From positions 1 to 64,000 of the forward strand of contig JBEKXL010000013.1 in assembly GCA_049512075.1 (NCBI GenBank): a stretch of DNA of 64,000 nucleotides, given 5' to 3'. Source of the DNA: Candidatus Bathyarchaeia archaeon (GTDB lineage Archaea; Thermoproteota; Bathyarchaeia; Bathyarchaeales; Bathycorpusculaceae). The notes below the pieces were generated by a model. The model was not told the DNA's origin. It saw nothing but the letters and a program-made list of their open reading frames with translations, and did not search any database. Both the position numbers and the translations under genes were made by a program. Of this stretch, positions 1 through 64,000 are shown one piece after another. Within the stretch, counting starts at the first letter, position 1, and each line of letters opens with the position of its first letter.

Positions 1-434
1 TACCGTGAAAATGATAGCAATGTTTACATCTAAGATTACAGTTGTCCGTCACATCAACTTCTGCAAAATACTTCACTTTAAATATAATCCTCTTTAGTTC
101 AAGCCAAAAAAGATACAACAATACACGCGCGTATTCTCCCATGATAGAATTATTACAAAGAAAGCGCTAGTTAAATGCTTCATAGATTCTAGCGCGAGCT
201 CAGGGTAGGGTGATTATCAGGAGCATGATTCAGCTGAGTGTAGGAAGAGGGAGGTAAAGTTTTGTCCAACCAAACCAAACCTGACGACGTGCTACGTGGA
301 AATAGAGTGGGTTATTGAGAGACAGTATACACGGTTCAGCTATGCTAGGTTTGTGGTAATGGAAAGAGAGGTATAGTAGAAATCAGGTCATAATAGGGTA
401 CGTATATAGGGGTTATCGGAATCGAGTATACGGC

Positions 435-982
435 CTATGAACTGGAACGCTGAACAGTTAGCAAAACCATTAGGGCGATTATGTCAAGAACAATCAATAG
501 CTTAAGCAACATCACTGCGTTTCGGTAAAACCTGTATTTGGCTCTCACGATCTTCAGTTCAGCATTTACAGCTCTTTGGTAGTTGTCAAAGATATCCTGG
601 CTTGTGAAGCTTTGGAAGCATTTCTTGAATTCCTCGTCGTTTTTCAACATTCGTTCGATGTTCGGGTTGTGTTCAGGCCAGAAGAGATATTTCTCACACG
701 CAAGTTGTTCAGGGCTGCACGCCCCCAAAAGAAGTAACGGCTGGGGCGAATCGTTTGAAGGAATAGCAGGCAACTGCTCAAAGAGAGAATAGTGTGTACA
801 CCCAAAAAAACGTACCTGCCAGTATTGAAAAAAAACTCCCTAGTAATGTATCCATAAGCTACGAGCAACCCGATAACTAACGCCAGAAAAATGTTCGACC
901 TGTTACCTACCATCTGCACCCGATTTTCTAGGTAAGATAAAACATTTTGAAAGAACTCAGTATTTTCCACCTGCAACCCCAA
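435..982 (-). pseudogene. Frameshifted Pycsar-effector-like (DUF5706/PycTM-like) membrane protein
   Basis: ORF 644-982 (…NRSNIFLAL…TM…LFLQTIRP) and ORF 435-773 (YLFW…F…L.IVRAKY…NAVMLL-TM) join into one DUF5706-like 3-TM protein. The frame changes near a TTTTGGGGG run at 722-730. Confidence 0.55.
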
Positions 983-1156
983 AAACTAACTATTCCTATT
1001 TTGAATTAAAGCCTTGCACGCGCTGATGCACATCTTGTGTACGACAAGGACCATCTATCAGATCAAGTGTTTGACACCTTAAAGTCAGATTCATAGCGCG
1101 CGCGTGATAAACAACACTTTTAAGTTATTTGATGCTAATTAAGAAAGCAATTCTGA

Positions 1157-1672
1157 GTGGTTGAAACCATGAAAATGAGAATGATAAAACTACGCCCTGA
1201 ATTCCTCATAGAAAAACTGCAAGGAAAAGTATCATCTTTCACTTCCAACCTGCCAGACGATATAGAACTTTTAGATGTTAAGTACGACTTGTTTTCCAAG
1301 CAAGTATCGGCAATCATAAGAAGCGACAGTTTTGAAGACGTTGCAGAATCCTATCCAATTCCCGAATTCAATATAATCTACACGACAAACCCCAAAGCCG
1401 AATCTCAGCCCACAACAAACTCCAAACCTGAATCTAAGCCCACAGAGAAAACGCCGGTTCAGCCAAGTCAAGACACAAGCGCAGTAGAAAAAGAATTCAG
1501 CCCAGAGCAGCGCAAGTTGTTAAGTTTCACCGCAGACGGAGAATACGTCATAATAAAGCCAAATCAATACTTGAAGAATGAGTGGGATGAAATTAACGAT
1601 ACTGTGAGAAGTTTAGGTGGTAAATGGACGAAAGGCGACAGCTTCAGCTATTGGGCAATTCGACGAACCTAG
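1157..1672 (+). CDS. Hypothetical protein with Pro/Thr/Ser/Glu-rich linker
   Basis: 171-aa ORF with natural composition and two globular parts separated by a PKAESQPTTNSKPESKP linker; TTTTAA box upstream. Confidence 0.7.
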   Translation: MVETMKMRMIKLRPEFLIEKLQGKVSSFTSNLPDDIELLDVKYDLFSKQVSAIIRSDSFEDVAESYPIPEFNIIYTTNPKAESQPTTNSKPESKPTEKTPVQPSQDTSAVEKEFSPEQRKLLSFTADGEYVIIKPNQYLKNEWDEINDTVRSLGGKWTKGDSFSYWAIRRT

Positions 1673-1731
1673 CGAGCATAAAGCAAAGTACCCAAAGACT
1701 AGTTTCTTAGCGCGCGCGAGGTCATAAGAAT

Positions 1732-1968
1732 ATGAGGTATGCACTTGAACCCAGAGGACTAGAAAGAGTGATTGGAAACTACAAGGCGGATCCAGTGACA
1801 AACTTCATACTTCCAGGCACTTACAAGATTGGAGATTCTTATGAAGTGTTCAAGAAAAAAGCAATGAAAAAACTCGAAGAGCTTCATGAAGGAGAACTGC
1901 GACAGCACTACGGAGAAGCAAAAGGATACGCTGAGAAAATAGCAAAAGGAAACGATTCAGTTTGTTGA
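1732..1968 (+). CDS. Hypothetical protein, possibly a 5'-truncated fragment
   Basis: 78-aa ORF; the frame stays open back to the (CG)n tract at 1710-1718. Confidence 0.35.
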   Translation: MRYALEPRGLERVIGNYKADPVTNFILPGTYKIGDSYEVFKKKAMKKLEELHEGELRQHYGEAKGYAEKIAKGNDSVC

Positions 1969-1983
1969 AATGTTAGGCGCGAA

Positions 1984-2051
1984 GCATAATGCATTCAGAG
2001 TATCGTTAATAAGTCTTAAGGCACAACAACACATTTAACGTCACACTGTTG
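1984..2051 (+). repeat. 68-bp dispersed repeat (copy 1; copy 2 at 47733-47800)
   Basis: GCATAATGCATTCASAGTATCGTTAATAAGT…CATTTAA..GNCACAYTGTTG is shared by both loci. Confidence 0.75.
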
Positions 2052-2096
2052 ATTTGGAAAACAAGAGAACGCGTGCCAGTTCGGAAAAAGGAAGAG

Positions 2097-2226
2097 TTAT
2101 GGATTGTGTTGCCCGTAGTGCATGGCCATTGTAACGAGGTTTGTGAGACTGATTATTCCGTATGGTGGAGCTATATCTGCCAACGGATTCCAGTCTGGAT
2201 TCCCAGGCTTTGAATTGTAGGCTGAA
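2097..2226 (-). pseudogene. C-terminal dockerin/EF-hand-like remnant of a surface protein
   Basis: Reads SAYNSKPGNPDWNPLADIAPPYGIISLTNLVTMAMHYGQHNP*, has no start codon and begins exactly at the (CG)n tract 2227-2234. Confidence 0.7.
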
Positions 2227-2363
2227 GCGCGCGCTTGTCCTGCTGGGACACGCGCTAATCGTTCCGTACCCTCCGAGTAATTACATATACACTCGATGTT
2301 ATGCCGTTTAACCTCACACTTACACTTGAAAACGCGCGCTGTAGGGTGGCTTTGGTTTACAGC

Positions 2364-3164
2364 CTATACAGTGAAGTCGATTGTCACCGTATGGTCTGCG
2401 TCTAAGCCGCTGAAGTTGTAAGTATTGCCATTTATTGTGATGGTTCCACTATAAACGCCATAGTTTGGACCGCCAGTCTGAGTAACAGCGAATATAAGGT
2501 AGTGTGCTCCGCCTGCTAAATTCCATTGGAAGGTCATGGTATCACCGCTGTAATGAGCTTCGTCAACGTCAGAGCCAACATGGTCGCCTCCAGGGGCAAA
2601 GGGAGGCATCGGTCGGTCAAACACTACATCCCAAGTCCTAGGATAACCATCGTTAGGATCACTGGCATAGATTTGAACGGTTGTTACCGTGGGGCCCGTG
2701 GGGCTGCCTGTGATTTGTATCGTAAATCCGTGGGAACCAAGGCTCGCTGTTTGATTTATGGTTAATGTTATCGTGATTGGATACAATTGACCCACGCCCA
2801 AGTCTCCAGACGCGGGCATGTTCCATGAAATCGTTCCAATGGGACCTAAGTCTGAAGATGCTATCGAGAATGTATGAAGGTCGACGTTACCAGTATTATT
2901 CAGATATCCCATCCAAGTTCCTGTCTCACCTTGGGGAATATTTTCAAATGATATAGATGTTATGACGGTTGAATTGTCAGAAGCGATTAATTGCAATGCT
3001 GGATCTGCGCTAACTACAGCAACATTTGAAGGAATATTCAGAACATAATTTGTTACGGCGGCGTATCCGATTACTGATGTTATCGCGATAATTGCCAACG
3101 CTATGAACCAAAATCGTTTGCTTATCACCTTTTCCTTAAAGATCGTTTTTTCACCTCCCCCCAT
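2364..3164 (-). CDS. Secreted/cell-surface beta-rich protein
   Basis: N-terminal KR + hydrophobic signal (KRFWFIALAIIAITSVIGYAA) and Thr/Ser/Gly/Asn-rich Ig-like body; start uncertain. Confidence 0.75.
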   Translation of the reverse strand: MGGGEKTIFKEKVISKRFWFIALAIIAITSVIGYAAVTNYVLNIPSNVAVVSADPALQLIASDNSTVITSISFENIPQGETGTWMGYLNNTGNVDLHTFSIASSDLGPIGTISWNMPASGDLGVGQLYPITITLTINQTASLGSHGFTIQITGSPTGPTVTTVQIYASDPNDGYPRTWDVVFDRPMPPFAPGGDHVGSDVDEAHYSGDTMTFQWNLAGGAHYLIFAVTQTGGPNYGVYSGTITINGNTYNFSGLDADHTVTIDFTV

Positions 3165-3505
3165 TCTGTCCCGAAATCTGGTAGAGCTGGAATTGATTCG
3201 GCTAGGCCACAAATAAAATAAAGTTCTGAGCAACATATAAAGTTTGTGACATCCAGTATGTTACGATTGCTTCAACTTTCGGATGCCAGAGGGGTAGAAT
3301 CGACGGAAAAATTGCCGGCAGATGCCAATTCAGACATTTCCTTTTCTTCACATTCAAAAGTAGTAAGGCATTATAAATCCTATGCTAAAGTTGTCTGTTT
3401 CGTTTTGTTAGACTCATAATGACAAAAGACAAACGCATACACAACAGATAAAAAGCCTTTCACGTGTTTATAGAAGAAAGAAACAATGAAGAAAGGGACT
3501 CCAAT

Positions 3506-3958
3506 ATGAAACTTGATATCGGGTGTGGTGGTAACAAGAAGCCAGGTTTCTCGGGCGTCGATATCAATCCCGGTGAACAAGTTGATTTCGTAATGGACGT
3601 GCAAAAACTGGAATTCGAAGAAAATAGTATCGATGAAATCTTCTCACGCAGATGCATCCAGCACGTGGAAGACGATAAGAAAGCCTTGAGTGAGATTTTT
3701 AGAGTTTTGAAACCCAATGGCATCTTTACGCTTGAGATTGCATCTTGGTATGGCTGGTTGTACTATCGCCTGCATTTGTCCTCTTCCTACGGCAACTACA
3801 AGATTTTCCACTTGTATCGAGACTCGAAAATCAAGAAAAAGTTGGAAGAAGCTGGATTCACAATTCAGAATCTGCATCATATCCATGGTCCTAGAGGAAT
3901 GGGATACGACATTCAGGTTATTAGTAAAAAAGAAGCCGCGAATAAGAAACCAACCTGA
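3506..3958 (+). CDS. Class I SAM-dependent methyltransferase (type 11)
   Basis: LDIGCG motif I, GVDI, EIFRVLKPNG. Confidence 0.85.
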   Translation: MKLDIGCGGNKKPGFSGVDINPGEQVDFVMDVQKLEFEENSIDEIFSRRCIQHVEDDKKALSEIFRVLKPNGIFTLEIASWYGWLYYRLHLSSSYGNYKIFHLYRDSKIKKKLEEAGFTIQNLHHIHGPRGMGYDIQVISKKEAANKKPT

Positions 3959-5069
3959 AAACTGCCGTATTTTTGATACCAAGTTCAATATGCCCCTATT
4001 CAAAAGGCTGATTCGACCAAACCACTAATTTCAGAAGTTACAGCGTCAAATCCATGGGAAACCGCTTTGATTCTGTTGCCCAGGTTTGTAATCGGTTTGG
4101 CGAAGTCATCGAGTTTTGGCTGCGCAACGGCAAAACAATCTGACTTTAGACGGTTAGCGTCGCCAAAAAGAGCCGAGATTTCGAGACTAAAACAGATCCA
4201 TCTCCACACGTCCGCGATCGGAAAGCTAAAGGTGGAGCAAAAGCTAACAAGAGACATTAAGCCCGTCCAGCAAATAGCGCGCGCGCTACGTTCCCATTCT
4301 TGCAAGGGCTTCCAACAATGCCACTGGCCTTCACATCAATTACCAATCGCAACTCGTCTGAATGATTAAAGAAAAGGCTTTTGTTTATACTATGTTGTCT
4401 GATGACTCACTGGCGAGTATTGGTTTGGGGCAAAGCTTTATCGACTCTGTTTTCGATCTCTGGACAAGCATCACATTTTCGGCGGGAACACTTTCTCATT
4501 AGACCTCACACTGGCTAAAATGGGTGCAGCGGCACATGTTGGTAGTGACTCGATACACAATTTTAACTCGGATTGCGGTGATTGTTCATTGGAACTGCGC
4601 TTCAAAAAGAGACAAAAAAGATAGGACTCTACTATTATCTCATTTCGTGCGCTTTAGACCGACACGCCCAAGTTTCGATTCGTCTCATTCGTTCTTCAAT
4701 TTCCTTCGCATTTTGCATGTTTTTCACCTCTGTTTGTTTCTTAGCAGACATGCCAAAAGCAAAAACGGAATAATCCGGTTTCACGAGTTCATGGGCAAAA
4801 ATCTTGCTTACTCCAACAGAGTCAGGAACGCAGCATATTAACTTACTGGATTCAAAATCAGTATTGAGTGCTTGCGAGTTACATCGTATTCGCATGGGAG
4901 CTATTTTGCTTCTTCTCAGTTCTAGCGCTTTGATTAGAGGTAAAAAGAAGCTTGCCAAAGTGTAGCGCGCGTCGGGTGTCCTTCTATTTTCGTTTTCTAG
5001 GAGGCATGACATTCTCATAATTGCATTGCTCGCTTTGGACGTTGGAATGAGAGCTTGACGTCAGAGACA

Positions 5070-5375
5070 TCACATCGTAAGGTATCCTTTCAGCCTCAAC
5101 TGTTCAGTCTGGTTCTTCCTGTACCGCCAGAATATGTCGCTTCGGGTGTCTGACTGGAAATCCCAAGGAGAGACCAACACGATGTCTCCGTCTCTTATCC
5201 ACACTCGCCTCTTCAACTTGCCCCGCACTCTGCACAATCGTTCCTTGCCATCTTGACACTTGACCATGATTCTGTCAAACCCAAGCATTTTGACTGCTAT
5301 ACCCAGTACGTCGTTTTTGCTTGGGAACAACATGTTCTCCAAATTCTCCTCGTTAAGGATCTTTCTCTTACCCAA
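5070..5375 (-). CDS. eif1a: Translation initiation factor aIF-1A
   Basis: VKCQDGKERLCRVRGKLKRRVWIRDGDIVLVSPWDFQ signature; TTG start after GGTGA. Confidence 0.95.
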   Translation of the reverse strand: MGKRKILNEENLENMLFPSKNDVLGIAVKMLGFDRIMVKCQDGKERLCRVRGKLKRRVWIRDGDIVLVSPWDFQSDTRSDIFWRYRKNQTEQLRLKGYLTM

Positions 5376-5708
5376 TTTTTCTTCACCCCCAAACCAATAG
5401 AACCAATCACCTGATGTTCGCACCAGTCAGAACAATCAGAGAAAAAGCGAAACACTCTACCGATGAACTCTTCCTCTAAAGAATCCCAACTACTGCCAAT
5501 GGATACGTCACCGTGTATATAGGTCTAGTGCATGCAGAACACGCTTTTCCAAGCAAACTCCAGCACTTGCAAACATCCCAACGGCCTCCCCAGCCCTGAG
5601 CACCGACAACACACCCGTCTGCTTCTTCAACGTCTGTCAAACACACCGCAACATTACAACCGATGTGTGCAAAAAGAAAGGGAGCCAACTCTAAAAAAAG
5701 GAACTTGC

Positions 5709-6185
5709 GTCCGTTTCTCCATGACTTGTTACCACGCAACATTACCACGGTTGTTACCGAGAAAGACAGAGGTCGACTCTGAAAGAATGGAATTTCACAG
5801 AGTTTCTCCATGAATTGTTACCACACAACATTACCTCTGTTGTTGCCAACGAAGACCGGGGGGTCGCACAAAACAACATTGCCACAGATTACAGTTACGG
5901 ATTACCTCTGATGCAAGTAGAAGAGGGAGGGAAGCTCAACAGGCGGCCCCCCGACCGTCTCTCTCTGCCTCTGCATGTACCCGTCTGAGGTGCTACGGCA
6001 TCGAAATGTTACAATTCACATTACATCTGACGTTACAAATAAACGGAACGAGTTAGCTCTGAACGGAGGTCCAGGCCTGTTTTCTTCATGGTTTATTACA
6101 ATCCACATTACTTCTGACATTACAAACAAAAAAGGTGGGTCGACTTTCGCAGGCGCTTCTCGCCGAAGCTCAGCGTCACACTCCT
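5709..6185 (+). repeat. Dispersed non-coding element with degenerate TTACA-triplet units (copy 1, about 5 units)
   Basis: Cores ATTAC(A/C/T)…TG at 5741, 5830, 5901, 6020, 6107; homologous to 8811-8966 and to 29081-29342 (reverse). Confidence 0.85.
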
Positions 6186-6303
6186 TCGACACCAACCGTT
6201 TGGGAGAGGAAAGAAATGCAATGAACTTGCCCCTTCAGGAGATGCCACGGAAAGGTTTAGAACCGAGCGCCAAGATAAACAGAGGCAGGACGTGAAAACG
6301 CGT

Positions 6304-7203
6304 ATGAGCAACCATGAACTCTTCGTTTCACAATCAAACGTCTTCAGCGGCTTTCAAAAACCGTTCGAAAAAGCAAGCTACATAATCTTGGGCGTTCCGT
6401 TCGACGTCACCAGCACCTACCGCACGGGAGCACGGTTCGGTCCCAACGCGATTAGACAAGCATCACTCAACATCGAAACCTACAGCATGCGCACAGGAAT
6501 AGACGTTGAAGACCTATCTTTGCATGATTTGGGCGACCTGCACGTCTCCGCGAACACCGAAAAGACCTTGCAAACCCTGGAACGCGTCGTCAAGAGCATC
6601 GTTGAAAATCGAAAGACGCCCGTAACCATCGGCGGAGAACACACGATAACCCTCGGCATCGCAAGAAGCCTCAGAGACAAAGCCTCGGAAACGGCGATAG
6701 TCAGTTTCGACGCACACCTCGACCTGCGCAACGAGTTCCTAGGCCTGAAACTCTCCCACACAACCTTCATGCGCAGAATAAACGAAGAAATAAAACCAGC
6801 AAAAATCATAGAAGTCGGCACAAGAGCAGTCTGCAAGGAAGAACTGGCATACGCAAAGAAGGCAGGAATAGAGTCTCTCACAACCCAACAAATAAGAAAA
6901 CAGGGAAGCCAACGAAGCGCCAACAGGCTGAAGAAAATGCTCGACGGATACAAGAGCATCTACCTGTCAGTCGACATGGACATCCTCGATCCCGCCTACG
7001 TTCCCGCAGCTCAAAACCCCGAAGCAGACGGACTTGAAACAGGCGTTCTACTCGACATGCTGGAGAGCGTGTGCGACAGACGCATGGTAGGCTTCGACGT
7101 CCTCGAAATCGCCCCAAACTATGATCAAGGCGTTTCAACCATTCAGGCTGCAAAGGTGATCTTCGAATTGCTGTGCTTCATTGAGAAATCAAGAGAACAA
7201 TAG
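6304..7203 (+). CDS. speB: Agmatinase
   Basis: GGEH, DAHLD, DMDILDP ureohydrolase metal motifs; GARFGP. Confidence 0.9.
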   Translation: MSNHELFVSQSNVFSGFQKPFEKASYIILGVPFDVTSTYRTGARFGPNAIRQASLNIETYSMRTGIDVEDLSLHDLGDLHVSANTEKTLQTLERVVKSIVENRKTPVTIGGEHTITLGIARSLRDKASETAIVSFDAHLDLRNEFLGLKLSHTTFMRRINEEIKPAKIIEVGTRAVCKEELAYAKKAGIESLTTQQIRKQGSQRSANRLKKMLDGYKSIYLSVDMDILDPAYVPAAQNPEADGLETGVLLDMLESVCDRRMVGFDVLEIAPNYDQGVSTIQAAKVIFELLCFIEKSREQ

Positions 7204-7251
7204 CTCAGAATGAAGCCGCTGCAAGAACATTATGATGGAGGAGCTGAAGCT

Positions 7252-8616
7252 TCAAGTACTTTCCATGTCCTTGCTCTTCAACATTTTTGCGATGAAGACG
7301 CCATTGCAACGATGCAAGTGAGGATAAAGCCGTTGACACTTATCCAACCCCCTCAACCCTGGCAAACCAATCTTCGGCGTTATTTCAGTCAGCAAAAACT
7401 CTGGATGCCATTTCGTAAACCGTTCAACCAGCATCTCATTCTCTTGAACGGTTATGCTGCACGTAGAATAAACCAGCGTTCCTCCCGGCTTCACGTATTC
7501 TGAACAGTTATTCAACATTTGCCACTGAATCTCAGCCATCTTCTCAATAGAACTCGGCGCAAGCCTCCACTTGGCCGCCGGATTCTTCGCAAAAGTGCCC
7601 GTGCCCGTACACGGAGGATCCAAAACCAACAAGTCAGCCTTCGCATCCAAAGGCAAATGGAAGCGTGCATCAGCAATTATCGGCTCGGCAATTCCAACGC
7701 CGGCATTACTGATTTCATTCTTCCATGTGGCCATCCTACGCTTTGAATAGTCCAGGCTGATGATTTCACCCTTGTTCTGCATCAGCTGGGCGAGGAATGA
7801 GGTCTTCGCTCCGGGCGCCGCACAGATGTCAAGAACAGTCATGTCACCTGTAGGGTTCCCTGCTTCTACTGCTAAACAGCTTGCTTTATCCTGCACGTAG
7901 AGTAAACCTTCTTTGAAACTTGCCGTTCTGGTTACAGGCTGAGGAGTGGCTGTAACCTCGTATGTATATCTCAACCCGTTGACTTTCTCAACACTAACCC
8001 CGTCTCTGCAGAGCCTCTGCAGAATTTCGACCTCATCGGTCTTAAGGGTGTTTAATCTCACGTAGGCCGGAGGTGGCTTTATGTCCGCCTGTAGCATGTC
8101 AACAGTCTCGCCTCTGCCGAAGAGCCCTATGCAGTATCTCACAAACCACGATGGGTGAAAAGTCCGAAGTCCGATTAGCTGCTCGTCGGTTCCACCCTCA
8201 AACACCGATGCTGCCTCTTGCGTTAGCAGCATGCCCAGAATCGGTTCGACCGGCTGCAGAGTCTTCCATCCCAAGATAGAGCGACCAAGCTTCACTACAT
8301 TCTCAGCTTCGTCAAAATCTGCTCTGGACCAGTTCTTGGCAATTCGAGTCTGGTAGACGTAAAGCCTTAAGAATGCCCGAGTTCCAAAGTCGAATTCGCT
8401 CAAAGAATCTGGCTTCATGGCGTTGTCAATGAACTTGTCTATGAAGTTCTTCCGTCTCACAGTCTCAGAAACGAGCAGGTGAGCCATCCTCACAACGTTG
8501 TAATCAGTAACCCCCAACTGTTTAACAGTCCTCGCCAAAGCCAACGGCTCGCTTAACCTTCGCATTTCCATCCAGCTTAGGGTCTCGATCGAAAGTGTCC
8601 AAGCTTCCTTAAGCAC
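7252..8616 (-). CDS. RsmB/NOP2 (Fmu) family RNA m5C methyltransferase
   Basis: QDKAS, DICAAPGAKT, LDPPCTGTG, YSTCS motifs; NusB-like N-terminus. Confidence 0.92.
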   Translation of the reverse strand: MLKEAWTLSIETLSWMEMRRLSEPLALARTVKQLGVTDYNVVRMAHLLVSETVRRKNFIDKFIDNAMKPDSLSEFDFGTRAFLRLYVYQTRIAKNWSRADFDEAENVVKLGRSILGWKTLQPVEPILGMLLTQEAASVFEGGTDEQLIGLRTFHPSWFVRYCIGLFGRGETVDMLQADIKPPPAYVRLNTLKTDEVEILQRLCRDGVSVEKVNGLRYTYEVTATPQPVTRTASFKEGLLYVQDKASCLAVEAGNPTGDMTVLDICAAPGAKTSFLAQLMQNKGEIISLDYSKRRMATWKNEISNAGVGIAEPIIADARFHLPLDAKADLLVLDPPCTGTGTFAKNPAAKWRLAPSSIEKMAEIQWQMLNNCSEYVKPGGTLVYSTCSITVQENEMLVERFTKWHPEFLLTEITPKIGLPGLRGLDKCQRLYPHLHRCNGVFIAKMLKSKDMEST

Positions 8617-8739
8617 AGCTTCTGCAGCATCTCCTTAAACATCAAGAATGAAGCGGGTGAGAATTAAAGGCATTCCGTATTCAGCGTGTGCCCCGTCCGA
8701 GCGGCTTGTTCAGAAGAAGGAATAAATACTGGCGCGCGC

Positions 8740-8810
8740 GACGTAGACGGCAACGGCGAAGTGAGCCTGCCAGACCTGACCATTCTGGCTTTTTACCACG
8801 GACAACACTG
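8740..8810 (+). pseudogene. C-terminal dockerin/EF-hand-like remnant
   Basis: DVDGNGEVSLPDLTILAFYHGQH starts exactly at the (CG)n tract 8732-8740. Confidence 0.65.
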
Positions 8811-8966
8811 CCTACAATCCCTGACTAATACATTGAAAATTACATCTGACATTACAAACGAAAGGGCTGAGTCCACTCTGAACGGTAGTCCAGCCTGATT
8901 TTCTTCATGGTTTGTAACAATACACATTACATCTGACATTACAAGTGAAAAAGGGGAGCGACTTTG
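8811..8966 (+). repeat. TTACA-triplet dispersed element (copy 2, 2 units 87 bp apart)
   Basis: About 90% identical (by eye) to the reverse complement of 29116-29271. Confidence 0.9.
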
Positions 8967-9186
8967 CTGGACCATGATGCAAAAGGTGTTTCAGCACACT
9001 TGGATTAGCAGCGCGCGCAGGAGTAGGGTATGTCAGCAAACACAAGCTGAAAACTGTGGAGCCTCGAATTTGCAGATGTTGGTTAACGCGCACCTCAGAG
9101 TCAGAAGGCTACAACAATGTTTTCCTGCCCAGAGGACAAGAGATTTTAGGTTTCAAACGCATAAAGCTAACAGGGTCAAAACTCAG

Positions 9187-11877
9187 ATGGCACAAAAGCG
9201 CTTAGAAGACTTTTCACACAAAGAAACTCTGCATGTAAAAGAAGAGAAAGCAGAGCCAAGAATCGCCGTCATCACAGGAAGCGTGGCCAATGAAAAAGGA
9301 AAACGCCTTTCTTTTCCACCAGTGGCACCTCAGAATCTGTCCGCTTCCTATATCGTATCCGCCACGTACGATGGAAAAGTTGGAAAGGCAGTGATGAAAC
9401 TCTACGAACCAGTCTCGGGACAAATCTATTTCTGGTACGACAATACCGGACACCAGCCGTACTGCCTAACCAACCTCTCACGATACGAGCTTGAAAGAAT
9501 CAGCCGCTTAATCCAGCACCAAGGTCTAGACCGATTTGAAATCGTCGAAAAATTCGACCCCCTTCTAGACAAGAACGTGAAAATAACAAAAATTCTGACC
9601 AAAGATCCCCTGGCCATCGGCGGACGCCCCACAGGATGCATCAGAGACATAATCCCCGAAGACTTCCCCAAAGTCTCGGAAACACCAATAGCCCAAGAAC
9701 AAATCAAAGTATGGGAATCAACAATAAAATACTATCAATCCTACATATTCGACAGAAACCTATTTCCAGGAATGATCTACGAGGTTAAAGACAGCAATCT
9801 TGTTGCGAAGACCCTGCAAAGCACTGAAAAAACGGTGACAAAAATACGTGAAGTCTTCAAGGAAGCCACGAACGAAGAATGCGAGTTCATCGTAGAATGG
9901 GCCAGACTACTCGAATATCCAGCTCCAAAGTTCCGCCGCGTAGCCATCGATATCGAGGTACTGGCGCCCATCCCAACACGCGTCCCCGACCCGAGAGAAG
10001 CAGCCTACCAAGTTATCTGCGTCTCAATGTTCGCCTCCGACGGGCTAGAGAAAACCCTGGTCCTTAAACGCGAAGGAATCCGCGAAGGAGCAGAACACTT
10101 ACCAGCAGACATAACAATCGAATACTTTGACACGGAAGAAAAACTCATAAGAGCCGTTTTCGACATCCTTTGGGACTACCCATTCGTACTGACGTTCAAC
10201 GGAGACGATTTCGACCTCCGTTATCTTGCCCACCGCGCCTTGAACCTAGGCATAAGGCATAGCGACATTCCAATAGAAATCGGCAAACGCTCCTGCCTGC
10301 TGAGCTATGGAGTGCACATTGACCTCTACAAGTTCTTCTTTAATCGCTCAATCCAGATATACGCTTTCAACAATCGCTACCGAGACGTAACCCTCAATGA
10401 GGTAGGAAGGGCCCTAATCCAACTGGAAAAAATCCAACTCGACAAAAGCTTGGGAGAATTAACTTACACTGAACTGGCTAAGTACTGTTTCAGGGACTCC
10501 GAAATAACCTTCAAGCTCACAAGTTTCGAAGATGAACTGGTCATGAAGCTGATTCTGGTCCTCGCGAGAATCAGCAGCATGCCCATGGAAGACGTCAGTC
10601 GGCAAGGCGTGTCGCGTTGGATAAGAGACTTCCTTCAACGCGAGCATCGCCACAGAAACATGCTCATTCCAACCCCCCAAGACATACTCGCAACGAAGGG
10701 CAAGACCGCAACAAAAGCAATGATCAAGGGCAAAAAATACAAAGGCGCCTTAGTCGTCGAACCCGTCCCCGGAGTCCACTTTAACGTCGCCGTCATGGAC
10801 TTCCCAAGCCTGTACCCTTCAATAATAAAGGTTTGGAACTTAGGCTACCAATCCATCCTATGTCAACACCCAGAATGCCGCAGCAACCTCATCCCAGGCA
10901 CGCCGCACTGGGTCTGCACCAAAAAACGGGCACTGGAGAGTCTTCTAATCGGTTCGCTAAGGGACCTGCGAGTGCAATGGTACAAACCGAAATCCAAAGA
11001 CAAAGCCCTACCCCCTGATCTAAGAAGCTGGTACAACGTAACTCAGGGAGCCCTCAAAGTAATTTTGAACGCAAGCTACGGAGTCTTCGGAGCCGAAAGC
11101 TTCGACCTTTACTGTCCACCAGTGGCCGAAGCCACCGCTGCAATCGGAAGACACTCCATAACGCAAATACTCAGCAAAGCTGAGAGGCTTAACATCCAAG
11201 TGCTTTATGGAGACACGGACAGCCTATTCTTGAAGAATCCTTCGAAGCAACAGATCGAAGAGCTGGCACATTGGACTGAACAAGAGCTGAAAATGAGTCT
11301 CGACGTCGACAAGGTCTACAGGTACGCGGTTTTCAGTTCGCGAAAAAAGAACTATTTAGGCGTCCTAGAAGACGGAACGGTCGACGTAAAGGGACTAACG
11401 GGCAAGAAACGGCACATACCAGTTTTCATAAAAAGGGCATTTGAACGGATGAAAACACGGTTGGCAACTGTCAAGACACCTGCAGATTTCGAGAACGCGA
11501 AAAAAGACATTGCAGAAATTGTGCGCGACTGTTACATGCAACTCAAGAGGCGAGGGTGGGAGAGCATGAGCGACCTAGCCTTCAACGTGGTCCTGGGCGA
11601 GGATATAGAACACTACACAAAAACAACACCTCAGCACGTCAAGGCTGCGAAAATCTTGAAGGAAAACGGAGCAGAATTGAAGGCAGGCGACCTGATAAGC
11701 TTCGTCAAAATCAGTAGAGAACCACACGTGAAGCCTGTTGAACTGGCAACACGGAATGAGGTAGATGTCGACAAGTACATCGCGTATCTACAATCAACGT
11801 TTGATCAGGTCTTAGACGCGTTAGGTCTAGATTTTGACGAAATAATAGGGCTAACGAAACTGGAACGCTTCCTTTAG
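9187..11877 (+). CDS. polB1: Family B DNA polymerase (PolB1 type)
   Basis: ExoI DIE, FNGDDFD, DFPSLYPS, KVILNASYG, YGDTDS, KKNY; N-terminal YFWYDNTGHQPY typical of PolB1. Confidence 0.95.
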   Translation: MAQKRLEDFSHKETLHVKEEKAEPRIAVITGSVANEKGKRLSFPPVAPQNLSASYIVSATYDGKVGKAVMKLYEPVSGQIYFWYDNTGHQPYCLTNLSRYELERISRLIQHQGLDRFEIVEKFDPLLDKNVKITKILTKDPLAIGGRPTGCIRDIIPEDFPKVSETPIAQEQIKVWESTIKYYQSYIFDRNLFPGMIYEVKDSNLVAKTLQSTEKTVTKIREVFKEATNEECEFIVEWARLLEYPAPKFRRVAIDIEVLAPIPTRVPDPREAAYQVICVSMFASDGLEKTLVLKREGIREGAEHLPADITIEYFDTEEKLIRAVFDILWDYPFVLTFNGDDFDLRYLAHRALNLGIRHSDIPIEIGKRSCLLSYGVHIDLYKFFFNRSIQIYAFNNRYRDVTLNEVGRALIQLEKIQLDKSLGELTYTELAKYCFRDSEITFKLTSFEDELVMKLILVLARISSMPMEDVSRQGVSRWIRDFLQREHRHRNMLIPTPQDILATKGKTATKAMIKGKKYKGALVVEPVPGVHFNVAVMDFPSLYPSIIKVWNLGYQSILCQHPECRSNLIPGTPHWVCTKKRALESLLIGSLRDLRVQWYKPKSKDKALPPDLRSWYNVTQGALKVILNASYGVFGAESFDLYCPPVAEATAAIGRHSITQILSKAERLNIQVLYGDTDSLFLKNPSKQQIEELAHWTEQELKMSLDVDKVYRYAVFSSRKKNYLGVLEDGTVDVKGLTGKKRHIPVFIKRAFERMKTRLATVKTPADFENAKKDIAEIVRDCYMQLKRRGWESMSDLAFNVVLGEDIEHYTKTTPQHVKAAKILKENGAELKAGDLISFVKISREPHVKPVELATRNEVDVDKYIAYLQSTFDQVLDALGLDFDEIIGLTKLERFL

Positions 11878-11880
11878 ACG

Positions 11881-12450
11881 CTACTGGTTCTGCGACAGAG
11901 CTTTCAATCCGTGTGATTTCAATGGCTCTATAACGTTTGGCCGCGACAAGGCTCCTAGAAGAAGGTATCCGATTCCGGCGATGATTATCAAGCTGCTGAT
12001 AGAAAGGCTAACGACAAAAGCCGACCAGATGGGCAACGGTATCGCGCCAAAACTGGGAACTTGCTGCATGGCAGGATTACCTTTCAAGTACAGATAGTAA
12101 AGGTACAGACCAATGGGCATGCCTACAGTCAGACTTCCCGAAACGCAAGCTAAAGCACGATTTTTCCGCAACAGCAATATCAAGAACGCCGCAGTAAAGT
12201 TAACAATCGGCCCGACAACCACATCAGCCGGATCAAGCCAGTAGTACGCATTGCTAAAACAACCTATCGTAACTCCCATTGCCCAGGGCCACCCAAACAG
12301 TGCTGACAGCGGAATCAGACAATCGGCAAGCCTCAACTGAATAGGTCCATAAGTGATAGGTCCTCCCATCGACGTTTGAACAATATTGATTGAAGCGTAC
12401 AGGCTCGCAGAAATAGCCATTAATGCCAAGTCTCTAGTGTCAATTCTCAC
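11881..12450 (-). CDS. queT: QueT-family queuosine-precursor transporter
   Basis: ITYGPIQLRLAD…GVTIGC…N signature; GTG start behind GGAGGTGA. Confidence 0.85.
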   Translation of the reverse strand: MRIDTRDLALMAISASLYASINIVQTSMGGPITYGPIQLRLADCLIPLSALFGWPWAMGVTIGCFSNAYYWLDPADVVVGPIVNFTAAFLILLLRKNRALACVSGSLTVGMPIGLYLYYLYLKGNPAMQQVPSFGAIPLPIWSAFVVSLSISSLIIIAGIGYLLLGALSRPNVIEPLKSHGLKALSQNQ

Positions 12451-12518
12451 GTTTTCACCTCCTACGCCCGGGGTTTGTCGTAGCGGAACGGGTGGAGGCC
12501 CACTCACCCGCTAAACAT
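12451..12518 (-). promoter_or_regulatory. Structured 5' leader, candidate riboswitch of queT
   Basis: Hairpin TAGCGG-GT-GAGTGG-GCCT-CCACCC-GTT-CCGCTA containing CCTCC (anti-SD), followed by an overlapping CTACG…CGTAG hairpin that abuts the SD; TTTAATA box at ~12541-12547. Confidence 0.55.
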
Positions 12519-12645
12519 GTCTATGCACACTACTCACAGTTATTAAATCTTGCTTAGAACAGCTAAGAAGTGTAGGGCCACTGTTGCCTATAGTACTCTG
12601 TCTTGATGCATTGTGCCGCAAGTGCTGTTGAGTGTGACCGAAGTG

Positions 12646-13533
12646 TCAGAGATTCAACAGTAGTCGAGCAAGTGCACCTGCGAGAGTTGTTGCCGCAACC
12701 AAAAGCGAGATTACAATGACTATTTGTCTTTCGGTTAGCGGGCGATTAAACGTGACGAGCGTTATCAAGCTCCTTCTGTGATCTGACATGAGTCGTTTGC
12801 CGTCAAAGGAAACGTTGGCCTTAGTCCTGTAGAAGAAAAATGTCAAGAGAATTACTGCTGAGTTAAATATGTATGGCAAAACTGAAATCACCAAATCGGA
12901 CTTTAGATCCGAGATAATTGCGAAAGCAGCCAGCGTAATCCCTATGGCAAAGGATCCAGTGTTGCCTACGAAAATTCTGCCCCGAAAATTGAAGAAGGCA
13001 AGTATCAGCCAAACGATCAATGGACAAAGCAGAAGGATTGCGAAAGAACCTGAGATGGCCATTAACCCTATCATAATTATTGCGGGACAGATTGTCTCTA
13101 GACCGTTCAAACCGCCAAGCTGGTTAACAGTGTTTGTGATTATGGTCACGAGGATTGGAATGATTATAAAATAGTAGATCGGTCCGAAGTGGATGGTTCC
13201 CAGAAGCGGGAGGACTATTGAAGTACGCGCTCCGACCTGACTTGCAAAAGTGACAAGCGGTATGGCGGCTACAAGTGGAAGGAACGCCTTGTATCGCCAC
13301 TTGAGATCTATCCAGTCGTCCAACAGGCCCATGAACCCACCGAACAAAATGCAGGCTGCCAAGGTCAGAGGCGCAGAAACACCGTTAGCTACGTTCATCA
13401 CGCCTAAGAAATACAGGAGAAAAATGTAAACAACACTAACCATGACATAAAGGACACCTAAACCGTTCGGAACCAGCGGCCTGTTTGGTTTATGTTGGTC
13501 AGGGGCTCTGGGGAACAAAATGTCTTCCTTCAT
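12646..13533 (-). CDS. aglH: Polyprenyl-phosphate GlcNAc-1-phosphate transferase (GPT/AglH, glycosyltransferase family 4)
   Basis: DQHKP…VP, GLLDD, NTVNQLGGLNGLE, FVGNTG; directly downstream of aglB. Confidence 0.85.
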   Translation of the reverse strand: MKEDILFPRAPDQHKPNRPLVPNGLGVLYVMVSVVYIFLLYFLGVMNVANGVSAPLTLAACILFGGFMGLLDDWIDLKWRYKAFLPLVAAIPLVTFASQVGARTSIVLPLLGTIHFGPIYYFIIIPILVTIITNTVNQLGGLNGLETICPAIIMIGLMAISGSFAILLLCPLIVWLILAFFNFRGRIFVGNTGSFAIGITLAAFAIISDLKSDLVISVLPYIFNSAVILLTFFFYRTKANVSFDGKRLMSDHRRSLITLVTFNRPLTERQIVIVISLLVAATTLAGALARLLLNL

Positions 13534-15812
13534 CCGTTAGGATAGTCTATCTTGTACAGAGCGACGAGCGGAACCAAACCGCCATATAGACTACTGGCGT
13601 CAGATGGGGTAAGAGTCAACCCTGCAATGTATGCCGGTTCAAAGTACTGCGGCACGGGGTTTGTCTGGCCAGTATCGGGGTTTACGCCTCCAGTAGCGTT
13701 GCCCCCGTCTGGGTCTACCACCCCCTGCGCGTTACAATACAGGGTTCTCGCCCAAGTCATCAGCTGATAAATCGTCGTGTTGTATCCCCGGTCATTCCAT
13801 AACCAATTGTTCGGCCAATAAGTCGTAACGTTGGTGTATTTTCCGAATGCGGTCTCATCAGTCCAATTCCATCCTGGCCATATGGTAACATTCCGCGCAC
13901 CCTGCCCTGAAATCCTTGCCATCCACGTCCATTTTCCTTCGTCTCCGTAACCAGCTTCAAGTGCGTAGGTCGTGGAGCTTCCACTTGGCGTTTGCAAGGC
14001 TAGAGTGGTGAACACGAGAACGTATTTTGCGTTGTAGACCTTCAGCATCTTTACTGATTCAGTCTGGTTGGCCATCATCGTGAAACCTACGTTTTCTATC
14101 TGCGTGTCATTTATCGTGGCGTTGTCATTGAGCGTGGTTACATTTCCCAGAATTGTTAACCAGAATCCGTAGTCCCACCAAGCATCGACAACGTCAGTCG
14201 AGGCGAGGTTATTCTTTGTCCAAGTAAGCATGTCCAGCCACTCTGTCACTGCTACGTTGGGAACTATCGGAAGGCTGCCTGCTGTAATCGTCAAAGGAGT
14301 GTAAGCTTGCCTATACACGGCGGGAATGCCACCGGACTGCGGCGAGATCGCAAAATGCGTCATTAGAATTAAGAATATTAGGAAAACGGCAGTTCCGCTG
14401 AATTCTTTTCCCACATGCTCTAGACGAAACTTCTTCGTTGTTATCTTTGGCGGTTCTTTTAGCATGGTGATGAATGGTCTTAGTACGCCTACTATTCCCA
14501 CAGCAGCGATTAGGCCGAAGGCTGGCGCTAGAAGATAAAGCAGGCGCACCATGGAGCCGGCGAAATACAGTGATGTCAAGCCGAAGAGTAGCAAGAACAG
14601 GTTCTTGTTGACTAGATTTCTTGAGACAAAATAAAGTCCGACAACGAAGAATAATATCAATATGCCCAGATCATAGTACATCGAGCCCCAAGCCGTTATA
14701 TTGTGCTCAGCAACAGACAACGTGAGTGGATTGGCACTTCGCAATAAAGGATCCAGAACTGTTAGGAACTTGCCCGCTATGTTACCTGCGTATCCTAAGG
14801 CAAAGATGGCTGTGAAAGCGCCAATAATGGCTACTAGGGTTGCGACTACAAGAGCGAATCTCTCTTTTGCCGAAGTTAGAATCTGCAGGACTTCACTCAG
14901 ACATAGCAAGAGGAACACGCCGGCCGCGGGTAAGACCGCATAGCTTATTGGATATTTTATTCCCAGAAGGGGGGCACTCATCGCTACTAACAGCCCCAAT
15001 CCATACGTTATGCTGTACGCAAACAGTATGCGCCTAGTGTACCTCCTCAACAGGAGCAAAACGAAAACGAAGAGCACAGCCAAATCTACCAGATAATACG
15101 CTGCGCCCCACCCCATTATGAAGTAAGCCAAGCACACTCCGCACACCAGCGATAGCTTCAATGAGGAACCTATTGGTCTCTCTTCCTCGATTGCTTTTGG
15201 AAACAGCAGGAAGAATAGCAGAAAGGAAAACGTAGCTGTTTCAGTTTCAAACCAGCCTAAATTGCTTCTTGTAATGAAAGATGCGTCTAGAGCCAGGATG
15301 AGTGCAGCGAGCATTCCGACGGCTTTTCCTCCATATTCCTTGCCGATGAAATACATGATCAAAACACACAACGTGCCAAACATCGGAGGGAGAAGTGCAC
15401 AGAAACTCATAAAATCTATATTGACGCCCAGAGCATGGATTATGTCGTAAAGAAAAGCTCCAGTCATAGGTATTGACGGTAGCGACTCTGAGCCCATGTT
15501 AATTCCCTGTGGATACCAGAGTTGGGTATCAAGCCACAGCTTTGGCCAATAGGGCGAAAGCAACCCGTTTTGCACCATATAGTTGCCTACGCGAAATTCG
15601 AAAAATGCGTCGAACTCGGACAGGTTTATGAAACCTGTTCCCGTTCCTATTTCCCAACGCAGTGGAAGAATCCGTATGGTGTAAGCGACGAACAGGATGA
15701 GTAGCAACGCCGTGAAAGTCAGTACCGAAGTGCGGCTGATCTTGACTCGCAGTTTTCCCAGATTCTTCAGGCCGTTAATCAGGGCTTCTCGGGATATGTT
15801 GGGCAGCTTCAC
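13530..15812 (-). CDS. aglB: Oligosaccharyltransferase AglB (STT3)
   Basis: EFD, SVAEH, WWDYG and DNAT motifs; many TM helices; GTG start inferred. Confidence 0.95.
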   Translation of the reverse strand: MKLPNISREALINGLKNLGKLRVKISRTSVLTFTALLLILFVAYTIRILPLRWEIGTGTGFINLSEFDAFFEFRVGNYMVQNGLLSPYWPKLWLDTQLWYPQGINMGSESLPSIPMTGAFLYDIIHALGVNIDFMSFCALLPPMFGTLCVLIMYFIGKEYGGKAVGMLAALILALDASFITRSNLGWFETETATFSFLLFFLLFPKAIEEERPIGSSLKLSLVCGVCLAYFIMGWGAAYYLVDLAVLFVFVLLLLRRYTRRILFAYSITYGLGLLVAMSAPLLGIKYPISYAVLPAAGVFLLLCLSEVLQILTSAKERFALVVATLVAIIGAFTAIFALGYAGNIAGKFLTVLDPLLRSANPLTLSVAEHNITAWGSMYYDLGILILFFVVGLYFVSRNLVNKNLFLLLFGLTSLYFAGSMVRLLYLLAPAFGLIAAVGIVGVLRPFITMLKEPPKITTKKFRLEHVGKEFSGTAVFLIFLILMTHFAISPQSGGIPAVYRQAYTPLTITAGSLPIVPNVAVTEWLDMLTWTKNNLASTDVVDAWWDYGFWLTILGNVTTLNDNATINDTQIENVGFTMMANQTESVKMLKVYNAKYVLVFTTLALQTPSGSSTTYALEAGYGDEGKWTWMARISGQGARNVTIWPGWNWTDETAFGKYTNVTTYWPNNWLWNDRGYNTTIYQLMTWARTLYCNAQGVVDPDGGNATGGVNPDTGQTNPVPQYFEPAYIAGLTLTPSDASSLYGGLVPLVALYKIDYPNG

Positions 15813-15955
15813 TTCAGTTTCCTTCCTCCTACAGGCTATGTCGAAGTTTGTTATTTTGCTTGTGGTTACATGATTGTTTGAAGTTAATTTAGATGACATG
15901 GGTCATCGTTATATACCTTTCCAAAAGGAAAATGTTAGCCAAGAAGACTCTGTTT

Positions 15956-17104
15956 TCAAACAGTCGTAGTCTTTCGTTTGAAGCCATATTTTTCAATGTC
16001 GTATAATGGGAACGCCGCTATTCTGCCGGTAGCTGTCTTGTTGCGTATTATTACGTTTACAATATTCCCTTCTTGGGCGTGAGGCGTCTGGACGTAGCCC
16101 ATGCCGATTCCGAAGTTTAGCAAAGGGGAAAAAGTTCCACTTGTCATTCTGCCTATTCTTTCTCCAGATTCAGCGCGGATTTCGAAGCCCTGCCGAGGTA
16201 TTCCCAGATCTGTCATTGTTATTCCAACGCGCTTGCGCTTCACTCCTTCAGCTTTCTGTTTCAGCAAAACCTCTTTTCCTACGAATCGGTCCTTCTGCAG
16301 TTTCACCACAAAACCCAGCGCCGCCTCTAGCGGTGTTGTAGTTTCATCTATATCGTTTCCGTACAAGCACAGTCCTGCTTCAAGTCGTAAAGTGTCCCTC
16401 GCTCCTAAACCACATGGTTCTATTCCTAGAGTCTTTCCAGCTTCAAGAATGGCTTTCCACAGTCTCATGGCGTTGTCTGGTTTTGCGATTGAAGCGTTCC
16501 ACACGAAGACTTCGAAGCCGTCTTCACCCGTATAACCCGTTCTAGACAGGAAGACTTCTACACCGGCCAACTTGGAAGGTTCGCACTTGAATCTTCCAAT
16601 CTTGCTCAGATCTTCCGTCGCGATTTTCCGCAGTGTTTTTTCGGCCTTTGGACCTTGAACTGCAAACATTGCCACGTTGTCAGAGATTTCTTCAATCTTC
16701 ACGTTGAAACCTTTTGCATTCTTAACTAGCCAGTTGTAGTCTTTTTCGCGGTTGCTCGCGTTGAAAACTACGAGGAATTTCTCGTCTTCCAACCGGTAAA
16801 CAACAAAGTCGTCAATTATGCCGCCGTTCTCGTTACACATAACTGAGTATTGCGCAACGTTGGGCTGCAACGTTGAGACATCGTTCGTTATCACATAATT
16901 CAGGAATCTTTCAACATCGATTCCTGTAACCAGCACTCTTCCCATATGGCTGATGTCGAAGACGCCGACACTGTTTCGTACGGCCAGATGCTCGGGGGTT
17001 ATATCCTTATAGTATATTGGCATTTCAAAGCCGGCAAAAACCGTTAGTTTTGCAGTTTTTCGATGTATTTCATAGATTTGGGTTCGACGATTCTCTCCGA
17101 TCAA
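15956..17104 (-). CDS. gcvT: Glycine cleavage system aminomethyltransferase T
   Basis: FDISHMG, RTGYTGEDGFE, GLGARDTLRLEAG, TSGTFSP. Confidence 0.95.
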   Translation of the reverse strand: MIGENRRTQIYEIHRKTAKLTVFAGFEMPIYYKDITPEHLAVRNSVGVFDISHMGRVLVTGIDVERFLNYVITNDVSTLQPNVAQYSVMCNENGGIIDDFVVYRLEDEKFLVVFNASNREKDYNWLVKNAKGFNVKIEEISDNVAMFAVQGPKAEKTLRKIATEDLSKIGRFKCEPSKLAGVEVFLSRTGYTGEDGFEVFVWNASIAKPDNAMRLWKAILEAGKTLGIEPCGLGARDTLRLEAGLCLYGNDIDETTTPLEAALGFVVKLQKDRFVGKEVLLKQKAEGVKRKRVGITMTDLGIPRQGFEIRAESGERIGRMTSGTFSPLLNFGIGMGYVQTPHAQEGNIVNVIIRNKTATGRIAAFPLYDIEKYGFKRKTTTV

Positions 17105-17125
17105 GCCTGTTTCCTCAGAAACCGA

Positions 17126-17290
17126 TCATTTCGAAGGTTTCACATTTACGTCTATGGGTACGAACGAGAGTTTCTTGCCACAACTGGGGCATTTGCCTTC
17201 ATGGTCGTGCAAAATTTCATCTGGGGGTTTCAGATCAGGTCCTTCATACAACAAGTGGCCACAGCTTTGACAGGTTACACGTTGAGGCAT
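17126..17290 (-). CDS. Small zinc-ribbon protein (54 aa, not in ORF track)
   Basis: MPQRVTCQSCGHLLYEGPDLKPPDEILHDHEGKCPSCGKKLSFVPIDVNVKPSK; GGAGTG upstream. Confidence 0.75.
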   Translation of the reverse strand: MPQRVTCQSCGHLLYEGPDLKPPDEILHDHEGKCPSCGKKLSFVPIDVNVKPSK

Positions 17291-17716
17291 AAACACTGCA
17301 CTCCGCTTGTTAATGAAAGAACTAGACGTTCACGGTGTATTTATCGGTTGCTAGAGCAGCTGCTGCACAATTCCAGATCGTGCGAGCCAGACTACCTTTT
17401 GCGCCAACTCTTCCTCCCCCTAATGAAGAGAACGTGAAGAACTGAGTTATCTGTCTTGCCTGCCTTTCATTTGAGCCTTTTTATGAGACCGAGGACAATC
17501 CAGATTGGCAACTCACGAGCGCACGCGTTCTTTCACAAGAACGCTGATTTAGTTGTGGCCTTTCAGGGTTTTCCATTGCAACTCGCCAGTGTCAGGCGCG
17601 ACTTAGAAGCATAAACGCTGAAGAACATTCAAGAGAGGAAAAGTTCAATATCCTGATGAGGACAGCATAGTTCAAAGAGACAGGGTTTAACAAGTTTAGC
17701 GCGGTCCGTGTTAACC

Positions 17717-19828
17717 ATGGGAAAATACACTTTAATCATCACAGAAAAGCCGGATGCTGCACAAAGAATAGCTTCAGCGCTTGACGTAAGCCAGAAAGCA
17801 AGAAGAATGGAAGACAACGGCGTGCCCTATTACGTGGCCGTGCGCGACAAGGAGATTGTAATTGTTCCTGCACTTGGGCACTTGTACACGGTTTCTGCGC
17901 AAACGAAAGGAAGAAGCTCTTACCCTGTTTTCAATTTCAAGTGGGTGCCTCGATTTCAGGCTGAGAAAGGGGCAGAGCATATCCGCGCGTGGCTTCAAGT
18001 CATCTCGAAACTATCCAAAAACGCAGACTCGTTTATTGACGCGTGTGACTACGACATGGAAGGAAGCATCATCGGATACTGCATCTTGAAATACGCTTGC
18101 AACGACAAAGAAAAAGTGTCAAGGCGCATGAAATACTCCACCTTGACCAAAGAAGAACTGGAAAAATCCTACGTCGAGTCCCTGCCGCATTTGGACTTTG
18201 CGCTCATAGAAGCCGGCAGAACGAGGCATGAAGTTGACTGGCTTTACGGCATCAATCTCTCGAGAGCTCTGACATTTGCGGCAAAGAACTGGAGCGGAAA
18301 ATACAGTACGTTGAGTACGGGTCGAGTTCAGGGGCCGCTCCTGACATTCTTGGTTTCCAGAGAAAAATCCATAAGAAGCTTCGTGCCCACGCCGTACTGG
18401 CAAATCAAAGCCCGCGTGGAAATAGACGGACAAACCTGCGTAGCCGAATTCGCGAAGAGAATAGTAGAGACTAAGACAGAAGCAGATGCTGTTTCAAACG
18501 CCTGCAAAGGAAGCGGAAAAATTGAAAAGGTGGAAGTCCTACAGTTTCAGCTGTCTGCGCCTGTCCCTTTTGATTTAGGCGCCTTACAAGTTGAAGCTTA
18601 CAGTTTGTTTCGGTACGACCTAAAAAAAACGGTGGGCACGACTCAACGTTTGTATCTCGACGCGTTAATCTCTTACCCACGAACCAGCAGCCAAAAACTT
18701 CCTCTGGCGATAAACTATCAATCGATTCTTAAGAACTTGAGCAGCGTCCGAGAATACAAAGGACTTGCAGCAGATCTTTTGGGCAAACCAGTGTTGAAAC
18801 CCCATGAGGGAGGCAGAGAAGACCCAGCTCATCCCGCCATCTACCCGACCGGAAATCTGCCTGAACGCATTCTGAACAAATCTGAAAGAAACATTTGGGA
18901 TCTCGTTGTTCGAAGGTTCATGGCGGTTTTCGGCGAGCCGGCGATAAGACAGAGCGTCAAGGCAAACATCAAGGTCGACGGGTATCATTTCTGTGTCAAG
19001 GAAAAACGAACGTTAGAGAAAGGATGGCAACGGTTCTACGAGCCATATGTTAGATCAGAGGAAACTTTGTTGCCTTTAGTAAAGGAGGGACAACAGGTCG
19101 TCTTTAAGAAGGTCATCGTGGAAAGCAGATTCACTGAGCCGCCGCCACGATATAATCCCAGCAGCTTGCTTCAGAAAATGGAAGAGGTTGGAATTGGAAC
19201 AAAGGCGACTAGGGCGGATACAATACAGACGCTTTATGAAAGGAAATATGTTCGAAACGAGAGAATAATGGTGACTGACTTGGGCTTTGAGGTTCTCGAA
19301 ATCCTGAAGAATCACTGTAAGAAAGTCGTTTCTGTTGAAATGACGAAGGAACTTGAGGACAGAATCAATGGGATATGCCAGAACGGCGAAAAGAGGGAAG
19401 ACGTTTTGGTTGGTGCAGTTGAAATTCTTGGACCAGTGCTGAAAGAGCTCAAGCAAAAAGAGGGAGAAATCGGTGAGCGCTTGAGTAATGCCGTGGAAAG
19501 GACGAGGTTGGAAGAAAGCATAATCGGCGCATGCCCAATCTGCAAGACTGGAAAGCTTTTGACGATATACTCGAAGAAAACTAGAAAACGCTTCGTCGGC
19601 TGTACCAACTACTTTAAAGGATTGTGCAGGGCCTCATTTGCTCTCCCTCAAAAAGGCACAATCAAAGTGCACGGCAGAAACTGCGGTGGATGCGGGTGGC
19701 CCACCGTTCAGGTTCGAACCGGAGGAAGAAGAACATGGATATTATGTTTCAATCCTGATTGCGCGTCGAAAGAAGGAAAGAGGGAGAGAAGAATTGCAAT
19801 GTCCGATATGCGGCAGAAAAGTCGATGA
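17717..19828 (+). CDS. topA: DNA topoisomerase IA (archaeal TopA/TopoIII) with C-terminal zinc ribbons
   Basis: TEKP TOPRIM, DYDMEG, STGRVQ, ISYPRT catalytic Tyr, AHPAI, GTKATR. Confidence 0.95.
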   Translation: MGKYTLIITEKPDAAQRIASALDVSQKARRMEDNGVPYYVAVRDKEIVIVPALGHLYTVSAQTKGRSSYPVFNFKWVPRFQAEKGAEHIRAWLQVISKLSKNADSFIDACDYDMEGSIIGYCILKYACNDKEKVSRRMKYSTLTKEELEKSYVESLPHLDFALIEAGRTRHEVDWLYGINLSRALTFAAKNWSGKYSTLSTGRVQGPLLTFLVSREKSIRSFVPTPYWQIKARVEIDGQTCVAEFAKRIVETKTEADAVSNACKGSGKIEKVEVLQFQLSAPVPFDLGALQVEAYSLFRYDLKKTVGTTQRLYLDALISYPRTSSQKLPLAINYQSILKNLSSVREYKGLAADLLGKPVLKPHEGGREDPAHPAIYPTGNLPERILNKSERNIWDLVVRRFMAVFGEPAIRQSVKANIKVDGYHFCVKEKRTLEKGWQRFYEPYVRSEETLLPLVKEGQQVVFKKVIVESRFTEPPPRYNPSSLLQKMEEVGIGTKATRADTIQTLYERKYVRNERIMVTDLGFEVLEILKNHCKKVVSVEMTKELEDRINGICQNGEKREDVLVGAVEILGPVLKELKQKEGEIGERLSNAVERTRLEESIIGACPICKTGKLLTIYSKKTRKRFVGCTNYFKGLCRASFALPQKGTIKVHGRNCGGCGWPTVQVRTGGRRTWILCFNPDCASKEGKRERRIAMSDMRQKSR

Positions 19829-20027
19829 GCAGGGCTATTGCAAGTTGCATGCAAAAGTCTGTAACATCATCATCAAGAAGTATGATCGCTGGAGGAAAGC
19901 TATGGAGATCTCTTGGAAAGAGTATTTAAGCGAGATTGCTAAGAATCCATTAGCAGGCGAATGGGCAAGAGAAGTGGCCCAGCACTTGATAGAAACGGAG
20001 GATCAGAAGGATGTCAAGAACGGTTAA
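19794..20027 (+). CDS. Conserved hypothetical protein with CPICG…C..H motif
   Basis: Overlaps the topA end and the next gene; TTG start inferred. Confidence 0.7.
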   Translation: MQCPICGRKVDEQGYCKLHAKVCNIIIKKYDRWRKAMEISWKEYLSEIAKNPLAGEWAREVAQHLIETEDQKDVKNG

Positions 20028-20436
20028 GCGGCGTGTCTCGTCACTGTCCTTTTCAGTGAATAGGCTTTATCGGACAATCACGAACGCTAAGCCGTCGAAT
20101 CTCCTCATCCCGACATTGGCGATTGCTTTTGCGGTCTTTCTCTTCGCAGGCGGAGTGTACGATTTGATACAGAGGCCACTGACAGCAGTTTACTACAATA
20201 ATAGGTTCCTCTTTCTCAATCCATACCTCTCCGAACAGTTCATAAGCGATAGCATAGTTGCCGCAATCATTTACTCTCTGGGTGTGATCGGACTGATAGT
20301 GGTGTATCAGAGCACAAGGTACGTCTACAAGCCGAGACAGGCGTACATGATGCTCCTAATCGGATTGGCCCTAACGTTGATGGCCTACATATTCTTGGAA
20401 CTCACGATACACATAAAGCTCAGCGGCGGGGCCTGA
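20011..20436 (+). CDS. OST3/OST6-OSTC(DC2)-like membrane protein
   Basis: FAGGVYDLI..P…FL…LSEQFISDSIVA…LG resembles the DC2 pattern (TGGIIYDVI.EPP…QYIMEG); 3 TM. Confidence 0.6.
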   Translation: MSRTVKRRVSSLSFSVNRLYRTITNAKPSNLLIPTLAIAFAVFLFAGGVYDLIQRPLTAVYYNNRFLFLNPYLSEQFISDSIVAAIIYSLGVIGLIVVYQSTRYVYKPRQAYMMLLIGLALTLMAYIFLELTIHIKLSGGA

Positions 20437-20443
20437 CTATCGT

Positions 20444-20944
20444 TCACCACGGATTACTTTTCAACCCCAACTTGTAAGCTGCAAAGTTTGTCAGCAGATG
20501 GATAGGTGGGGTTATGAGCAGAACCGTCAAAGCAAGTTCCCAAGTGAGCATGGACGGAGAAAGCAGAAGCGAAAAAATAAGCGCGCCTACCACGAAGTCA
20601 ACTTGATCTACGATCGGCAAGAGATTTCCAGGGGCAATTTCGAGTCTCCTTTTCAGAAAAGCCCCTGCCAGGTCACCTAACAGGCCCCCCAACGACAACA
20701 GCAAACCAAACATTAAAGGGTAGCTAAAAACCGCGCTTTCCGAAAGGCCGACGCCTGTGCCGACAACCAAGCCGACAAAAAAACCTCGAAAAGTCTTGTT
20801 TTTCCCAAAGATTGCTTTTCCGTCAACGAATTTTTTCCCAAGATCTATCGGCAAACCTCCTCCTGCGATGACCGGTGTTGCATTCGCACAGTACGCTGGA
20901 AGTATGAAGATTATCGCGTTGACAATCAGATTTGTTATCTCCAT
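20444..20944 (-). CDS. carS: CDP-archaeol synthase
   Basis: PAYCANATP, FGKNKTFRG, GDLAGAFLKRRL, DQVDF, KLGLKSNPW. Confidence 0.92.
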   Translation of the reverse strand: MEITNLIVNAIIFILPAYCANATPVIAGGGLPIDLGKKFVDGKAIFGKNKTFRGFFVGLVVGTGVGLSESAVFSYPLMFGLLLSLGGLLGDLAGAFLKRRLEIAPGNLLPIVDQVDFVVGALIFSLLLSPSMLTWELALTVLLITPPIHLLTNFAAYKLGLKSNPW

Positions 20945-20957
20945 TTCTGCAGCTCCA

Positions 20958-21656
20958 TCAGTGATTCGAATATTCGTGCATCCCAGACTCTTCAATCCTC
21001 AGATGGTGAGTCTTCGGCTGGAGTTTTCGAGGGTTCTTTTCCAAGGTCATTTTCACGATCTGGGGGCGTTCGGTGGGTCTTAACGCGATTATTGCGTTGG
21101 CCCAGAACTTCAGAACTCTTGTAGCAACAGGCTCCACGCTCCCAGGAACTTCGTCTAGAACACTGTGGACTTGACTTGTTATGAGAACTGCGATCTTATT
21201 GGTCTTGGCTGTCTGAGCCAACACTGCTAGTTGCCTGTTCAGTTCCCGGTTTAATTCAAACGTTTTTGATGGGGACTCTGAGACTCTTAGGCGGTACAGC
21301 GATGTGAACGTGTCGATGATTGTAAGTGCAAAATTGTTTGTGACGTACTCGGTCAACTGATCTATGATTGCTGCCTGTTCGCGAAAGTCACGGGGCCTCG
21401 CTAAGACAATCAGTTCGGCTATTTCTGAGAACTGTTTCGCCGTTATCTGGCTGAGTCGCTGAACTGAGAACGTGCCGTCGCAATCGACAAATAATGTTTT
21501 GCGACCTTGTTTCGCACAATTCACGGCGCACTGCATTGCAAAAGTAGTTTTTCCAGTTTCAGCCTCGCCATAGATGAGACTGATATTCTCAGCCGGAAGA
21601 CCCCCGCCCAAGTATTCATCGATTGTTTTGTTACCTGTTGGAATGTTTCGCTGCAC
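20958..21656 (-). CDS. radB: RadB-like RecA-family ATPase
   Basis: GEAETGKT Walker A, IIDT Walker B, LEK..R near the C-terminus; no N-terminal HhH domain. Confidence 0.8.
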   Translation of the reverse strand: MQRNIPTGNKTIDEYLGGGLPAENISLIYGEAETGKTTFAMQCAVNCAKQGRKTLFVDCDGTFSVQRLSQITAKQFSEIAELIVLARPRDFREQAAIIDQLTEYVTNNFALTIIDTFTSLYRLRVSESPSKTFELNRELNRQLAVLAQTAKTNKIAVLITSQVHSVLDEVPGSVEPVATRVLKFWANAIIALRPTERPQIVKMTLEKNPRKLQPKTHHLRIEESGMHEYSNH

Positions 21657-21738
21657 TTTTATACACGTCAACAGATATAAACATCGAAACCAATAATTTG
21701 CTTTGCGTTCGAATGTCTTGCACAAACAGGATTGTGGT

Positions 21739-22392
21739 ATGAAAGCGAAAATAGCTGTCGTAACCGTCTGTGGGAAAGACTATTATTTGGTTGTCAACGA
21801 GTTAAAGAGGAGGAATACGCCTTTCCTGAGCTTGACTCCATATGAATCGGTTCCGATAGAAATTGAAGTTGTCATCACGACGGAGAAAGAGAAACCCTTG
21901 GTAAAGCATCAAAGAATACTCGCTTTCCAAGAGGGAACGCGACCGGAAACGTTGATAAATGAGGCGTTAAAAATCATTCAGGGAAAGGAGTTCTTTGAGA
22001 AAATCACAATAGGCGTGGATCCTGGTGAAGTCTTTGGGTTGGCAGTTCTGGCTGATGGAAAAGTCGTGGAAACAGGAAACTGTTTCAGCTTCGAAGAAAC
22101 ATTAAACAAGATAGCGGATATCGTAAGGGACTTCGAAGGCACCGCAGTCGAGTCTATTTCCGTGAAGATAGGCGACGGAGTTCCGCAGTGCACAGGAAAC
22201 TTGCTGCGCATCCTAGACGAAACCTTGCCTGCAAGCGTTTCGCTGGAAAGCGTCAGTGAAATTGGAACAAATCGCGGCCTGAACGAAGCGAAACATAGAA
22301 GAGGCTTGAGGGATATTGTTTCAGCCATACAGATAGCTGGAAGAATTGGGTACAGATTTCAGAGGAGAAGAACAGATGAATCGAACAGTTAA
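21739..22392 (+). CDS. Conserved archaeal protein with RNase H-like (GVDPG) domain
   Basis: IGVDPGEVFGLAV, KIGDG, VSE.GT, DIVSAIQIA. Confidence 0.7.
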   Translation: MKAKIAVVTVCGKDYYLVVNELKRRNTPFLSLTPYESVPIEIEVVITTEKEKPLVKHQRILAFQEGTRPETLINEALKIIQGKEFFEKITIGVDPGEVFGLAVLADGKVVETGNCFSFEETLNKIADIVRDFEGTAVESISVKIGDGVPQCTGNLLRILDETLPASVSLESVSEIGTNRGLNEAKHRRGLRDIVSAIQIAGRIGYRFQRRRTDESNS

Positions 22393-23692
22393 AAAGGGAA
22401 CAACTCTGCTGGTTGACGGACCAGCCTCGGTCACTGTGACCTCAGGCAAGGTGGAAGCATTTGGTTCGGTCATTAGCGGAACGGCAAAGATCGTGATACG
22501 AGAAGGCAAGAGAATGCCCTTTGCAGTGGAAGAAATAGCTGCCTTCGAAATCGCATTGGGAGACACCGCTTCGGCAGAAGAAGTTGAAGGAAACACAGTT
22601 CCTGCTTCTTGGAATGAAGCATACGAAGAGTCCCTGAATTTGCAAACAAAGCCTGTTAAAGCGATGGTGCTTGGCACCGCTGATTCTGGAAAAACAAGCT
22701 TCTGCACCTACCTAGTAAACAAAGCCTTGGCTGAAACGAAGAAAGTGGCAGTCCTGGACGGAGATTTGGGTCAATCAGACATAGGCCCGCCATCCACAGT
22801 CGCTTACGCTTTTGTTACTCGGCGAATAACCGATTTGTTCAGTTTGCGTGCGAAAAACGCCTTCTTCATCGGGGAGACCTCGCCAAGCAAAGTTACGGAT
22901 AAAGTAATCGCGGCTTTAGCCTCCTTGAAAAAGGAGATTTTGGCCAACAACCCCGAATTTGTGGTGATAAACACTGACGGCTGGGTCGAAGGAGAATGCG
23001 CTGTAAACTACAAGATTCAACTCATAGAGGAGCTTAACCCGGATATCGTCTTCTGTGTCCAACAGAAAGACGAACTAGCACCTCTCATTAATAGACTTGA
23101 GAAGTTCAAGAAAGTCCTTGTTGAGTCTCCTTCTGCTATAAGGCAAAGAGATATCGATAAGCGTAGAAGCCTGCGCGAGCTTGGTTACATAAAGTACTTG
23201 GGAAATGCAAAGGTGCAGTCGCTTTCGTTAAGCTGGTTGAAATTTGAGGGAAATGAGCTCTTTGACATATGTAAGACTCGCATGAACGCTAGACAGGCAA
23301 GCAAGATTTACGAGCTTCTAGGGATGAAGCCTCTGCAACTCTCCGAGCTGAGCGACAAGGTCTGTGTAATCATTGGCAGGAGACGTTGGATTGATGCTGA
23401 AAACATTAGGAAAGTTGAGGAATACACGAAGAAGAAGGTTGTCGTAACCCGGAAGGGTGAAGAAGAAGGATTGCTCGCAGGCGTGTTTGATTCGAACAGG
23501 AAGTTTCTCGGTATAGGTGTCCTGCAGGAGATTGATTATCTAAGGAAAAGCTTGAAGATCTCTACACCTGTTTCGGAAGACATCTGCGTGCTTGCCTTGG
23601 GGAAGGTGAAGCTCGACAAGAACATGAAAGAAGTTCCAATTACTGAGGAAGAAAACCAGATGGATTTTTCGTCGTTAAAGAAACTCTTCTGA
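22376..23692 (+). CDS. Clp1/Grc3/Nol9-family polynucleotide 5'-kinase
   Basis: GTADSGKTS, DGDLGQSDIGPP, INTDGW, R..LRE lid. Confidence 0.9.
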   Translation: MNRTVKKGTTLLVDGPASVTVTSGKVEAFGSVISGTAKIVIREGKRMPFAVEEIAAFEIALGDTASAEEVEGNTVPASWNEAYEESLNLQTKPVKAMVLGTADSGKTSFCTYLVNKALAETKKVAVLDGDLGQSDIGPPSTVAYAFVTRRITDLFSLRAKNAFFIGETSPSKVTDKVIAALASLKKEILANNPEFVVINTDGWVEGECAVNYKIQLIEELNPDIVFCVQQKDELAPLINRLEKFKKVLVESPSAIRQRDIDKRRSLRELGYIKYLGNAKVQSLSLSWLKFEGNELFDICKTRMNARQASKIYELLGMKPLQLSELSDKVCVIIGRRRWIDAENIRKVEEYTKKKVVVTRKGEEEGLLAGVFDSNRKFLGIGVLQEIDYLRKSLKISTPVSEDICVLALGKVKLDKNMKEVPITEEENQMDFSSLKKLF

Positions 23693-24843
23693 AAAAGTGC
23701 CGAAGTTCCCGTGAAATTGCTCCTTCTTCTCGTGGCAGAATTCTCAGGTTGTCGCGTATCCACAGTGGAAAGAATTGTCGACAGTAGGGCGTGGAGAAAC
23801 GATAGTCGAGAAAAATCATTGCTGCCTTGTCCTCCAATGTTGTTATTGGTCGGCCAGCAGCTTGGGAAGCTTTTTTCATCGCTGGAATAACATGCCCGTA
23901 TTCGCGGCCAAGCCCCGGGTAACACTCTTCAAAGTAGCTGATCTGAGCCTTAACTTTCGGGGTTGGTTCGGCATAGGGTACGCCTACGATAACCACAGAA
24001 TTCATTTCGTCTCCTGGGAAATCCACGCCTTCTGACGAGCGGCCGCCTAGAACTCCCAAGAGTACGGCTCCGCCACGTTGAGCGCACGCTTTAAACTCAT
24101 CAACCATTCTCTCGTTTTCCTTGGAGCTCATGCCTCTGTGCTCACAGAATAGCGGTTTTTTCGGCTCCGCATCCAGTCCGTTTGCCCGAAGCGCTTCGAG
24201 AACTTGAAAGGAAGCAGCAAAGACTCCTGTGTTTCCAGGAGTGTTGTGAATAACCTCCTTTGTGTGTTCTATTATCGTATAATACATCTGTGCTGTTCGT
24301 TCTTCCATTGCCGTTGTAACATCGCAGCATATGAGCGGCAGGACGTGTTCCTTTGGAAATGGTGAGGGCACGACTTTTTTCACGGTGTTTTTTGGGAGCT
24401 TCGTTATTCTTATGTATGCTTCTAGAGGTTGGAGTGTTCCTGGCATCACGATGTTTGAGTAGACTTCGGAGAAGATGGGTTCTGTGATTTTTGAGGGATC
24501 TAAGGCAACTATCTCCAGTCTTGCGGTGTCTGCACCTCTTCTGGATTTGTACTTTGCGATCACGTTGACGAAGGATTCATCTTTAGCCGTCTCCGTCCAT
24601 TTCATGAGGAAATTTCCTAACGAGTGGATGAAGGAGCGTGGAGATTTTCCATCAAGAAGCAAGCTTCGTTTAATGGTGTTTCCAGTTGTGAATAAATATT
24701 CAAAGAATCTCTGGGGGTTGTCTATGGTGCTTTTTTACCGCGCGCGTAACTGCACTGAATATTGTTTTGATGAAATGGTCCTGAAACGGTCTCACCTCTG
24801 CGTATGGAAAGAAGTCTGCAACATCTTTGACTAATTCATTCAT
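23640..24843 (-). pseudogene. xpd: XPD/Rad3 helicase pseudogene with internal deletion
   Basis: 33-codon N-terminus MNELVKDVADFFPYAEVRPFQDHFIKTIFSAVT is joined out of frame at the (CG)4 tract 24739-24746 to the C-terminal half (SEGVDF, QAAGRP, DYRF). Walker A, the FeS region and DEAH are missing. Confidence 0.85.
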
Positions 24844-25507
24844 TTCTATCCCAAAGGTGCCTCGATGGACAGAGCATGTTTATTGGGCATTCTTTGCACA
24901 GTGGGACTCTTGCCTTGCAATATTTCCTTCCGTGCAAGATCAGCAACACGTGGACTTGCATGTAGTCTTTTGGATCATAAATTGACTGGAGCGCTTTGCG
25001 AACCGCTTCGTAGTTTCCTTTTGTTGGGGCAAGGCCCAACCGTTTTGAAACGCGGTTTACGTGAGTGTCAACTGGAATGGTGTTCTGTTTCGCGCTGAAG
25101 AGAAGCACGACATCAGCTGTTTTGGGTCCGACGCCTGCAAATTGCATGAGTGTTTTTCTAGCTTCTTCAATTGGCAGTGAAAGAATGGATTTCAGGTCTC
25201 CGTCGTATCTTTCCTGAATGGTTTTTGAGACGTGCCTTATTGTTTTGGCCTTGTTCCTGAACAACCCTGCAACTTTCAAGCATTCTTCAATTTCCTTTTC
25301 CTTGGCCTTCGCAAGTGCTTCGGGGGTTATCTTGAACCTGTTCGAAAGGTTTTCGAAGGCTCTTGCAGTGTTCCTGTCGGTCGTGTTCTGTGAGATTATC
25401 GTAACAATCAGTGTTCTGAAGGGGTCTTCGCTCGAGGTTGTCCACTTTGGCATGGTGAATGTTTTTCGAAGTATTTTCAGGATGTTCTTCGGACGGTTGT
25501 CCGCCAT
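24836..25507 (-). CDS. nth: Endonuclease III
   Basis: SQNTTD, HhH GVGPKTAD, VDTHV, CKARVPLCKECPINMLC FeS motif. Confidence 0.95.
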   Translation of the reverse strand: MADNRPKNILKILRKTFTMPKWTTSSEDPFRTLIVTIISQNTTDRNTARAFENLSNRFKITPEALAKAKEKEIEECLKVAGLFRNKAKTIRHVSKTIQERYDGDLKSILSLPIEEARKTLMQFAGVGPKTADVVLLFSAKQNTIPVDTHVNRVSKRLGLAPTKGNYEAVRKALQSIYDPKDYMQVHVLLILHGRKYCKARVPLCKECPINMLCPSRHLWDRNE

Positions 25508-25581
25508 TTGATTTCCTCGGTTTCTTGAAAGTGATAAATAGTGAATGTGTGAAGCTATTAATAAGCGATGGAGAGTTGGCC

Positions 25582-25953
25582 ATGGAACGTGCTAGGGTCG
25601 TGAAGGATGAGATAGTTGAACAGAACATGCACTTCCTTGCAGTTTACATGGAGGCCAAGAATTCATGTCTGGTTCTGTTGAGCGAAAGAGAAGATAAGCT
25701 TGGAACGCTGGCAATTGCTGTTCCAAGACCGAAGGATTTGTTGGGGCCTCCATCGTCGTCGATTCTTGTGGGCGATAGGAACGCGATTTCAGCTCGAATG
25801 TTTGCCGAGATCTTGGCTGAAAGAAAGGGGAAGATAGCTTTGGTTTCCATTTATTTGGAATCGATGGATGAAAGACAAGCGCAGTCCGTTTTCAAGAGGC
25901 TGATGGATAGGGTTGCTCATGACGAACCGCAAAGGGAGGGTGTGCCGGCGTGA
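25582..25953 (+). CDS. Proteasome assembly chaperone PAC4-like protein
   Basis: LGTLAIAVP…SSIL.G…ARMFAE.LA.RKGK.ALVS pattern resembles PAC4/PSMG4. Confidence 0.5.
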   Translation: MERARVVKDEIVEQNMHFLAVYMEAKNSCLVLLSEREDKLGTLAIAVPRPKDLLGPPSSSILVGDRNAISARMFAEILAERKGKIALVSIYLESMDERQAQSVFKRLMDRVAHDEPQREGVPA

Positions 25954-27290
25954 GCTTTAGAGACTTTATCAAGATATCAGAGAGGGAGGGGGATGTTCTG
26001 CACGTGAGAGAGGAGGTCTCCCCCCGTTTTGAAATCTCCTATGTTTTGAAAAGGTTTGACAAGGATGGCCCAATTCTCCTCTTCGAAAAAGTGAAAGGCA
26101 GTGATAGAAAGGTCGTGGCTAACGTTTGCGGAACGCGAAAGAGGATATGCAGGGCGCTCGACGTTGGCCCGGATGGGCTCTGTGAAAAATTGATCAAGGC
26201 TTGGCACTCCCCGAGGAAAGCGAAGGTAGTTGAAAACGGCGCCGTGAATGAAGTCAAGGTTGTTGACTTGTCAAATATCCCGATTTTGACGCACTTTGAA
26301 AAAGATGCAGCTCCGTACATCACTTCAGCCGTTGTTCATGCGAAAAGCGTTGATGGAGGAATCGAGAACGTCTCCGTGCATCGTCTTCAAGTTTTGAATG
26401 AGAATCATCTGGCGATTCGGTTAGTTCCAAGGCATCTTTTTAAACTGTGGCGGATGGCGAAAGAGGCGGGTGAAGATCTTGACGTAGCGATTTCCATCGG
26501 TGTGCATCCTGCGGTTTTGCTGGCTGCTTCATCTCCTCTCCCTTTTGGAGTTTGCGAGTTTGACGTTGCGAATGCTCTAATGGGTGGTGGCCTCCGTTTG
26601 ATTGAGTGTGAAAACGTTGGAGCCTGTGCTCCTGCTGATGCAGAGCTGGTGCTTGAAGGGAGGATTTCGGCGGTGCAAGAGGTGGTTGAGGGTCCTTTCG
26701 TGGACGTCACTGGAACGTATGATGTGCGGAGAAAGCAGCCTGTCGTCACTGTCGTTGGTATCATGCGGCGGGAAGACTATGTTTATCATGGGCTTCTGCC
26801 TTCCGGGGCCGAGCACAGGCTTCTGATGGGGGTGCCGCAGGAGGTGCTCATCTGGGAAGCGGTTTCGAAGGTCGTGCCCAGAGTTCATGCTGTTAACCTT
26901 TCTGCTGGTGGGTGTGGGTGGTTGCACGCGGTGATTTCCGTCGAAAAACAGCTTGATGGTGATGGGAAGAACGTTTTGCTGGCGGCTTTCGCTGCTCATC
27001 CAAGTCTGAAGCATGCAGTCGTTGTGGATCCCGATATCGATGTGTTTGATGTTTCTAGTGTTGAGTGGGCTATTGCGACGAGGTTCCAAGCTGGCAAGGA
27101 TCTGATCGTTGTGAATAACGTGCGTGGCTCAACCTTGGACTCTTCCGCAGATCAGGAAACAGGTTCAACGACAAAGGTGGGCGTCGACGCGACCAGACCC
27201 TTTGCTAAGCCTAGGGAAAAGTTTGAGAGGGCAAAGATCCCGGTTGCGAAGAAGACAGAGACGCTTGTGCGCGGGCTACATTGTCTGTAA
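25950..27290 (+). CDS. UbiD-family (prFMN) decarboxylase, possibly anhydromevalonate phosphate decarboxylase
   Basis: NVSVHR, EGPFVD, VVVDPDID, WAIATR, TLDSS, KVGVDAT. Confidence 0.88.
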   Translation: MSFRDFIKISEREGDVLHVREEVSPRFEISYVLKRFDKDGPILLFEKVKGSDRKVVANVCGTRKRICRALDVGPDGLCEKLIKAWHSPRKAKVVENGAVNEVKVVDLSNIPILTHFEKDAAPYITSAVVHAKSVDGGIENVSVHRLQVLNENHLAIRLVPRHLFKLWRMAKEAGEDLDVAISIGVHPAVLLAASSPLPFGVCEFDVANALMGGGLRLIECENVGACAPADAELVLEGRISAVQEVVEGPFVDVTGTYDVRRKQPVVTVVGIMRREDYVYHGLLPSGAEHRLLMGVPQEVLIWEAVSKVVPRVHAVNLSAGGCGWLHAVISVEKQLDGDGKNVLLAAFAAHPSLKHAVVVDPDIDVFDVSSVEWAIATRFQAGKDLIVVNNVRGSTLDSSADQETGSTTKVGVDATRPFAKPREKFERAKIPVAKKTETLVRGLHCL

Positions 27291-27355
27291 GTGGAGCGGA
27301 CGCTGCAGAGTTTATATATGCGGATGAATGTCTCATAGAGGATTTGGTGGTTCAA

Positions 27356-27850
27356 TTGTCGCAGGATGAAGCGAAAGAGAAGGAGGGCGAGGTTACGTTA
27401 AGGGTCGGGGACGTGATGGTGAAGGAAGTAGTAACGATAGATGATAACGTGACGGTTAAAGAAGCTGCTGATGTTATGAACAAGTTTGAGATAGGCTGTT
27501 TGATTGCCGTCAGGAAAGGGAAGGCCATGGGAATCTTGACCGAGAGAGACATTCTAAAACGGATTGTTGCGGGTGCGAAAGATGCAACCAGGACAAGCGT
27601 CAAGGATGTGATGACGAGTCCGCTGGTTGTTGCCGAGCCGGGGATGGATTTGGGAGAAGCGGTGAAGTTGATGTTTCAGATGAAAATCAAGAAGTTGCCC
27701 GTGGTGGATGGGAAGCGTCTCGTGGGGCTGGTGAGCTTGACGGATATTGCTCGTTTTCAACCGCAAGTCATCTCGATATTGAAGCAACTTGCTGCAAAGC
27801 AGGCTGCGCCGAAGGGCATAAGGAAAATTATTGATCGCTACGTTGTCTAG
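27356..27850 (+). CDS. CBS-domain pair protein
   Basis: V.DVM, GILTERD, KLPVVD, GLVSLTDI. Confidence 0.9.
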   Translation: MSQDEAKEKEGEVTLRVGDVMVKEVVTIDDNVTVKEAADVMNKFEIGCLIAVRKGKAMGILTERDILKRIVAGAKDATRTSVKDVMTSPLVVAEPGMDLGEAVKLMFQMKIKKLPVVDGKRLVGLVSLTDIARFQPQVISILKQLAAKQAAPKGIRKIIDRYVV

Positions 27851-27918
27851 GCATGCTCCTGCGTCTTTTCGTGTTCTTGTTGGCGAGGTTTAAATGTTGA
27901 AATGTTGTTCTACCCTGT

Positions 27919-28983
27919 TTGATGAAGAAAACGGTGTTGTTGAAGGTCGATCCTCAGGCTCCTGATATCGAGAAAGTGCGCGTTGCGGCGAGGTTCATTA
28001 GATCAGGCGGTTTGGTAGCTTTTCCGACGGAGACGGTGTATGGCTTAGGGGCTGATGCTTTGAATGCAACGGCGGTTTTGGCGCTTTTTGAGGCGAAGAA
28101 ACGTCCGTTAGATAACCCGCCGATCGTGCACATCTGTGATGTTAAGGATGTTTACAGGGTGGCCCAGGAGGTTCCAGCGATGGCTGAGGAGTTGATGAGG
28201 CTGTTTTGGCCTGGGCCGTTGACTTTGATTTTGAAGCGTTCTAGGATTGTGCCCGACGTGGCTGTGGCGGGTTTGGATACGATTGCTGTGAGGATGCCTA
28301 GGCACAGTGTTGCGTTGGCGTTGATTAGGGAAAGTCAGTGTCCGATTTCTGCGCCGAGCGCTAACCTCGCGGGGAAGCCGAGTCCTACGACGGCGAAACA
28401 TGTGTTGGACGATTTGGATGGGAGGATTGATGCGGTTTTGGATGGCGGTCCAACGGTTGTCGGTGTCGAATCAACTGTTCTGGACGTGACGGTTGATCCT
28501 CCTCAGGTTTTGCGTCCGGGTGGGACGCTGTTTGAGGTGTTGAAAGAGGTTCTCGGCGGGGTGGAGCTTAATCCTGCGGTGACGGCTGAGAGGCCTGTGC
28601 CGGTTGAGAAGGCTCGTTCACCTGGACTGAAGCATAAGCATTACGCGCCCGATGCTGATGTGGTTGTGGTTGAAGGCGAATTGTCTGCCATAGTCGGAAA
28701 GGTGAACGAGTTGGCGATGTTTTATATGAGGAGGGGGAGCAGGGTGGGGGTTTTGTGTACGGATGAAACCGCTGGTTTTTATCGGGCTGATGTTGTGAAG
28801 TCTCTTGGGAGCAGGAGCGACATGGGGAGTGTTGCCCAGAGCTTGTTCGCGCGTTTGAGGGAGTTTGACTTGGAAAGTGTTGACGTCATAGTCGCCGAGG
28901 GTGTGCCTCTCGAGGGACTTGGGCTGGCCGTTATGAACAGACTGCGAAGGGCCGCAGGATACAACATCGTCAAGGCAAGCTAA
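27919..28983 (+). CDS. sua5: Threonylcarbamoyl-AMP synthase Sua5
   Basis: FPTETVYGLGA, KKRP.DNP.IVH, SAN, SPG.KHKHYAP, C-terminal SUA5 domain. Confidence 0.95.
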   Translation: MMKKTVLLKVDPQAPDIEKVRVAARFIRSGGLVAFPTETVYGLGADALNATAVLALFEAKKRPLDNPPIVHICDVKDVYRVAQEVPAMAEELMRLFWPGPLTLILKRSRIVPDVAVAGLDTIAVRMPRHSVALALIRESQCPISAPSANLAGKPSPTTAKHVLDDLDGRIDAVLDGGPTVVGVESTVLDVTVDPPQVLRPGGTLFEVLKEVLGGVELNPAVTAERPVPVEKARSPGLKHKHYAPDADVVVVEGELSAIVGKVNELAMFYMRRGSRVGVLCTDETAGFYRADVVKSLGSRSDMGSVAQSLFARLREFDLESVDVIVAEGVPLEGLGLAVMNRLRRAAGYNIVKAS

Positions 28984-29080
28984 GGCCCTTGCGGGTGGGC
29001 TGACTTCTTACTGTGTCGGCAATCCTGTCTTGTACGCAAACCTCCAGCACGCGCTGTCCAATCCCAAAACGTTAGTCCCC

Positions 29081-29342
29081 AAGAGCGTGAGGCCGCGCCT
29101 GGGGAGAAGCGCGTGAAAGTCGCTTCCCTTTTTCACTTGTAATGTCGGATGTAATGTGTATTGTTACAAACCATGGAGAGAATCAGTCTGGGCTACTGTT
29201 CAGAGTGGACTCGGCCCTTTTATTTGTAATGTCCGTTGTAATTTTCAATGTATGAGTCAGGGACTGGTAGGGTTTACTTTCTTCTGTTCAGTTGTGACGC
29301 CATGTAATGCTGTTGGTAACGACTTATGAGAAAACGGATGGG
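29081..29342 (-). repeat. TTACA-triplet dispersed element (copy 3, 3 units)
   Basis: Reverse complement matches 8811-8966, 6128-6185 and 5709-5750. Confidence 0.9.
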
Positions 29343-29540
29343 GGCATGTGTATGAATGCTCAGTTCAGGGAGGTTTTGCTGGATCTTGCCGCGTGAATGC
29401 GTTCGAGTTTCGAAAGGTTCGAATGTATTCTTGTGCTGCGGAATGCAGCGCGTCTTTTCGTGGTTTCTCTATGTGGCAGACTTTTTCCCGAAACACACTT
29501 ATTTGTTTCCGTCGCTCATAGAAGCAGAGTGGAAAGGAAG

Positions 29541-30461
29541 ATGGCGGAGATAGTAGAGTGCGTGCCCAACTTCAGCACCTCAGACCCTGAAGTCGTGCAG
29601 TCCATCGTTGAGGAGCTCAAGAGAACCAAGGACGCCTTTTTACTCGACTATTCCTTTGACGATTATTACAACAGGCTTGTCGTCTCTTTCGTCGGCGACA
29701 AGAAGTCTGTGCTTGAGGCTGCGTTGAAAATGTCCTTCAAGGCTGTGGACCTGATTGACATGAAAAAGCATGCAGGTCAGCACCCCAGGATCGGTGCGGT
29801 CGACGTTGTCCCGTTCATACCGTCAAAAAACGTGACGATTGACGATTGTGTCGAGTTGTCGAAGAGGTTCGGACAGGGTCTGGCTGAAAAGTGCCGAGTC
29901 CCGGTGTACCTGTACGGCGCCGCTTCCGCGAAGCCTGAAAGAAAAGATCTGGATTGGATACGCGAGGGTGGCTATGAAAGGCTCGGCGAAATGATTGTCA
30001 AGCCTGAACGCAAGCCAGACTACGGGCCCGCTAAGCCTCATCCCACCGCAGGCGCCACGATAACTGGCGCGCGCAAAGTCATGGTAGGCTTCAACGTCAA
30101 CATAGGAACCGCAGATTTGAAGATTGCCAAGAAAATTGCTAGGGCCCTGCACGGGAGTAAGGGCGGGTTCTCCAACGTTAAAGCGATGGCCGCTTTCCTT
30201 CCAGAGAAAAACATCACGCAGATCGGGATGAGCATAAGCGATTTCGAGAGAACTCCGCTCTACCGCGTCTACGAAGTGCTCAAGGTTGAATGTGCACGTT
30301 ACAACGTGCCGATAGTCGGTTCAGAATTCTGCGGCATGGCCCCGCTGAAAGCCCTCATCGATACTGTTGGGTACTACCTCAAAGTTGACAACCTGACCGA
30401 GGAGCGCGTCCTGGAAATAGCCGTACACGATGCCATCGAAAAAGGCGGTGTGTTTGAGTAG
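29541..30461 (+). CDS. ftcd: Glutamate formimidoyltransferase
   Basis: ECVPNFS, H.GQHPRIGAVDVVPF, PD.GP…HPTAGA. Confidence 0.92.
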   Translation: MAEIVECVPNFSTSDPEVVQSIVEELKRTKDAFLLDYSFDDYYNRLVVSFVGDKKSVLEAALKMSFKAVDLIDMKKHAGQHPRIGAVDVVPFIPSKNVTIDDCVELSKRFGQGLAEKCRVPVYLYGAASAKPERKDLDWIREGGYERLGEMIVKPERKPDYGPAKPHPTAGATITGARKVMVGFNVNIGTADLKIAKKIARALHGSKGGFSNVKAMAAFLPEKNITQIGMSISDFERTPLYRVYEVLKVECARYNVPIVGSEFCGMAPLKALIDTVGYYLKVDNLTEERVLEIAVHDAIEKGGVFE

Positions 30462-31779
30462 AGCTGTGAAGGCAAGGGCACGGGAAAAACTGGACCTGCT
30501 CGTTGTAAACGCCGATGAGCTTGTCACGCTTTCCGGTGAGGCTCAGAAGCCGCGCACGGGAAAGCAGATGCGGGAGCTTGGAATAATACGCGACGGAGGC
30601 TTGGCCGTCAAGGATGGAAGAATCGTCGCAGTGGGAAAAACCACGGACATTACGAAGGCTTTCAAGGCCGAAAACGTCGTGCGCGCAAACGGGAAAATCG
30701 TTCTTCCGGGCTTCGTTGACCCTCACACGCACCTTGTGTTTGCCGGTTCACGGGAAGACGAGTTTCAGATGCGACTGGCAGGTGCCTCTTACATGGAAAT
30801 CCTCAAGGCCGGCGGCGGCATTCTGAAGACGGTTAGGGAAACCAGAAAGGCGAGCTTTGAAAAACTCGTCGAACATGGCACTGAAACCTTGGATGCAATG
30901 TTGGAGCACGGAACGACGACTGTTGAAGCCAAGAGCGGCTACGGTCTGACGACAAGAGACGAGCTGAAGATGTTGGAGGTTGTTAAACGCTTGAATCAGC
31001 TGCACAGCGTGGACATCGTTCCAACCTTTCTCGGGGCCCATGCTATTCCCAAGGAATTCGACAACAACCTGCAAGGCTACGTTAACCTGGTCACCGAGGA
31101 GATGATCCCCAGAGTGACCGAGAAGGGGCTGGCAGAGTTCTGCGACGTCTTCTGCGAGAAAGGAGTGTTCAGCCTTGAACAGACTAGGCGCATCCTGACC
31201 ATAGGCAAGAACTCAGGCCTAAAGCCCAAGGTTCACGCAGATGAGATGAGCCGCCTAGGAGGGGCAGAACTCGCAGCAGACATCGGAGCGGTTTCTGCAG
31301 ATCACTTGCTCTTCTCCTCTGAGGAAGGCATCAAGGCAATGGCTGAAAAAGGCGTCGCAGCCATTCTGCTGCCTGCAGCAGCTTTCAGCTTAATGATCAA
31401 CCGATACGCAGATGCCCGCGAAATGATTGACTGCGGAGTCCCCGTAGCATTGGGCACGGACTTCAACCCAAACTGCTGGGTTGAAAATCAGCAGCTGGTC
31501 ATAGGGCTTGCCTGTCACTTCATGAAAATGACACCTGCTGAAGCTATCACGGCGACCACGATTAACGCCGCTCACGCTGTGAGCCGAGCAAACGAGGTCG
31601 GCAGCTTAGAAGTGGGAAAGAAGGCTGATGTCATCATCCTAGACGTACCTAACCACAAGTTTCTCGGCTACCGATTCGGTGTGAACCTGGTTGACAAGGT
31701 GATTAAGAACGGAAGAATCGTGGTTGACAAAGAGGCTAGTCGCAGCGAGTTTCGACTTCTGGAAAAACAGAAAATGTAA
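30454..31779 (+). CDS. hutI: Imidazolonepropionase
   Basis: PGFVDPHTH, EAKSGYGL, DVFCE, HADE, GTDFNP; start approximate. Confidence 0.95.
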   Translation: MSRAVKARAREKLDLLVVNADELVTLSGEAQKPRTGKQMRELGIIRDGGLAVKDGRIVAVGKTTDITKAFKAENVVRANGKIVLPGFVDPHTHLVFAGSREDEFQMRLAGASYMEILKAGGGILKTVRETRKASFEKLVEHGTETLDAMLEHGTTTVEAKSGYGLTTRDELKMLEVVKRLNQLHSVDIVPTFLGAHAIPKEFDNNLQGYVNLVTEEMIPRVTEKGLAEFCDVFCEKGVFSLEQTRRILTIGKNSGLKPKVHADEMSRLGGAELAADIGAVSADHLLFSSEEGIKAMAEKGVAAILLPAAAFSLMINRYADAREMIDCGVPVALGTDFNPNCWVENQQLVIGLACHFMKMTPAEAITATTINAAHAVSRANEVGSLEVGKKADVIILDVPNHKFLGYRFGVNLVDKVIKNGRIVVDKEASRSEFRLLEKQKM

Positions 31780-31874
31780 ACGCGCCATCGCGCCCTATCC
31801 TCAAACAGGCTGGACACGATTTTGGGCAAAGAATTAAAGTGCGCCACCACATTCTTGGTTCATGGTGAACCCCA

Positions 31875-33533
31875 TTGGTTGAGCTACAAAAGCCCGTCCA
31901 CTGTTTGACCGGACAGGAACTACACTGCAGGAATTGGCAGATTGAAGGCATTCTGCGCATGCTCTGCAACGTTGTTGACCCGGAAGTGGCCAAGGATCCT
32001 GAAAGACTCATTGTCTATGGAGGAACTGGAAAAGCTTGTCGGAACTGGGAGTGTTTTGACCGCGTAGTCGAAACGCTCACGGAACTCGAGCCCGACGAAA
32101 CCATGCTGATTCAAAGCGGAAAACCCGTTGCCGTTTTCAAGACGCACACGTGGGCTCCCAGAGCCTTGATCGTTAATTCAATGCTTGTGCCGAAATGGGC
32201 CACTTGGGACTACTTCTACGAGTTAGAGCAGAAAGGCTTGATTATGTACGGACAGATGACTGCGGGATCCTGGGCGTACATTGGAACACAGGGGATTCTG
32301 CAGGGCACGTACGAAACATTGGCCGCCGTTGCAAAAGAGCACTTTGGCGGAAACCTGAAGGGAAGACTCGTTTTGACTGCAGGTCTCGGTGAAATGGGAG
32401 GTGCCCAACCTCTGGCTGTAACGATGAACGAAGGCGTCGCTTTGGTTGTGGAGGTTGACAAGCGAGCGATTGACCGCAGGATTAAACACAAGTACCTAGA
32501 AACATGGACCGACAGCTTGGACGAAGCTGTTAAATTGGCTCTGGAAGCAAAACGTGAGTGCATCCCGAGAAGTATAGGTTTACTCGGCAACGCTGCAGAA
32601 GTACACCCCGAACTTCTCAGACGAGGCATAATCCCCGACGTCCTAACCGATCAGACCAGCGCGCACGACCCTCTGAACGGTTACTACCCAGCAGGCCTGA
32701 GCAAAGAAGAGGCGGACGAACTGAGAAAGAGTGACCCGAAAGAGTACTGCAGAAGAGCCAACGAAAGCATGCGTCTGCACGTCGAAACCATGGTCAAAAT
32801 GATGCAAAAAGGCGCTGTAACGTTTGATTACGGAAACAACCTGCGAGAACAGGCTAGCAAGGCAGGCTTCAAGGAGGCATTTGCATTCCCCGGCTTCGTG
32901 CAGCGATACGTCAGACCGATGTTCTGCGAAGGGAAGGGACCCTTTCGCTGGGCGTCGCTCGTGGGCGACGAGAACGACATTTACACGCTGGACGACGTGC
33001 TTCTGAAGGATTTTGCCTACAACAAGGAACTGTGCCGCTGGATAATGAAAGCCAGAGAGCAGGTGAAGTTCCAAGGCTTGCCTGCAAGAGTCTGCTGGCT
33101 TGGCTTCGGCGAAAGGGCAAGATTTGGAAAAACCATTAACAGCATGGTTGCCGACGGCAGCCTTTCTGGACCAGTTTGGATCGGCAGAGACCACTTGGAC
33201 GGTGGAAGCGTTGCATCACCGAACCGCGAGACCGAAGGCATGAAAGATGGAAGCGACGCGATTGCCGATTGGCCCATACTCAACGCTCTAATAAACGCTG
33301 TTGGAGGAGCAACATGGGTCAGCGTGCACCACGGCGGCGGCGTCGGCATAGGCTACAGCATCCACGCTGGAATGTGCTTGGTAGCTGACGGAACCGAAGA
33401 AATGGAACATCGAATAGTGACGGTGCTGACGACAGACCCGGGAATGGCTATAGTCAGGCATGCAGACGCTGGCTATGAGAAGGCTCAGAGAATTGCAAAA
33501 GAGAAAAACGTTAAGATGCCAATGCTGAAATAA
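31875..33533 (+). CDS. hutU: Urocanate hydratase
   Basis: [37 protein letters not shown]. Confidence 0.97.
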
Positions 33534-33665
33534 CCGCGCTTGTTCGTCAAAACAAAACACTGCCCACCAGACTTGACATCAAGTCCATTTACGAGAACTC
33601 AAAAGGCGTACGTGAAAAAGCTTAAATTTGCAAAGGCCAAAAAAAGGGACGGCAGTGTTTTAAAA

Positions 33666-34187
33666 ATGAGTGAAAAAAAAGTTGTTAGCAGAAACATTGC
33701 AATAGGAATCGGAGTGTTGTACATTATTCTATTAGTTGGTATGGTCGGAGTAGCACTTGATTACGCATCAGTGTTAAACGATAAGGATTCTCAAATAGCT
33801 GACCTTCAAAACCAGGTCACGTTTGACAGTTCCACCATTGATAGGCTCACTGCCATAGGCAATTTGACTAATTCAACAGTCTGGGTGAATCATGAATCTA
33901 TAGATCAACCAGCAGGAAATTCTTCCAACACCTACACTTCTTGGTCGTATTCTGTAAGCTATGCGGGTTATGTCGTCGTAGACATCCTGTCTTCTTCGAA
34001 TTCCAACACCTATGTTGAATTGAAATATTCGTGGAATGGAGTTAACTATGACAATACTGTAAACGTTGGTTCAGGCGGTTCAGCATGGTTCCCCGTCCTT
34101 CCCTCAAACAACATAGACGTTCGAGTGATTAACAATAGCTTCTTCACTGGCGCCTCGGAGACATTGACGATAACATACTGGTATTGA
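33666..34187 (+). CDS. Membrane-anchored hypothetical protein
   Basis: MSEKKVVSRNIAI + TM + short coiled coil + Ser/Asn-rich beta domain. Confidence 0.75.
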   Translation: MSEKKVVSRNIAIGIGVLYIILLVGMVGVALDYASVLNDKDSQIADLQNQVTFDSSTIDRLTAIGNLTNSTVWVNHESIDQPAGNSSNTYTSWSYSVSYAGYVVVDILSSSNSNTYVELKYSWNGVNYDNTVNVGSGGSAWFPVLPSNNIDVRVINNSFFTGASETLTITYWY

Positions 34188-34421
34188 AGTTTCGCGCGCT
34201 GGCTTGTCCCAAAATTGGTCTAAAGTGGCAGTAATTCTTATTTTCGGGTTTGGGGGCAGATTTGAGGCGCACAGCCCACCGCGCACACATTTCAATCTTT
34301 GCGTCGTTTGGGTTCTGGGATAAAACTTTGCCCCCCAAACCCACACAAGAGTACTTGGTTGACTACACCGCAGCTGCGTTCTCACCCAAATCTGTAAGAG
34401 AGAGAGCGGGTTATGTAGCCA

Positions 34422-35303
34422 ATGGTGAATCCAGATCGGACTAAGAACGAAAAGAAGGAGGAGGTGAAGAAAATGTATGAGGATTGGGTTGTAGGACTTT
34501 CTCTTTTTTTTGGCGCAGTGGTGGTTCTCGTTGTACTCTACCTTAGCTATTTCATTGTTAGGCAGTGGGAGAGAGTAGCGTTGATACGTTTGGGCAGGAT
34601 AGTGAAGATTGAAGACAAAGCGGGATTGCATCTCAGAATACCTTTTATTGATAGGCTTTATGTGGTTGACATGAGAATGCAGGTGATTCAACTGAAAGGG
34701 CAAACAACAATCACGAAGGACAACATTTCAGTTAGCATAGATACAGTTGTTTTCACCAAAGTGGAGGACCCTGAGAAAGTAATATTGCAGATCGAAGATT
34801 ACAAGGATGCTGTGGCTAAGTATGCACAGACATCCATCAGAGACATAATGGGAAAATACAGTCTGGACGACTTGCTCATGAAACGTGAAGAAGTGGCGAA
34901 TGCTTTCAAAGACAAAGTTGATGAATTGTCCAAAGTGTGGGGCGTAGACATTAACAAGGCAGAGATACAAGACATATCTTTGCCCGATGATATGAAAAGA
35001 GCCCTGGCAGTGAAAGCGGAAGCAGAAAGAGAGGCACAATCGGTTGTGATTAAAGCAGATGCCGAACTGAAGGCATCGGAAATTCTTAAACAAGCGGCTG
35101 AAAACATGAAAGACCCGAATGCCATGCAACTAAGAATCTTGGCAGCAGTAAGTGAAGCAAGCAAAGAAGCCGCAAACACGATAATTATGGCATTGCCGCT
35201 AGAGACGTTGAAGTATGCGAGTGTAGGAGATTTGGGAGCATTAGCTTCAATAAACAGTAGTGCAGGCAGAAGACGCGTAGAGGACAGAGATAAAAAACAA
35301 TGA
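34422..35303 (+). CDS. SPFH/band 7 (stomatin-like) protein
   Basis: TM, RLG, ITKDN, AQTSIRD.MG, AEAERE, AMQLR. Confidence 0.92.
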   Translation: MVNPDRTKNEKKEEVKKMYEDWVVGLSLFFGAVVVLVVLYLSYFIVRQWERVALIRLGRIVKIEDKAGLHLRIPFIDRLYVVDMRMQVIQLKGQTTITKDNISVSIDTVVFTKVEDPEKVILQIEDYKDAVAKYAQTSIRDIMGKYSLDDLLMKREEVANAFKDKVDELSKVWGVDINKAEIQDISLPDDMKRALAVKAEAEREAQSVVIKADAELKASEILKQAAENMKDPNAMQLRILAAVSEASKEAANTIIMALPLETLKYASVGDLGALASINSSAGRRRVEDRDKKQ

Positions 35304-35417
35304 AAACCATAATTCTGCTTCCTTTTAGACTATCCCTATTTTTCACGTTTTTGCTCGGATAATAGCGCGCGTGCGTGTTTCCAGCGCGCGCGAGATTGTG
35401 GGTTCAATCCAGTTTTT

Positions 35418-35684
35418 GCGCGCGCGGGAATTCTCACCACATATTCTTACAGCCTCAACCAAGCCCTTGTCGACAACATTAACCACATAGACGCCACTCT
35501 TACGGATTAATCCAAATGAATAACGAGAAGGAGCTACGCCTATGCTGACCAGTCTTCCCGACATGTAGGCAAACATGGCCACGCTCATTATGTTCCTTTT
35601 TCCTTCGAACTCTGTCGAGACCAAGTAGACGGGTCCTTCAGGCAGTTGCTGCAAGCCGGCATGCATGGAAGTCTCCTTCTTCAA
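35418..35684 (-). pseudogene. Flavin reductase-like protein, 3'-truncated
   Basis: P..LVST…NIM, IGV.PSRYS, VVNV…CG..S; homology stops at the (CG)n tract 35418-35426. Confidence 0.75.
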
Positions 35685-36126
35685 AGCAGGACAACTCCGA
35701 ACCTTACGATGACTTCCTCACTTCTTAAACTTGACTCCTATTCAAGAGAGCGCGCATGCTTGTTCCGAAATTGGCCTAAAATGGTTTTTATTCGCCCTTC
35801 ATGATCTAGGGACGGCTTTGGGCTTCGTGTCTGCTATTGATTTCTCGGGGATTTTGTCTTTCTCGAGCACAGGAGAAACGGGCAAACTGGAATTAAAACC
35901 ATTTTTGACCATTTTAGGAACACGCATGCGCGCTAACATGGTCTTTTTCAACATTGAAAATGTTCGCGCGGCAAGACTTATGTAGGTAGTTTTTCCCTTG
36001 GAGATGGACGATCCTGAAAGGCGTTAGAGACTGGAGGTACACTTTGTGCGAGGCTATCGAAGTCGAGCTATTGTTGGAATGGTCAGAGGGGTCAGAGGGT
36101 CGTTGACAGGTCATTGAGGAAGAACT

Positions 36127-36693
36127 GTGTGGGTCTATGTTCAGGAGTTTAGGAAGAACTGCGAAATAGTAGGTTTCAAGGACGTTGAAGTCAACGAAAC
36201 TGAAGCGTTTTTGGAGGCAGTAGATAGGGACAAGCCTGCTGGTGTGGAAGCGCAATTTTTTGACGCAGATCTTATTGCCACGTGGCAGCATCTCTACTTC
36301 GCCGTGTTGAACGCGCTTACAGCATTCAAGAACAGAGAGAACCTCTCCAAGAGTGTCGCGATGGAAACTATGCTTTACGCCTCTGGGCGGAGGCAAATCC
36401 AGAAAGCTACACAGCTGCTCGGCATCAAACCCACGTCGCGGAACATGGCGGTTCTGATAGTCGGAGGTAAGGCCGAAGTTGTGCAAAAGGCGTTAGCAAA
36501 GGTTTCGAGGCGCGTTGGTGGGCAGCTTGACGATTCGGTTCTTGAACTTTCATGGAAAAAGATTGAGAGAGTCAAGAGAGCTTTTGATATTTCGGAGACG
36601 GAGCTGGAAACGGTCATGGAAGGAGACGGTTTGGAAAAGGCGCTTGTTGATCTTGTTTTAGAACGGGTGGCGCTGTTGGCTACTGCACGCTGA
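36127..36693 (+). CDS. cgi121: KEOPS subunit Cgi121
   Basis: QFFDA, HL.FA..NA, ME.MLYASG.RQI..A…G, LERVALL. Confidence 0.9.
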   Translation: MWVYVQEFRKNCEIVGFKDVEVNETEAFLEAVDRDKPAGVEAQFFDADLIATWQHLYFAVLNALTAFKNRENLSKSVAMETMLYASGRRQIQKATQLLGIKPTSRNMAVLIVGGKAEVVQKALAKVSRRVGGQLDDSVLELSWKKIERVKRAFDISETELETVMEGDGLEKALVDLVLERVALLATAR

Positions 36694-36695
36694 CT

Positions 36696-37220
36696 CTAGA
36701 GGAGTTTCTCCTTCAGGACTGACAAGATGTCTTCGGGATTTAGGACTGACACGCCGGTGAAACCGCCAACGACTTCTATCAAAATTATCTTGTCAGGTTT
36801 GGTTAGATTGACTTTTCTTTTGACGCTGGCCGCCACTTTTTCGATTATCTCTTTGCTGTGTGTTATGGTGAAGCGTTTTTCGACTGTCACGCGGAAAGTT
36901 TCGTTCTCGTCGATTTTGGAGCTGAGTTCTGTGACTGCCTGCTGAATCAGATCCAGGTCTGTGTTGACGACTTTTTCAATCGGTATTATCCTGAGTATGA
37001 ACCTGAATTCGTAAGGACTCTGCTGTAGGAGGGCACGGAACCGTCTGATGGCCTCGACTGCGTCCATGTTGGTCTTCACTGCAATCAGGCCGGAAACGCC
37101 CGTTCTTTCAATGGCAGGCGAGGCGTCTCCTATTTTTTCAAAGAGGAAACGCAGTTCGGAACGGGCGCACTTCTCGTATCCACGCGAAGTGCTGGCCAGA
37201 AGATTGAATTCTTTAAGCAT
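36696..37220 (-). CDS. THUMP-domain protein (Tan1-like)
   Basis: TFRVTVEKR, KVNLTKPD..ILIE, GVSVL. Confidence 0.9.
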   Translation of the reverse strand: MLKEFNLLASTSRGYEKCARSELRFLFEKIGDASPAIERTGVSGLIAVKTNMDAVEAIRRFRALLQQSPYEFRFILRIIPIEKVVNTDLDLIQQAVTELSSKIDENETFRVTVEKRFTITHSKEIIEKVAASVKRKVNLTKPDKIILIEVVGGFTGVSVLNPEDILSVLKEKLL

Positions 37221-37297
37221 ACGCTCAACGGCACACAGTATGTTTCCTGAAGCAATTTAGCGTTTCGAAGAGAGGCGGAACCTTTCACCATGAGTTT

Positions 37298-37364
37298 TGG
37301 GTCAGTGTGCGTAAATGGCTCCTTCATTGCCAGTGGCTCTCAGCCGTCGCCTCACATCATCCCA
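37298..37364 (-). ncRNA. Candidate box C/D sRNA
   Basis: TGGG-ATGATG-TGAGGCGACGG-CTGA-…-ATGAAG-GAGCCATTTACGCACA-CTGA-CCCA: boxes C, D', C', D in order with a 4-bp terminal stem. Confidence 0.5.
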
Positions 37365-37472
37365 GATGTAGTATCCCATCGCGTAGATTTATCCATTTTG
37401 ACTGTTCGATGGCGCTAGGCTTAAATTTGAATGAAACGTGTTCAACGTGTCTAGCTTGAAAGTGATGGAGAG

Positions 37473-38444
37473 ATGAAGAGAACGCGGAAATCAACGATAG
37501 TTGTTCATGGTGGAGCTGGGACTTGGCAGCCGGAGCGCAGCCAGCCAGGCATTGACGGTGTGAAAAGGGCTGCTGAGGTGGGTTTCGGCGTCTTGAAGAA
37601 GGGGGGAAGCGCCGTGGACAGTGTGATGGAAGCCGTTGCGGCTATGGAGGATGATGGGGTGTTCAACGCGGGGCATGGTTCCAGCTTGAACTTGGAGAAA
37701 AAAGTGGAAATGGAAGCTTCGATAATGGATGGAAAGACACTTCAGGCTGGCGCGGTAGGGTTGCTGCGAGATCTAAGGAACCCTGTTCGCTTGGCAAAGG
37801 TGGTCATGGAAAAGACCGATCATGTTTTTGTGGTGGGCGACGGTGCGGAGAAGTTAGCCGATCTTGAACATCTTGAGAGGCGCAACCCCGTAACCGAACT
37901 CAGACTGAAGTATTACGAGCAACAGAAGAAGGCTCTACTCGAAGGGAAATCTGAGCTGCCAAAGCTAGCTAACATGGTTAAGGATCATCCAGAACTTTTC
38001 ACACTGGGCACGGTAGGCGCTGTTGCAATCGACGACGAGGGAAACGTGGCAGCTGCGACGTCGACTGGGGGTTTCCCGTTGAAACTTCCAGGCAGAATCG
38101 GAGACTCACCGCTGATTGGCTGCGGGACGTATGCGGACAACTTGACGGGTGCTTGTTCAACTACCGGCGTCGGCGAGATTGCGATAAGGCTTGTTCTGGC
38201 AAAGACAGTTTGCAATTACATGGAAAATGGAAAAACAGCCCAGAAGGCCGCTGAAAACACAATAAAACTCGTGAATACTAGAATGCCGTCCATTTATAAT
38301 GCGATGGGATTGATTGCTATTGACGCGCATGGAAGAATAGGCGTGGCCCACAGTTCGCCAAACATGTGCTGGGCTTACATCACGCCGGATATGAAAGAAC
38401 CGAAGGCGTCGCTGACGGCGAAGATTGTGAAAGAACACCTGTAA
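37473..38444 (+). CDS. Isoaspartyl peptidase/L-asparaginase (Ntn hydrolase)
   Basis: VHGGAG, FNAG.GS, GTVGAVA, TSTGG, GRIGDSP. Confidence 0.92.
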   Translation: MKRTRKSTIVVHGGAGTWQPERSQPGIDGVKRAAEVGFGVLKKGGSAVDSVMEAVAAMEDDGVFNAGHGSSLNLEKKVEMEASIMDGKTLQAGAVGLLRDLRNPVRLAKVVMEKTDHVFVVGDGAEKLADLEHLERRNPVTELRLKYYEQQKKALLEGKSELPKLANMVKDHPELFTLGTVGAVAIDDEGNVAAATSTGGFPLKLPGRIGDSPLIGCGTYADNLTGACSTTGVGEIAIRLVLAKTVCNYMENGKTAQKAAENTIKLVNTRMPSIYNAMGLIAIDAHGRIGVAHSSPNMCWAYITPDMKEPKASLTAKIVKEHL

Positions 38445-38560
38445 AATGGCATTGATGTATGTATCTCTCTTTTCTTATTCTCGACAACTGACGTATAATA
38501 ATCCTTAAAGATTGCGGGGATGCTCTCACTATGCATTCGATTTGCATGGAGGTGAAAAAG

Positions 38561-38635
38561 GTGATAGATGAGGAAGAAGATACTGAAGAAGAAGACTGGG
38601 ATGAAGAAGAGGATTTTGAGGAAGAAGAATGGTAA
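38561..38635 (+). CDS. Ultra-acidic 24-aa micropeptide
   Basis: MIDEEEDTEEEDWDEEEDFEEEEW*; perfect GGAGGTGA SD upstream and a T-rich terminator downstream. Confidence 0.6.
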   Translation: MIDEEEDTEEEDWDEEEDFEEEEW

Positions 38636-38763
38636 GAACGTCAGCTGAGCAATCAGCCTTTTTGTGCTTTTTCTTTTATCGAAGCTTTTCTTGGATGCTT
38701 ATGACGGTTTCTTGAGTTTACGTTTATAACCTACAAGCAAAGACCATTCAGTGTCGGGTTGCA

Positions 38764-40551
38764 ATGACGAGAGTTGCCGTGTTAGAAGCCGATAAATGCA
38801 AGTCAAAACGTTGCAGTAGAATGTGCTATCGTTTCTGCCCCATCGTGCGGAGCAAGATAGAAGCAGTGCGCTTTGAAAATGACAGAGCGGTGATTGTCGA
38901 GTCCCTGTGCACGGGGTGTGGCATATGCGTGAAGAAGTGTCCCTTCAAAGCCTTGTCAATAGTTAATCTTCCAGATGAGCTTGAAAAAGACTGCAGCTAC
39001 CGTTTCGGAGAAAACACCTTCAAGCTTTACAGGTTACCGACGCCTTCCCCGGGCTTGGTGCTGGGCTTAGTGGGGCAGAACGGAATAGGCAAAACAACAG
39101 CTCTCAAATTGCTGTCCGGAGAAATCAAGATAAACCTTGGAAACTACGAGAACCCGCCTGACTGGAACGAAATAATCCGGCATTTCAGAGGTTCGATCCT
39201 GCAAGAGTATTTCCAGAAAATGGCCGAAGGAAAGCTCAGAGTTTCGCACAAACCACAGTACGTGGACAAGCTCCCGAAAGTCATCTCTGGAAAGGTCGGC
39301 GAACTGCTTGAAAAAGTGGACGAAAGGAAAAACTTGGATAAGATTGCTGAGCAGCTTGAACTCAAACAGTTCTGGAATCGCCCGCTTGACGTCCTGAGCG
39401 GCGGCGAACTGCAACGTGTGGCTGTAACTGCTGCAATCTGTCGCGAAGCAGAGGTGTACATGTTTGATGAGCCATCAAGCTACTTGGACGTAAAACAGAG
39501 ACTCGAAGTGGCGAAGACGATAAGAAGCCTGAAAAACGATCAAAAAACGATAATCATCGCCGAGCATGACCTGGCAATAATTGATTACTTGTCAGACCAG
39601 ATATGCCTCTTCTACGGTGAACCAGGCGTCTATGGAGTCGTCTCAAGCGTCCACGGCGTCAGAACCGGCATAAACATTTATCTGCAAGGCTACATTCCGG
39701 ACGCAAACGTTCGTTTCAGAAAGGAATCTATAGTATTCCACGAGAAGCCCCCTACGGTCAGCGCTGGGGCTGGAGAAACGATGCTAACATGGGAACAATT
39801 AGAAAAAACGTACGAAGGGTTCAAGCTAGTAGCCAAACCTGGGGAAATCAAGAGGGGAGAAATAATCGGGATATTAGGAGCTAACGGGATAGGGAAGACA
39901 ACTTTCATAAAGATACTAGCGGGAATTGAAAAGGCTGATGACGAAAGAGAATTCGGCAAACTGAACGTCAGCTACAAACCGCAGTATATCTCAGCGGATT
40001 ATGAGGGCACGGTTCAAGAGCTTCTCATGAGCGTTGCCAAAGAAGAGTTCTCTTCAGGCTGGTACAGAACAGAAATCCTGCAACCTCTAAAGGTGAATCC
40101 CTTGTGTGACAGAAACCTCGCGGAACTCAGTGGCGGAGAGCTGCAGAAAGTGGCCATCGCGGCTTGTCTCTCACGCAGGGCCGATCTTTACCTGCTGGAC
40201 GAGCCGAGTGCCTACTTGGACGTAGAAGAGAGATTGAACATGGCGAAGACTATCCGAAGAGTCGTTGAAAATCGCAACGTGACAGCCTTCGTCGTTGAAC
40301 ACGATGTCGTCGCTCAGGACTTCATAGCTGATCACCTGATGGTCTTCACGGGAAAGCCTGGCGTCGACGGTGTGGCTAATCCGCCGACGAGTTTGCGAAA
40401 GGGAATGAACGTTTTTCTGAAAGACATGCAAGTCACGTTCAGAAGAGACCCTGCCACCAAAAGACCTAGAGTCAACAAAGAAGGGTCAAAACTCGACAAG
40501 TTTCAAAAGCAAATCGGCGAATATTATTACGTACGCAGACATAGAAAATAG
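38764..40551 (+). CDS. rli: Ribosome recycling ATPase ABCE1 (RLI)
   Basis: N-terminal FeS Cys motifs, two GIGKT Walker A and LSGGELQ signatures, TFRRD. Confidence 0.97.
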   Translation: MTRVAVLEADKCKSKRCSRMCYRFCPIVRSKIEAVRFENDRAVIVESLCTGCGICVKKCPFKALSIVNLPDELEKDCSYRFGENTFKLYRLPTPSPGLVLGLVGQNGIGKTTALKLLSGEIKINLGNYENPPDWNEIIRHFRGSILQEYFQKMAEGKLRVSHKPQYVDKLPKVISGKVGELLEKVDERKNLDKIAEQLELKQFWNRPLDVLSGGELQRVAVTAAICREAEVYMFDEPSSYLDVKQRLEVAKTIRSLKNDQKTIIIAEHDLAIIDYLSDQICLFYGEPGVYGVVSSVHGVRTGINIYLQGYIPDANVRFRKESIVFHEKPPTVSAGAGETMLTWEQLEKTYEGFKLVAKPGEIKRGEIIGILGANGIGKTTFIKILAGIEKADDEREFGKLNVSYKPQYISADYEGTVQELLMSVAKEEFSSGWYRTEILQPLKVNPLCDRNLAELSGGELQKVAIAACLSRRADLYLLDEPSAYLDVEERLNMAKTIRRVVENRNVTAFVVEHDVVAQDFIADHLMVFTGKPGVDGVANPPTSLRKGMNVFLKDMQVTFRRDPATKRPRVNKEGSKLDKFQKQIGEYYYVRRHRK

Positions 40552-40561
40552 GGCGCAGGAA

Positions 40562-40990
40562 ATGACTGTACTGAGGATCGGGGAGACGGAGAAAAAACTG
40601 TTGGATGCTTCATTGATAGCCTTGAAGAACGCGTATGTGCTCTGGGGGTTCAAGGTTGGCGCCGCTGTGTTTGCGGAGGATGGACAGGTTTACGAGGGTT
40701 GCAACGTCGAAAGCTGGGTGTCAGGGCTGGGCACCTGCGCTGAGAGGTGTGCAATCAACCACGCTGTTTTGCATGGAAATCGAAAGATCAAGGAACTGGC
40801 AGTAGTCATGAATGCCAATTTAGGGGGCGAACCTAGACCGTGCGGCGCGTGCCTACAGTACATCTCTGATTTCTCAGCGAACCCGCAGATCAAGGTCGTT
40901 ATGGCCAAAGCAGAAAAAGGGAAGATTCTGAAGGAGACCGTTAACGTCAGAAAATTAGAAGCGCTGTTTCCCTTCCCCTACAAGAAATGA
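40562..40990 (+). CDS. cdd: Cytidine deaminase
   Basis: KVGAA, GCNVE, CAER, PCGAC. Confidence 0.9.
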   Translation: MTVLRIGETEKKLLDASLIALKNAYVLWGFKVGAAVFAEDGQVYEGCNVESWVSGLGTCAERCAINHAVLHGNRKIKELAVVMNANLGGEPRPCGACLQYISDFSANPQIKVVMAKAEKGKILKETVNVRKLEALFPFPYKK

Positions 40991-41085
40991 AGTGTCTTCT
41001 GTTGAACGTAGTTAAGTTAAACTGCCTTCTTGGCTGACAATACTTTATAAGTCAGGAAGCAATAGGGCATATTGAGGAATGCGAT

Positions 41086-41205
41086 ATGACGAACAGATTC
41101 GAGCCGAAAATCCTCATAACAAGCAAAAGATTCCGCTACGCGGACCTTATTCTCTTCGGCGAGAAGGCCAGATTAGAGAATGGCGAGAGGAAAGTGCAAG
41201 CATGA
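41086..41205 (+). CDS. 39-aa hypothetical ORF, first gene of the integrase operon
   Basis: MTNRFEPKILITSKRFRYADLILFGEKARLENGERKVQA*; ATGA overlap with the next ORF; TTTATAA box at 41044. Confidence 0.45.
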   Translation: MTNRFEPKILITSKRFRYADLILFGEKARLENGERKVQA

Positions 41206-41315
41206 TAGCAAAGCTGCAAATCACCTGTGCACGGTGCGCGACCGCTTACGACATTCGCAAACATGAGAGTTGCCCCGACTGCGGCTCGCGAGACTTAAAC
41301 GTGGGGGGCGAGTAA
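41202..41315 (+). CDS. 37-aa zinc-ribbon protein
   Basis: MIAKLQITCARCATAYDIRKHESCPDCGSRDLNVGGE*, two CxxC. Confidence 0.6.
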   Translation: MIAKLQITCARCATAYDIRKHESCPDCGSRDLNVGGE

Positions 41316-41317
41316 GC

Positions 41318-42553
41318 GTGGAGAAAATCACACAGAGAAATGTCCTAGAGAAATGGGCAAACCAATACCCTGAGATTAAGAGATGGCTTAGTCACCTGCA
41401 ACAGAAAAACATGAATGCCTTTTCTCTTTACCGTTTTTGTGAGTGGTGCAAGCTGACTCCAACGCAACTCTTAGACGTGAAAAAGAAAAACCCCTCTGCG
41501 GGCACAGTCGAGAAAATCCTTGACGACTTTTGCAACATGAATGATAAGCGTTTCACAAACTCTTTCCAATACCAAACAAGCATAGCCGTTAAGAGTTTCT
41601 TCCGCTGGAATTACACAGACTTGGCGAAAGCTTCAGGCGCGGTGACATTGGAAAAGAAGAAACCATACAACGCGCTCAACAAGGAGGGTTTGAGAAAACT
41701 CTGGAGCCACGCGCGCAACCTGAGAGACCGCGCTCTTGTCCCCTTCGTGCTATCCACGGCCGTCGCGAAAGAGACGCTTTCAAGGTTACAATGGAAAGAC
41801 CTTGAGGAAAACTGGGAAAACATAGACTTACCATGCCTTAACATTTCATCAGAAAAGTTGAAAGGGCATGGGGTCGGGAGATACCGCGGAGTGCGACAGG
41901 TGAGTTTTCTCTCAGGCGAAGCGAAACGTGCCCTTATAGACTACAAAGAATGGTGCGAGAAAAGGTTAGGAAGGAAAGTGAGACCTGAGGACAATATCTG
42001 GTTAGACAACATCGCCCCATACAAGCCATTAGAGTATGATTCTTTCAGCACACTCATACTCAGGTTAAGCAAAGAGGCGGGCGTTAAGTTCACCTGGCAC
42101 GATGCGCGCAGGTGGGTTACAACATGCCTTGAGTCAGTCGGCATATCACCAAATTGGAATAGAGTGTTGAGGGGGCGAAAAGTCGCAGGCTCAGAAAACC
42201 CATATTCGAGACCTGCAATAGATCAACTGAGAGCTAAGTTCCGTGAGGCCATCCCAACACTTGAATTTACAACTGAAACGCACGCGGTCAGCAGAGAAGT
42301 CGAGGAGAGGCTTAAGGCACTTGAGGAGTTTAAGAGTGCGCTGACACCGGAGCAGCTTGAGAAAGCCAGACGCGCAGGCGTTCAGTTACGCAAACAAGTT
42401 GGGCAACCGGATAAAGAAGAGAAATATGCTAACTGTGAAGACGGAACCCATTGCCAACGAGTCGTCAGTGAAAGCGACTTGACAACCTATCTTCAAACTG
42501 GATGGAAAGTAATATGCGCGCTACCCAGTGGAAAGGTTGTAATAGAAAGATGA
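41318..42553 (+). CDS. Tyrosine recombinase/integrase with atypical catalytic motifs
   Basis: SAM-like N-terminus (VKSFFRWN), RDRAL, HDARR, NPYSRP Tyr; box I reads STAVAKET and the LLGH position reads LRGR. Confidence 0.85.
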   Translation: MEKITQRNVLEKWANQYPEIKRWLSHLQQKNMNAFSLYRFCEWCKLTPTQLLDVKKKNPSAGTVEKILDDFCNMNDKRFTNSFQYQTSIAVKSFFRWNYTDLAKASGAVTLEKKKPYNALNKEGLRKLWSHARNLRDRALVPFVLSTAVAKETLSRLQWKDLEENWENIDLPCLNISSEKLKGHGVGRYRGVRQVSFLSGEAKRALIDYKEWCEKRLGRKVRPEDNIWLDNIAPYKPLEYDSFSTLILRLSKEAGVKFTWHDARRWVTTCLESVGISPNWNRVLRGRKVAGSENPYSRPAIDQLRAKFREAIPTLEFTTETHAVSREVEERLKALEEFKSALTPEQLEKARRAGVQLRKQVGQPDKEEKYANCEDGTHCQRVVSESDLTTYLQTGWKVICALPSGKVVIER

Positions 42554-42559
42554 CCCTAC

Positions 42560-42735
42560 GCCCCCTGCTCTTTTTTTGTGATTTTCAGAATCAAGTTGCT
42601 GTTTTGATTTAGAGCTCGCTTCCATTCTCGTGTGGGACACTGTTTTCGGTAGGTTCGCCTCATCAGGGTCGAGGTAGGGCTCACCTGCTCGGCAAGTGTC
42701 CAGCACGAGAAGCAATTTATGCTCCGTTTCTGGGA
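42560..42735 (+). repeat. Structured element family A, copy 1 (abuts the integrase stop)
   Basis: Rod hairpin TTCTCGTG..GGACACT / AGTGTCC..CACGAGAA; homologous to 44171-44295 (reverse), 44311-44440, 47889-48058 and 57321-57368. Confidence 0.85.
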
Positions 42736-43289
42736 ACTTGCAGAACTTGTCTTTCCGAGCATAACCAGGCTAAACGAAGCGCGTCGTTTATGCCTAGTCC
42801 CGTTCATGCAAGCGGGAAGCGCGCGCACGGGGCTAGAACCAAACTTCAGTAGTATAGCTCGGTTAGATTCCACTATTTTGGAGATATCTCCCGCGCAACC
42901 CCTCTTTTCTGTTTTTGAAAGCATAAGACTGGATTACTCGCTTAGAATAGGCCCGCTTTCAAATCGAGGCGTGCTAGAATCACGGCTGCTCCAATTCCAC
43001 CAATCGGAGCGGAACAATTTGTAATAATACTGGGCATCACCTTGATAACCATCGTCTGGCGAGAAATCGCAAAAACCATTATGTATAGACGAAGCCCAAG
43101 CAGGCCCGCGCCACATTAAGGATAGAAGTGCTTCTAGCGCAGAGCTTTGGCAGTTGGGCTGGAACCCTTGGAAATGTAGATCGTTTAGGAGGCTTGGTGA
43201 AGCTTGTTTCTGCTGGTTTGGGTGAAGGTTTCTTCACAAAAACCCTTTTCAGCGCCGTTTGAGCCTCTGTTATCTAGAGGAACATCGTC

Positions 43290-44078
43290 GTGGCCCGCGA
43301 AAAGCCTGAAGAGGAGACGTATTCGCTGATTTATACGTCGCTCAGGCATCCAATCCGCAGAAAAATACTCAGAATGTTAATGAACAAACCTTTGACTTTC
43401 TCCGAAATACTGGAAGCAGTCGACATCGACAGCGGACACCTAAACTATCATCTGGAAAACCTAGGCGATTTGATAACCCATTCTCAAGATGGCAAATACC
43501 AGCTCTCAAGCCTCGGCTCAGCTGCGGTAAGACTCATGGGAGGCGTTGAAGAGCATCACATCGAACTTTCCAAGCCAAAGTTGAAGCTAACCAAGGTTTT
43601 CGCCAAGGCGTATCCACTCATCCTGTCCGCAGTGCTGATAATCGCAGGTCTGTACTTCGTCAGCTATGCCACAGTGACGAAAGAAGTAGCGAATGGAGTC
43701 GGCTGGATGGCGGTTCTCCCAATTGCCAACTTTACTTTTGCCAATCTGACGGCCAATAATGAGTCAATTGTTTTCTATTTTAATGCTACCCCGCTCAATG
43801 ACAACGCCACGATAAATGGAACGCAAATAGAAAACGTAGGTTTCACGATGATGGCAAACGAGAATGACTCGATAAAGATGCTGAAACTCTACATTGCAAC
43901 ATACATTCTCGTGTTCACCACGACAACTTTGGAACAGACAGTGAAACCATACTTTTATTATGGAATAGCCGCATTGGCCATTGCACTAGTCTATCCCGCG
44001 TTTGTCCTGATTGAGGCTCTAGAGAATCTGGGACACAAACCCAAGCCTCGAAAATCTGCGCGCGAGAGAGTCATTTAG
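43290..44078 (+). CDS. ArsR-type winged-HTH protein with two TM helices and an AglB-derived loop
   Basis: LRHPIRRKIL, SG.LNYHL..L HTH; TM-loop-TM; 43792-43921 matches aglB. Confidence 0.85.
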   Translation: MAREKPEEETYSLIYTSLRHPIRRKILRMLMNKPLTFSEILEAVDIDSGHLNYHLENLGDLITHSQDGKYQLSSLGSAAVRLMGGVEEHHIELSKPKLKLTKVFAKAYPLILSAVLIIAGLYFVSYATVTKEVANGVGWMAVLPIANFTFANLTANNESIVFYFNATPLNDNATINGTQIENVGFTMMANENDSIKMLKLYIATYILVFTTTTLEQTVKPYFYYGIAALAIALVYPAFVLIEALENLGHKPKPRKSARERVI

Positions 44079-44170
44079 GGTAGAGGAAACACTCCGCTTT
44101 ACCTACCTTCCTTTCATAGCGGCGGGAACGGCGCATGTTCGTCGGGGCCTACCCCTACCCTACCTTTTTG

Positions 44171-44514
44171 CTAAACGGAGCCTGAATCTTATCTCGTGCA
44201 GGACACTGATTCAGGAGGCTAACAGGTTCTGACTCTTAGGTCGCTGAACCCTCTGGAACAGTGTCGCACACGAGAATAGAAACGAGTTGCTTTTCGGATG
44301 CATGCAAAACCTAAACGGAGCTCGGAAAACTGTCCACCTGAACCGCCGTTTCCGAGGCTCAGTGGCTCCACGAGTGTGAATCGTTGAACCCTCTCGGCGA
44401 GTGAGCAGCACGGACAGTAATTCAAGCTCCGTTTTCGGCTAGCCCCCTTCTCTCCGTGCACTGATTGCAAACAGTGCAGAGCGTGCAGTAGAGCCGGTCT
44501 GCTGAGCGCGCGCG
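44171..44514. repeat. Family A copies 2 (reverse) and 3 plus a TGCA palindrome, ending at a (CG)n tract
   Basis: AAACGGAGCT/AGCTCCGTTT, ACTGTCC/GGACAGT and CCGAG/CTCGG stems; TGCACTGATTGCAAACAGTGCA at 44457-44478. Confidence 0.85.
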
Positions 44515-44557
44515 TGTTTTGGAAGAATGGTTGGTTATTGCGTTTTCTCTGTTCTGT

Positions 44558-46144
44558 CTAACTTTGGCTTGTTTTCACGCCTTTCTTTTTGTAGATTATG
44601 ACTGTTAGTAGTGTTAATAATATGAAAAACATCGTGGCTTGAATCGATGGAAACTCTGGAACTACGTATTGAACCACAAATGGATAATGGTCAGTATTGT
44701 TCGTGTCGATGACATAAGGTGTGTTCCAGACGCCTGAACCGTCTGTTTCGGCGGCATTTGGATATTTTGTTAGATAGTCGCTCCAGTAGTTACCCACACT
44801 CCCATTGTCCCAAACGTTAGCCAAGACTCCCATTATTAAGACTTGGTTTGTGTTGTTCACAAAGTTGTTATGAAAAATGAAGTTGCCAGAAGAAGACTCG
44901 AACCAAATGCCAAAGTCGCTGTTTGTGATGTTGTTGCCAGACAAAGTGTTGTTATCAGAAGAAGAGTAGAGCCAAATGCCCTTAGCGTTGTTTGCGACGT
45001 TGTTGCCAGACAAAACATTGTTAGAAGAAGAGTAGAGCCAAATGCCATTCAAGTCGTTTGCCGTGACGTTGTTACCAGACAAAGTGTTACCAGAAGAAGA
45101 TTCGAGCCAAATGCCCTCTTCGTTGTTTGCGGCGTTGTTGCCCGTGATTTGTGAGTCGTTTGTGTAGGCGAGCAAGAGTCCCTGACGGTTGCTTGTTAGG
45201 TTCATCCCTTGCACAGTCACGTTGGCACAGTTAAAGAAGCCCAAATACCCAACCTCTGGATACGCATCAGGGTTTACCATAATGTTCGACTGGTTAACGA
45301 AGTAGTAGACTGGCTTACCGTCGACGAGGTTTGAAGTGTCAATAGACTGTAGAAATTCGCTAAAACCAGTGCCATAGACGCCAAAGTTGTGTTCGTTACC
45401 CACCATCGCGTTGCCAGACAAAGTGTTACCAGAAGAAGAGTAGAGATAAATGCCGTCATACGTGTTTGCCGTGACGTTGTTGCCAGACAAAGTGTTACCA
45501 GAAGAATAGTCGATCTCAATGCCATAGTCGTTGTTTGCGGCGCTGTTACCAGACAAAGTGTTACCAGAAGAAGAGTCGAGATAGATTCCAAACGTGTTGT
45601 TTGCTATGTTGTTACCAGACACAGTGCTGTTAGAAGAAAAGACGAGGTTAATGCCTTCAATGTTGTTTGCCGTAACATTGTTACCAGACAAAGTGTTGTT
45701 GCTGGAAGAATCGTAGACCCAAATGCCACCCTCGTTGTTTGCCGTGACGTTGTTATCAGACAAAGTGTTACCAGAAGAAGAGCCGAGCCAAATGCCACGA
45801 GTGAAGTTTTTTATCGTCAGGTTTCTCACTGTCACGTTGCTTATGTTCGTGAGCGTTGTTCCGTTCCCGATTCCGCTTCCCGTCACGGTGTAGCCTGCCC
45901 CGTCCAGAATGATGTTGTCTCTCTCAACCACAATTCCATCGGCATCGCTGATTATGTTAACGTTGCCAGTCAAGGTGTAAGTGTCCCCGTTTCTTTGGAT
46001 TGGTGCTGTTGACGGCGTTATGCTTCCGTCTGCATTTATGGTAATGGTTCCACCGTCAGCCTTGACTACTTGAATCAATCCTGTTATTGACGATACGGAA
46101 AGCAAACACAGAATTGCAACCAAAGCAAAAACGGCTCTGTTCAT
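44558..46144 (-). CDS. NosD/CASH parallel beta-helix surface protein with PEF-type C-terminal anchor
   Basis: Signal peptide, ~22-aa repeats GI.L.SSSGNTLSGNNVTAN, GNYWSDY, D.YP, VPEFPS + TM + KKK. Confidence 0.92.
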   Translation of the reverse strand: MNRAVFALVAILCLLSVSSITGLIQVVKADGGTITINADGSITPSTAPIQRNGDTYTLTGNVNIISDADGIVVERDNIILDGAGYTVTGSGIGNGTTLTNISNVTVRNLTIKNFTRGIWLGSSSGNTLSDNNVTANNEGGIWVYDSSSNNTLSGNNVTANNIEGINLVFSSNSTVSGNNIANNTFGIYLDSSSGNTLSGNSAANNDYGIEIDYSSGNTLSGNNVTANTYDGIYLYSSSGNTLSGNAMVGNEHNFGVYGTGFSEFLQSIDTSNLVDGKPVYYFVNQSNIMVNPDAYPEVGYLGFFNCANVTVQGMNLTSNRQGLLLAYTNDSQITGNNAANNEEGIWLESSSGNTLSGNNVTANDLNGIWLYSSSNNVLSGNNVANNAKGIWLYSSSDNNTLSGNNITNSDFGIWFESSSGNFIFHNNFVNNTNQVLIMGVLANVWDNGSVGNYWSDYLTKYPNAAETDGSGVWNTPYVIDTNNTDHYPFVVQYVVPEFPSIQATMFFILLTLLTVIIYKKKGVKTSQS

Positions 46145-46359
46145 TCTATGTCCCTTCCCTGCGTAATTTATAGATTGATTGAATCAGTTCATATGATTTG
46201 TGGAAGCGCGTTCGTGGGATGTGTCTTGAGCAGGCGGTGTATTAGTAGGCGCCGGTGATGTTGTTGTGGGAGTTATGGTTTGTCCAAAGACGTAGCGCGC
46301 GCGTTCTGCAGGCTAGTCTCATCTGTTCTAAAGCTTAGACTTAACTAAGGGAACCGTAC

Positions 46360-47664
46360 ATGTTTGTTAGGGGAGAGGTTGTGTCGAAGTCTGTTAGGTC
46401 CCTTAGGATTCGCAGACTTTTTGTTATTTCTTTGACATTGGTTTCGATTATTTTAGTTAGTTATGTTGCCAATGCGTATTTTTCGGAGAGTGTGGAGAAT
46501 CCTGTTTATGCTGCTTCTGATAAGGAAGCAGGGTCTGTCGACAAGGCACTAGTCTCTGCGAATACAATGTTTGCGTTTAACTTGTTCAGAGAGCTCGTTT
46601 CAGAGGATTCTGGCAATGTTTTCATTTCTCCTCTGAGCGTTTCGATGGCTTTGGCGATGGCTTACAATGGGGCAGAGGGCACAACGAAGGATGCTATGTC
46701 TAACACTCTCAATTTTGGGGGTATGAGTATGGATAAGGTGAACCAGGAGTTCTCTACGTTGATCCAAAGCTTGGGGAATGTTGATCAATCAGTTAACCTG
46801 CTAATTGGAAACTCTGTCTGGATAAGACAAGAATTCGGACCTAATGTTAACGCAAGTTTCGTTCAGAGAGTGCAAAGTTCGTATGATGGTGAAGTGTTCA
46901 CACGGGATTTCAGCAGTTCTCAAACTGTCAACGAAATCAATAATTGGATAGATACCAAAACAAACGGTAAGATAAAGGATGTAATTTCGCAATTAGACCC
47001 ACAGCTTGCAATGCTCCTGATCAACGCCATCTATTTCAAAGGAGAATGGGTAACATCCTTCAACAAGAACGAAACAATGCAACAAGATTTCTATGTTTCT
47101 CAAGGAAACACGATGCAAGTAGACATGATGCAAACGTCGGGTCACTTCGAATACTATTCAGATAAGAATTGTGAAGTCGCAAGACTTCCATACGGAAGAG
47201 ACAAAGTCGCGATGTACATCTTCTTGCCGAATCAAAGTATGTCTCTCGGCTCGTTCATTGACAACATTAACCAAACTGTCAACGACAAATATATCAGCGA
47301 ACTTCAATCCGTAAGCAACCTCGTTGTCGAGCTTCCTAAATTCAAGGTTGAATACGACGCGAACCTCAACGACGCTCTAACGAAGCTAGGGATGGGAACA
47401 GCCTTCGAAGGTACAGCAAACTTCGATGGAATGGCTACAGGTCCAAGCCTCTTCATATCATATGTGAAACATGACGCAGTTGTTGAAGTGAATGAAGAAG
47501 GAACAGAAGCAGCGGGAGTAACCAGAATCGGCATGAGTTTGGGTTTATCTAACGGTCCGACACCTATATTTTTCATCGTGAACAGACCATTCTTCTTCGA
47601 AATCAGAGACGACCGTTCAGGCTCAATCCTATTCATGGGGACAATCTCCAATCCCACTGATTAA
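46360..47664 (+). CDS. Serpin (membrane-anchored/secreted)
   Basis: NVFISPLS, NAIYFKG.W, LPKFK, VNEEGTEAA hinge, NRPFFF.I. Confidence 0.95.
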   Translation: MFVRGEVVSKSVRSLRIRRLFVISLTLVSIILVSYVANAYFSESVENPVYAASDKEAGSVDKALVSANTMFAFNLFRELVSEDSGNVFISPLSVSMALAMAYNGAEGTTKDAMSNTLNFGGMSMDKVNQEFSTLIQSLGNVDQSVNLLIGNSVWIRQEFGPNVNASFVQRVQSSYDGEVFTRDFSSSQTVNEINNWIDTKTNGKIKDVISQLDPQLAMLLINAIYFKGEWVTSFNKNETMQQDFYVSQGNTMQVDMMQTSGHFEYYSDKNCEVARLPYGRDKVAMYIFLPNQSMSLGSFIDNINQTVNDKYISELQSVSNLVVELPKFKVEYDANLNDALTKLGMGTAFEGTANFDGMATGPSLFISYVKHDAVVEVNEEGTEAAGVTRIGMSLGLSNGPTPIFFIVNRPFFFEIRDDRSGSILFMGTISNPTD

Positions 47665-47732
47665 TAATGTACAGCCACGCGCGAGCTAAACAAACATTAA
47701 GACAGAATAGTGTTTCAACGACCAAAGTGAGG

Positions 47733-47800
47733 GCATAATGCATTCACAGTATCGTTAATAAGTTTAATGTTCCACTATCGCATTTAAAGGCACATTGTTG
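47733..47800 (+). repeat. 68-bp dispersed repeat (copy 2 of 1984-2051)
   Basis: Direct sequence match. Confidence 0.75.
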
Positions 47801-47888
47801 CCAATCGCATGCGCACATCATTGTTAATGCAGATAACCAATGAAAATCAGCGTAATGTTTTTGAGGCGCGCGCTAGCGAGTGTAGCCC

Positions 47889-48285
47889 CCTACTCCTTTT
47901 TGTTGATTTCCTAAATCAGGTTGCTTTTTTGTTTTAGAGCTCGCAAAACTGTCATCGCAAACCGCCGTTTCCGAAGCCGAACGCCTTCTGGAGTGCGAAC
48001 CACCGTACCCTCTCGGCGAGTGAGCAGCACGGACAGTAATTCAAGCTCTGTTTCGGGGCTCACCCCCTACACTCACTGCCTTGATTGCAACCAAGGCAGG
48101 GCATGCACCCTAGCCCCCTTCTCTCTGCGCACTGGTTGCAAACAGTGCAGAACGTGAAGTTAGGAGTCTACTCTATCAACCACAATCCGTGCTTAGGTTG
48201 CAACCTAGGCAGAGCGTGCAGTGGAGCTGATCTGCTTAGGAAGGTCAACGAATAGAGGAACATTAGCAACCTTAAGACTAACTAC
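47889..48285 (+). repeat. Family A copy 4 followed by three TGC-N5-TTGCAA-N5-GCA palindromes
   Basis: Palindromes at 48077-48098, 48128-48149 and 48190-48211; bounded by (CG)n tracts at 47866 and 48285. Confidence 0.85.
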
Positions 48286-48807
48286 GCGCGCTAAGAGCTT
48301 GAGTCGCCAATGCTTCCTTATCGCTTCATAATTGGGCGGCTTGCCTCTCACATTTCTTTTTTTCAACTCAATGAACACGTCAATCATTTCTAGCAAAATC
48401 TCTTTGCATCGTGAATCGTACTTTCCACCTGGAAAAGTGTCCTTTAGTTTGGAAAACTCTAATAGCAGTTCTATTTGCTCCTTCTTTGTTATGGAATAAG
48501 GAAGCAAAGCCTCGGCTATTTGTCTAATCTCGCGTTCTGTTGTCACAAGAACCCGATACATGTCTTTGTGATACTTCTCCTTCGCTCTCACTTTGTCATA
48601 ACTGACACCAAAAATGTTGGCAACAAATCTAATCGATTCTTCGTGAGACATTGAGATTTCTATCATGGGCGTGAAGTGATGGTTGTCTTTTCCTGTTATT
48701 CTTATGGCAAATGTACCTTCTCCATCCATTAGCCCCGCGATGTACTGCAAGTTCTGGTCCAAGATGTCGGGGTCAATGTTTGCAACCTTTTTAAACTTCC
48801 ACGTCAA
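48205..48807 (-). CDS. Free-standing single-motif LAGLIDADG endonuclease-like protein; native 3' end probably replaced
   Basis: YIAGLMDGEGTF, LLPYSITKKEQ; the last ~27 codons read through the (CG)n tract into repeat DNA. Confidence 0.8.
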   Translation of the reverse strand: MTWKFKKVANIDPDILDQNLQYIAGLMDGEGTFAIRITGKDNHHFTPMIEISMSHEESIRFVANIFGVSYDKVRAKEKYHKDMYRVLVTTEREIRQIAEALLPYSITKKEQIELLLEFSKLKDTFPGGKYDSRCKEILLEMIDVFIELKKRNVRGKPPNYEAIRKHWRLKLLARVVSLKVANVPLFVDLPKQISSTARSA

Positions 48808-49013
48808 GAATCTACCCCCTGTACATATGGCAGGTCATAGCCCAATAAAAAGATTAGAAAATGTTCGGATTTGTGCCGCTACAAGAAGTGTGCACAAGAA
48901 ATTATATCAACGTTCAGCGCGCACGGGAATAAGAATAGACCTTGCCGTCCCCAGATGTCCGTCCTCTAGTAGCGCGTGCACCTTAAATATCCAAATCATA
49001 AATATCCTGAGAA

Positions 49014-49658
49014 ATGGGGATTTGTGTGAGTAAGGAATCGGCAGTCTCTAACCCTGAAGATGTGCGGTTCAGGAACATAATTGGAATGGGATTGGACTTT
49101 TCTTCTATGATAAGACTCTTCAAAAAAAATTCAGAGACTAAGCTGGAGAAGAAGATAGTTGAAGATTATGGGCCAAGAATCTTCAAAGCCCAATCTGGAG
49201 AGGAATTCAACAAGATTCACAAAGAATTTTGTAAATGCGGTACGCGCGCTATAAAACTAGCTGAAAAAAGAACAAGGAACGGGCGAATCATAAAGGAAGG
49301 ACCTGCAACTTACGGCCAAATTGCAAAAACCTTCAACATTGCTTTGAAAGTGATTGTGTATTACTGTCACCTGCCTGACCATCAAAAAAGTGCGGAGATT
49401 GTGGAGTGGCTGCATGCAGGTGTCGACACCCGTATGATGGCAATGCTCAAGAAAAGGCTGAAGGGAAAACACCCGGAGTACTTCGAGGATTGGCCGGAGG
49501 CGGTGAAGGATGTGGACAGCGAAAAGAAATACTTGGAGCTTCAGGAAGTTGTTCGTATATTCATCAGGGAGAAACATGACGAAAAGCTTCGGTTGCCCGT
49601 GCATTTTGATGACGTCTATTGGTATAGAATAACACAAGGACTCGAAAAGGGTTGCTGA
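49014..49658 (+). CDS. Hypothetical protein
   Basis: 214 aa; TYGQIAKTFNI.LK, LH..VD..M, FDDVYW resemble small nucleic-acid-associated accessory proteins; unassigned. Confidence 0.7.
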   Translation: MGICVSKESAVSNPEDVRFRNIIGMGLDFSSMIRLFKKNSETKLEKKIVEDYGPRIFKAQSGEEFNKIHKEFCKCGTRAIKLAEKRTRNGRIIKEGPATYGQIAKTFNIALKVIVYYCHLPDHQKSAEIVEWLHAGVDTRMMAMLKKRLKGKHPEYFEDWPEAVKDVDSEKKYLELQEVVRIFIREKHDEKLRLPVHFDDVYWYRITQGLEKGC

Positions 49659-50206
49659 ACTGGCATGTAGTTAGCGCGCGCGGAAACGGTGTAGAAAGCC
49701 TTGACTTATTGTCGCAATTGTCAGGGTGAGGATTACAATGTTGGAGAAAGCAACCCAAAACAAGGTGTTCCCGCACAGACACAAAAACTTGACTCCTCTT
49801 CAACCATTTTTAGCAACGAGCCTGAACAGAATAAGAAAAAAGAGTGTGTGCGGGGAGCAACACAAAAACAACCTGATGAGGGAAAGCAACTCGTTTCAAG
49901 GAATCAACTGACAGAGCCATAGGACACCTGGCAAATCAGAAGCCAGGCTTTGACTCTTGCTGATTTGGATTCCGCATGCGAAAGCTATCCTAGTTCGGAC
50001 CCCTGCACACCTGCGCAGGATAAGAGCCTTTCATTTACAGGGTAAGTGTTTCAGCAACATTGTGGCATGGTTCAAATGGCTTGCGAATCTGAACCCCGTT
50101 AAGATAAAAGAGCCACGGGACCATGCTATCAACTTTTCAGCACGGTCCTGTAAGGCTTCAAATAACGTGACAAGTCACGCATTCTGACCCTCCTTACTAA
50201 GCTCGC

Positions 50207-50384
50207 TGCACTGTTTGCAATCAGTGCACGGAGAGAAGTTGAGGAGCCTTAACAGGGAGAGTTTAAGGTTGAGACCTCGTCAATTGGTAGTCAGTCTCTA
50301 AGTTGCTAATGTTCCTTTAGCCGTTAACGTCCCTAAGCAAAACTCCGCTCTAAGACACTCCCTGCACTGTGTGCAAGCAGTGCA
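50207..50384 (-). repeat. Inverted copies of the TGCA palindrome and its flank
   Basis: 50207-50238 is the exact reverse complement of 44447-44478; 50287-50339 is the reverse complement of 48233-48285 (43/53); further palindrome at 50363-50384. Confidence 0.85.
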
Positions 50385-50636
50385 AAAAACTCATGAATTT
50401 CCAACATCGTTTCAACATCCTTTCAGCGCGTTCAAAAATGCTGTATTGGTTGGTTTTCAACATGCTTTGCCCTGCATGCTGAACCCAGTCGGAAGTCCTC
50501 TGTACTCTCGCGCGCGCTTTTGTTGGACATAGGGCCACTTGTGCAGACGACATCAGAAAAGGTTAGAGTGAAGCATTTCAATCCTGCTTGATTATTAAGT
50601 GATAAATATGTGGCCAGACAACTTTAGAGTGGCAGA

Positions 50637-52193
50637 ATGGTTTCAATGGTTAAGACTTCATTATCCCCAAGAAAAGTGACAAGAGATGAGTTGAATGGTC
50701 TTGTTGATAGAGCTGCTGACTTGATTAGAACTGCTGTGGATTACAAGTTTATTCTTGTTTTGCTTTTTCTGAAGAGGCTGAATGACCTTTGGAAAGTGGA
50801 GAAGGCTGAAGTCAAGAATAGGCTTGTGAAGGAAAGTGGATGGGCAGAGGAAGAAGCTGACAAGGAGGCTGAGAGAAAGGACTATCATAGCGTAGACATT
50901 CCCAAGCAGTTTCTCTGGGATGAAATAACCAAAGATGTGAATAATCTGCCTCAGAACCTAGCCACGGGCATAGGTGAGACTGCCAAGCTTAACAGTCAGC
51001 TGCAAGGAGTGATTAACAGAGTTGACTTTTTGGAGTTTGCCCGAAACCAAGAGAATAGGGAATTGTTGAGGCAGTTGGTTGAACTTTTTGACAAGTATAA
51101 TCTTGGTGGGGAAGAGGTTTCTCCAGATGTTCTTGGAGATGCCTATGAACATATTCTGATGAAGTTTGCTCCAGACAAGGCTAAGGAGGGTGAGATTTAC
51201 ACTCCCCGAGAAGTTATCAAGTTGATGGTTGAGATTCTGGACCCTAAGCCCGGTGAGAGTGTGTATGACCCTTGCTGTGGCTCCGGTGGAATGCTCATTA
51301 TTTCTTACTTGCATGTTGCTGAGAAGTATGGAGTAGAAGAGACCAGAAGACTGTTTCTGTTTGGGCAAGAGAGAAGCCCAGAGATCTATGCTGTTGGACA
51401 GATGAACTTGCTCTTGCATGAAATAAAGAATGCTAACTTGGCTAATGGAGATACACTGGATTATCCGAGATTCAGAGAGAATGGAAACCTCAAGCAGTTT
51501 GATGTTGTCATTGCCAATGTTCCCTGGAACCAAGATGGATACGGAGAAGAAAGACTCAAAAAGAGTGATCTGAAGGGACGATTCAGTGATGGTTATGGAA
51601 CGAAGAGCAGTGCTGACTGGGCTTGGGTTCAGCACATGCTTGCTTCAACCAAGCAGAATGGCAGAGTTGCTCTTGTTGTGGATAATGGCTGCTTGTTCAG
51701 AGGAGCAGCAGAAAAAGCAGTTAGAAGCAAAGTGATTGACAAGGACTTAGTTGAATGTGTCATTCTATTGCCCCAAAAGTTGTTCTACAATACAGGAGCC
51801 CCTGGAGCCATAATAATATTCAACAACAATAAACCAGCAGACAGGAAAGACAAGATACTTTTCATTAATGCCTCCAATGAAGTCATTCCTCATCCTTCAG
51901 TTAGAAGGCTGAACTCACTTTCAAAAGAGAACATGACAAGAATAGTGGAGTCATACCAGAAATTCAGTTCTGCAGAAGGCTTCTCCAAGCCTGTTGACAT
52001 AAAGGACATTGTTAACAATGACTACAACTTGAATGTGACACTGTATGTCATGCCCGTAGAGAAGACAGAGGAGATAGACTTAGCCAAAGAGCTTTCTGAG
52101 CTCAAACACTTGGAAAAGGATAGGCAAGAAACTACCAACAAGCTGGAGAAGTATGTTTCTGACATAGCTCAAGCAACTGGGGATTCACATTGA
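50637..52193 (+). CDS. hsdM: Type I R-M methyltransferase subunit
   Basis: GEIYTPREV, YDPCCGSGGML, GQE, ANVPWN, LFYNTG, YNLN. Confidence 0.95.
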   Translation: MVSMVKTSLSPRKVTRDELNGLVDRAADLIRTAVDYKFILVLLFLKRLNDLWKVEKAEVKNRLVKESGWAEEEADKEAERKDYHSVDIPKQFLWDEITKDVNNLPQNLATGIGETAKLNSQLQGVINRVDFLEFARNQENRELLRQLVELFDKYNLGGEEVSPDVLGDAYEHILMKFAPDKAKEGEIYTPREVIKLMVEILDPKPGESVYDPCCGSGGMLIISYLHVAEKYGVEETRRLFLFGQERSPEIYAVGQMNLLLHEIKNANLANGDTLDYPRFRENGNLKQFDVVIANVPWNQDGYGEERLKKSDLKGRFSDGYGTKSSADWAWVQHMLASTKQNGRVALVVDNGCLFRGAAEKAVRSKVIDKDLVECVILLPQKLFYNTGAPGAIIIFNNNKPADRKDKILFINASNEVIPHPSVRRLNSLSKENMTRIVESYQKFSSAEGFSKPVDIKDIVNNDYNLNVTLYVMPVEKTEEIDLAKELSELKHLEKDRQETTNKLEKYVSDIAQATGDSH

Positions 52194-53479
52194 TTTTTGG
52201 CAAAGAGACTGACTTTAAAGAGACTAAGACTGGCAGATTCCCTTCAGACTGGCAAGATGCTAAACTTGAAGATGTGTTGTCTCAGCTTAGAAATGGAATA
52301 GTTGCCTCACAAAACAAAGAGGGAAGAGGCATTCCTATTACAAGAATAGAAACAATTTCTGATGAGAAGATTGACTTAAACAAGCTTGGCTACTTGGAGA
52401 AAGCAAATGGGTTGAACTATGATAATTTCTTATTGACTGATGGGGACATACTGTTCAGTCACATCAATAGCCTTGAGCATATTGGCAAGACTGCTTTGTA
52501 TGAAGGTGTCCCAGAATCATTGCTGCATGGAATGAATTTGCTTCTTTTGAGACCTAAGAAGGATGTTTTAAACCCCAAGTATCTCGTGTATCTGCTAAAG
52601 TTGTTTAGGCAAAGAAACCTCTTTAGGGCAATTGCAAAGAAAGCTGTAAATCAAGCCTCTATCAATCAGACTGAACTGGGCAGAGTGAGAGTCCCAATTC
52701 CCCCCATGTTTGAGCAGCAAGGGATTGTTGAAGTTCTTTCTTGCGTTGATTTGGCTATCAAGAAGACTGATGAAGTTATTGCCAAAACTGAGAGATTCAA
52801 GAAGGGTTTGATCCAGAAGCTTCTGAGAGAAGGAATAGGACATAGGGAGTTCAAGGACTCAGACATTGGGAGAATTCCAAAAGCGTGGGAATCAGCCACC
52901 TTTGAGGAAGTCACCACTAGAATAACTTACGGATTTACAAACCCGATGCCTCATGTGGAAAAAGGGCATTATATCGTAACAGCAAAGAATGTTGGAGATG
53001 GTAGAATAGACTACTCTTCTGCAAATATGACAACTGAGGAAGCCTATTGCAATCTTCTTACAGACAAGAGTCGCCCCAAGAAGGGAGATGTCTTGTTTAC
53101 AAAGGATGGAACAATAGGCAAAGCTGCAGTTGTAGATAGAGATTCGATTTGCATCAGTCAATCAGTTGCATTGCTCATTCCAAAGGAAAATCTAGTTCGT
53201 GCATCCTACCTTTCTTGGACACTGCAGTCGCCTGCAATCCAAAGCTTGGTCAATTATCATTCTGCTACGACAACAATTCCTCATCTTGCCATCACTAAAT
53301 TGGCAAAGATGAAGCTTGGGCTTCCTTCTCTCACTGAGCAGCAAGCAATCAGTGATGTTCTATCCACAGCGAACAGGAGATGCCAACTTGAAAGAGATGA
53401 AAAGACAAGATTGAAAAGGATTAGGCAGGGTCTGTTGGATATTCTTCTCACTGGCAAAGTGAGGGTTAAGGTGGATTAG
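52190..53479 (+). CDS. hsdS: Type I R-M specificity subunit
   Basis: Two TRDs with P..W, GD.LF, PP..EQ and LL.G conserved repeats. Confidence 0.95.
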   Translation: MIFGKETDFKETKTGRFPSDWQDAKLEDVLSQLRNGIVASQNKEGRGIPITRIETISDEKIDLNKLGYLEKANGLNYDNFLLTDGDILFSHINSLEHIGKTALYEGVPESLLHGMNLLLLRPKKDVLNPKYLVYLLKLFRQRNLFRAIAKKAVNQASINQTELGRVRVPIPPMFEQQGIVEVLSCVDLAIKKTDEVIAKTERFKKGLIQKLLREGIGHREFKDSDIGRIPKAWESATFEEVTTRITYGFTNPMPHVEKGHYIVTAKNVGDGRIDYSSANMTTEEAYCNLLTDKSRPKKGDVLFTKDGTIGKAAVVDRDSICISQSVALLIPKENLVRASYLSWTLQSPAIQSLVNYHSATTTIPHLAITKLAKMKLGLPSLTEQQAISDVLSTANRRCQLERDEKTRLKRIRQGLLDILLTGKVRVKVD

Positions 53480-53480
53480 G

Positions 53481-56400
53481 ATGCTCTACAATGAGAAAGG
53501 AACAGTGGAAGATTTCATTATCCAAGAGTTGCAGAGTTCTTCTCTTGGTTGGAAGTATGTAGAACCTCAGCTTATGGCTGAAAAGAAAAAGGGAGACTTT
53601 GAGCAGCCTCTGGTTGTTGATGACCTTAAGAATGCAGTTAGAAAACTGAATAGTTGTTATGAGCTAGCTGATGCAGACCTTGACTATGTGATAACTTCAC
53701 TGAAAGCTATGCCAACCACCATTGAAGGTATCAGAGTCTTTTTGGACAAGTTTAGAAATGGGTTTGTTGTTCCTTTGCAGAAGGAAGGCAAAGAGAGACT
53801 ATTGAGAATTGTTGACCTTCAGAACTATGGGAATAATGAGTTCACAGTAACCAGACAGTTCAAAGTAGAAGGCTTGAAGGCAACAATCAGAGCTGACATA
53901 GTTTTACTGGTTAATGGCATTCCCTTGGTGCTGATTGAATGCAAGAGCCCAACTGCAGAAAAGTCAGACTGGACCTATGCCTACAGACAAATCAAGAGGT
54001 ATGAGAATGAAGCTCCAGAAGTCTTCAAGTATGTTCAATTCTCAATGGTCACAGATGGCCTGAAAACCAGATATTTCCCAAACAGCTTCCGTGAAGAAAA
54101 TAAAGACTATCTCAGCACTTGGAAAGACCCATACCCCTTCCAGTTTGAAAAGAAAGATGACTTCAAGGTTGCCATCTATGGACTCTTGGCCAAACACCAT
54201 GTCTTGGACTTTATTGAGAACTTCATCTTTGTCAAGAAAGAGATAGACAACCCAACCAAGATAATGACCAGATACATGCAGTACAGAGCAACCAGCAAAA
54301 TCTTTGAGAGAGTCAAGAAAACCCTTGGAAAAGAGCAGGACAGCAAGTTTGGGTTGATATGGCATTGGCAAGGCTCTGGCAAAACCTACACTATGGCGTT
54401 TTCAGCATGGAAGCTTTTCCATTGCCCAGAAGCCAAGAAGCCTAGCATCTACATTGTTGTGGACAGAAAAGACCTTGAAGAACAGATTGAGAAGGACTTT
54501 TCATTCATTGAGGTTCCCTTGGAAAAAGTGGAGTCAATAAAGAAGCTTATTGAGAATTTGAAATGGGGAACAGAAGGCAAAAGGGGCATATTCCTTGTAA
54601 CAATAGAAAAATTCAGTCCTAAAGAAATTGACCAGCTCAGAAAGGAAGAGTCCTTAGAGATTCAGAGGCAGAATGTTGTTGTCTTTGCTGATGAAGCGCA
54701 CAGAACACAGTATGGCAAGTTCTCCACCATGATGAGAAGCATCTTCAAAGAGGCCTTCATCTTTGGCTTCACTGGAACACCACTCTCCAAAGTTGAAAGA
54801 AACACTTTCCAGAAGTTCTGTCCAAAAGATGAACTCTATTTGGATAGGTATTCAATGCTGGATGCTTTGGAAGATGGCTTCACTGTGGCACTGAACTATG
54901 AGGCAAGGCTGCCAGACTATCATCTAAAGCCACAGCAACTGCAAGAATTCACCAAGTTTGAAGAAGAAGAGATACAGCCTCTGTCCTCAGATGAAAAGAG
55001 AACCCTGAACAAGAAAGTCAGTGCAATCAAAGCCTTTGTCAAAGAACCAAAAAGGATTGGCAGGATAGTAGACGACGCTGTAAAGCACTTCAAAGGAATT
55101 GTTGAGCCAACAGAACTCAAAGCCTTGCTAGTCACAATTGACAGAGAAGCATGTGTCCAATACAAGAACTCCATTGACAAGATTCTGCCAGAAACCACTT
55201 CTGAAATAGTGATGACCTTCAGCCAGAATGACAAACCCATCATAAAAGCGTACTTTGAGAAGCTTAAGGAAAAATATCAGACTGCAGATGTCAAGGAAAT
55301 CCATAGAAAGATAATTGACAACTTCAAGACCAAGAAAGAACCCAAGATTCTCATTGTAACTGACATGCTCATCACTGGGTTTGATGCTCCCAACCTTTGG
55401 ACAATGTATCTTGACAAGCCACTGAAAGAGCATAGGCTGCTGCAAGCAATAGCCAGAACAAACAGACCCTACAGCAACAAGAAGTTTGGATTGATAGTTG
55501 ACTACATTGGCATCTTGGCAGAGCTAGAGAAAGCCTTTGAAAAGTTTGAGGCTCAAGACTCTAAAGCTCTGAGGATTGTAATAAGAAAGCTTGATGAAGA
55601 GAAAGAAGAATTCAAACAGCTTCTGGCTCAAGCCTTAGAAATTTTCAAAGCTGTCAAAAGGGAAAACACCAGAGAAAGCTTGGAGAGTGCATTAGACCTT
55701 CTTGCAGACTTGGAAACAGCCAGTAAATTTGAAGACAGCATTAGAAGCCTCATGAAATCCTATGAGATGCTCAGAGGAGACCCGTTCCTCAGACCCTATC
55801 TGCTTGACTACACTTGGCTGATAAAAGTGTATGTTGCCTACTACAAGAAATATCTGCAAGCAGATGTGGATGAACTCAAGATTAGAGAACTCTCAAAGAA
55901 GACAATGCAGCTAATCCAAGAAGCCATAGATACAAAAGAAATAGACACAACTTATCAGCCTCTTGCCATTGATGAAAAGTATATTGAACTTCTGAAAAAG
56001 ACAGCTGCAAAGCCGATTGGTGCTCCAATAGATTTGATTCCAAGCATTCTGGTTGAAGCCAGACAACATCCTAACTCCCCTTTCTTTATAAACTTGGGCA
56101 GAGAAGTGGAAAAAGCCTATGAACAACTGAGAACAAGAAAACTGAAAACCCAAAAAGCATTACAGAAACTGCTAACCTTCTCACAGCGAATAGTTGAATG
56201 GAAAAAAGAAGAAGCAGAAATTGGCAAAGAAAAGTATCCACTCTATGAAGCAATCAAAATAGTTCTGCCAGAAACAGACAAACAGAAAACCATAGCCTTC
56301 ATCACCAGACTCCTGGCCCACTTGGAAAGCAGAAAGCTACTGTTCAAAAACTGGCAGAATCAAAGAGACATAAGAAGAAAAGTCAAAGCAGAAACCAGAC

Positions 56401-56489
56401 TAATGCTCCTCTCAGAGTTCAAAGAGCACAAGAACAAGATAGAGGACTTGACTGATGGGATAATCAATGCACTGGAGAAAACACAATGA
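53481..56489 (+). CDS. hsdR: Type I R-M restriction subunit
   Basis: DIVLLVNGIPLVLIECK nuclease, QGSGKT, DEAH, FTGTP, TGFDAP, QAIARTNR. Confidence 0.96.
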   Translation: MLYNEKGTVEDFIIQELQSSSLGWKYVEPQLMAEKKKGDFEQPLVVDDLKNAVRKLNSCYELADADLDYVITSLKAMPTTIEGIRVFLDKFRNGFVVPLQKEGKERLLRIVDLQNYGNNEFTVTRQFKVEGLKATIRADIVLLVNGIPLVLIECKSPTAEKSDWTYAYRQIKRYENEAPEVFKYVQFSMVTDGLKTRYFPNSFREENKDYLSTWKDPYPFQFEKKDDFKVAIYGLLAKHHVLDFIENFIFVKKEIDNPTKIMTRYMQYRATSKIFERVKKTLGKEQDSKFGLIWHWQGSGKTYTMAFSAWKLFHCPEAKKPSIYIVVDRKDLEEQIEKDFSFIEVPLEKVESIKKLIENLKWGTEGKRGIFLVTIEKFSPKEIDQLRKEESLEIQRQNVVVFADEAHRTQYGKFSTMMRSIFKEAFIFGFTGTPLSKVERNTFQKFCPKDELYLDRYSMLDALEDGFTVALNYEARLPDYHLKPQQLQEFTKFEEEEIQPLSSDEKRTLNKKVSAIKAFVKEPKRIGRIVDDAVKHFKGIVEPTELKALLVTIDREACVQYKNSIDKILPETTSEIVMTFSQNDKPIIKAYFEKLKEKYQTADVKEIHRKIIDNFKTKKEPKILIVTDMLITGFDAPNLWTMYLDKPLKEHRLLQAIARTNRPYSNKKFGLIVDYIGILAELEKAFEKFEAQDSKALRIVIRKLDEEKEEFKQLLAQALEIFKAVKRENTRESLESALDLLADLETASKFEDSIRSLMKSYEMLRGDPFLRPYLLDYTWLIKVYVAYYKKYLQADVDELKIRELSKKTMQLIQEAIDTKEIDTTYQPLAIDEKYIELLKKTAAKPIGAPIDLIPSILVEARQHPNSPFFINLGREVEKAYEQLRTRKLKTQKALQKLLTFSQRIVEWKKEEAEIGKEKYPLYEAIKIVLPETDKQKTIAFITRLLAHLESRKLLFKNWQNQRDIRRKVKAETRLMLLSEFKEHKNKIEDLTDGIINALEKTQ

Positions 56490-56992
56490 AACAACTGACA
56501 ATCTTTGGACAACAGCACCTTCTACAAGAAAAGAAGTCTGACAAAGACGCCATTGAACGCAGAAGCAACACAATCATAGTGAACAAGTATCAGAAAACCA
56601 CCAAAACACTGCTTAGAGAGTTCTTAGCCCAACTGCTGTGTGACAAGCTTCTGGAAATATATGACAGCATCAAAGCTGAAGGGAAAGTTGAGCTGTTTGG
56701 AGACTTTGACTTTGAGATTACAGAAAACATTGACGGCAAGAAATCAAGAATAGCTAAGCTGAAAGGAAACAAGGTCATCATAAAACTCAATGCAGTAGCT
56801 CTGCCAGAAAGTGCACTGAAGTATATAGTTGCACATGAAATAGGACACACAACATCAAAAAGACACACAAGCAAGTTCTGGAAGACAGTTGGGCTCATCT
56901 ACCCAGACTACAAGAAAGCCCAGAAACTCCTCAACTCATCACCTCTAAACCTAATCCAACCACAAACCAGAACTATCACTTCAGAAACATGA
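56486..56992 (+). CDS. YgjP/DUF45 M48-like metallopeptidase
   Basis: YIVAHEIGH, H...FW..V…PDY; usual fourth gene of Type I loci, here short. Confidence 0.85.
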   Translation: MKQLTIFGQQHLLQEKKSDKDAIERRSNTIIVNKYQKTTKTLLREFLAQLLCDKLLEIYDSIKAEGKVELFGDFDFEITENIDGKKSRIAKLKGNKVIIKLNAVALPESALKYIVAHEIGHTTSKRHTSKFWKTVGLIYPDYKKAQKLLNSSPLNLIQPQTRTITSET

Positions 56993-57091
56993 AAGAAAGG
57001 GAGTTCAATGGTAAAGTGTCCAGCGCGCTAATAGGAAACAACACGCCGAACATGCAAAAGCCATCTAGCGCGCTTGCCGTGAAATTCAGTC

Positions 57092-57309
57092 CTATTTGCT
57101 GGCCTTCACGCGTCTTTGGTCTATTCTTGAAAAAGTCCTCGAGCATCCCTTGCAATAATATGTGTCTTTTATTATTAATGTGGGAATACTATCGGCTGAA
57201 AGAGTTTGCAATAACTCTTCATTTTCAATTCCAATATCAGTCTTTCCGCAATAAGGGCAATTGGAAACCGAGATTGTTGTGGCACCAACTGTTGGTAAAG
57301 GACCTGCCG
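57092..57309 (-). pseudogene. Zinc-ribbon gene fragment lacking a native 5' end
   Basis: CPYCG…YYCKGC; the upstream frame runs through the (CG)n tract 57310-57319 into a family A half-copy. Confidence 0.55.
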
Positions 57310-57320
57310 GCGCGCGCGCT

Positions 57321-57368
57321 TCTCGGACAGTGAGCAACACGGCAATCGTTTCAGGCTCCGTTCGGAGT
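57321..57368 (+). repeat. Family A copy 5 (right arm only)
   Basis: CTCGGACAGTGAGCAACACGG…TTCAGGCTCCGTT starts right after the (CG)n tract. Confidence 0.7.
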
Positions 57369-57593
57369 TGAAGTTCAAATGTTAAGCTGGAAAATCAATT
57401 TTCAAACTGCACCTTTGGAGACTTTCCTGCAAAACCTGCCGCCAAATTCGAAAGTCGCTATGCCGAATGGAGTTAACGGTTGCCGCGCGCTATGTAACTA
57501 AATTCCTTTTTTCACCAATTCTTTCTCTTTCTGGCGCGCGCGGAGGAAATGTGAATTTATTAGGCCAAACCAATATACTTCAACCGGGTTAGT

Positions 57594-58661
57594 ATGACGC
57601 GTCCCTATGTAGTTCCTGAACCGCCAGAATTGACACATCAAATCGATGAGATTGTTGCTAGAATTCAGCCATTATGGAATGAGAGAAACTTTGCCGCTGC
57701 AGAACAATTGTTCAGAGAATATTATGAGACAATGAGACAATATGAAGAAAGACTTCCAGAAGGAAGAAGGTTTCACAAAGGTACACCTTTGCACAATTGG
57801 GGTATTTCAATTCTGCTGCAAGAAGATGTCGCCAGAATTAGAGAGGCTCTCAGGAAAATCTTTCTTGCATACATAGAAGACCTACTAGACTTTGATAATT
57901 TACAGCAGGTTCACTCAGCTCCTGCTTACAAAACACTGAAAACAAGCCCACTCCTTCCCGAAACTTTTGACTCCGCCGAGGCTAGAGTAGAGGAATTGAG
58001 AACAGCTGGACGAATTCCAAAGAATCCAGAGGATGTCTTGACTCCGCAGTTGAGGATGGAAATTCAACCAGGACTCCCTCAAGTCAATACAAGAAAACTT
58101 AAGACAGTTTTCGTCGTACATGGCAGAAATAGGGAAGCCAGAGATTCGATGTTCCTATTTTTGAAGTCACTGGGTCTGAACCCGATAAATCTGTCGGAAA
58201 CAATAGTTCAGAGCGGACAAGTCACGCCTTACATAGGCCAAGCTCTAGATTATGCTTTTTCTCTTGCTCAAGCAGTTGTAGTTCTGATGACTCCTGATGA
58301 CATTGGATGCTTACGAAGGGCATTCAGAAAAACAAATGATATGTCACACGATACCAAATTCACGCCGCAGGCTCGACTAAATGTGATTTTCGAAGCAGGA
58401 ATGGCGATGGGAGGGGACTTTCGCAAAAGAACAATACTGGTGGAATTGGGTCAACTGCGACAACTAACTGACTTGAGCGGTCTTCTTATGGTTAGGCTGG
58501 ATAATACCCCTGAAAAACGACAAGACCTCATAGCTAGACTAAGAAACTGCGGTTGCATTGTTGATGACTCAGGTGGCAGATGGCTTCGAGAGGGTGACTT
58601 TGAAAAAGCCCTGATTCAAAAAGAGAACTTCTTCGAACGATTTGTGCTTTCACATCTCTAG
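57594..58661 (+). CDS. Helical N-terminal domain + TIR-like (CAP12/Pycsar-type) nucleotide-binding domain protein
   Basis: VFVVHGRN, AVVVLMTPDD, QARLNVIFEAGMAMG, TDLSG. Confidence 0.88.
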   Translation: MTRPYVVPEPPELTHQIDEIVARIQPLWNERNFAAAEQLFREYYETMRQYEERLPEGRRFHKGTPLHNWGISILLQEDVARIREALRKIFLAYIEDLLDFDNLQQVHSAPAYKTLKTSPLLPETFDSAEARVEELRTAGRIPKNPEDVLTPQLRMEIQPGLPQVNTRKLKTVFVVHGRNREARDSMFLFLKSLGLNPINLSETIVQSGQVTPYIGQALDYAFSLAQAVVVLMTPDDIGCLRRAFRKTNDMSHDTKFTPQARLNVIFEAGMAMGGDFRKRTILVELGQLRQLTDLSGLLMVRLDNTPEKRQDLIARLRNCGCIVDDSGGRWLREGDFEKALIQKENFFERFVLSHL

Positions 58662-58688
58662 CATATCGTGCATCAGAAGAACAAGAAA

Positions 58689-60104
58689 CTATCGATAAAG
58701 TCGTTCAAGCAGAGGGTTCTCACGAAATAGCTTTTTGTCTTGAATATCCTCCAGTTTAAAGTCGGGATTCCTGCTTTTCATCATTATCAAAGCTTTCAAG
58801 AAAGGTTGTTCCCATTCTTCGACCGCTTTCTCCTTCTTCAATTTGCCAAAGTTATGGTTCACTAGAATGCCGAAGCGTTCTTCTGGCGGGAGGATTCTGG
58901 GGAAGTTAAATACAAGCACGTTAAATGATACAAATGCGGCAACCAGACCAACATAGCTTGGGAATAAGCTTTCACCTTGAACATTTGTAGCTGCCAGGGC
59001 AAGAATGGACAATAGGTATGCGATAATGCCTATAATCACGACATATAGAATTACTAGAATAGCGATTAGGGGGTTTAACCACCATGGTTTCTCAAACTTG
59101 TCGTCCACTAGCTTGACCAGCTTTTTGATGTCAGGATGGTGCGTAGGTTCATTTGAAGGGCTAGGGACCGCACTCTCCACTAGGGTTTGTTCTGTTTTTC
59201 CTCTCTCGGCGTAGAAAGATTTCAGAGCTTCCACCAAAAAGGTAACGAAGAAGGCAGAGAAAACACCTGTCACGAATATTGCTATCTCTCTGTAAGCTTG
59301 CCCAGTAGGATTGACAAAATTGCATACCAGTGTCTGAGCATATTGTCCCCCCAGAAAGTCTAATGAGAACATAATCCATCTTTGGTCCTGCCTCACGTAA
59401 TATTCTATTGGACCAGGTTGACTGTCAGAGTATAAACTTGAGGGTGGAAGTCTAAGTGATACTATGAAGGGCGCGTTCAAAGTCATTTGTGAGGCTGGAT
59501 ATGTGAATGCTGACATTTCCTGAGACCAAATTCCATTAACGTTGCCAAAGAAAGTGAAGATTGCACTTTGGCTCGCCCCGAATGAATCACCAATTGCGAT
59601 AAGGTTTTCCTGAACTCTTATTGATACCCCGAGAGTTAGTTCGTCTTGAATGGGGGGATAATACCCAAAAAGCCATGGGAAACTCGGATTGACATCAAGA
59701 CTTGCGTTTACTATGGAAGAACCAAGAGTACTGTTGAATATGAGATTAGTTGAAAAATTGCCAACACTAGGCTTGCCCTCAAGAGGCAAAGGCGAATACA
59801 TACTATAGTCATGAATGGCATACGCACCAGCGTTCAAGGCCTGATAGGGAAGCAGGACATAGATGAAGTATTTCTCAGTCTGATTGAATCTAAAAGTGAC
59901 TTCTACATTAATGGTTTGGTCAGGAATGTCAATAGAGATTTCAGTCTTGTTCAAATCAGCATCTGGGGTTGGCCCAACTCCAATCTCAAGAGGACCCTTA
60001 GGCGGATTCTGGTTCGCGGGCAGAGAAACAAAAATGACAGGAATAGCAGTTATGATAGCAAAGAGTATAGCAAGCACTACATATAATTTGGTATTGCGAT
60101 TCAA
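58689..60104 (-). CDS. Hypothetical membrane protein with a large extracellular beta domain
   Basis: N-terminal TM, sequon-rich domain, three further TM segments; start inferred. Confidence 0.7.
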   Translation of the reverse strand: MNRNTKLYVVLAILFAIITAIPVIFVSLPANQNPPKGPLEIGVGPTPDADLNKTEISIDIPDQTINVEVTFRFNQTEKYFIYVLLPYQALNAGAYAIHDYSMYSPLPLEGKPSVGNFSTNLIFNSTLGSSIVNASLDVNPSFPWLFGYYPPIQDELTLGVSIRVQENLIAIGDSFGASQSAIFTFFGNVNGIWSQEMSAFTYPASQMTLNAPFIVSLRLPPSSLYSDSQPGPIEYYVRQDQRWIMFSLDFLGGQYAQTLVCNFVNPTGQAYREIAIFVTGVFSAFFVTFLVEALKSFYAERGKTEQTLVESAVPSPSNEPTHHPDIKKLVKLVDDKFEKPWWLNPLIAILVILYVVIIGIIAYLLSILALAATNVQGESLFPSYVGLVAAFVSFNVLVFNFPRILPPEERFGILVNHNFGKLKKEKAVEEWEQPFLKALIMMKSRNPDFKLEDIQDKKLFRENPLLERLYR

Positions 60105-60261
60105 TCTGCGCTTCCCCTCGTAATGGACATTATGACCAAGATTTAAGAAGTTTGGTTGCTTGTTTCGAGCCTTGGACGGAGAATAGCACACGCCAAGTCC
60201 TTCTTTTTTCCAAACCTAAAGCTGTTAATAGAAGGTTGCACTAAGCAGCGTAGACCAAAAA

Positions 60262-60954
60262 ATGATAATTGGGTGGGCAGCTAAGAAGACTCGTGATTTT
60301 TGCGTTTTGGCTGTCTGCATACTTATGATACCTACAATTATTGTCGCCTTGTCTGTGCCAGAATATCAATCAGCGGCACAGAAGGCTGCATCACAAGAAG
60401 ACGTAACTTATTTCAAGGGGATACTTAGCAGAAGCTACAACTACACAGAACTGATTCTGTGGGAAAATCAACATATAACCTACTCTGAAAACACGAACAT
60501 GCAGCGAAACACTGACCCGATAAAGATTCTTGAATATGGGAAAGGCGCGTGTATGGAATTTGCCATTCTCTATGCTGCGTTGTGCATTTCTCAAGGGTAT
60601 CGATGCAGAATTGTAGAGTTCCCTCTTAACGACCATGCAACTAACGAGGTTTGGAACGGCAGCAGATGGATTTCTGTCGATGCGTCTGCTAATCCTCAAG
60701 GATATGTGAACAACCCATTGATATACGAAAGGGAAGGACAACCACCACGAATGCTAGCACTAGCATTCGAAGGCTCATCAATTGTTGAGGTGACGGGAAC
60801 TTATCGAAGTGACCACTGGAATGTGTTATCAGCACCCACTCTAGTGATTGCTGTCGTGACGGTATGGTGTTTCTTCTGTTTTTGCTTTGTTTGGAGCAAC
60901 AAACAGACATTGCTGATGAAAGCAAGACGCATAGGCAAATTAGAACGCTTTTGA
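60262..60954 (+). CDS. Membrane-anchored transglutaminase-like (PNGase-core-like) protein
   Basis: GACMEFA, DH..NEVW, WISVD Cys-His-Asp triad; terminal TMs. Confidence 0.85.
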   Translation: MIIGWAAKKTRDFCVLAVCILMIPTIIVALSVPEYQSAAQKAASQEDVTYFKGILSRSYNYTELILWENQHITYSENTNMQRNTDPIKILEYGKGACMEFAILYAALCISQGYRCRIVEFPLNDHATNEVWNGSRWISVDASANPQGYVNNPLIYEREGQPPRMLALAFEGSSIVEVTGTYRSDHWNVLSAPTLVIAVVTVWCFFCFCFVWSNKQTLLMKARRIGKLERF

Positions 60955-61016
60955 AATCACGTGCGATAGACGCCGACGGCAGCGTAACGGTTCGCAAGGC
61001 TTAACGCTCTTCTTTT

Positions 61017-61154
61017 TTGAGTGCTGAACCCTTGCAACAGAAGTGCCCCCTGTGCGGACGGAAACAGTCTGTCCCCCTGCAGGCCACGGTTTATCGCTGC
61101 AAGTGGTGTAAGGCGCGAATAGTCGTAACTACCTACGCCACCATTGGGAGTTAA
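61017..61154 (+). CDS. 45-aa zinc-ribbon protein ending inside the right att repeat (not in ORF track)
   Basis: MSAEPLQQKCPLCGRKQSVPLQATVYRCKWCKARIVVTTYATIGS*. Confidence 0.55.
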   Translation: MSAEPLQQKCPLCGRKQSVPLQATVYRCKWCKARIVVTTYATIGS

Positions 61155-61219
61155 GTTAAAGAATGAGCAGAGTATATCATAGAGACAATTTGGACATGGA
61201 GAGGGCTGGGAAGGCTTAA

Positions 61220-62746
61220 GTGGCTCAAACAACGTTTGAAGAGATAAGTGCTGCGGATTTTTTCTACAGGAATAGGGATATCGCAGGATTTACGAACCCT
61301 TCGAGAGCCATCTTTGTGGCTGTAAGAGAGCTTGTTGAGAACTCTTTGGACGCAGCTGAGAGCCACCAGATTCCGCCAGAAATTTACGTTCGTTTATCAT
61401 ATGAGGGAGAGGCTAGCCAGGACACACAGATTTACAAGTTGAGGGTTGAAGACAACGGCACAGGAGTTCCTCCAAGACACATTCCGTCAGCCTTTGGACA
61501 GATTCTGTTCGGTTCAAAATACAAGCTGAAGCAGCAGAGAGGCACGTTCGGCTTGGGCGGGAAAATGGCCATTCTGTATGGCCAAATTACGACACATCAA
61601 CCTGCTACCATCGTGTCAAGCACGGGAATATCAAAGACGTACATGTACAAGCTCATGATTGACATTCAGAGAAACCGCCCTTTGATAGTGGACCGAAGAG
61701 TCCTCATCAACAAGGAGATGTGGAGGGGGACAATTGTTGAGTTCACTCTCGAAGGCGACTATTTCAGAGCGATGCCCAAAATCCTGGATTATCTCAAGCA
61801 GACCGCCATGGTTAACCCCTACGCAAACCTCACCTTCGTTGATCCGAAAGGAAGACTCTACAAGTTCACCAGAATTACAAAAGAGATGCCCCCGCCACCG
61901 AAAGAGACATTGCCACATCCGTACGGCGTGGACGTAGAGCTTCTTCAGCGGCTCATACAGATAACACCCTACGCGAGCATGAACGAGTTCTTGAGGTTCC
62001 ACTTCCACAGAGTGGGCGACATCACCGCGCGAAAGTTTCTGGAATTCAGCAACATAAGTCCATCCAAGAACCCGAAGAAGCTTTCCCATGAGGAAATCGT
62101 TAGGCTCATGCACATGCTCAAGAGGTTCAGGGAGTTTCTGCCGCCAGACGCAAGCTGTCTGTCACCCCTGGGCGAAGACCTGCTGAAAGCAGGTATCGTG
62201 AAAGAATTGAAACCCGAGTTCGTGGTCGTCCATCAGCGCAAACCCTCAACCTACTCAGGCCACCCATTCATCGTCGAAGTCGGCATCGCTTACGGCGGAG
62301 AGATTCCCAAGAAAGGAGTCTTTCTAGTGTATCGTTTTGCGAACAGAATCCCATTACTATATGACGAGGCGAACGACGTTTCGTTCAGAGTTATAACGGC
62401 AATGAATTGGCGCAGATACCGAGTCATGCCTGACATGCCCATCGCAATACTGGTGCACATCTGCAGCACAAAGGTGCCCTACAAGACCGTTGGAAAAGAG
62501 TTCATAGCTGACAGGCCTGAGGTTAGAAAAGAGATAGCCAACGGACTGCGCGAAGTTGCGCGTCAAATCCAGCATTTCCTGTCGAGAAGAGAACACGTGG
62601 ACAGGGAGCGCAAAAGACTGGGTGTCTTCAACAAGTACCTTCCGAAAATAGCTCAGTTTTCAACTCAACTGGCGGGGAGAGAAAAACCGCCTGATATAGA
62701 GAAATTATTGGCGAGTGTGCAGAAGTATGGGGCCGAAGAAGCATAA
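61220..62746 (+). CDS. top6B: DNA topoisomerase VI subunit B
   Basis: ELVENSLDA, EDNGTG, GSK, RG.FGLG GHKL motifs; RFANRIPL, STKVPY. Confidence 0.97.
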   Translation: MAQTTFEEISAADFFYRNRDIAGFTNPSRAIFVAVRELVENSLDAAESHQIPPEIYVRLSYEGEASQDTQIYKLRVEDNGTGVPPRHIPSAFGQILFGSKYKLKQQRGTFGLGGKMAILYGQITTHQPATIVSSTGISKTYMYKLMIDIQRNRPLIVDRRVLINKEMWRGTIVEFTLEGDYFRAMPKILDYLKQTAMVNPYANLTFVDPKGRLYKFTRITKEMPPPPKETLPHPYGVDVELLQRLIQITPYASMNEFLRFHFHRVGDITARKFLEFSNISPSKNPKKLSHEEIVRLMHMLKRFREFLPPDASCLSPLGEDLLKAGIVKELKPEFVVVHQRKPSTYSGHPFIVEVGIAYGGEIPKKGVFLVYRFANRIPLLYDEANDVSFRVITAMNWRRYRVMPDMPIAILVHICSTKVPYKTVGKEFIADRPEVRKEIANGLREVARQIQHFLSRREHVDRERKRLGVFNKYLPKIAQFSTQLAGREKPPDIEKLLASVQKYGAEEA

Positions 62747-63818
62747 GAGCAGTATACTGGAGAGAAAAAAAGAGGTTCTGAAGGGCTTGCAGAATCTTGG
62801 ATCCAGCATTTACGATCAAATGGACCAAGGAAATTTCCCTTCCATAGACATGCCAAGCCGCTCAACAGACAACATCGCCTACGATGAGCAGCTTAGACAA
62901 TTCATCCTAGGCGACCGAAGGGTTCGAAGAAGCGTCCGGAACCTCCGACATTTGAAGCCTTTCGCCCAACTCGTGTGGGCTGCACTGTTCTCTAATGAGC
63001 TCTCTTCGCAGCGCAAGACGTCAACTCTGAGAGACGTGTACTATTCCGCCCAGGCTTATGACATGACCTTCAAAGATCAACAGGAATCCAACAACATCAT
63101 AACAGATCTAGAAACTATACTGGGCTTTTCGAGAGAGGATTTTAACATCTTCCCAGAAGAGCGCTCAGCGGTTTTTGGTGACCTGACAATAGAATACACC
63201 GTGCCTGGCTATGAAGGAAAAACCCTTGACTTAACCTCGCATCCGGACGGCGTGCTAATCGGCCCAGCATTGACCTCTTCAGAGTTTGTACGAACGTCGG
63301 CAGACAAAGTCATAGCCATAGAAAAAGGTGGTCTGTTCACACGGTTCATAGAGGAAAACGTGCACAAAAAATACAACTCCATTCTCGTGTGTACGGCTGG
63401 GCAAGCACCTAGGGCAACTAGGCACTTTATCCGAAGGTTAAGCGAAGAGCTCAATCTTCCTGTCTATGTTTTCACCGACGGAGATCCTTGGGGAATGCAC
63501 ATAGCCATGGTCATAATCTCAGGTTCTGCTAATGCTGCGCATTTGAGGGAGCTTAACACTCCTGACGCGAAATGGAGCGGAGTGTGGGCGACGGACATTG
63601 TCAACTACAAGTTGCCGACCGACCCGCTTGACGAGATGGACATGAAGCGACTTTATGAGCTGCAGAAGGACCCGCGTTACAAGGATCCGCTATGGCGGAG
63701 GGAAATAAAGACCTTCATGAAAATCAAGAAGAAGGCCGAGCAGGAGGCTTTCAGCAGATACGGCTTAACGTACATTGTCGACGAGTATCTGCCTCGAAAA
63801 CTTGAAGAGACAAAGTAG
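62727..63818 (+). CDS. top6A: DNA topoisomerase VI subunit A
   Basis: TLRDVYY catalytic Tyr, IEKGG, DGDPWG, KAEQEA. Confidence 0.97.
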   Translation: MGPKKHKSSILERKKEVLKGLQNLGSSIYDQMDQGNFPSIDMPSRSTDNIAYDEQLRQFILGDRRVRRSVRNLRHLKPFAQLVWAALFSNELSSQRKTSTLRDVYYSAQAYDMTFKDQQESNNIITDLETILGFSREDFNIFPEERSAVFGDLTIEYTVPGYEGKTLDLTSHPDGVLIGPALTSSEFVRTSADKVIAIEKGGLFTRFIEENVHKKYNSILVCTAGQAPRATRHFIRRLSEELNLPVYVFTDGDPWGMHIAMVIISGSANAAHLRELNTPDAKWSGVWATDIVNYKLPTDPLDEMDMKRLYELQKDPRYKDPLWRREIKTFMKIKKKAEQEAFSRYGLTYIVDEYLPRKLEETK

Positions 63819-64000
63819 GAAGAGGCGAAATCTAAAATAACCCTTTGCCGCTAAAGTTTGCCGCTTTGTCTGTTTTTCTAATATTGTCATCTTTCTTCAC
63901 TTCCTATTAACGGCAAGAGAAATCGTGCATTCTGAAGCCAGTACTAACAATGTGTGTAATCCAACTATGATACGGATGGGTTCAAATCTCAACAAATCAT

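Follow-up and report, generated by a model that had tools for sequence, protein, structure and literature searches.

Why do short, perfect runs of alternating C and G recur in an archaeal genome at the very places where genes are cut off and homology stops? The window analyzed here, a 64,000-nucleotide stretch of a 2.73-Mb MAG of Bathyarchaeia (G000), contains 43 such runs of at least 6 nt. A first-pass annotation had listed 30 of them, taken them for breakpoint marks, and proposed that broken ends are extended with CG repeats and then annealed. All 30 positions proved to be alternating CG runs of 6-10 nt, and the 13 beyond that list measure 6-8 nt. Exactly 12 runs reach 9 nt, as had been counted (10 nine-mers and 2 ten-mers), while 18 reach 8 nt, compared to ~1.3 expected from a first-order Markov estimate scaled to 64 kb.

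The excess is confirmed genome-wide: 581 runs of at least 8 nt were present versus ~56 expected under the same estimate (13 are expected at ≥9 nt and 3.2 at ≥10 nt). Counts by length are 669 (6 nt), 195 (7 nt), 284 (8 nt), 186 (9 nt), 105 (10 nt), 3 (11 nt), 2 (12 nt), and 1 (13 nt). Tract lengths have their maximum at 8-10 nt and a sharp ceiling at 10, and no comparable hump was found in the genome-wide count of other alternating dinucleotides. The G-first phase is strongly favored ((GC)4 versus (CG)4, 250 versus 34 genome-wide), the commonest form being A(GC)4-5T. Many tracts had been said to carry a TA flank; A does stand on the 5′ side of (GC)4 in 69% of cases and T on the 3′ side in 67%, but the full TA occurs on only ~30% of solo-tract sides. 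The two flanks are statistically independent (left A together with right T, 112 observed versus 112.7 expected). Perfect alternation dominates, the 40 most frequent G/C-only runs being free of a central phase slip; the sequence beside the 8-10 bp core shows no conserved arms, and no direct repeats of 2-6 nt (target-site duplication, TA included) surround the 571 solo tracts.

About 90% of the runs lie outside gene calls (258 of 284 8-mers, 165 of 186 9-mers, 96 of 105 10-mers), figures that are approximate because the calls come from a crude, home-made codon log-odds finder covering 74.5% of the genome. Their spacing is neither more regular nor more clustered than random placement in non-genic DNA. 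The run at 30067..30074, outside the list of 30 but mentioned in the first-pass text, is an ordinary conserved coding tract and no joint. Across the genus, AGCGCGCGCT occurs in 115, 29, 87, 69, and 98 copies in five genomes, compared to at most 9 copies in each of 26 genomes from 25 other genera; the reversed control word occurs in 2-6 copies. The motif is specific to the genus, a scope that the first-pass annotation missed.

We compared 1.5 of the 2.3 Mb of a relative, G002, against G000 (95% identity, homology blocks of at least 500 bp). A tract of at least 8 nt lay within 15 nt of 122 of the 481 block ends in one of the two genomes, versus 0.5% for random positions and 1.8% for non-genic ones, an enrichment of 14- to 50-fold that bears out the breakpoint claim. 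When 293 G002 tracts were placed on G000, neither flank was conserved for 157, one flank for 76, both flanks but at different loci for 10, and 50 were collinear. At 25 sites, one genome has a tract and the other 125-2400 bp. A CG run of at least 4 nt, looked for within 14 nt of the ends of the long allele, was missing altogether in 14 of these 25, stood at a single end in 5, and was seen at each end in 6, so that, as had been supposed, the tract is often missing from both parental sides. Plain small gains of +8 to +12 nt numbered at least 7 in a count by eye. The replacements thus outnumber the small gains, which is the wrong order if each deletion had needed two prior tract insertions.

Outgroups identified the long allele as ancestral in three of six cases tested (three uninformative, none reversed): it is contiguous in G004 at XPD, in G003 at C1:89124, and in both at C2:167086. 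Because these outgroups hold the long allele without a tract, the tract arose de novo at the deletion joint in these events, the only three that were polarized. All three tests that the first-pass annotation had named as able to refute its idea left it standing: comparison with orthologous intact loci, enrichment at synteny breakpoints, and independent assemblies across the XPD joint. Together, the results show that the tract is new at the joint, where 0 to ~2.4 kb are lost or ~8-12 nt merely gained, and that its two sides are set independently, without target-site duplication. Among even-length tracts, the CG phase accounts for 6 of 16 at deletion joints versus 49 of 389 genome-wide (a hand count with no statistical test), which suggests that the tract population is mixed.

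Tracts also turn over and are used again. Only about half of the collinear tracts are common to both genomes at 95% identity, ~10 orthologous sites differ by only 1-2 substitutions within the tract, and length differences between orthologous tracts number 6 in one direction of comparison and 7 in the other. Related genomes may agree in a tract and the sequence on one side of it but not in the sequence on the other side (several of 23 cases listed). Such alleles, like the mobile elements seated between two GCGCGC halves, indicate that existing tracts are reused. At one site, where one genome has GCGCGCGC, the other carries a 584-bp segment with GCGC at each end.

The features of the window are collected in Table 1. 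The internal deletion claimed for the XPD gene is confirmed at the DNA level. Its joint is crossed by contigs of three runs from different studies: those of X2 and X4 with 0 differences, and an 18.6-kb X7 contig (~1% diverged) with T>C at 24747. In the G002 counterpart, DEAD_2, HBB, and Helicase_C_2 pieces are spread over three reading frames. The domain match of the flavin reductase likewise stops at its tract. Where dockerin remnants had been reported, we found a repeat family with tracts 8732 and 9011 as bounds, the dockerin label being a motif read by eye; at least 6 full copies share identical end bases, and at least 7 others are cut at differing internal positions, each capped by a tract. 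A LAGLIDADG domain is present as stated, and the tract lies within the ORF. Alignment to G002 starts only at window position 4456, and G002 has a tract at that very joint. The island contains 9 of the 18 window tracts of at least 8 nt and encodes a tyrosine integrase; its tracts and genes follow the order 44506, NosD-like, 46295, serpin, 47678. The CGCGCGC at 34193 is found in G002 with one substitution.

Table 1. Tracts and associated features in the 64,000-nucleotide window.
Feature	Position	Strand	Remarks
Tract-rich variable stretch	1096..4286		Tracts 1096, 1710, 2227, 2333, 4277; short ORFs between
270-bp repeat, tract at each side	8732..9018		Dockerin-type gene 3′ end (by eye) + downstream repeat
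XPD-type helicase remnant	23640..24835	-	Pfam: HBB and Helicase_C_2 kept; DEAD_2/arch part deleted
Filler ACCGCGCGCGT at XPD deletion joint	24737..24747		Stands for ~776 bp of G002, ~788 bp of G004
(GC)4 in coding sequence 29397-30461	30067..30074		Same at orthologous G002 site
CGCGCGC	34193..34199		Outer end of IS5-type terminal repeat TGGCTTGTCCCAAAATTGG
Flavin reductase remnant	35343..35684	-	Pfam Flavin_Reduct 6-82 of 153; match ends at tract 35418
Three tracts (7, 9, 9 nt)	35365..35426		12-nt MITE TIR remnant (identified by eye against TIR consensus) + 25-nt scrap in between
MITE, 184 bp, TIRs roughly 45 bp	35750..35933		GCGCGC-ATGCNTGTTCCNAAAWTGG ... GCGCGC
20-kb island	41021..61149		Missing from G002; 12-bp direct repeat AGTTAAGTTAAA at flanks
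LAGLIDADG remnant	ORF 48205-48807		Domain detected; tract inside ORF
Tract cluster (10, 7, 9 nt)	57310..57542		3′ side of island type I restriction-modification genes

Hundreds of perfect GCGCGCGC stretches thus occupy points of deletion, insertion, and rearrangement in this archaeon and its close relatives, and tracts at rejoining points suggest that broken DNA is sealed or reshuffled by a route not yet described. The reading we prefer, at roughly even odds, is that they are lineage-specific scars of break rejoining, later reused by mobile elements; the interpretation offered by the first-pass annotation is to that extent partly supported. Each 3′ end would be lengthened by self-complementary GC repeats, often with A first; the two GC tails would then pair, gaps would be filled, and the nick ligated. 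The ceiling at 10 nt could reflect a GC duplex stable enough for sealing, or a short template. This GC-tail chemistry is invented, devised to fit the data, and we know of no polymerase or end-joining system that adds a fixed GC copolymer.

The machinery for such joining might comprise a genus-specific factor together with the products of an operon outside the window, on contig C16, where genes for a LigD-type PrimPol, Ku, and a ligase fused to a 3′-phosphoesterase lie side by side. The operon and the motif differ in distribution. No copy of the operon was detected in G003 (93% complete, 69 motif copies) or G001 (77% complete), yet it occurs in G010, which has one motif copy and a PrimPol 67% identical to that of G000. 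Not found in motif-rich G003 but present in motif-poor G010, the operon does not track the motif; it is not sufficient, and only a candidate for being necessary.

The main rival, serious but less probable, derives all tracts from the tips of genus-specific IS5-family IS and MITE elements (TA-GCGCGC...GCGCGC-TA). Excision, or microhomology deletion between the palindromic tips, would leave 8 or 10 nt, the pairing register deciding which; arbitrary joints would represent elements caught at breaks or aberrantly integrated, then lost, or deletions of the DNA that separates two tips or tracts. IS5-family IS and MITE elements do lie between GCGCGC halves, with (GC)4 or (GC)5 as empty alleles. A transposase with DDE_Tnp_1 and DUF772 is encoded in 1.1-kb elements, and its homologues are 71-75% identical in all five genus genomes compared to only 30-42% elsewhere. 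Neither this element group nor the Ku/LigD-type operon had been noticed in the first pass. Thirty-eight TIR pairs start directly after a GCGCGC run, versus one in an outside-flank control; exactly 6 nt is the usual length of the ends (72 of 144 motif hits), and ~20 of the 26 TIR pairs listed are 6+6 if a shift of one base in register is tolerated. These 6+6 ends are connected to solo 8- and 10-mers by two filled/empty allele pairs: the window MITE, for which a 12.8-kb X7 contig runs directly from 35751 to 35928, the joint being ambiguous by 4 nt (empty allele AAGAGA-GCGCGCGC-TAACAT, with (GC)4), and a G002 MITE opposite (GC)5 at G000 C14:8000. Filled alleles that are always 6+6 and empty ones that vary between 8 and 10 are easier to explain as footprints than by insertions that duplicate a constant number of bases. 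The G-first phase, 10-nt ceiling, and perfect alternation would be explained without new chemistry; as points against scars, the phase, the A/T flank, and the length classes could all be supplied by IS5-like termini (TA-GCGCGC).

Several observations nevertheless weigh against an origin from element tips. The 571 solo tracts lack duplication of TA or any other 2-6-mer, TA is less frequent beside them than on MITE outer flanks (about two thirds, from small numbers), and they exceed the elements by more than 10 to 1 (581 versus ~40-60). Neither the 186 9-mers nor CG-phase tracts are predicted, and solo 6-mers, the expected product of full annealing, show no excess after element ends are subtracted. 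A systematic search for elements with both flanks collinear in the other genome returned 0 of 11 and 0 of 37. Finally, in 14 of 25 replaced segments neither an element nor a tract has left a trace in the long allele, so element tips would require several successive events in each, yet replacements outnumber gains.

A role for the tract as crossover core, in a site-specific recombination or cassette system that exchanges segments, often single genes, and creates new tracts at secondary sites, is improbable. Tracts in variable regions do often stand between single genes (44506, NosD-like, 46295, and serpin, for example), but purifying selection on random scars would place them there equally, and their spacing resembles random placement in non-genic DNA. 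The island's tyrosine integrase, the tracts that share one flank among related genomes, and the 584-bp segment between GCGC ends also favor exchange. Against it, the 8-10 bp core lacks conserved arms, secondary-site recombination would produce only half a tract at arbitrary joints where complete ones stand, and neither end carries a core in 14 of 25 long alleles.

Less probable again are pre-existing fragile sites, prone to Z-DNA or cruciforms, or topoisomerase cleavage hot spots at which breaks occur. Alternating purine-pyrimidine DNA forms Z-DNA and provokes deletions, and reuse of common tracts with different flanks, which seems real, and the length differences between orthologous tracts accord with fragility. 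As the source of the tracts, however, fragile sites, which the first-pass annotation had listed among its alternatives, are refuted by the three polarized ancestral alleles without a tract and the 14 of 25 long alleles with none; they also leave the genus-specific 10- to 60-fold excess unexplained.

We give marginally less weight still to a hyperabundant palindrome resembling HIP1 or REPs, either functional or driven by repair, which a methyltransferase with biased mismatch repair would maintain or a RAYT-type transposase would spread, and whose link to breakpoints would be only secondary. Genus-specific hyperabundance, the ~10 orthologous sites with 1-2 substitutions, and the Y1 transposase genes of G000 are in its favor. 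Against it, tracts are largely non-genic, unlike HIP1, only about half of the collinear ones are shared, and those at deletion joints go unexplained; no C5 cytosine methyltransferase scored above the cut-off in the genus. No Y1 transposase was detected in G003 or G004, and the Y1 genes have their own CCCCGG-type hairpins, one copy lying without a tract within 2.5 kb. An assembly, adapter, or chimera artefact is next to inconceivable: although every genome compared is a MAG and the frame breaks in the G002 XPD region may be read errors, the XPD joint is crossed by contigs of three runs, one from a strain with its own SNP beside the tract, tracts also occur in the few-contig, long-contig assemblies G002-G004, and the motif is abundant in five assemblies of differing contiguity but rare in 26 others handled identically.

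Comparison with known systems reveals partial likenesses only. HIP1 (GCGATCGC) is conserved in position. This 8-bp palindrome is described as 15- to 300-fold over-represented in one lineage, the cyanobacteria, and as located within genes (PMC5861425), and has been linked to orphan methyltransferases (PMC4390886, in which GCGCGC occurs 0 times). The tracts, in contrast, are non-genic, turn over rapidly, and lie at breakpoints. REP elements, reported in archaea (PMC12306157), are likewise extragenic palindromes in hundreds of copies. They are, however, 20-40-nt imperfect hairpins beside a RAYT gene, whereas the Y1 genes here are associated with different hairpins and are not distributed as the motif is. 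REPs are also targets of IS elements. The mobile GC clusters of yeast mitochondria are short GC-rich palindromes in AT-rich non-coding DNA that are associated with end points of deletion and recombination; these organellar clusters are 30-50 bp long, structured, and accompanied by target duplication, while the tracts, located in the chromosome of an archaeon, consist of nothing but an 8-10 bp copolymer and lack a duplication.

Excision footprints of transposons (Tc1/mariner, P element) are palindromic remnants of two element tips at the donor site, as GCGCGC tips and (GC)4 or (GC)5 empty alleles would be here, but they are flanked by duplicated target, which the tracts lack, and are not normally found at kilobase deletion joints, where the tracts are; we know of no footprints of IS5-family elements. 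Bacterial-type Ku/LigD NHEJ (Mycobacterium, Pseudomonas, Methanocella) is matched by the full gene set encoded here and resembled in the outcomes, namely deletions plus a few added bases, and joints without homology. The products described for it gain one or a few bases, templated or not, rather than a constant 8-10-nt GC copolymer, and the operon's distribution is at odds with that of the motif. V(D)J N/P nucleotides and polymerase-theta insertions share with the tracts joint bases that are foreign to both parents; P nucleotides are palindromic and Pol theta is described as copying short templates (PMC4490562). No PolX scored above the cut-off in this genus, and those fillers are flank-dependent or random, whereas here the same filler recurs at hundreds of unrelated joints.

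A run scan of the window found 43 alternating CG runs of at least 6 nt. All 30 tract positions reported in the first-pass annotation proved correct, as did its count of 12 runs of ≥9 nt. We then use tract for a perfect alternating run, mostly of 8–10 nt and usually of the form A(GC)4-5T. The excess is not peculiar to the window: across the whole source genome (G000; 2.73 Mb, 86 contigs, 47.5% G+C), runs of 6 to 13 nt number 669, 195, 284, 186, 105, 3, 2 and 1, respectively, compared to a first-order Markov expectation of 56 words of ≥8 nt and 3.2 words of ≥10 nt. Lengths peak at 8–10 nt and are cut off abruptly at 10, with an excess (by arithmetic on these counts) of about 9-, 24- and 58-fold for 8-, 9- and 10-mers; every other alternating dinucleotide in G000 lacks such a hump. 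Most tracts begin with G (250 (GC)4 versus 34 (CG)4; 90 (GC)5 versus 15 (CG)5), A lies to the left of 69% and T to the right of 67% of (GC)4 tracts, and alternation is perfect, with no central phase slip in any of the 40 commonest runs made of G and C alone. Some 90% of the ≥8-nt runs fall outside gene calls (crude calls covering 74.5% of G000), and tracts are spread across all contigs. Only 5 are spaced <30 nt apart (about 13 expected for random placement in non-genic DNA), so that joins of several scrap fragments, as suggested by window 35365-35426, are not general.

The motif is concentrated in one genus. AGCGCGCGCT occurs 115 times in G000 and 29, 87, 69 and 98 times in the other four genomes of the genus, compared to at most 9 copies in each of 26 genomes that represent 25 further genera within the family and order; a reversed control sequence has 2–6 copies within the genus. 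Genomes of the genus are the largest of the set (2.2–2.7 Mb versus 0.9–2.0 Mb; G001, which is 77% complete, has 1.5 Mb). Relatives identified through the family B polymerase encoded in the window all carry the label Bathyarchaeia or Bathyarchaeota. A search of viral contigs with the 14-mer TAGCGCGCGCGCTA gave 36 single matches and no contig with several. In a genome collection, TAGCGCGCGCGCTA is present in at least 119 stretches; among the matches listed, 17 of 80 belong to Bathyarchaeia or Bathyarchaeota metagenome-assembled genomes (MAGs) from several studies, and two MAGs have two matches each. The trait may reach past this genus.

The proposal that tracts mark DNA joints was supported by comparison with G002, a genome of the same genus that is about 95% identical to G000 in aligned parts (1.5 of its 2.3 Mb were compared). 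A tract of ≥8 nt lay within 15 nt of 122 of 481 ends of homology blocks ≥500 bp (54 in G002, 73 in G000, 5 in both), whereas the baseline was 0.5% at random positions and 1.8% at random non-genic positions. Classified by conservation of their 100-nt flanks in G000, the 293 G002 tracts comprised 157 with neither flank conserved, 76 with one, 10 with flanks at different loci, and 50 that were collinear. Among the collinear tracts, 27 are also tracts in G000 (6 of these differ in length), and about 10 differ by substitutions alone, as 5% divergence predicts. Alignments between the flanks of different G000 tract loci start or stop at the tract in 240 cases and cross it in 5, while a further 897 fall elsewhere in the 150-nt flanks. 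Within a 270-bp repeat family (window 8741-9010), some copies end at identical bases and others are cut at no fewer than seven different internal positions; a tract caps every end. Separately, in the first 347 kb compared from G002, roughly 40% of the sequence has no G000 counterpart of ≥400–500 bp, despite the ~95% identity elsewhere; this unusually large flexible fraction consists largely of non-genic or fragmentary DNA.

Comparison of alleles indicated that the tract is often missing from both parental sides, as had been postulated. At the XPD joint (window 24737-24747), the G000 remnant reads TTTTTT-ACCGCGCGCGT-AACTGC; the corresponding DNA is about 776 bp long in G002, where neither end has a CG run, and about 788 bp in G004, also of the genus. 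In all, 25 tracts replace 125–2400 bp of the other genome. These long alleles carried an alternating run of ≥4 nt within 14 nt of neither end in 14 cases, of one end in 5 and of both ends in 6. Of six replacements examined for polarity, three had the long allele contiguous in outgroups and none showed the reverse; in the other three, a single flank was found in outgroups, which is uninformative. Plain gains of 8–12 nt, such as AAG|CTT to AAG-AGCGCGCGCG-CTT, account for at least seven alleles counted by eye. Native CG bases at the ends are retained (GCGC...584 bp...GCGC versus GCGCGCGC; CGC...CGCGCG versus a 9-mer); being used rather than collapsed, they suggest that the joint tends to 8–10 nt whatever the ends supply. 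The XPD region of G002 (C2:53481-55017; L015:13481-15017) is itself broken into three reading frames with Helicase_C_2, HBB and DEAD_2 pieces, reflecting either a pseudogene or long-read indel errors, and homopolymer differences from G000 are visible.

An assembly artefact is not supported at this joint. Contigs from two independent metagenome runs (X2 and X4; other samples, other studies) cover 23417-25658 with zero differences, and an 18.6-kb contig from a third (X7), about 1% diverged, spans the joint with a T>C change adjoining the tract. Metagenome runs that contain this organism include peat samples. Tracts are also found in assemblies of widely differing contiguity.

Some tracts form the tips of mobile elements. 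We found 38 tract pairs that enclose inverted repeats beginning directly inside the tract (GCGCGC-ATGCNTGTTCCTAAAWT and variants), compared to one in an outside-flank control. Most are MITEs of 119–490 bp; others are 1.1-kb elements (see table) whose transposase domains, length and TIRs place them in the IS5 family, members of which generate a short target-site duplication of fixed length, 2–4 bp in most subgroups. Close transposase homologues occur in all five genomes of the genus and only distant ones outside it. Element ends are mostly exact GCGCGC, usually preceded by TA (about two-thirds of ends); as GCGCGC is palindromic, element tip and target duplication are indistinguishable. The elements are almost confined to variable DNA: in a systematic search, no IS or MITE copy kept collinearity with the other genome on its two sides (first 0 of 6, later 0 of 11 and 0 of 37 copies), neither flank of 29 of the 37 G000 elements is in the G002 sample, and at three G000 element ends the outer flank could be followed into G002, where there is no tract and the far side is not collinear. 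A filled and an empty allele could be compared at two sites only. The MITE at window 35750-35933 is missing from a 12.8-kb X7 contig, which reads AAGAGA-GCGCGCGC-TAACAT, and a G002 MITE (C1:16599-17042; GCGCGC...GCGCGC) aligns with (GC)5 at G000 C14:8000. Tract lengths in filled versus empty alleles were 6+6 versus 8 (4 nt apart) and 6+6 versus 10 (2 nt apart). Identity is 94.7% between the window MITE and its closest paralogue and about 99% between X7 and G000, from which we infer that the X7 allele represents loss of the MITE.

Together, these observations lead us to give roughly even odds to a break-joining process, specific to the lineage, by which the GC tract is deposited and after which IS5-type elements reuse the tracts. 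That every tract derives from the tips of IS5-type elements is the main rival and seems to us less probable, even though joining two GCGCGC tips in shifted registers would produce the G-first phase, the ceiling at 10 nt and the constancy of 6+6 element ends against 8 or 10 in empty alleles. Flanking direct repeats of 2–6 nt show no excess around 571 solo tracts (those without an element), which speaks against an element-tip origin and against an excision footprint flanked by duplicated target. Full TA borders about 30% of solo tract sides, fewer than the two-thirds of MITE outer flanks, and solo 6-mers, after removal of element ends, show no excess, unlike 8-, 9- and 10-mers. The independence of left A and right T (112 observed, 112.7 expected) also separates the two readings; TA on both sides of (GC)4 occurs 16 times (16.9 expected). 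The preponderance of the 25 replacements over the plain gains argues against two insertions followed by deletion between them. The population of tracts may be mixed, since CG phase is found in 6 of 16 even-length tracts at replacement joints versus 49 of 389 genome-wide (a hand count without a statistical test).

A bolder form of the break-joining reading, which we advance only tentatively, is that a dedicated break-healing activity in the genus writes a fixed self-complementary GC oligomer on DNA ends. Synthesis might template itself, or a protein or a short RNA might serve as template; two GC-tailed ends would then pair and be sealed, whatever the ends, with no need for homology. Mobile elements could subsequently dock at the finished joints, and exchange of gene-sized segments could use them as hinges; all this would drive both the ~40% sequence difference between 95%-identical genomes and the larger genomes of the genus.

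A candidate machinery for the joints is encoded on G000 contig C16, where Ku, an ATP-dependent ligase, an AEP-type polymerase and a phosphoesterase lie side by side. This complete bacterial-type NHEJ operon (its ligase with 3'-phosphoesterase) occurs, among the 31 genomes compared, only in G000, G002, G004 and G010, the last from another genus. Tract abundance, whose correlation with such genes had been proposed as a check, did not track them: G010 has the operon (PrimPol 67% identical to that of G000) and one motif copy, while searches of G003 (93% complete, 69 copies) and G001 (77% complete) did not detect it. The operon is therefore not sufficient and not demonstrably necessary. Reverse transcriptase (PF00078) was found in none of the 31 genomes, and neither PolX (PF14792) nor C5 methyltransferase (PF00145) was above cut-off in the genus.

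Locations of the elements, genes and motif matches
Feature	Location	Description
IS5-type element	G000 C32:7469-8577 (transposase 7493-8365)	~1.1 kb; DDE_Tnp_1 + DUF772; TIRs ≥20 nt
IS5-type element	G000 C15:7516-8641	~1.1 kb; DDE_Tnp_1 + DUF772; TIRs ≥20 nt
NHEJ operon	G000 C16:5124-8191 (locus L103)	LigD_Prim-Pol 5124-5966; Ku 5979-6791; ligase + LigD_N 6788-8191
Island, tyrosine integrase	window 41270-42553	
Island, type I restriction-modification system	window 50637-56489	complete
Island, TIR-domain protein	window 57594-58661	355 aa; CAP12/Pycsar-effector-type TIR domain (Pfam 2.9e-24); adjoins type I R-M genes
Island, other genes		ArsR-type regulator, NosD-like beta-helix protein, serpin, LAGLIDADG remnant, YgjP-like peptidase
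TAGCGCGCGCGCTA matches	L210, L216, L220, L229, L234, L242-L244, L256, L261, L266-L270, L272, L276	Bathyarchaeia/Bathyarchaeota MAGs, among the matches listed

Several other loci deserve mention. A 20-kb island (41021-61149) is missing from G002 and has a 12-bp direct repeat, AGTTAAGTTAAA, at both bounds; its TIR-domain protein is likely a defence gene. Just inside the island's left end, an X7 contig has 76 other letters in place of 302 nt at 41060-41363, a strain-level swap. A second repeat, unrelated and about 150 nt long (window 29116-29266, 8811-8965), lies downstream of genes and contains ATTACATCTGACATTACAA motifs and a G-run; it has many copies in G000, G001 and G002 (dozens of matches in the latter two) and very high metagenome contig depth. 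Where G000 C26:23380-23432 is aligned with G002 C2:114650-114698, homology stops exactly at the 3' end of an apparent tRNA gene (…GGTTCAAATCCCCACCGGTCCACCA), directly after which G000 carries a MITE, making this a possible integration hot spot.

What probability remains is shared by a recombination core, fragile sites, a HIP- or REP-like motif, and artefact. A palindrome of the HIP1 type, which occurs within as well as between genes and has cognate methyltransferases, fits neither the largely non-genic placement of tracts nor the PF00145 result. A REP/RAYT system is rejected in turn: Y1 genes were detected in G000, G001, G002 and G014 (another genus) and in neither G003 nor G004, a distribution that does not follow the motif; they have CCCCGG hairpins of their own, and one copy lacks a tract within 2.5 kb. 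These IS200/IS605-type genes are flanked by CCCCGGGG-type hairpins (G000 C3:207195-207554, C21:29420-29779 and three fragments), and several copies lie at contig ends, suggesting repeats that broke the assembly. An integron-like cassette array, in which structured recombination sites have conserved arms and an integrase next to them, does not match tracts scattered over all contigs and conservation extending no further than 1–2 nt outside them.

Neither GC-tract joints nor GCGCGCGC as a hyperabundant archaeal palindrome were described in the published abstracts consulted, and the passages of PMC4390886 retrieved by term contained nothing on either. To our knowledge, nothing is known of genome maintenance in this abundant, uncultured archaeal group. 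A filler of constant sequence where DNA ends are joined would count as a new signature, either of double-strand-break repair or of interplay between transposon and host. It would give every rearrangement a readable, datable mark, from which one could measure in metagenomes how fast deletion, gene gain and island turnover proceed. An enzyme that writes a defined self-complementary oligomer on DNA ends, if it exists, would offer a candidate tool with which DNA could be joined without homology. If the tracts are instead IS5-type footprints, they would show with unusual clarity how scars of cut-and-paste excision shape the genome of a prokaryote.

Follow-up and report, generated by a model that had tools for sequence, protein, structure and literature searches.

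The closest described systems are the preQ1 riboswitches, of which McCown is said to have distinguished three classes in 2014. PreQ1-I is an H-type pseudoknot of about 34 nt with a 5-bp P1 and an A-rich tail that pairs through its 3' end with the loop of P1, and preQ1-II carries an embedded hairpin, P4, between its hairpin and the strand that contains the Shine-Dalgarno (SD) sequence. Archaea insert preQ0 rather than preQ1 into tRNA; preQ0 is the substrate of ArcTGT and the precursor of archaeosine. As to regulation, the part of PMC5372724 that deals with bacterial queT leaders describes them as sensing preQ1. In its part on archaea, a 2017 census (PMC5473149) gives TPP and fluoride riboswitches, with occasional FMN, Mg2+-I and guanidine-II riboswitches, all of them bacterial classes and sparsely distributed, and gives no preQ1 class for archaea. 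A search of freely accessible full texts yielded no account of a preQ0 or preQ1 riboswitch in archaea; one candidate met in that search, Motif_9307 (PMC12747935), proved to be an unrelated nosD leader.

The window, that is the whole stretch of 64,000 nucleotides that was analysed, comes from a Candidatus Bathyarchaeia archaeon and carries queT on the minus strand (11881-12450; 189 aa and a stop codon). In agreement with the preliminary description, which had placed queT downstream of a structured leader, the product matches PF06177 with 69.1-69.6 bits (cut-off 33.7) over profile positions 1-140/141, and is an ECF-type S component predicted to act in the uptake of a 7-deazaguanine. The gene is convergent with that of a family-B DNA polymerase, a family-4 glycosyltransferase is encoded upstream, and ARAGORN detected no tRNA or tmRNA between 12200 and 12800. 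The strand had been absent from the preliminary description, and it should be noted that all coordinates of the leader refer to the minus strand.

The whole conserved element spans 12441-12519 and is matched by our covariance model, R1, with 86.7 bits (E 3.9e-27). In the model, the 5' strand of P1, UAGCGG (positions 7-12 of the element; 12508-12513), is paired with CCGCUA (positions 38-43; 12481-12486), and the unpaired joining nucleotides G13-U14 (12506-12507) and G35-U36-U37 (12487-12489) separate P1 from P2, whose strands are GAGUGG (positions 15-20; 12500-12505) and CCACCC (positions 29-34; 12490-12495). The apical loop between these two strands reads G-CCU in the host leader. This loop contributes to the anti-SD GCCUCC (12494-12499), as do the two uppermost nucleotides on the 3' side of P2, C29 and C30, which P2 and the anti-SD thus have in common; the anti-SD is complementary in the order 12499-12494 to GGAGGU at 12462-12457. 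The latter belongs to the SD sequence GGAGGUG (12456-12462), the 3' strand of the predicted pseudoknot. The stem UAGCGG/CCGCUA and its apical GCCUCC complementary to the SD, as proposed earlier, are therefore present at 12513-12481. Between P1 and the SD lies an 18-nt linker, CGACAAACCCCGGGCGUA (12463-12480), which contains a conserved segment of the UAnAAACCCCGG type and within which AAACCCCGG occupies 12476-12468. The queT start codon, GTG (12448-12450), is found 5 nt past the SD.

Upstream of the element, the TATA-like box noticed earlier was located as TTTAATAA at 12540-12547 (12547-12540 in the reading direction of the minus strand); it begins 36 nt upstream of G9 of P1 and is a putative promoter element. 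Its position is conserved, since in 152 copies of the leader the A+T content peaks at 0.81-0.91 between -36 and -30 relative to the initial G of GCGG, and a TATA-like hexamer starts 30-41 nt upstream in 112 of these 152 copies, with a mode at 35-36. The usual spacing between an archaeal TATA box and the transcript start puts the latter a few nucleotides before P1, and from the conserved position of the box we infer that transcription probably starts there.

Infernal searches against Rfam 15 (all 4227 families, including preQ1-I, -II and -III) yielded no preQ1 match in 3 kb around the leader at E <= 10. No relevant match was obtained with the 106-nt leader under lax filters at E <= 10, nor with 20 divergent copies at E <= 5. 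The families that did appear, NPPA-AS1, snoU13, Methylosinus-1, S6-S18-Chlorobi and AHBV epsilon, scored far below their gathering scores and were mostly aligned off the element. The preliminary description had suggested a preQ0/preQ1 sensor of a new or divergent class; because no Rfam family matches, the first half of this suggestion fits better than the second.

Folding of the single sequence gave values at chance level. The minimum free energy of the 81-nt leader is -23.1 kcal/mol, compared to -23.4 +/- 3.2 kcal/mol for its shuffles (z 0.10), 101 of 200 of which fold equally well, and a 161-nt stretch gave no signal against its shuffles either (z 1.08). The case for the leader therefore rests on comparison. 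Rough energies amount to -14.5 kcal/mol for the hairpin and -9.0 kcal/mol for the 6-bp duplex between anti-SD and SD, values that are similar in magnitude. Comparison also decided on the second hairpin of the preliminary description: CUACG (12483-12479) and CGUAG (12466-12462) do occur in the host leader, but the hairpin is not conserved, as the helix that the linker can form at this site is limited to 3 bp or fewer in 102 of 189 copies and reaches at least 5 bp in 40 of them, in varying registers.

When the host QueT was used as a protein query, 35 of 41 related genomes proved to encode homologues. The leader, which the preliminary description allowed might prove not to be conserved, was found upstream of queT in 29 of 30 loci of these relatives, the contig of the thirtieth beginning within the gene. 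At one of these loci (L016) the recovered queT comes after queC, and the leader heads that operon. The QueT proteins share 30-55% identity with that of the host, apart from the two closest (65% and 96%); across the same loci, some 35 positions of the leader vary hardly or not at all, and this leader of about 75 nt is thus conserved far beyond the protein. Its consensus approximates GGCGGGUGAGUGG-N-CCUCCACCCGUUCCGCC-(4-8 nt)-AAACCCCGG-(2-4 nt)-UAGGAGGUG.

The element is widely distributed in the host class. An exact 28-nt pattern taken from the leader occurs in 97 stretches of a species-representative genome collection (loci L031-L127), nearly all of them from Bathyarchaeia MAGs. A few of the hosts are labelled Nitrososphaerota, Nitrososphaerales or Nitrosopumilales, and one contig bears the bacterial label Ca. 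Acidoferrum and is probably mis-binned; this contig aside, the element was seen only in archaeal genomes in this analysis. Model R1 has exactly one match in the 2.7-Mb host genome, at 12441-12519 on the minus strand, and matches 93 of 151 sampled genomes of the host class at E <= 0.001, and 72 of the 95 genomes of this class that are of high quality. In a phylum-wide sample, 39 of 151 genomes have a match at E <= 0.01; among the 46 matches listed, 27 score at least 33.9 bits and the other 19 at most 27 bits, and those with E between 0.001 and 0.01 were left out of use. R1 further matches 19 of 32 genomes of one family from another class, in which the hosts of a variant pattern include Methanomethylicales and Ca. 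Methanosuratincola, with the two complete genomes LWZ-6 and LCB70, as well as 5 of 17 genomes of a further order. A weak match of 20.9 bits (L156) precedes a geranylgeranyl reductase gene and lacks the motif, and was rejected as a false positive. Another weak match, of 20.7 bits (L157), has no called ORF.

To analyse base pairing, 189 distinct copies were gathered by a regular expression anchored on the conserved flanks, which omitted 23 of 100 model matches, these being variants without the anchors. Since the anchors were fixed and the 28-nt pattern was exact, the invariance observed at anchor positions is partly due to construction. In P1, pair 8-42 is GC in 160 copies, AU in 15, GU in 4, UA in 3 and CG in 1, with 6 mismatches, and the outer pair 7-43 is UA in 85, AU in 28, UG in 8, CG in 6 and GU in 4, with 58 mismatches. 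In P2, pair 18-31 is UA in 169 copies, GC in 11 and CG in 3; pair 17-32 is GC in 168, GU in 8 and AU in 2; and pair 19-30 is GC in 168, GU in 11, UG in 3 and CG in 1. At position 16-33 an A.C mismatch prevails (167 copies), the remaining 22 copies having a G-C pair. The 100 model matches behave in the same manner: pair 8-42 (alignment columns 8-56) is GC in 71, AU in 18, GU in 5, UA in 2 and CG in 1, and pair 12-38 (columns 12-52) is GC in 86 and CG in 14, compensatory changes being present in 6 of the 10 pairs.

Shuffling gave a measure of this signal, to be read with the reservation that the alignment of the 100 model matches (A4) was fitted to the model, so that its counts lean towards the structure. 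In A4, 93.2% of the cells are paired, compared to 84.6 +/- 0.6% after shuffling and 43-60% with slid partners. Changes on both sides of a pair occur in 76 cells compared to 26.4 +/- 3.7. The covariation score reaches 0.230 in A4 and 0.090 +/- 0.008 after shuffling. None of 500 shuffles reached any one of these three values, a count that is an indication and not a probability because the sequences are related. Alignment A1, composed mostly of consensus-like copies, points the same way.

The pairing between the apical loop and the SD provided further covariation. Across the copies, changes in the SD of a gene are mirrored by the apical anti-SD of its leader, which gives about 40 different pair types, among them CCUCC/GGAGG, CCUCCC/GGGAGG, CUCCCA/UGGGAG, CCACC/GGUGG, CACCUC/GAGGUG, CCUUCC/GGAAGG, CCCUC/GAGGG and UUCCGAC/GUCGGAA. 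The longest Watson-Crick helix that a loop core can form with the SD window of its own copy averages 5.97 bp over 60 distinct cores; with permuted partners the mean is 5.32 +/- 0.12 bp, and none of 2000 permutations reached the observed value. The flank of this helix covaries too, as the nucleotide 3' of CCUCC and that 5' of GGAGG are C and G in 35 copies and U and A in 8. In A1, 97% of the pseudoknot cells are paired. These results confirm that the hairpin apex is an anti-SD and, together with those on P1 and P2, show that all three helices covary, a point on which the preliminary description had made its reading depend. In all variants examined visually, about 2 nt at the top of P2 also belong to the anti-SD, so that complete closure of P2 competes with formation of the full pseudoknot.

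Several parts of the element are almost invariable in sequence. G13-U14 and G35-U36-U37 are invariant in A1, the latter being nearly invariant overall with rare variants (GCU, GAUU) among the model matches, and A46, C48-C50 and G52 of the linker are likewise invariant in A1. Mutual information over the anchored columns revealed no partner for AAACCCCGG or for the internal loop, and returned register artefacts and the known pairs 8-42 and 18-31 only; no covarying columns were found in the linker. We take these nearly invariant elements for which no partner was detected, namely G13-U14, G35-U36-U37, the A.C position and the linker segment UAnAAACCCCGG, to form a tertiary core. The extreme conservation of the sequence leaves little variation in the presumed pocket.

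The genes that follow the element belong to one pathway. With a purpose-built HMM, a QueT-like ORF was found within 720 nt downstream in 185 of the 189 copies; three of the others precede a QueE-like radical-SAM gene and one is cut by the end of its locus. Likewise, 145 of 150 called downstream ORFs match Pfam QueT, 3 are radical-SAM proteins and 2 are probably mis-called. QueE models occupy the first five places among the NCBIfam matches of each of the three QueE-like ORFs, over the full length and below the curated cut-offs, and at one of these loci (L033) the gene is followed by queC (119.7 bits). The order motif-queT-queC was observed in four relatives (G020, G024 and G034, as judged by coordinates, and G040), two of which have a second queT; in G040 the arrangement is leader-queT-queC (209.5 bits)-queT. 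It should be noted that QueT served as the query for the first 30 loci, which biases them with regard to gene association, a bias from which the loci found by DNA pattern or model are free. From these QueT, QueE-like and QueC contexts, we conclude that the element is linked exclusively to 7-deazaguanine uptake and synthesis.

The gene content of the host is in line with uptake. Its genome, which is 99.8% complete, encodes one TGT of the ArcTGT type (284.8 bits, in a 588-aa frame), a single QueT and two ECF T components. Searches of this genome returned only weak PP-loop fragments for QueC and weak radical-SAM fragments for QueE, and did not find PTPS/QueD. With no real QueC, QueD or QueE found, the base would have to be imported, and the host thus appears to depend on an external supply. 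A true QueC was found in 8 of the 41 relatives. Five relatives in which queC adjoins a QueT paralogue possess neither QueD nor QueE, and the base handled by such queT-queC operons might be CDG rather than preQ0.

Taken together, these results leave little room for doubt that the leader is a widespread cis-regulatory RNA that sequesters the SD. The generic features of a riboswitch are present, that is, a covarying structured 5' leader and an association with the genes of one pathway across lineages, and the gene context (QueT, QueE-QueC and QueT-QueC operons) points to a 7-deazaguanine as the ligand. The element thus very probably represents a new riboswitch class for a 7-deazaguanine, as judged from comparative sequence analysis. 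That it is more precisely a new class of translational OFF riboswitch for such a base, most likely preQ0, is the reading that we favour and hold to be probable. The identity of the ligand, its direct binding and the OFF direction are what we infer from the comparison, and the mechanism would be as follows. The 5' untranslated leader of queT would act in cis as a riboswitch of a structural class absent from Rfam. Its RNA adopts a single long, irregular hairpin, with a P1 of 6 bp, an internal loop G13-U14/G35-U36-U37 and a P2 of six positions including the conserved A.C mismatch. GCCUCC, made up of the apical loop and two P2 nucleotides, pairs with the SD GGAGGU some 32 nt downstream in an H-type (hairpin-loop-outside) pseudoknot, in which the 18-nt linker with its near-invariant UAnAAACCCCGG has to turn back alongside the P1-P2 helix. 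A pocket formed by the invariant joining nucleotides and the linker would bind a 7-deazaguanine, most likely preQ0 (7-cyano-7-deazaguanine), which would lock the pseudoknot; the SD and the start codon would then be hidden and no QueT made. When the base is scarce, P2 would close fully, the anti-SD would be partly withdrawn and the SD left free, and the transporter would be translated. We consider preQ0 the most likely ligand because it is the metabolite common to the salvage-only, queT-queC and queE-queC contexts, and it is also the substrate of ArcTGT.

Four other explanations were weighed against this reading. The element could be a true riboswitch whose ligand is not preQ0 but a different 7-deazaguanine or purine, such as preQ1, CDG/ADG, the archaeosine base, queuine or guanine. 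Bacterial queT leaders are described as sensing preQ1 in the relevant part of PMC5372724, and the five relatives with QueC and a QueT paralogue but neither QueD nor QueE suggest an import of CDG/ADG. Nevertheless, the motif is nearly identical before salvage-only queT, queT-queC and queE-queC, to all of which preQ0 is common, and it is preQ0, not preQ1, that archaea put into tRNA; another ligand is accordingly unlikely.

We give the same low probability to the element being an operator for a protein or an enzyme, such as a translational repressor, or ArcTGT acting on a segment that resembles the tRNA D arm, where its binding or a base exchange would set the fold. The long, invariant and apparently unpaired runs would also fit a protein-binding site, and G15-A16-G17-U18-G19-G20 contains AGUGG, which resembles A14-G15-U16..G18-G19 of the tRNA D loop. 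However, G17 and U18 pair and covary with C32 and A31 (for 18-31, UA 169, GC 11 and CG 3), and AGUGG is thus not kept as a sequence. Moreover, no conserved partner gene adjoins the motif besides the que genes, and compact pseudoknots that sequester an SD and have invariant junctions are typical of riboswitches for small molecules.

A ligand-independent device, be it a constitutive damper of translation or an RNA thermometer that limits QueT synthesis, appears still less probable. An SD paired in a covarying pseudoknot and modest helix energies would suit such a device, but base pairing alone would not require some 20 unpaired positions to stay invariant in several orders and classes, the element is confined to a single pathway (QueT, QueE and QueC), and the names of the host MAGs refer to hot springs, hydrothermal sediments and peat, a range that argues against any single temperature set-point. 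Finally, the possibility that the conserved stretch is coding and that queT starts with an N-terminal peptide at the in-frame GTG 12507 (G13-U14-G15), raised in the preliminary description and favoured by the listed ORF that extends to 12507 (208 aa), can be dismissed with near certainty, since no more than 57 of 181 copies have this GUG in the reading frame of the called start (TTG in 78 homologues, GTG in 59, ATG in 44) and just 18 have it in an open frame, loop lengths of 16-27 nt ignore triplets, the conservation is independent of codon positions, the match to the QueT domain of Pfam starts with residue 27 of the extended ORF (residue 8 from GTG 12450), and an SD lies 5 nt upstream of GTG 12450.

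Returning to the preQ0 riboswitch that we favour, a broader proposal can be made, to which we lean with reserve: the element may be the first riboswitch class native and confined to Archaea, a new preQ0-sensing pseudoknot fold that would control the salvage (QueT) as well as the synthesis (QueE, QueC) of 7-deazaguanines in Bathyarchaeia, Methanomethylicia and some Nitrososphaeria. If so, few archaeal riboswitches would be as widespread. Riboswitches are uncommon in Archaea and, in the archaeal part of the 2017 census, all of bacterial classes (PMC5473149); an abundant class restricted to archaea would alter this picture. It would also be a fourth, structurally unrelated solution to the sensing of 7-deazaguanines and may be the first class tuned to preQ0, which would be useful for understanding how RNA discriminates a nitrile from an aminomethyl group. 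The element would further mark genes for the salvage of preQ0 or CDG in uncultured Bathyarchaeia, many of which, the host included, would depend on neighbours for the archaeosine precursor. Being short (about 75 nt), translational and SD-based, it could become a genetic tool for archaea. Its shortness, its dependence on the SD and its presence in the Ca. Methanosuratincola isolates LWZ-6 and LCB70, which presumably grow in culture or enrichment, make it directly testable.

Compared to the systems described previously, the archaeal leader is closest in layout to preQ1-II (RF01054), the riboswitch of COG4708/queT leaders of Streptococcaceae and Lactobacillales. Both lie in the 5' UTR of queT, in both the hairpin loop pairs with the downstream SD in a hairpin-loop-outside pseudoknot whose locked helix would shut translation, and a 7-deazaguanine is the expected ligand here as well. 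By contrast, the archaeal leader is not matched by the preQ1-II family model and has no conserved embedded hairpin between the hairpin and the SD strand (3 bp or fewer in 102 of 189 copies). In its place is the single-stranded UAnAAACCCCGG linker, the stem has two parts with invariant internal-loop nucleotides, and the hosts are Archaea (Thermoproteota), in which preQ0 is the physiological base. No match was obtained with the family model of preQ1-III (RF02680). The leader shares with preQ1-I (RF00522) a G+C-rich P1 directly followed by an A-rich tail and then by a short C-rich or pairing segment, which in the archaeal leader takes the form of P1 followed by AUAUAAA-CCCC; mutual information revealed no covariation for a pairing of CCCC with the loop. 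Like preQ1-I, it would be a small pseudoknotted aptamer overlapping the SD and is predicted to control que genes, including operons of the queE/queC type. It differs from preQ1-I in having no match to the model, in being about twice the size (about 75 nt), in the additional, covarying stem P2 held in the P1 loop, and in a pseudoknot partner that is the SD itself, 32 nt downstream. Finally, it resembles the TPP, fluoride and other riboswitches known from archaea in being a cis-acting leader, with a putative role in metabolite sensing, in an archaeon; unlike those bacterial classes, it was found only in archaeal genomes.

In the window, queT is flanked by a convergent family-B DNA polymerase gene (8974-11877, plus strand), whose end lies 4 nt from the queT stop codon, and by a family-4 glycosyltransferase gene (12646-13533, minus strand), which is located upstream of the leader on the same strand as queT. 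The 195-nt gap between the glycosyltransferase gene and queT contains the putative promoter and the leader. The whole genome to which the window belongs encodes the tRNA transglycosylase ArcTGT, one QueT and ECF T components, and no QueC, QueD or QueE was found in it; the organism appears to be auxotrophic for the archaeosine precursor. Among its 41 relatives, only 8 yielded a true QueC.

In several genomes (G130, G165, G243, G250, G277 and G302 in our numbering), the leader occurs two or three times, the extra matches in G130 and G165 being weak. Each fetched copy caught by the pattern anchored on the conserved leader flanks is located 5' of its own QueT paralogue, a set that excludes the first copy of G250 (locus L191), which lacks these anchors. 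Because every copy caught in this way precedes its own paralogue, the paralogous QueT transporters would be under the common control of the same candidate leader element.

Comparison of the leader-start regions revealed ACG, ATA, CTG or TTA at the start-codon position of a few queT genes (loci L044, L090, L049, L080/L114, L038 and L063). Close relatives have ATG, GTG or TTG at that position, 5-8 nt past the Shine-Dalgarno (SD) sequence. The atypical triplets could reflect either non-canonical initiation codons or variants arising in sequencing or assembly.

One of these loci, L090 (DASPTR010000010.1), is an 8-kb contig binned as the bacterium Ca. Acidoferrum that carries the archaeal leader and a Bathyarchaeia-like queT; it is probably a mis-binned contig and not a bacterial occurrence of the leader. 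Two Ca. Methanosuratincola isolates, named LWZ-6 and LCB70 in the record titles, carry in their complete genomes a variant of the leader with the CUCCCA/UGGGAG anti-SD/SD pair (loci L263-L268, e.g. CP130488.1 and CP186953.1). Both have been grown in culture or enrichment, and therefore mapping of the 5' end and physiological work may be feasible.

In four relatives, the gene order leader-queT-queC(-queT) forms an operon (G020, contig C18, 43890-45132, L149; G024, C7, 3225-4799, L024; G034, C17, 21820-22987, L135; G040, C1, 395345-397088, L181). PTPS/QueD and QueE gave no match in any of the five queT-queC relatives searched, whose genomes are 93-100% complete. Since QueC alone adjoins a divergent QueT paralogue, this arrangement suggests that these organisms import CDG or ADG and then convert it to preQ0. 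Such uptake, if true, would constitute a salvage route entering one step before preQ0 import.
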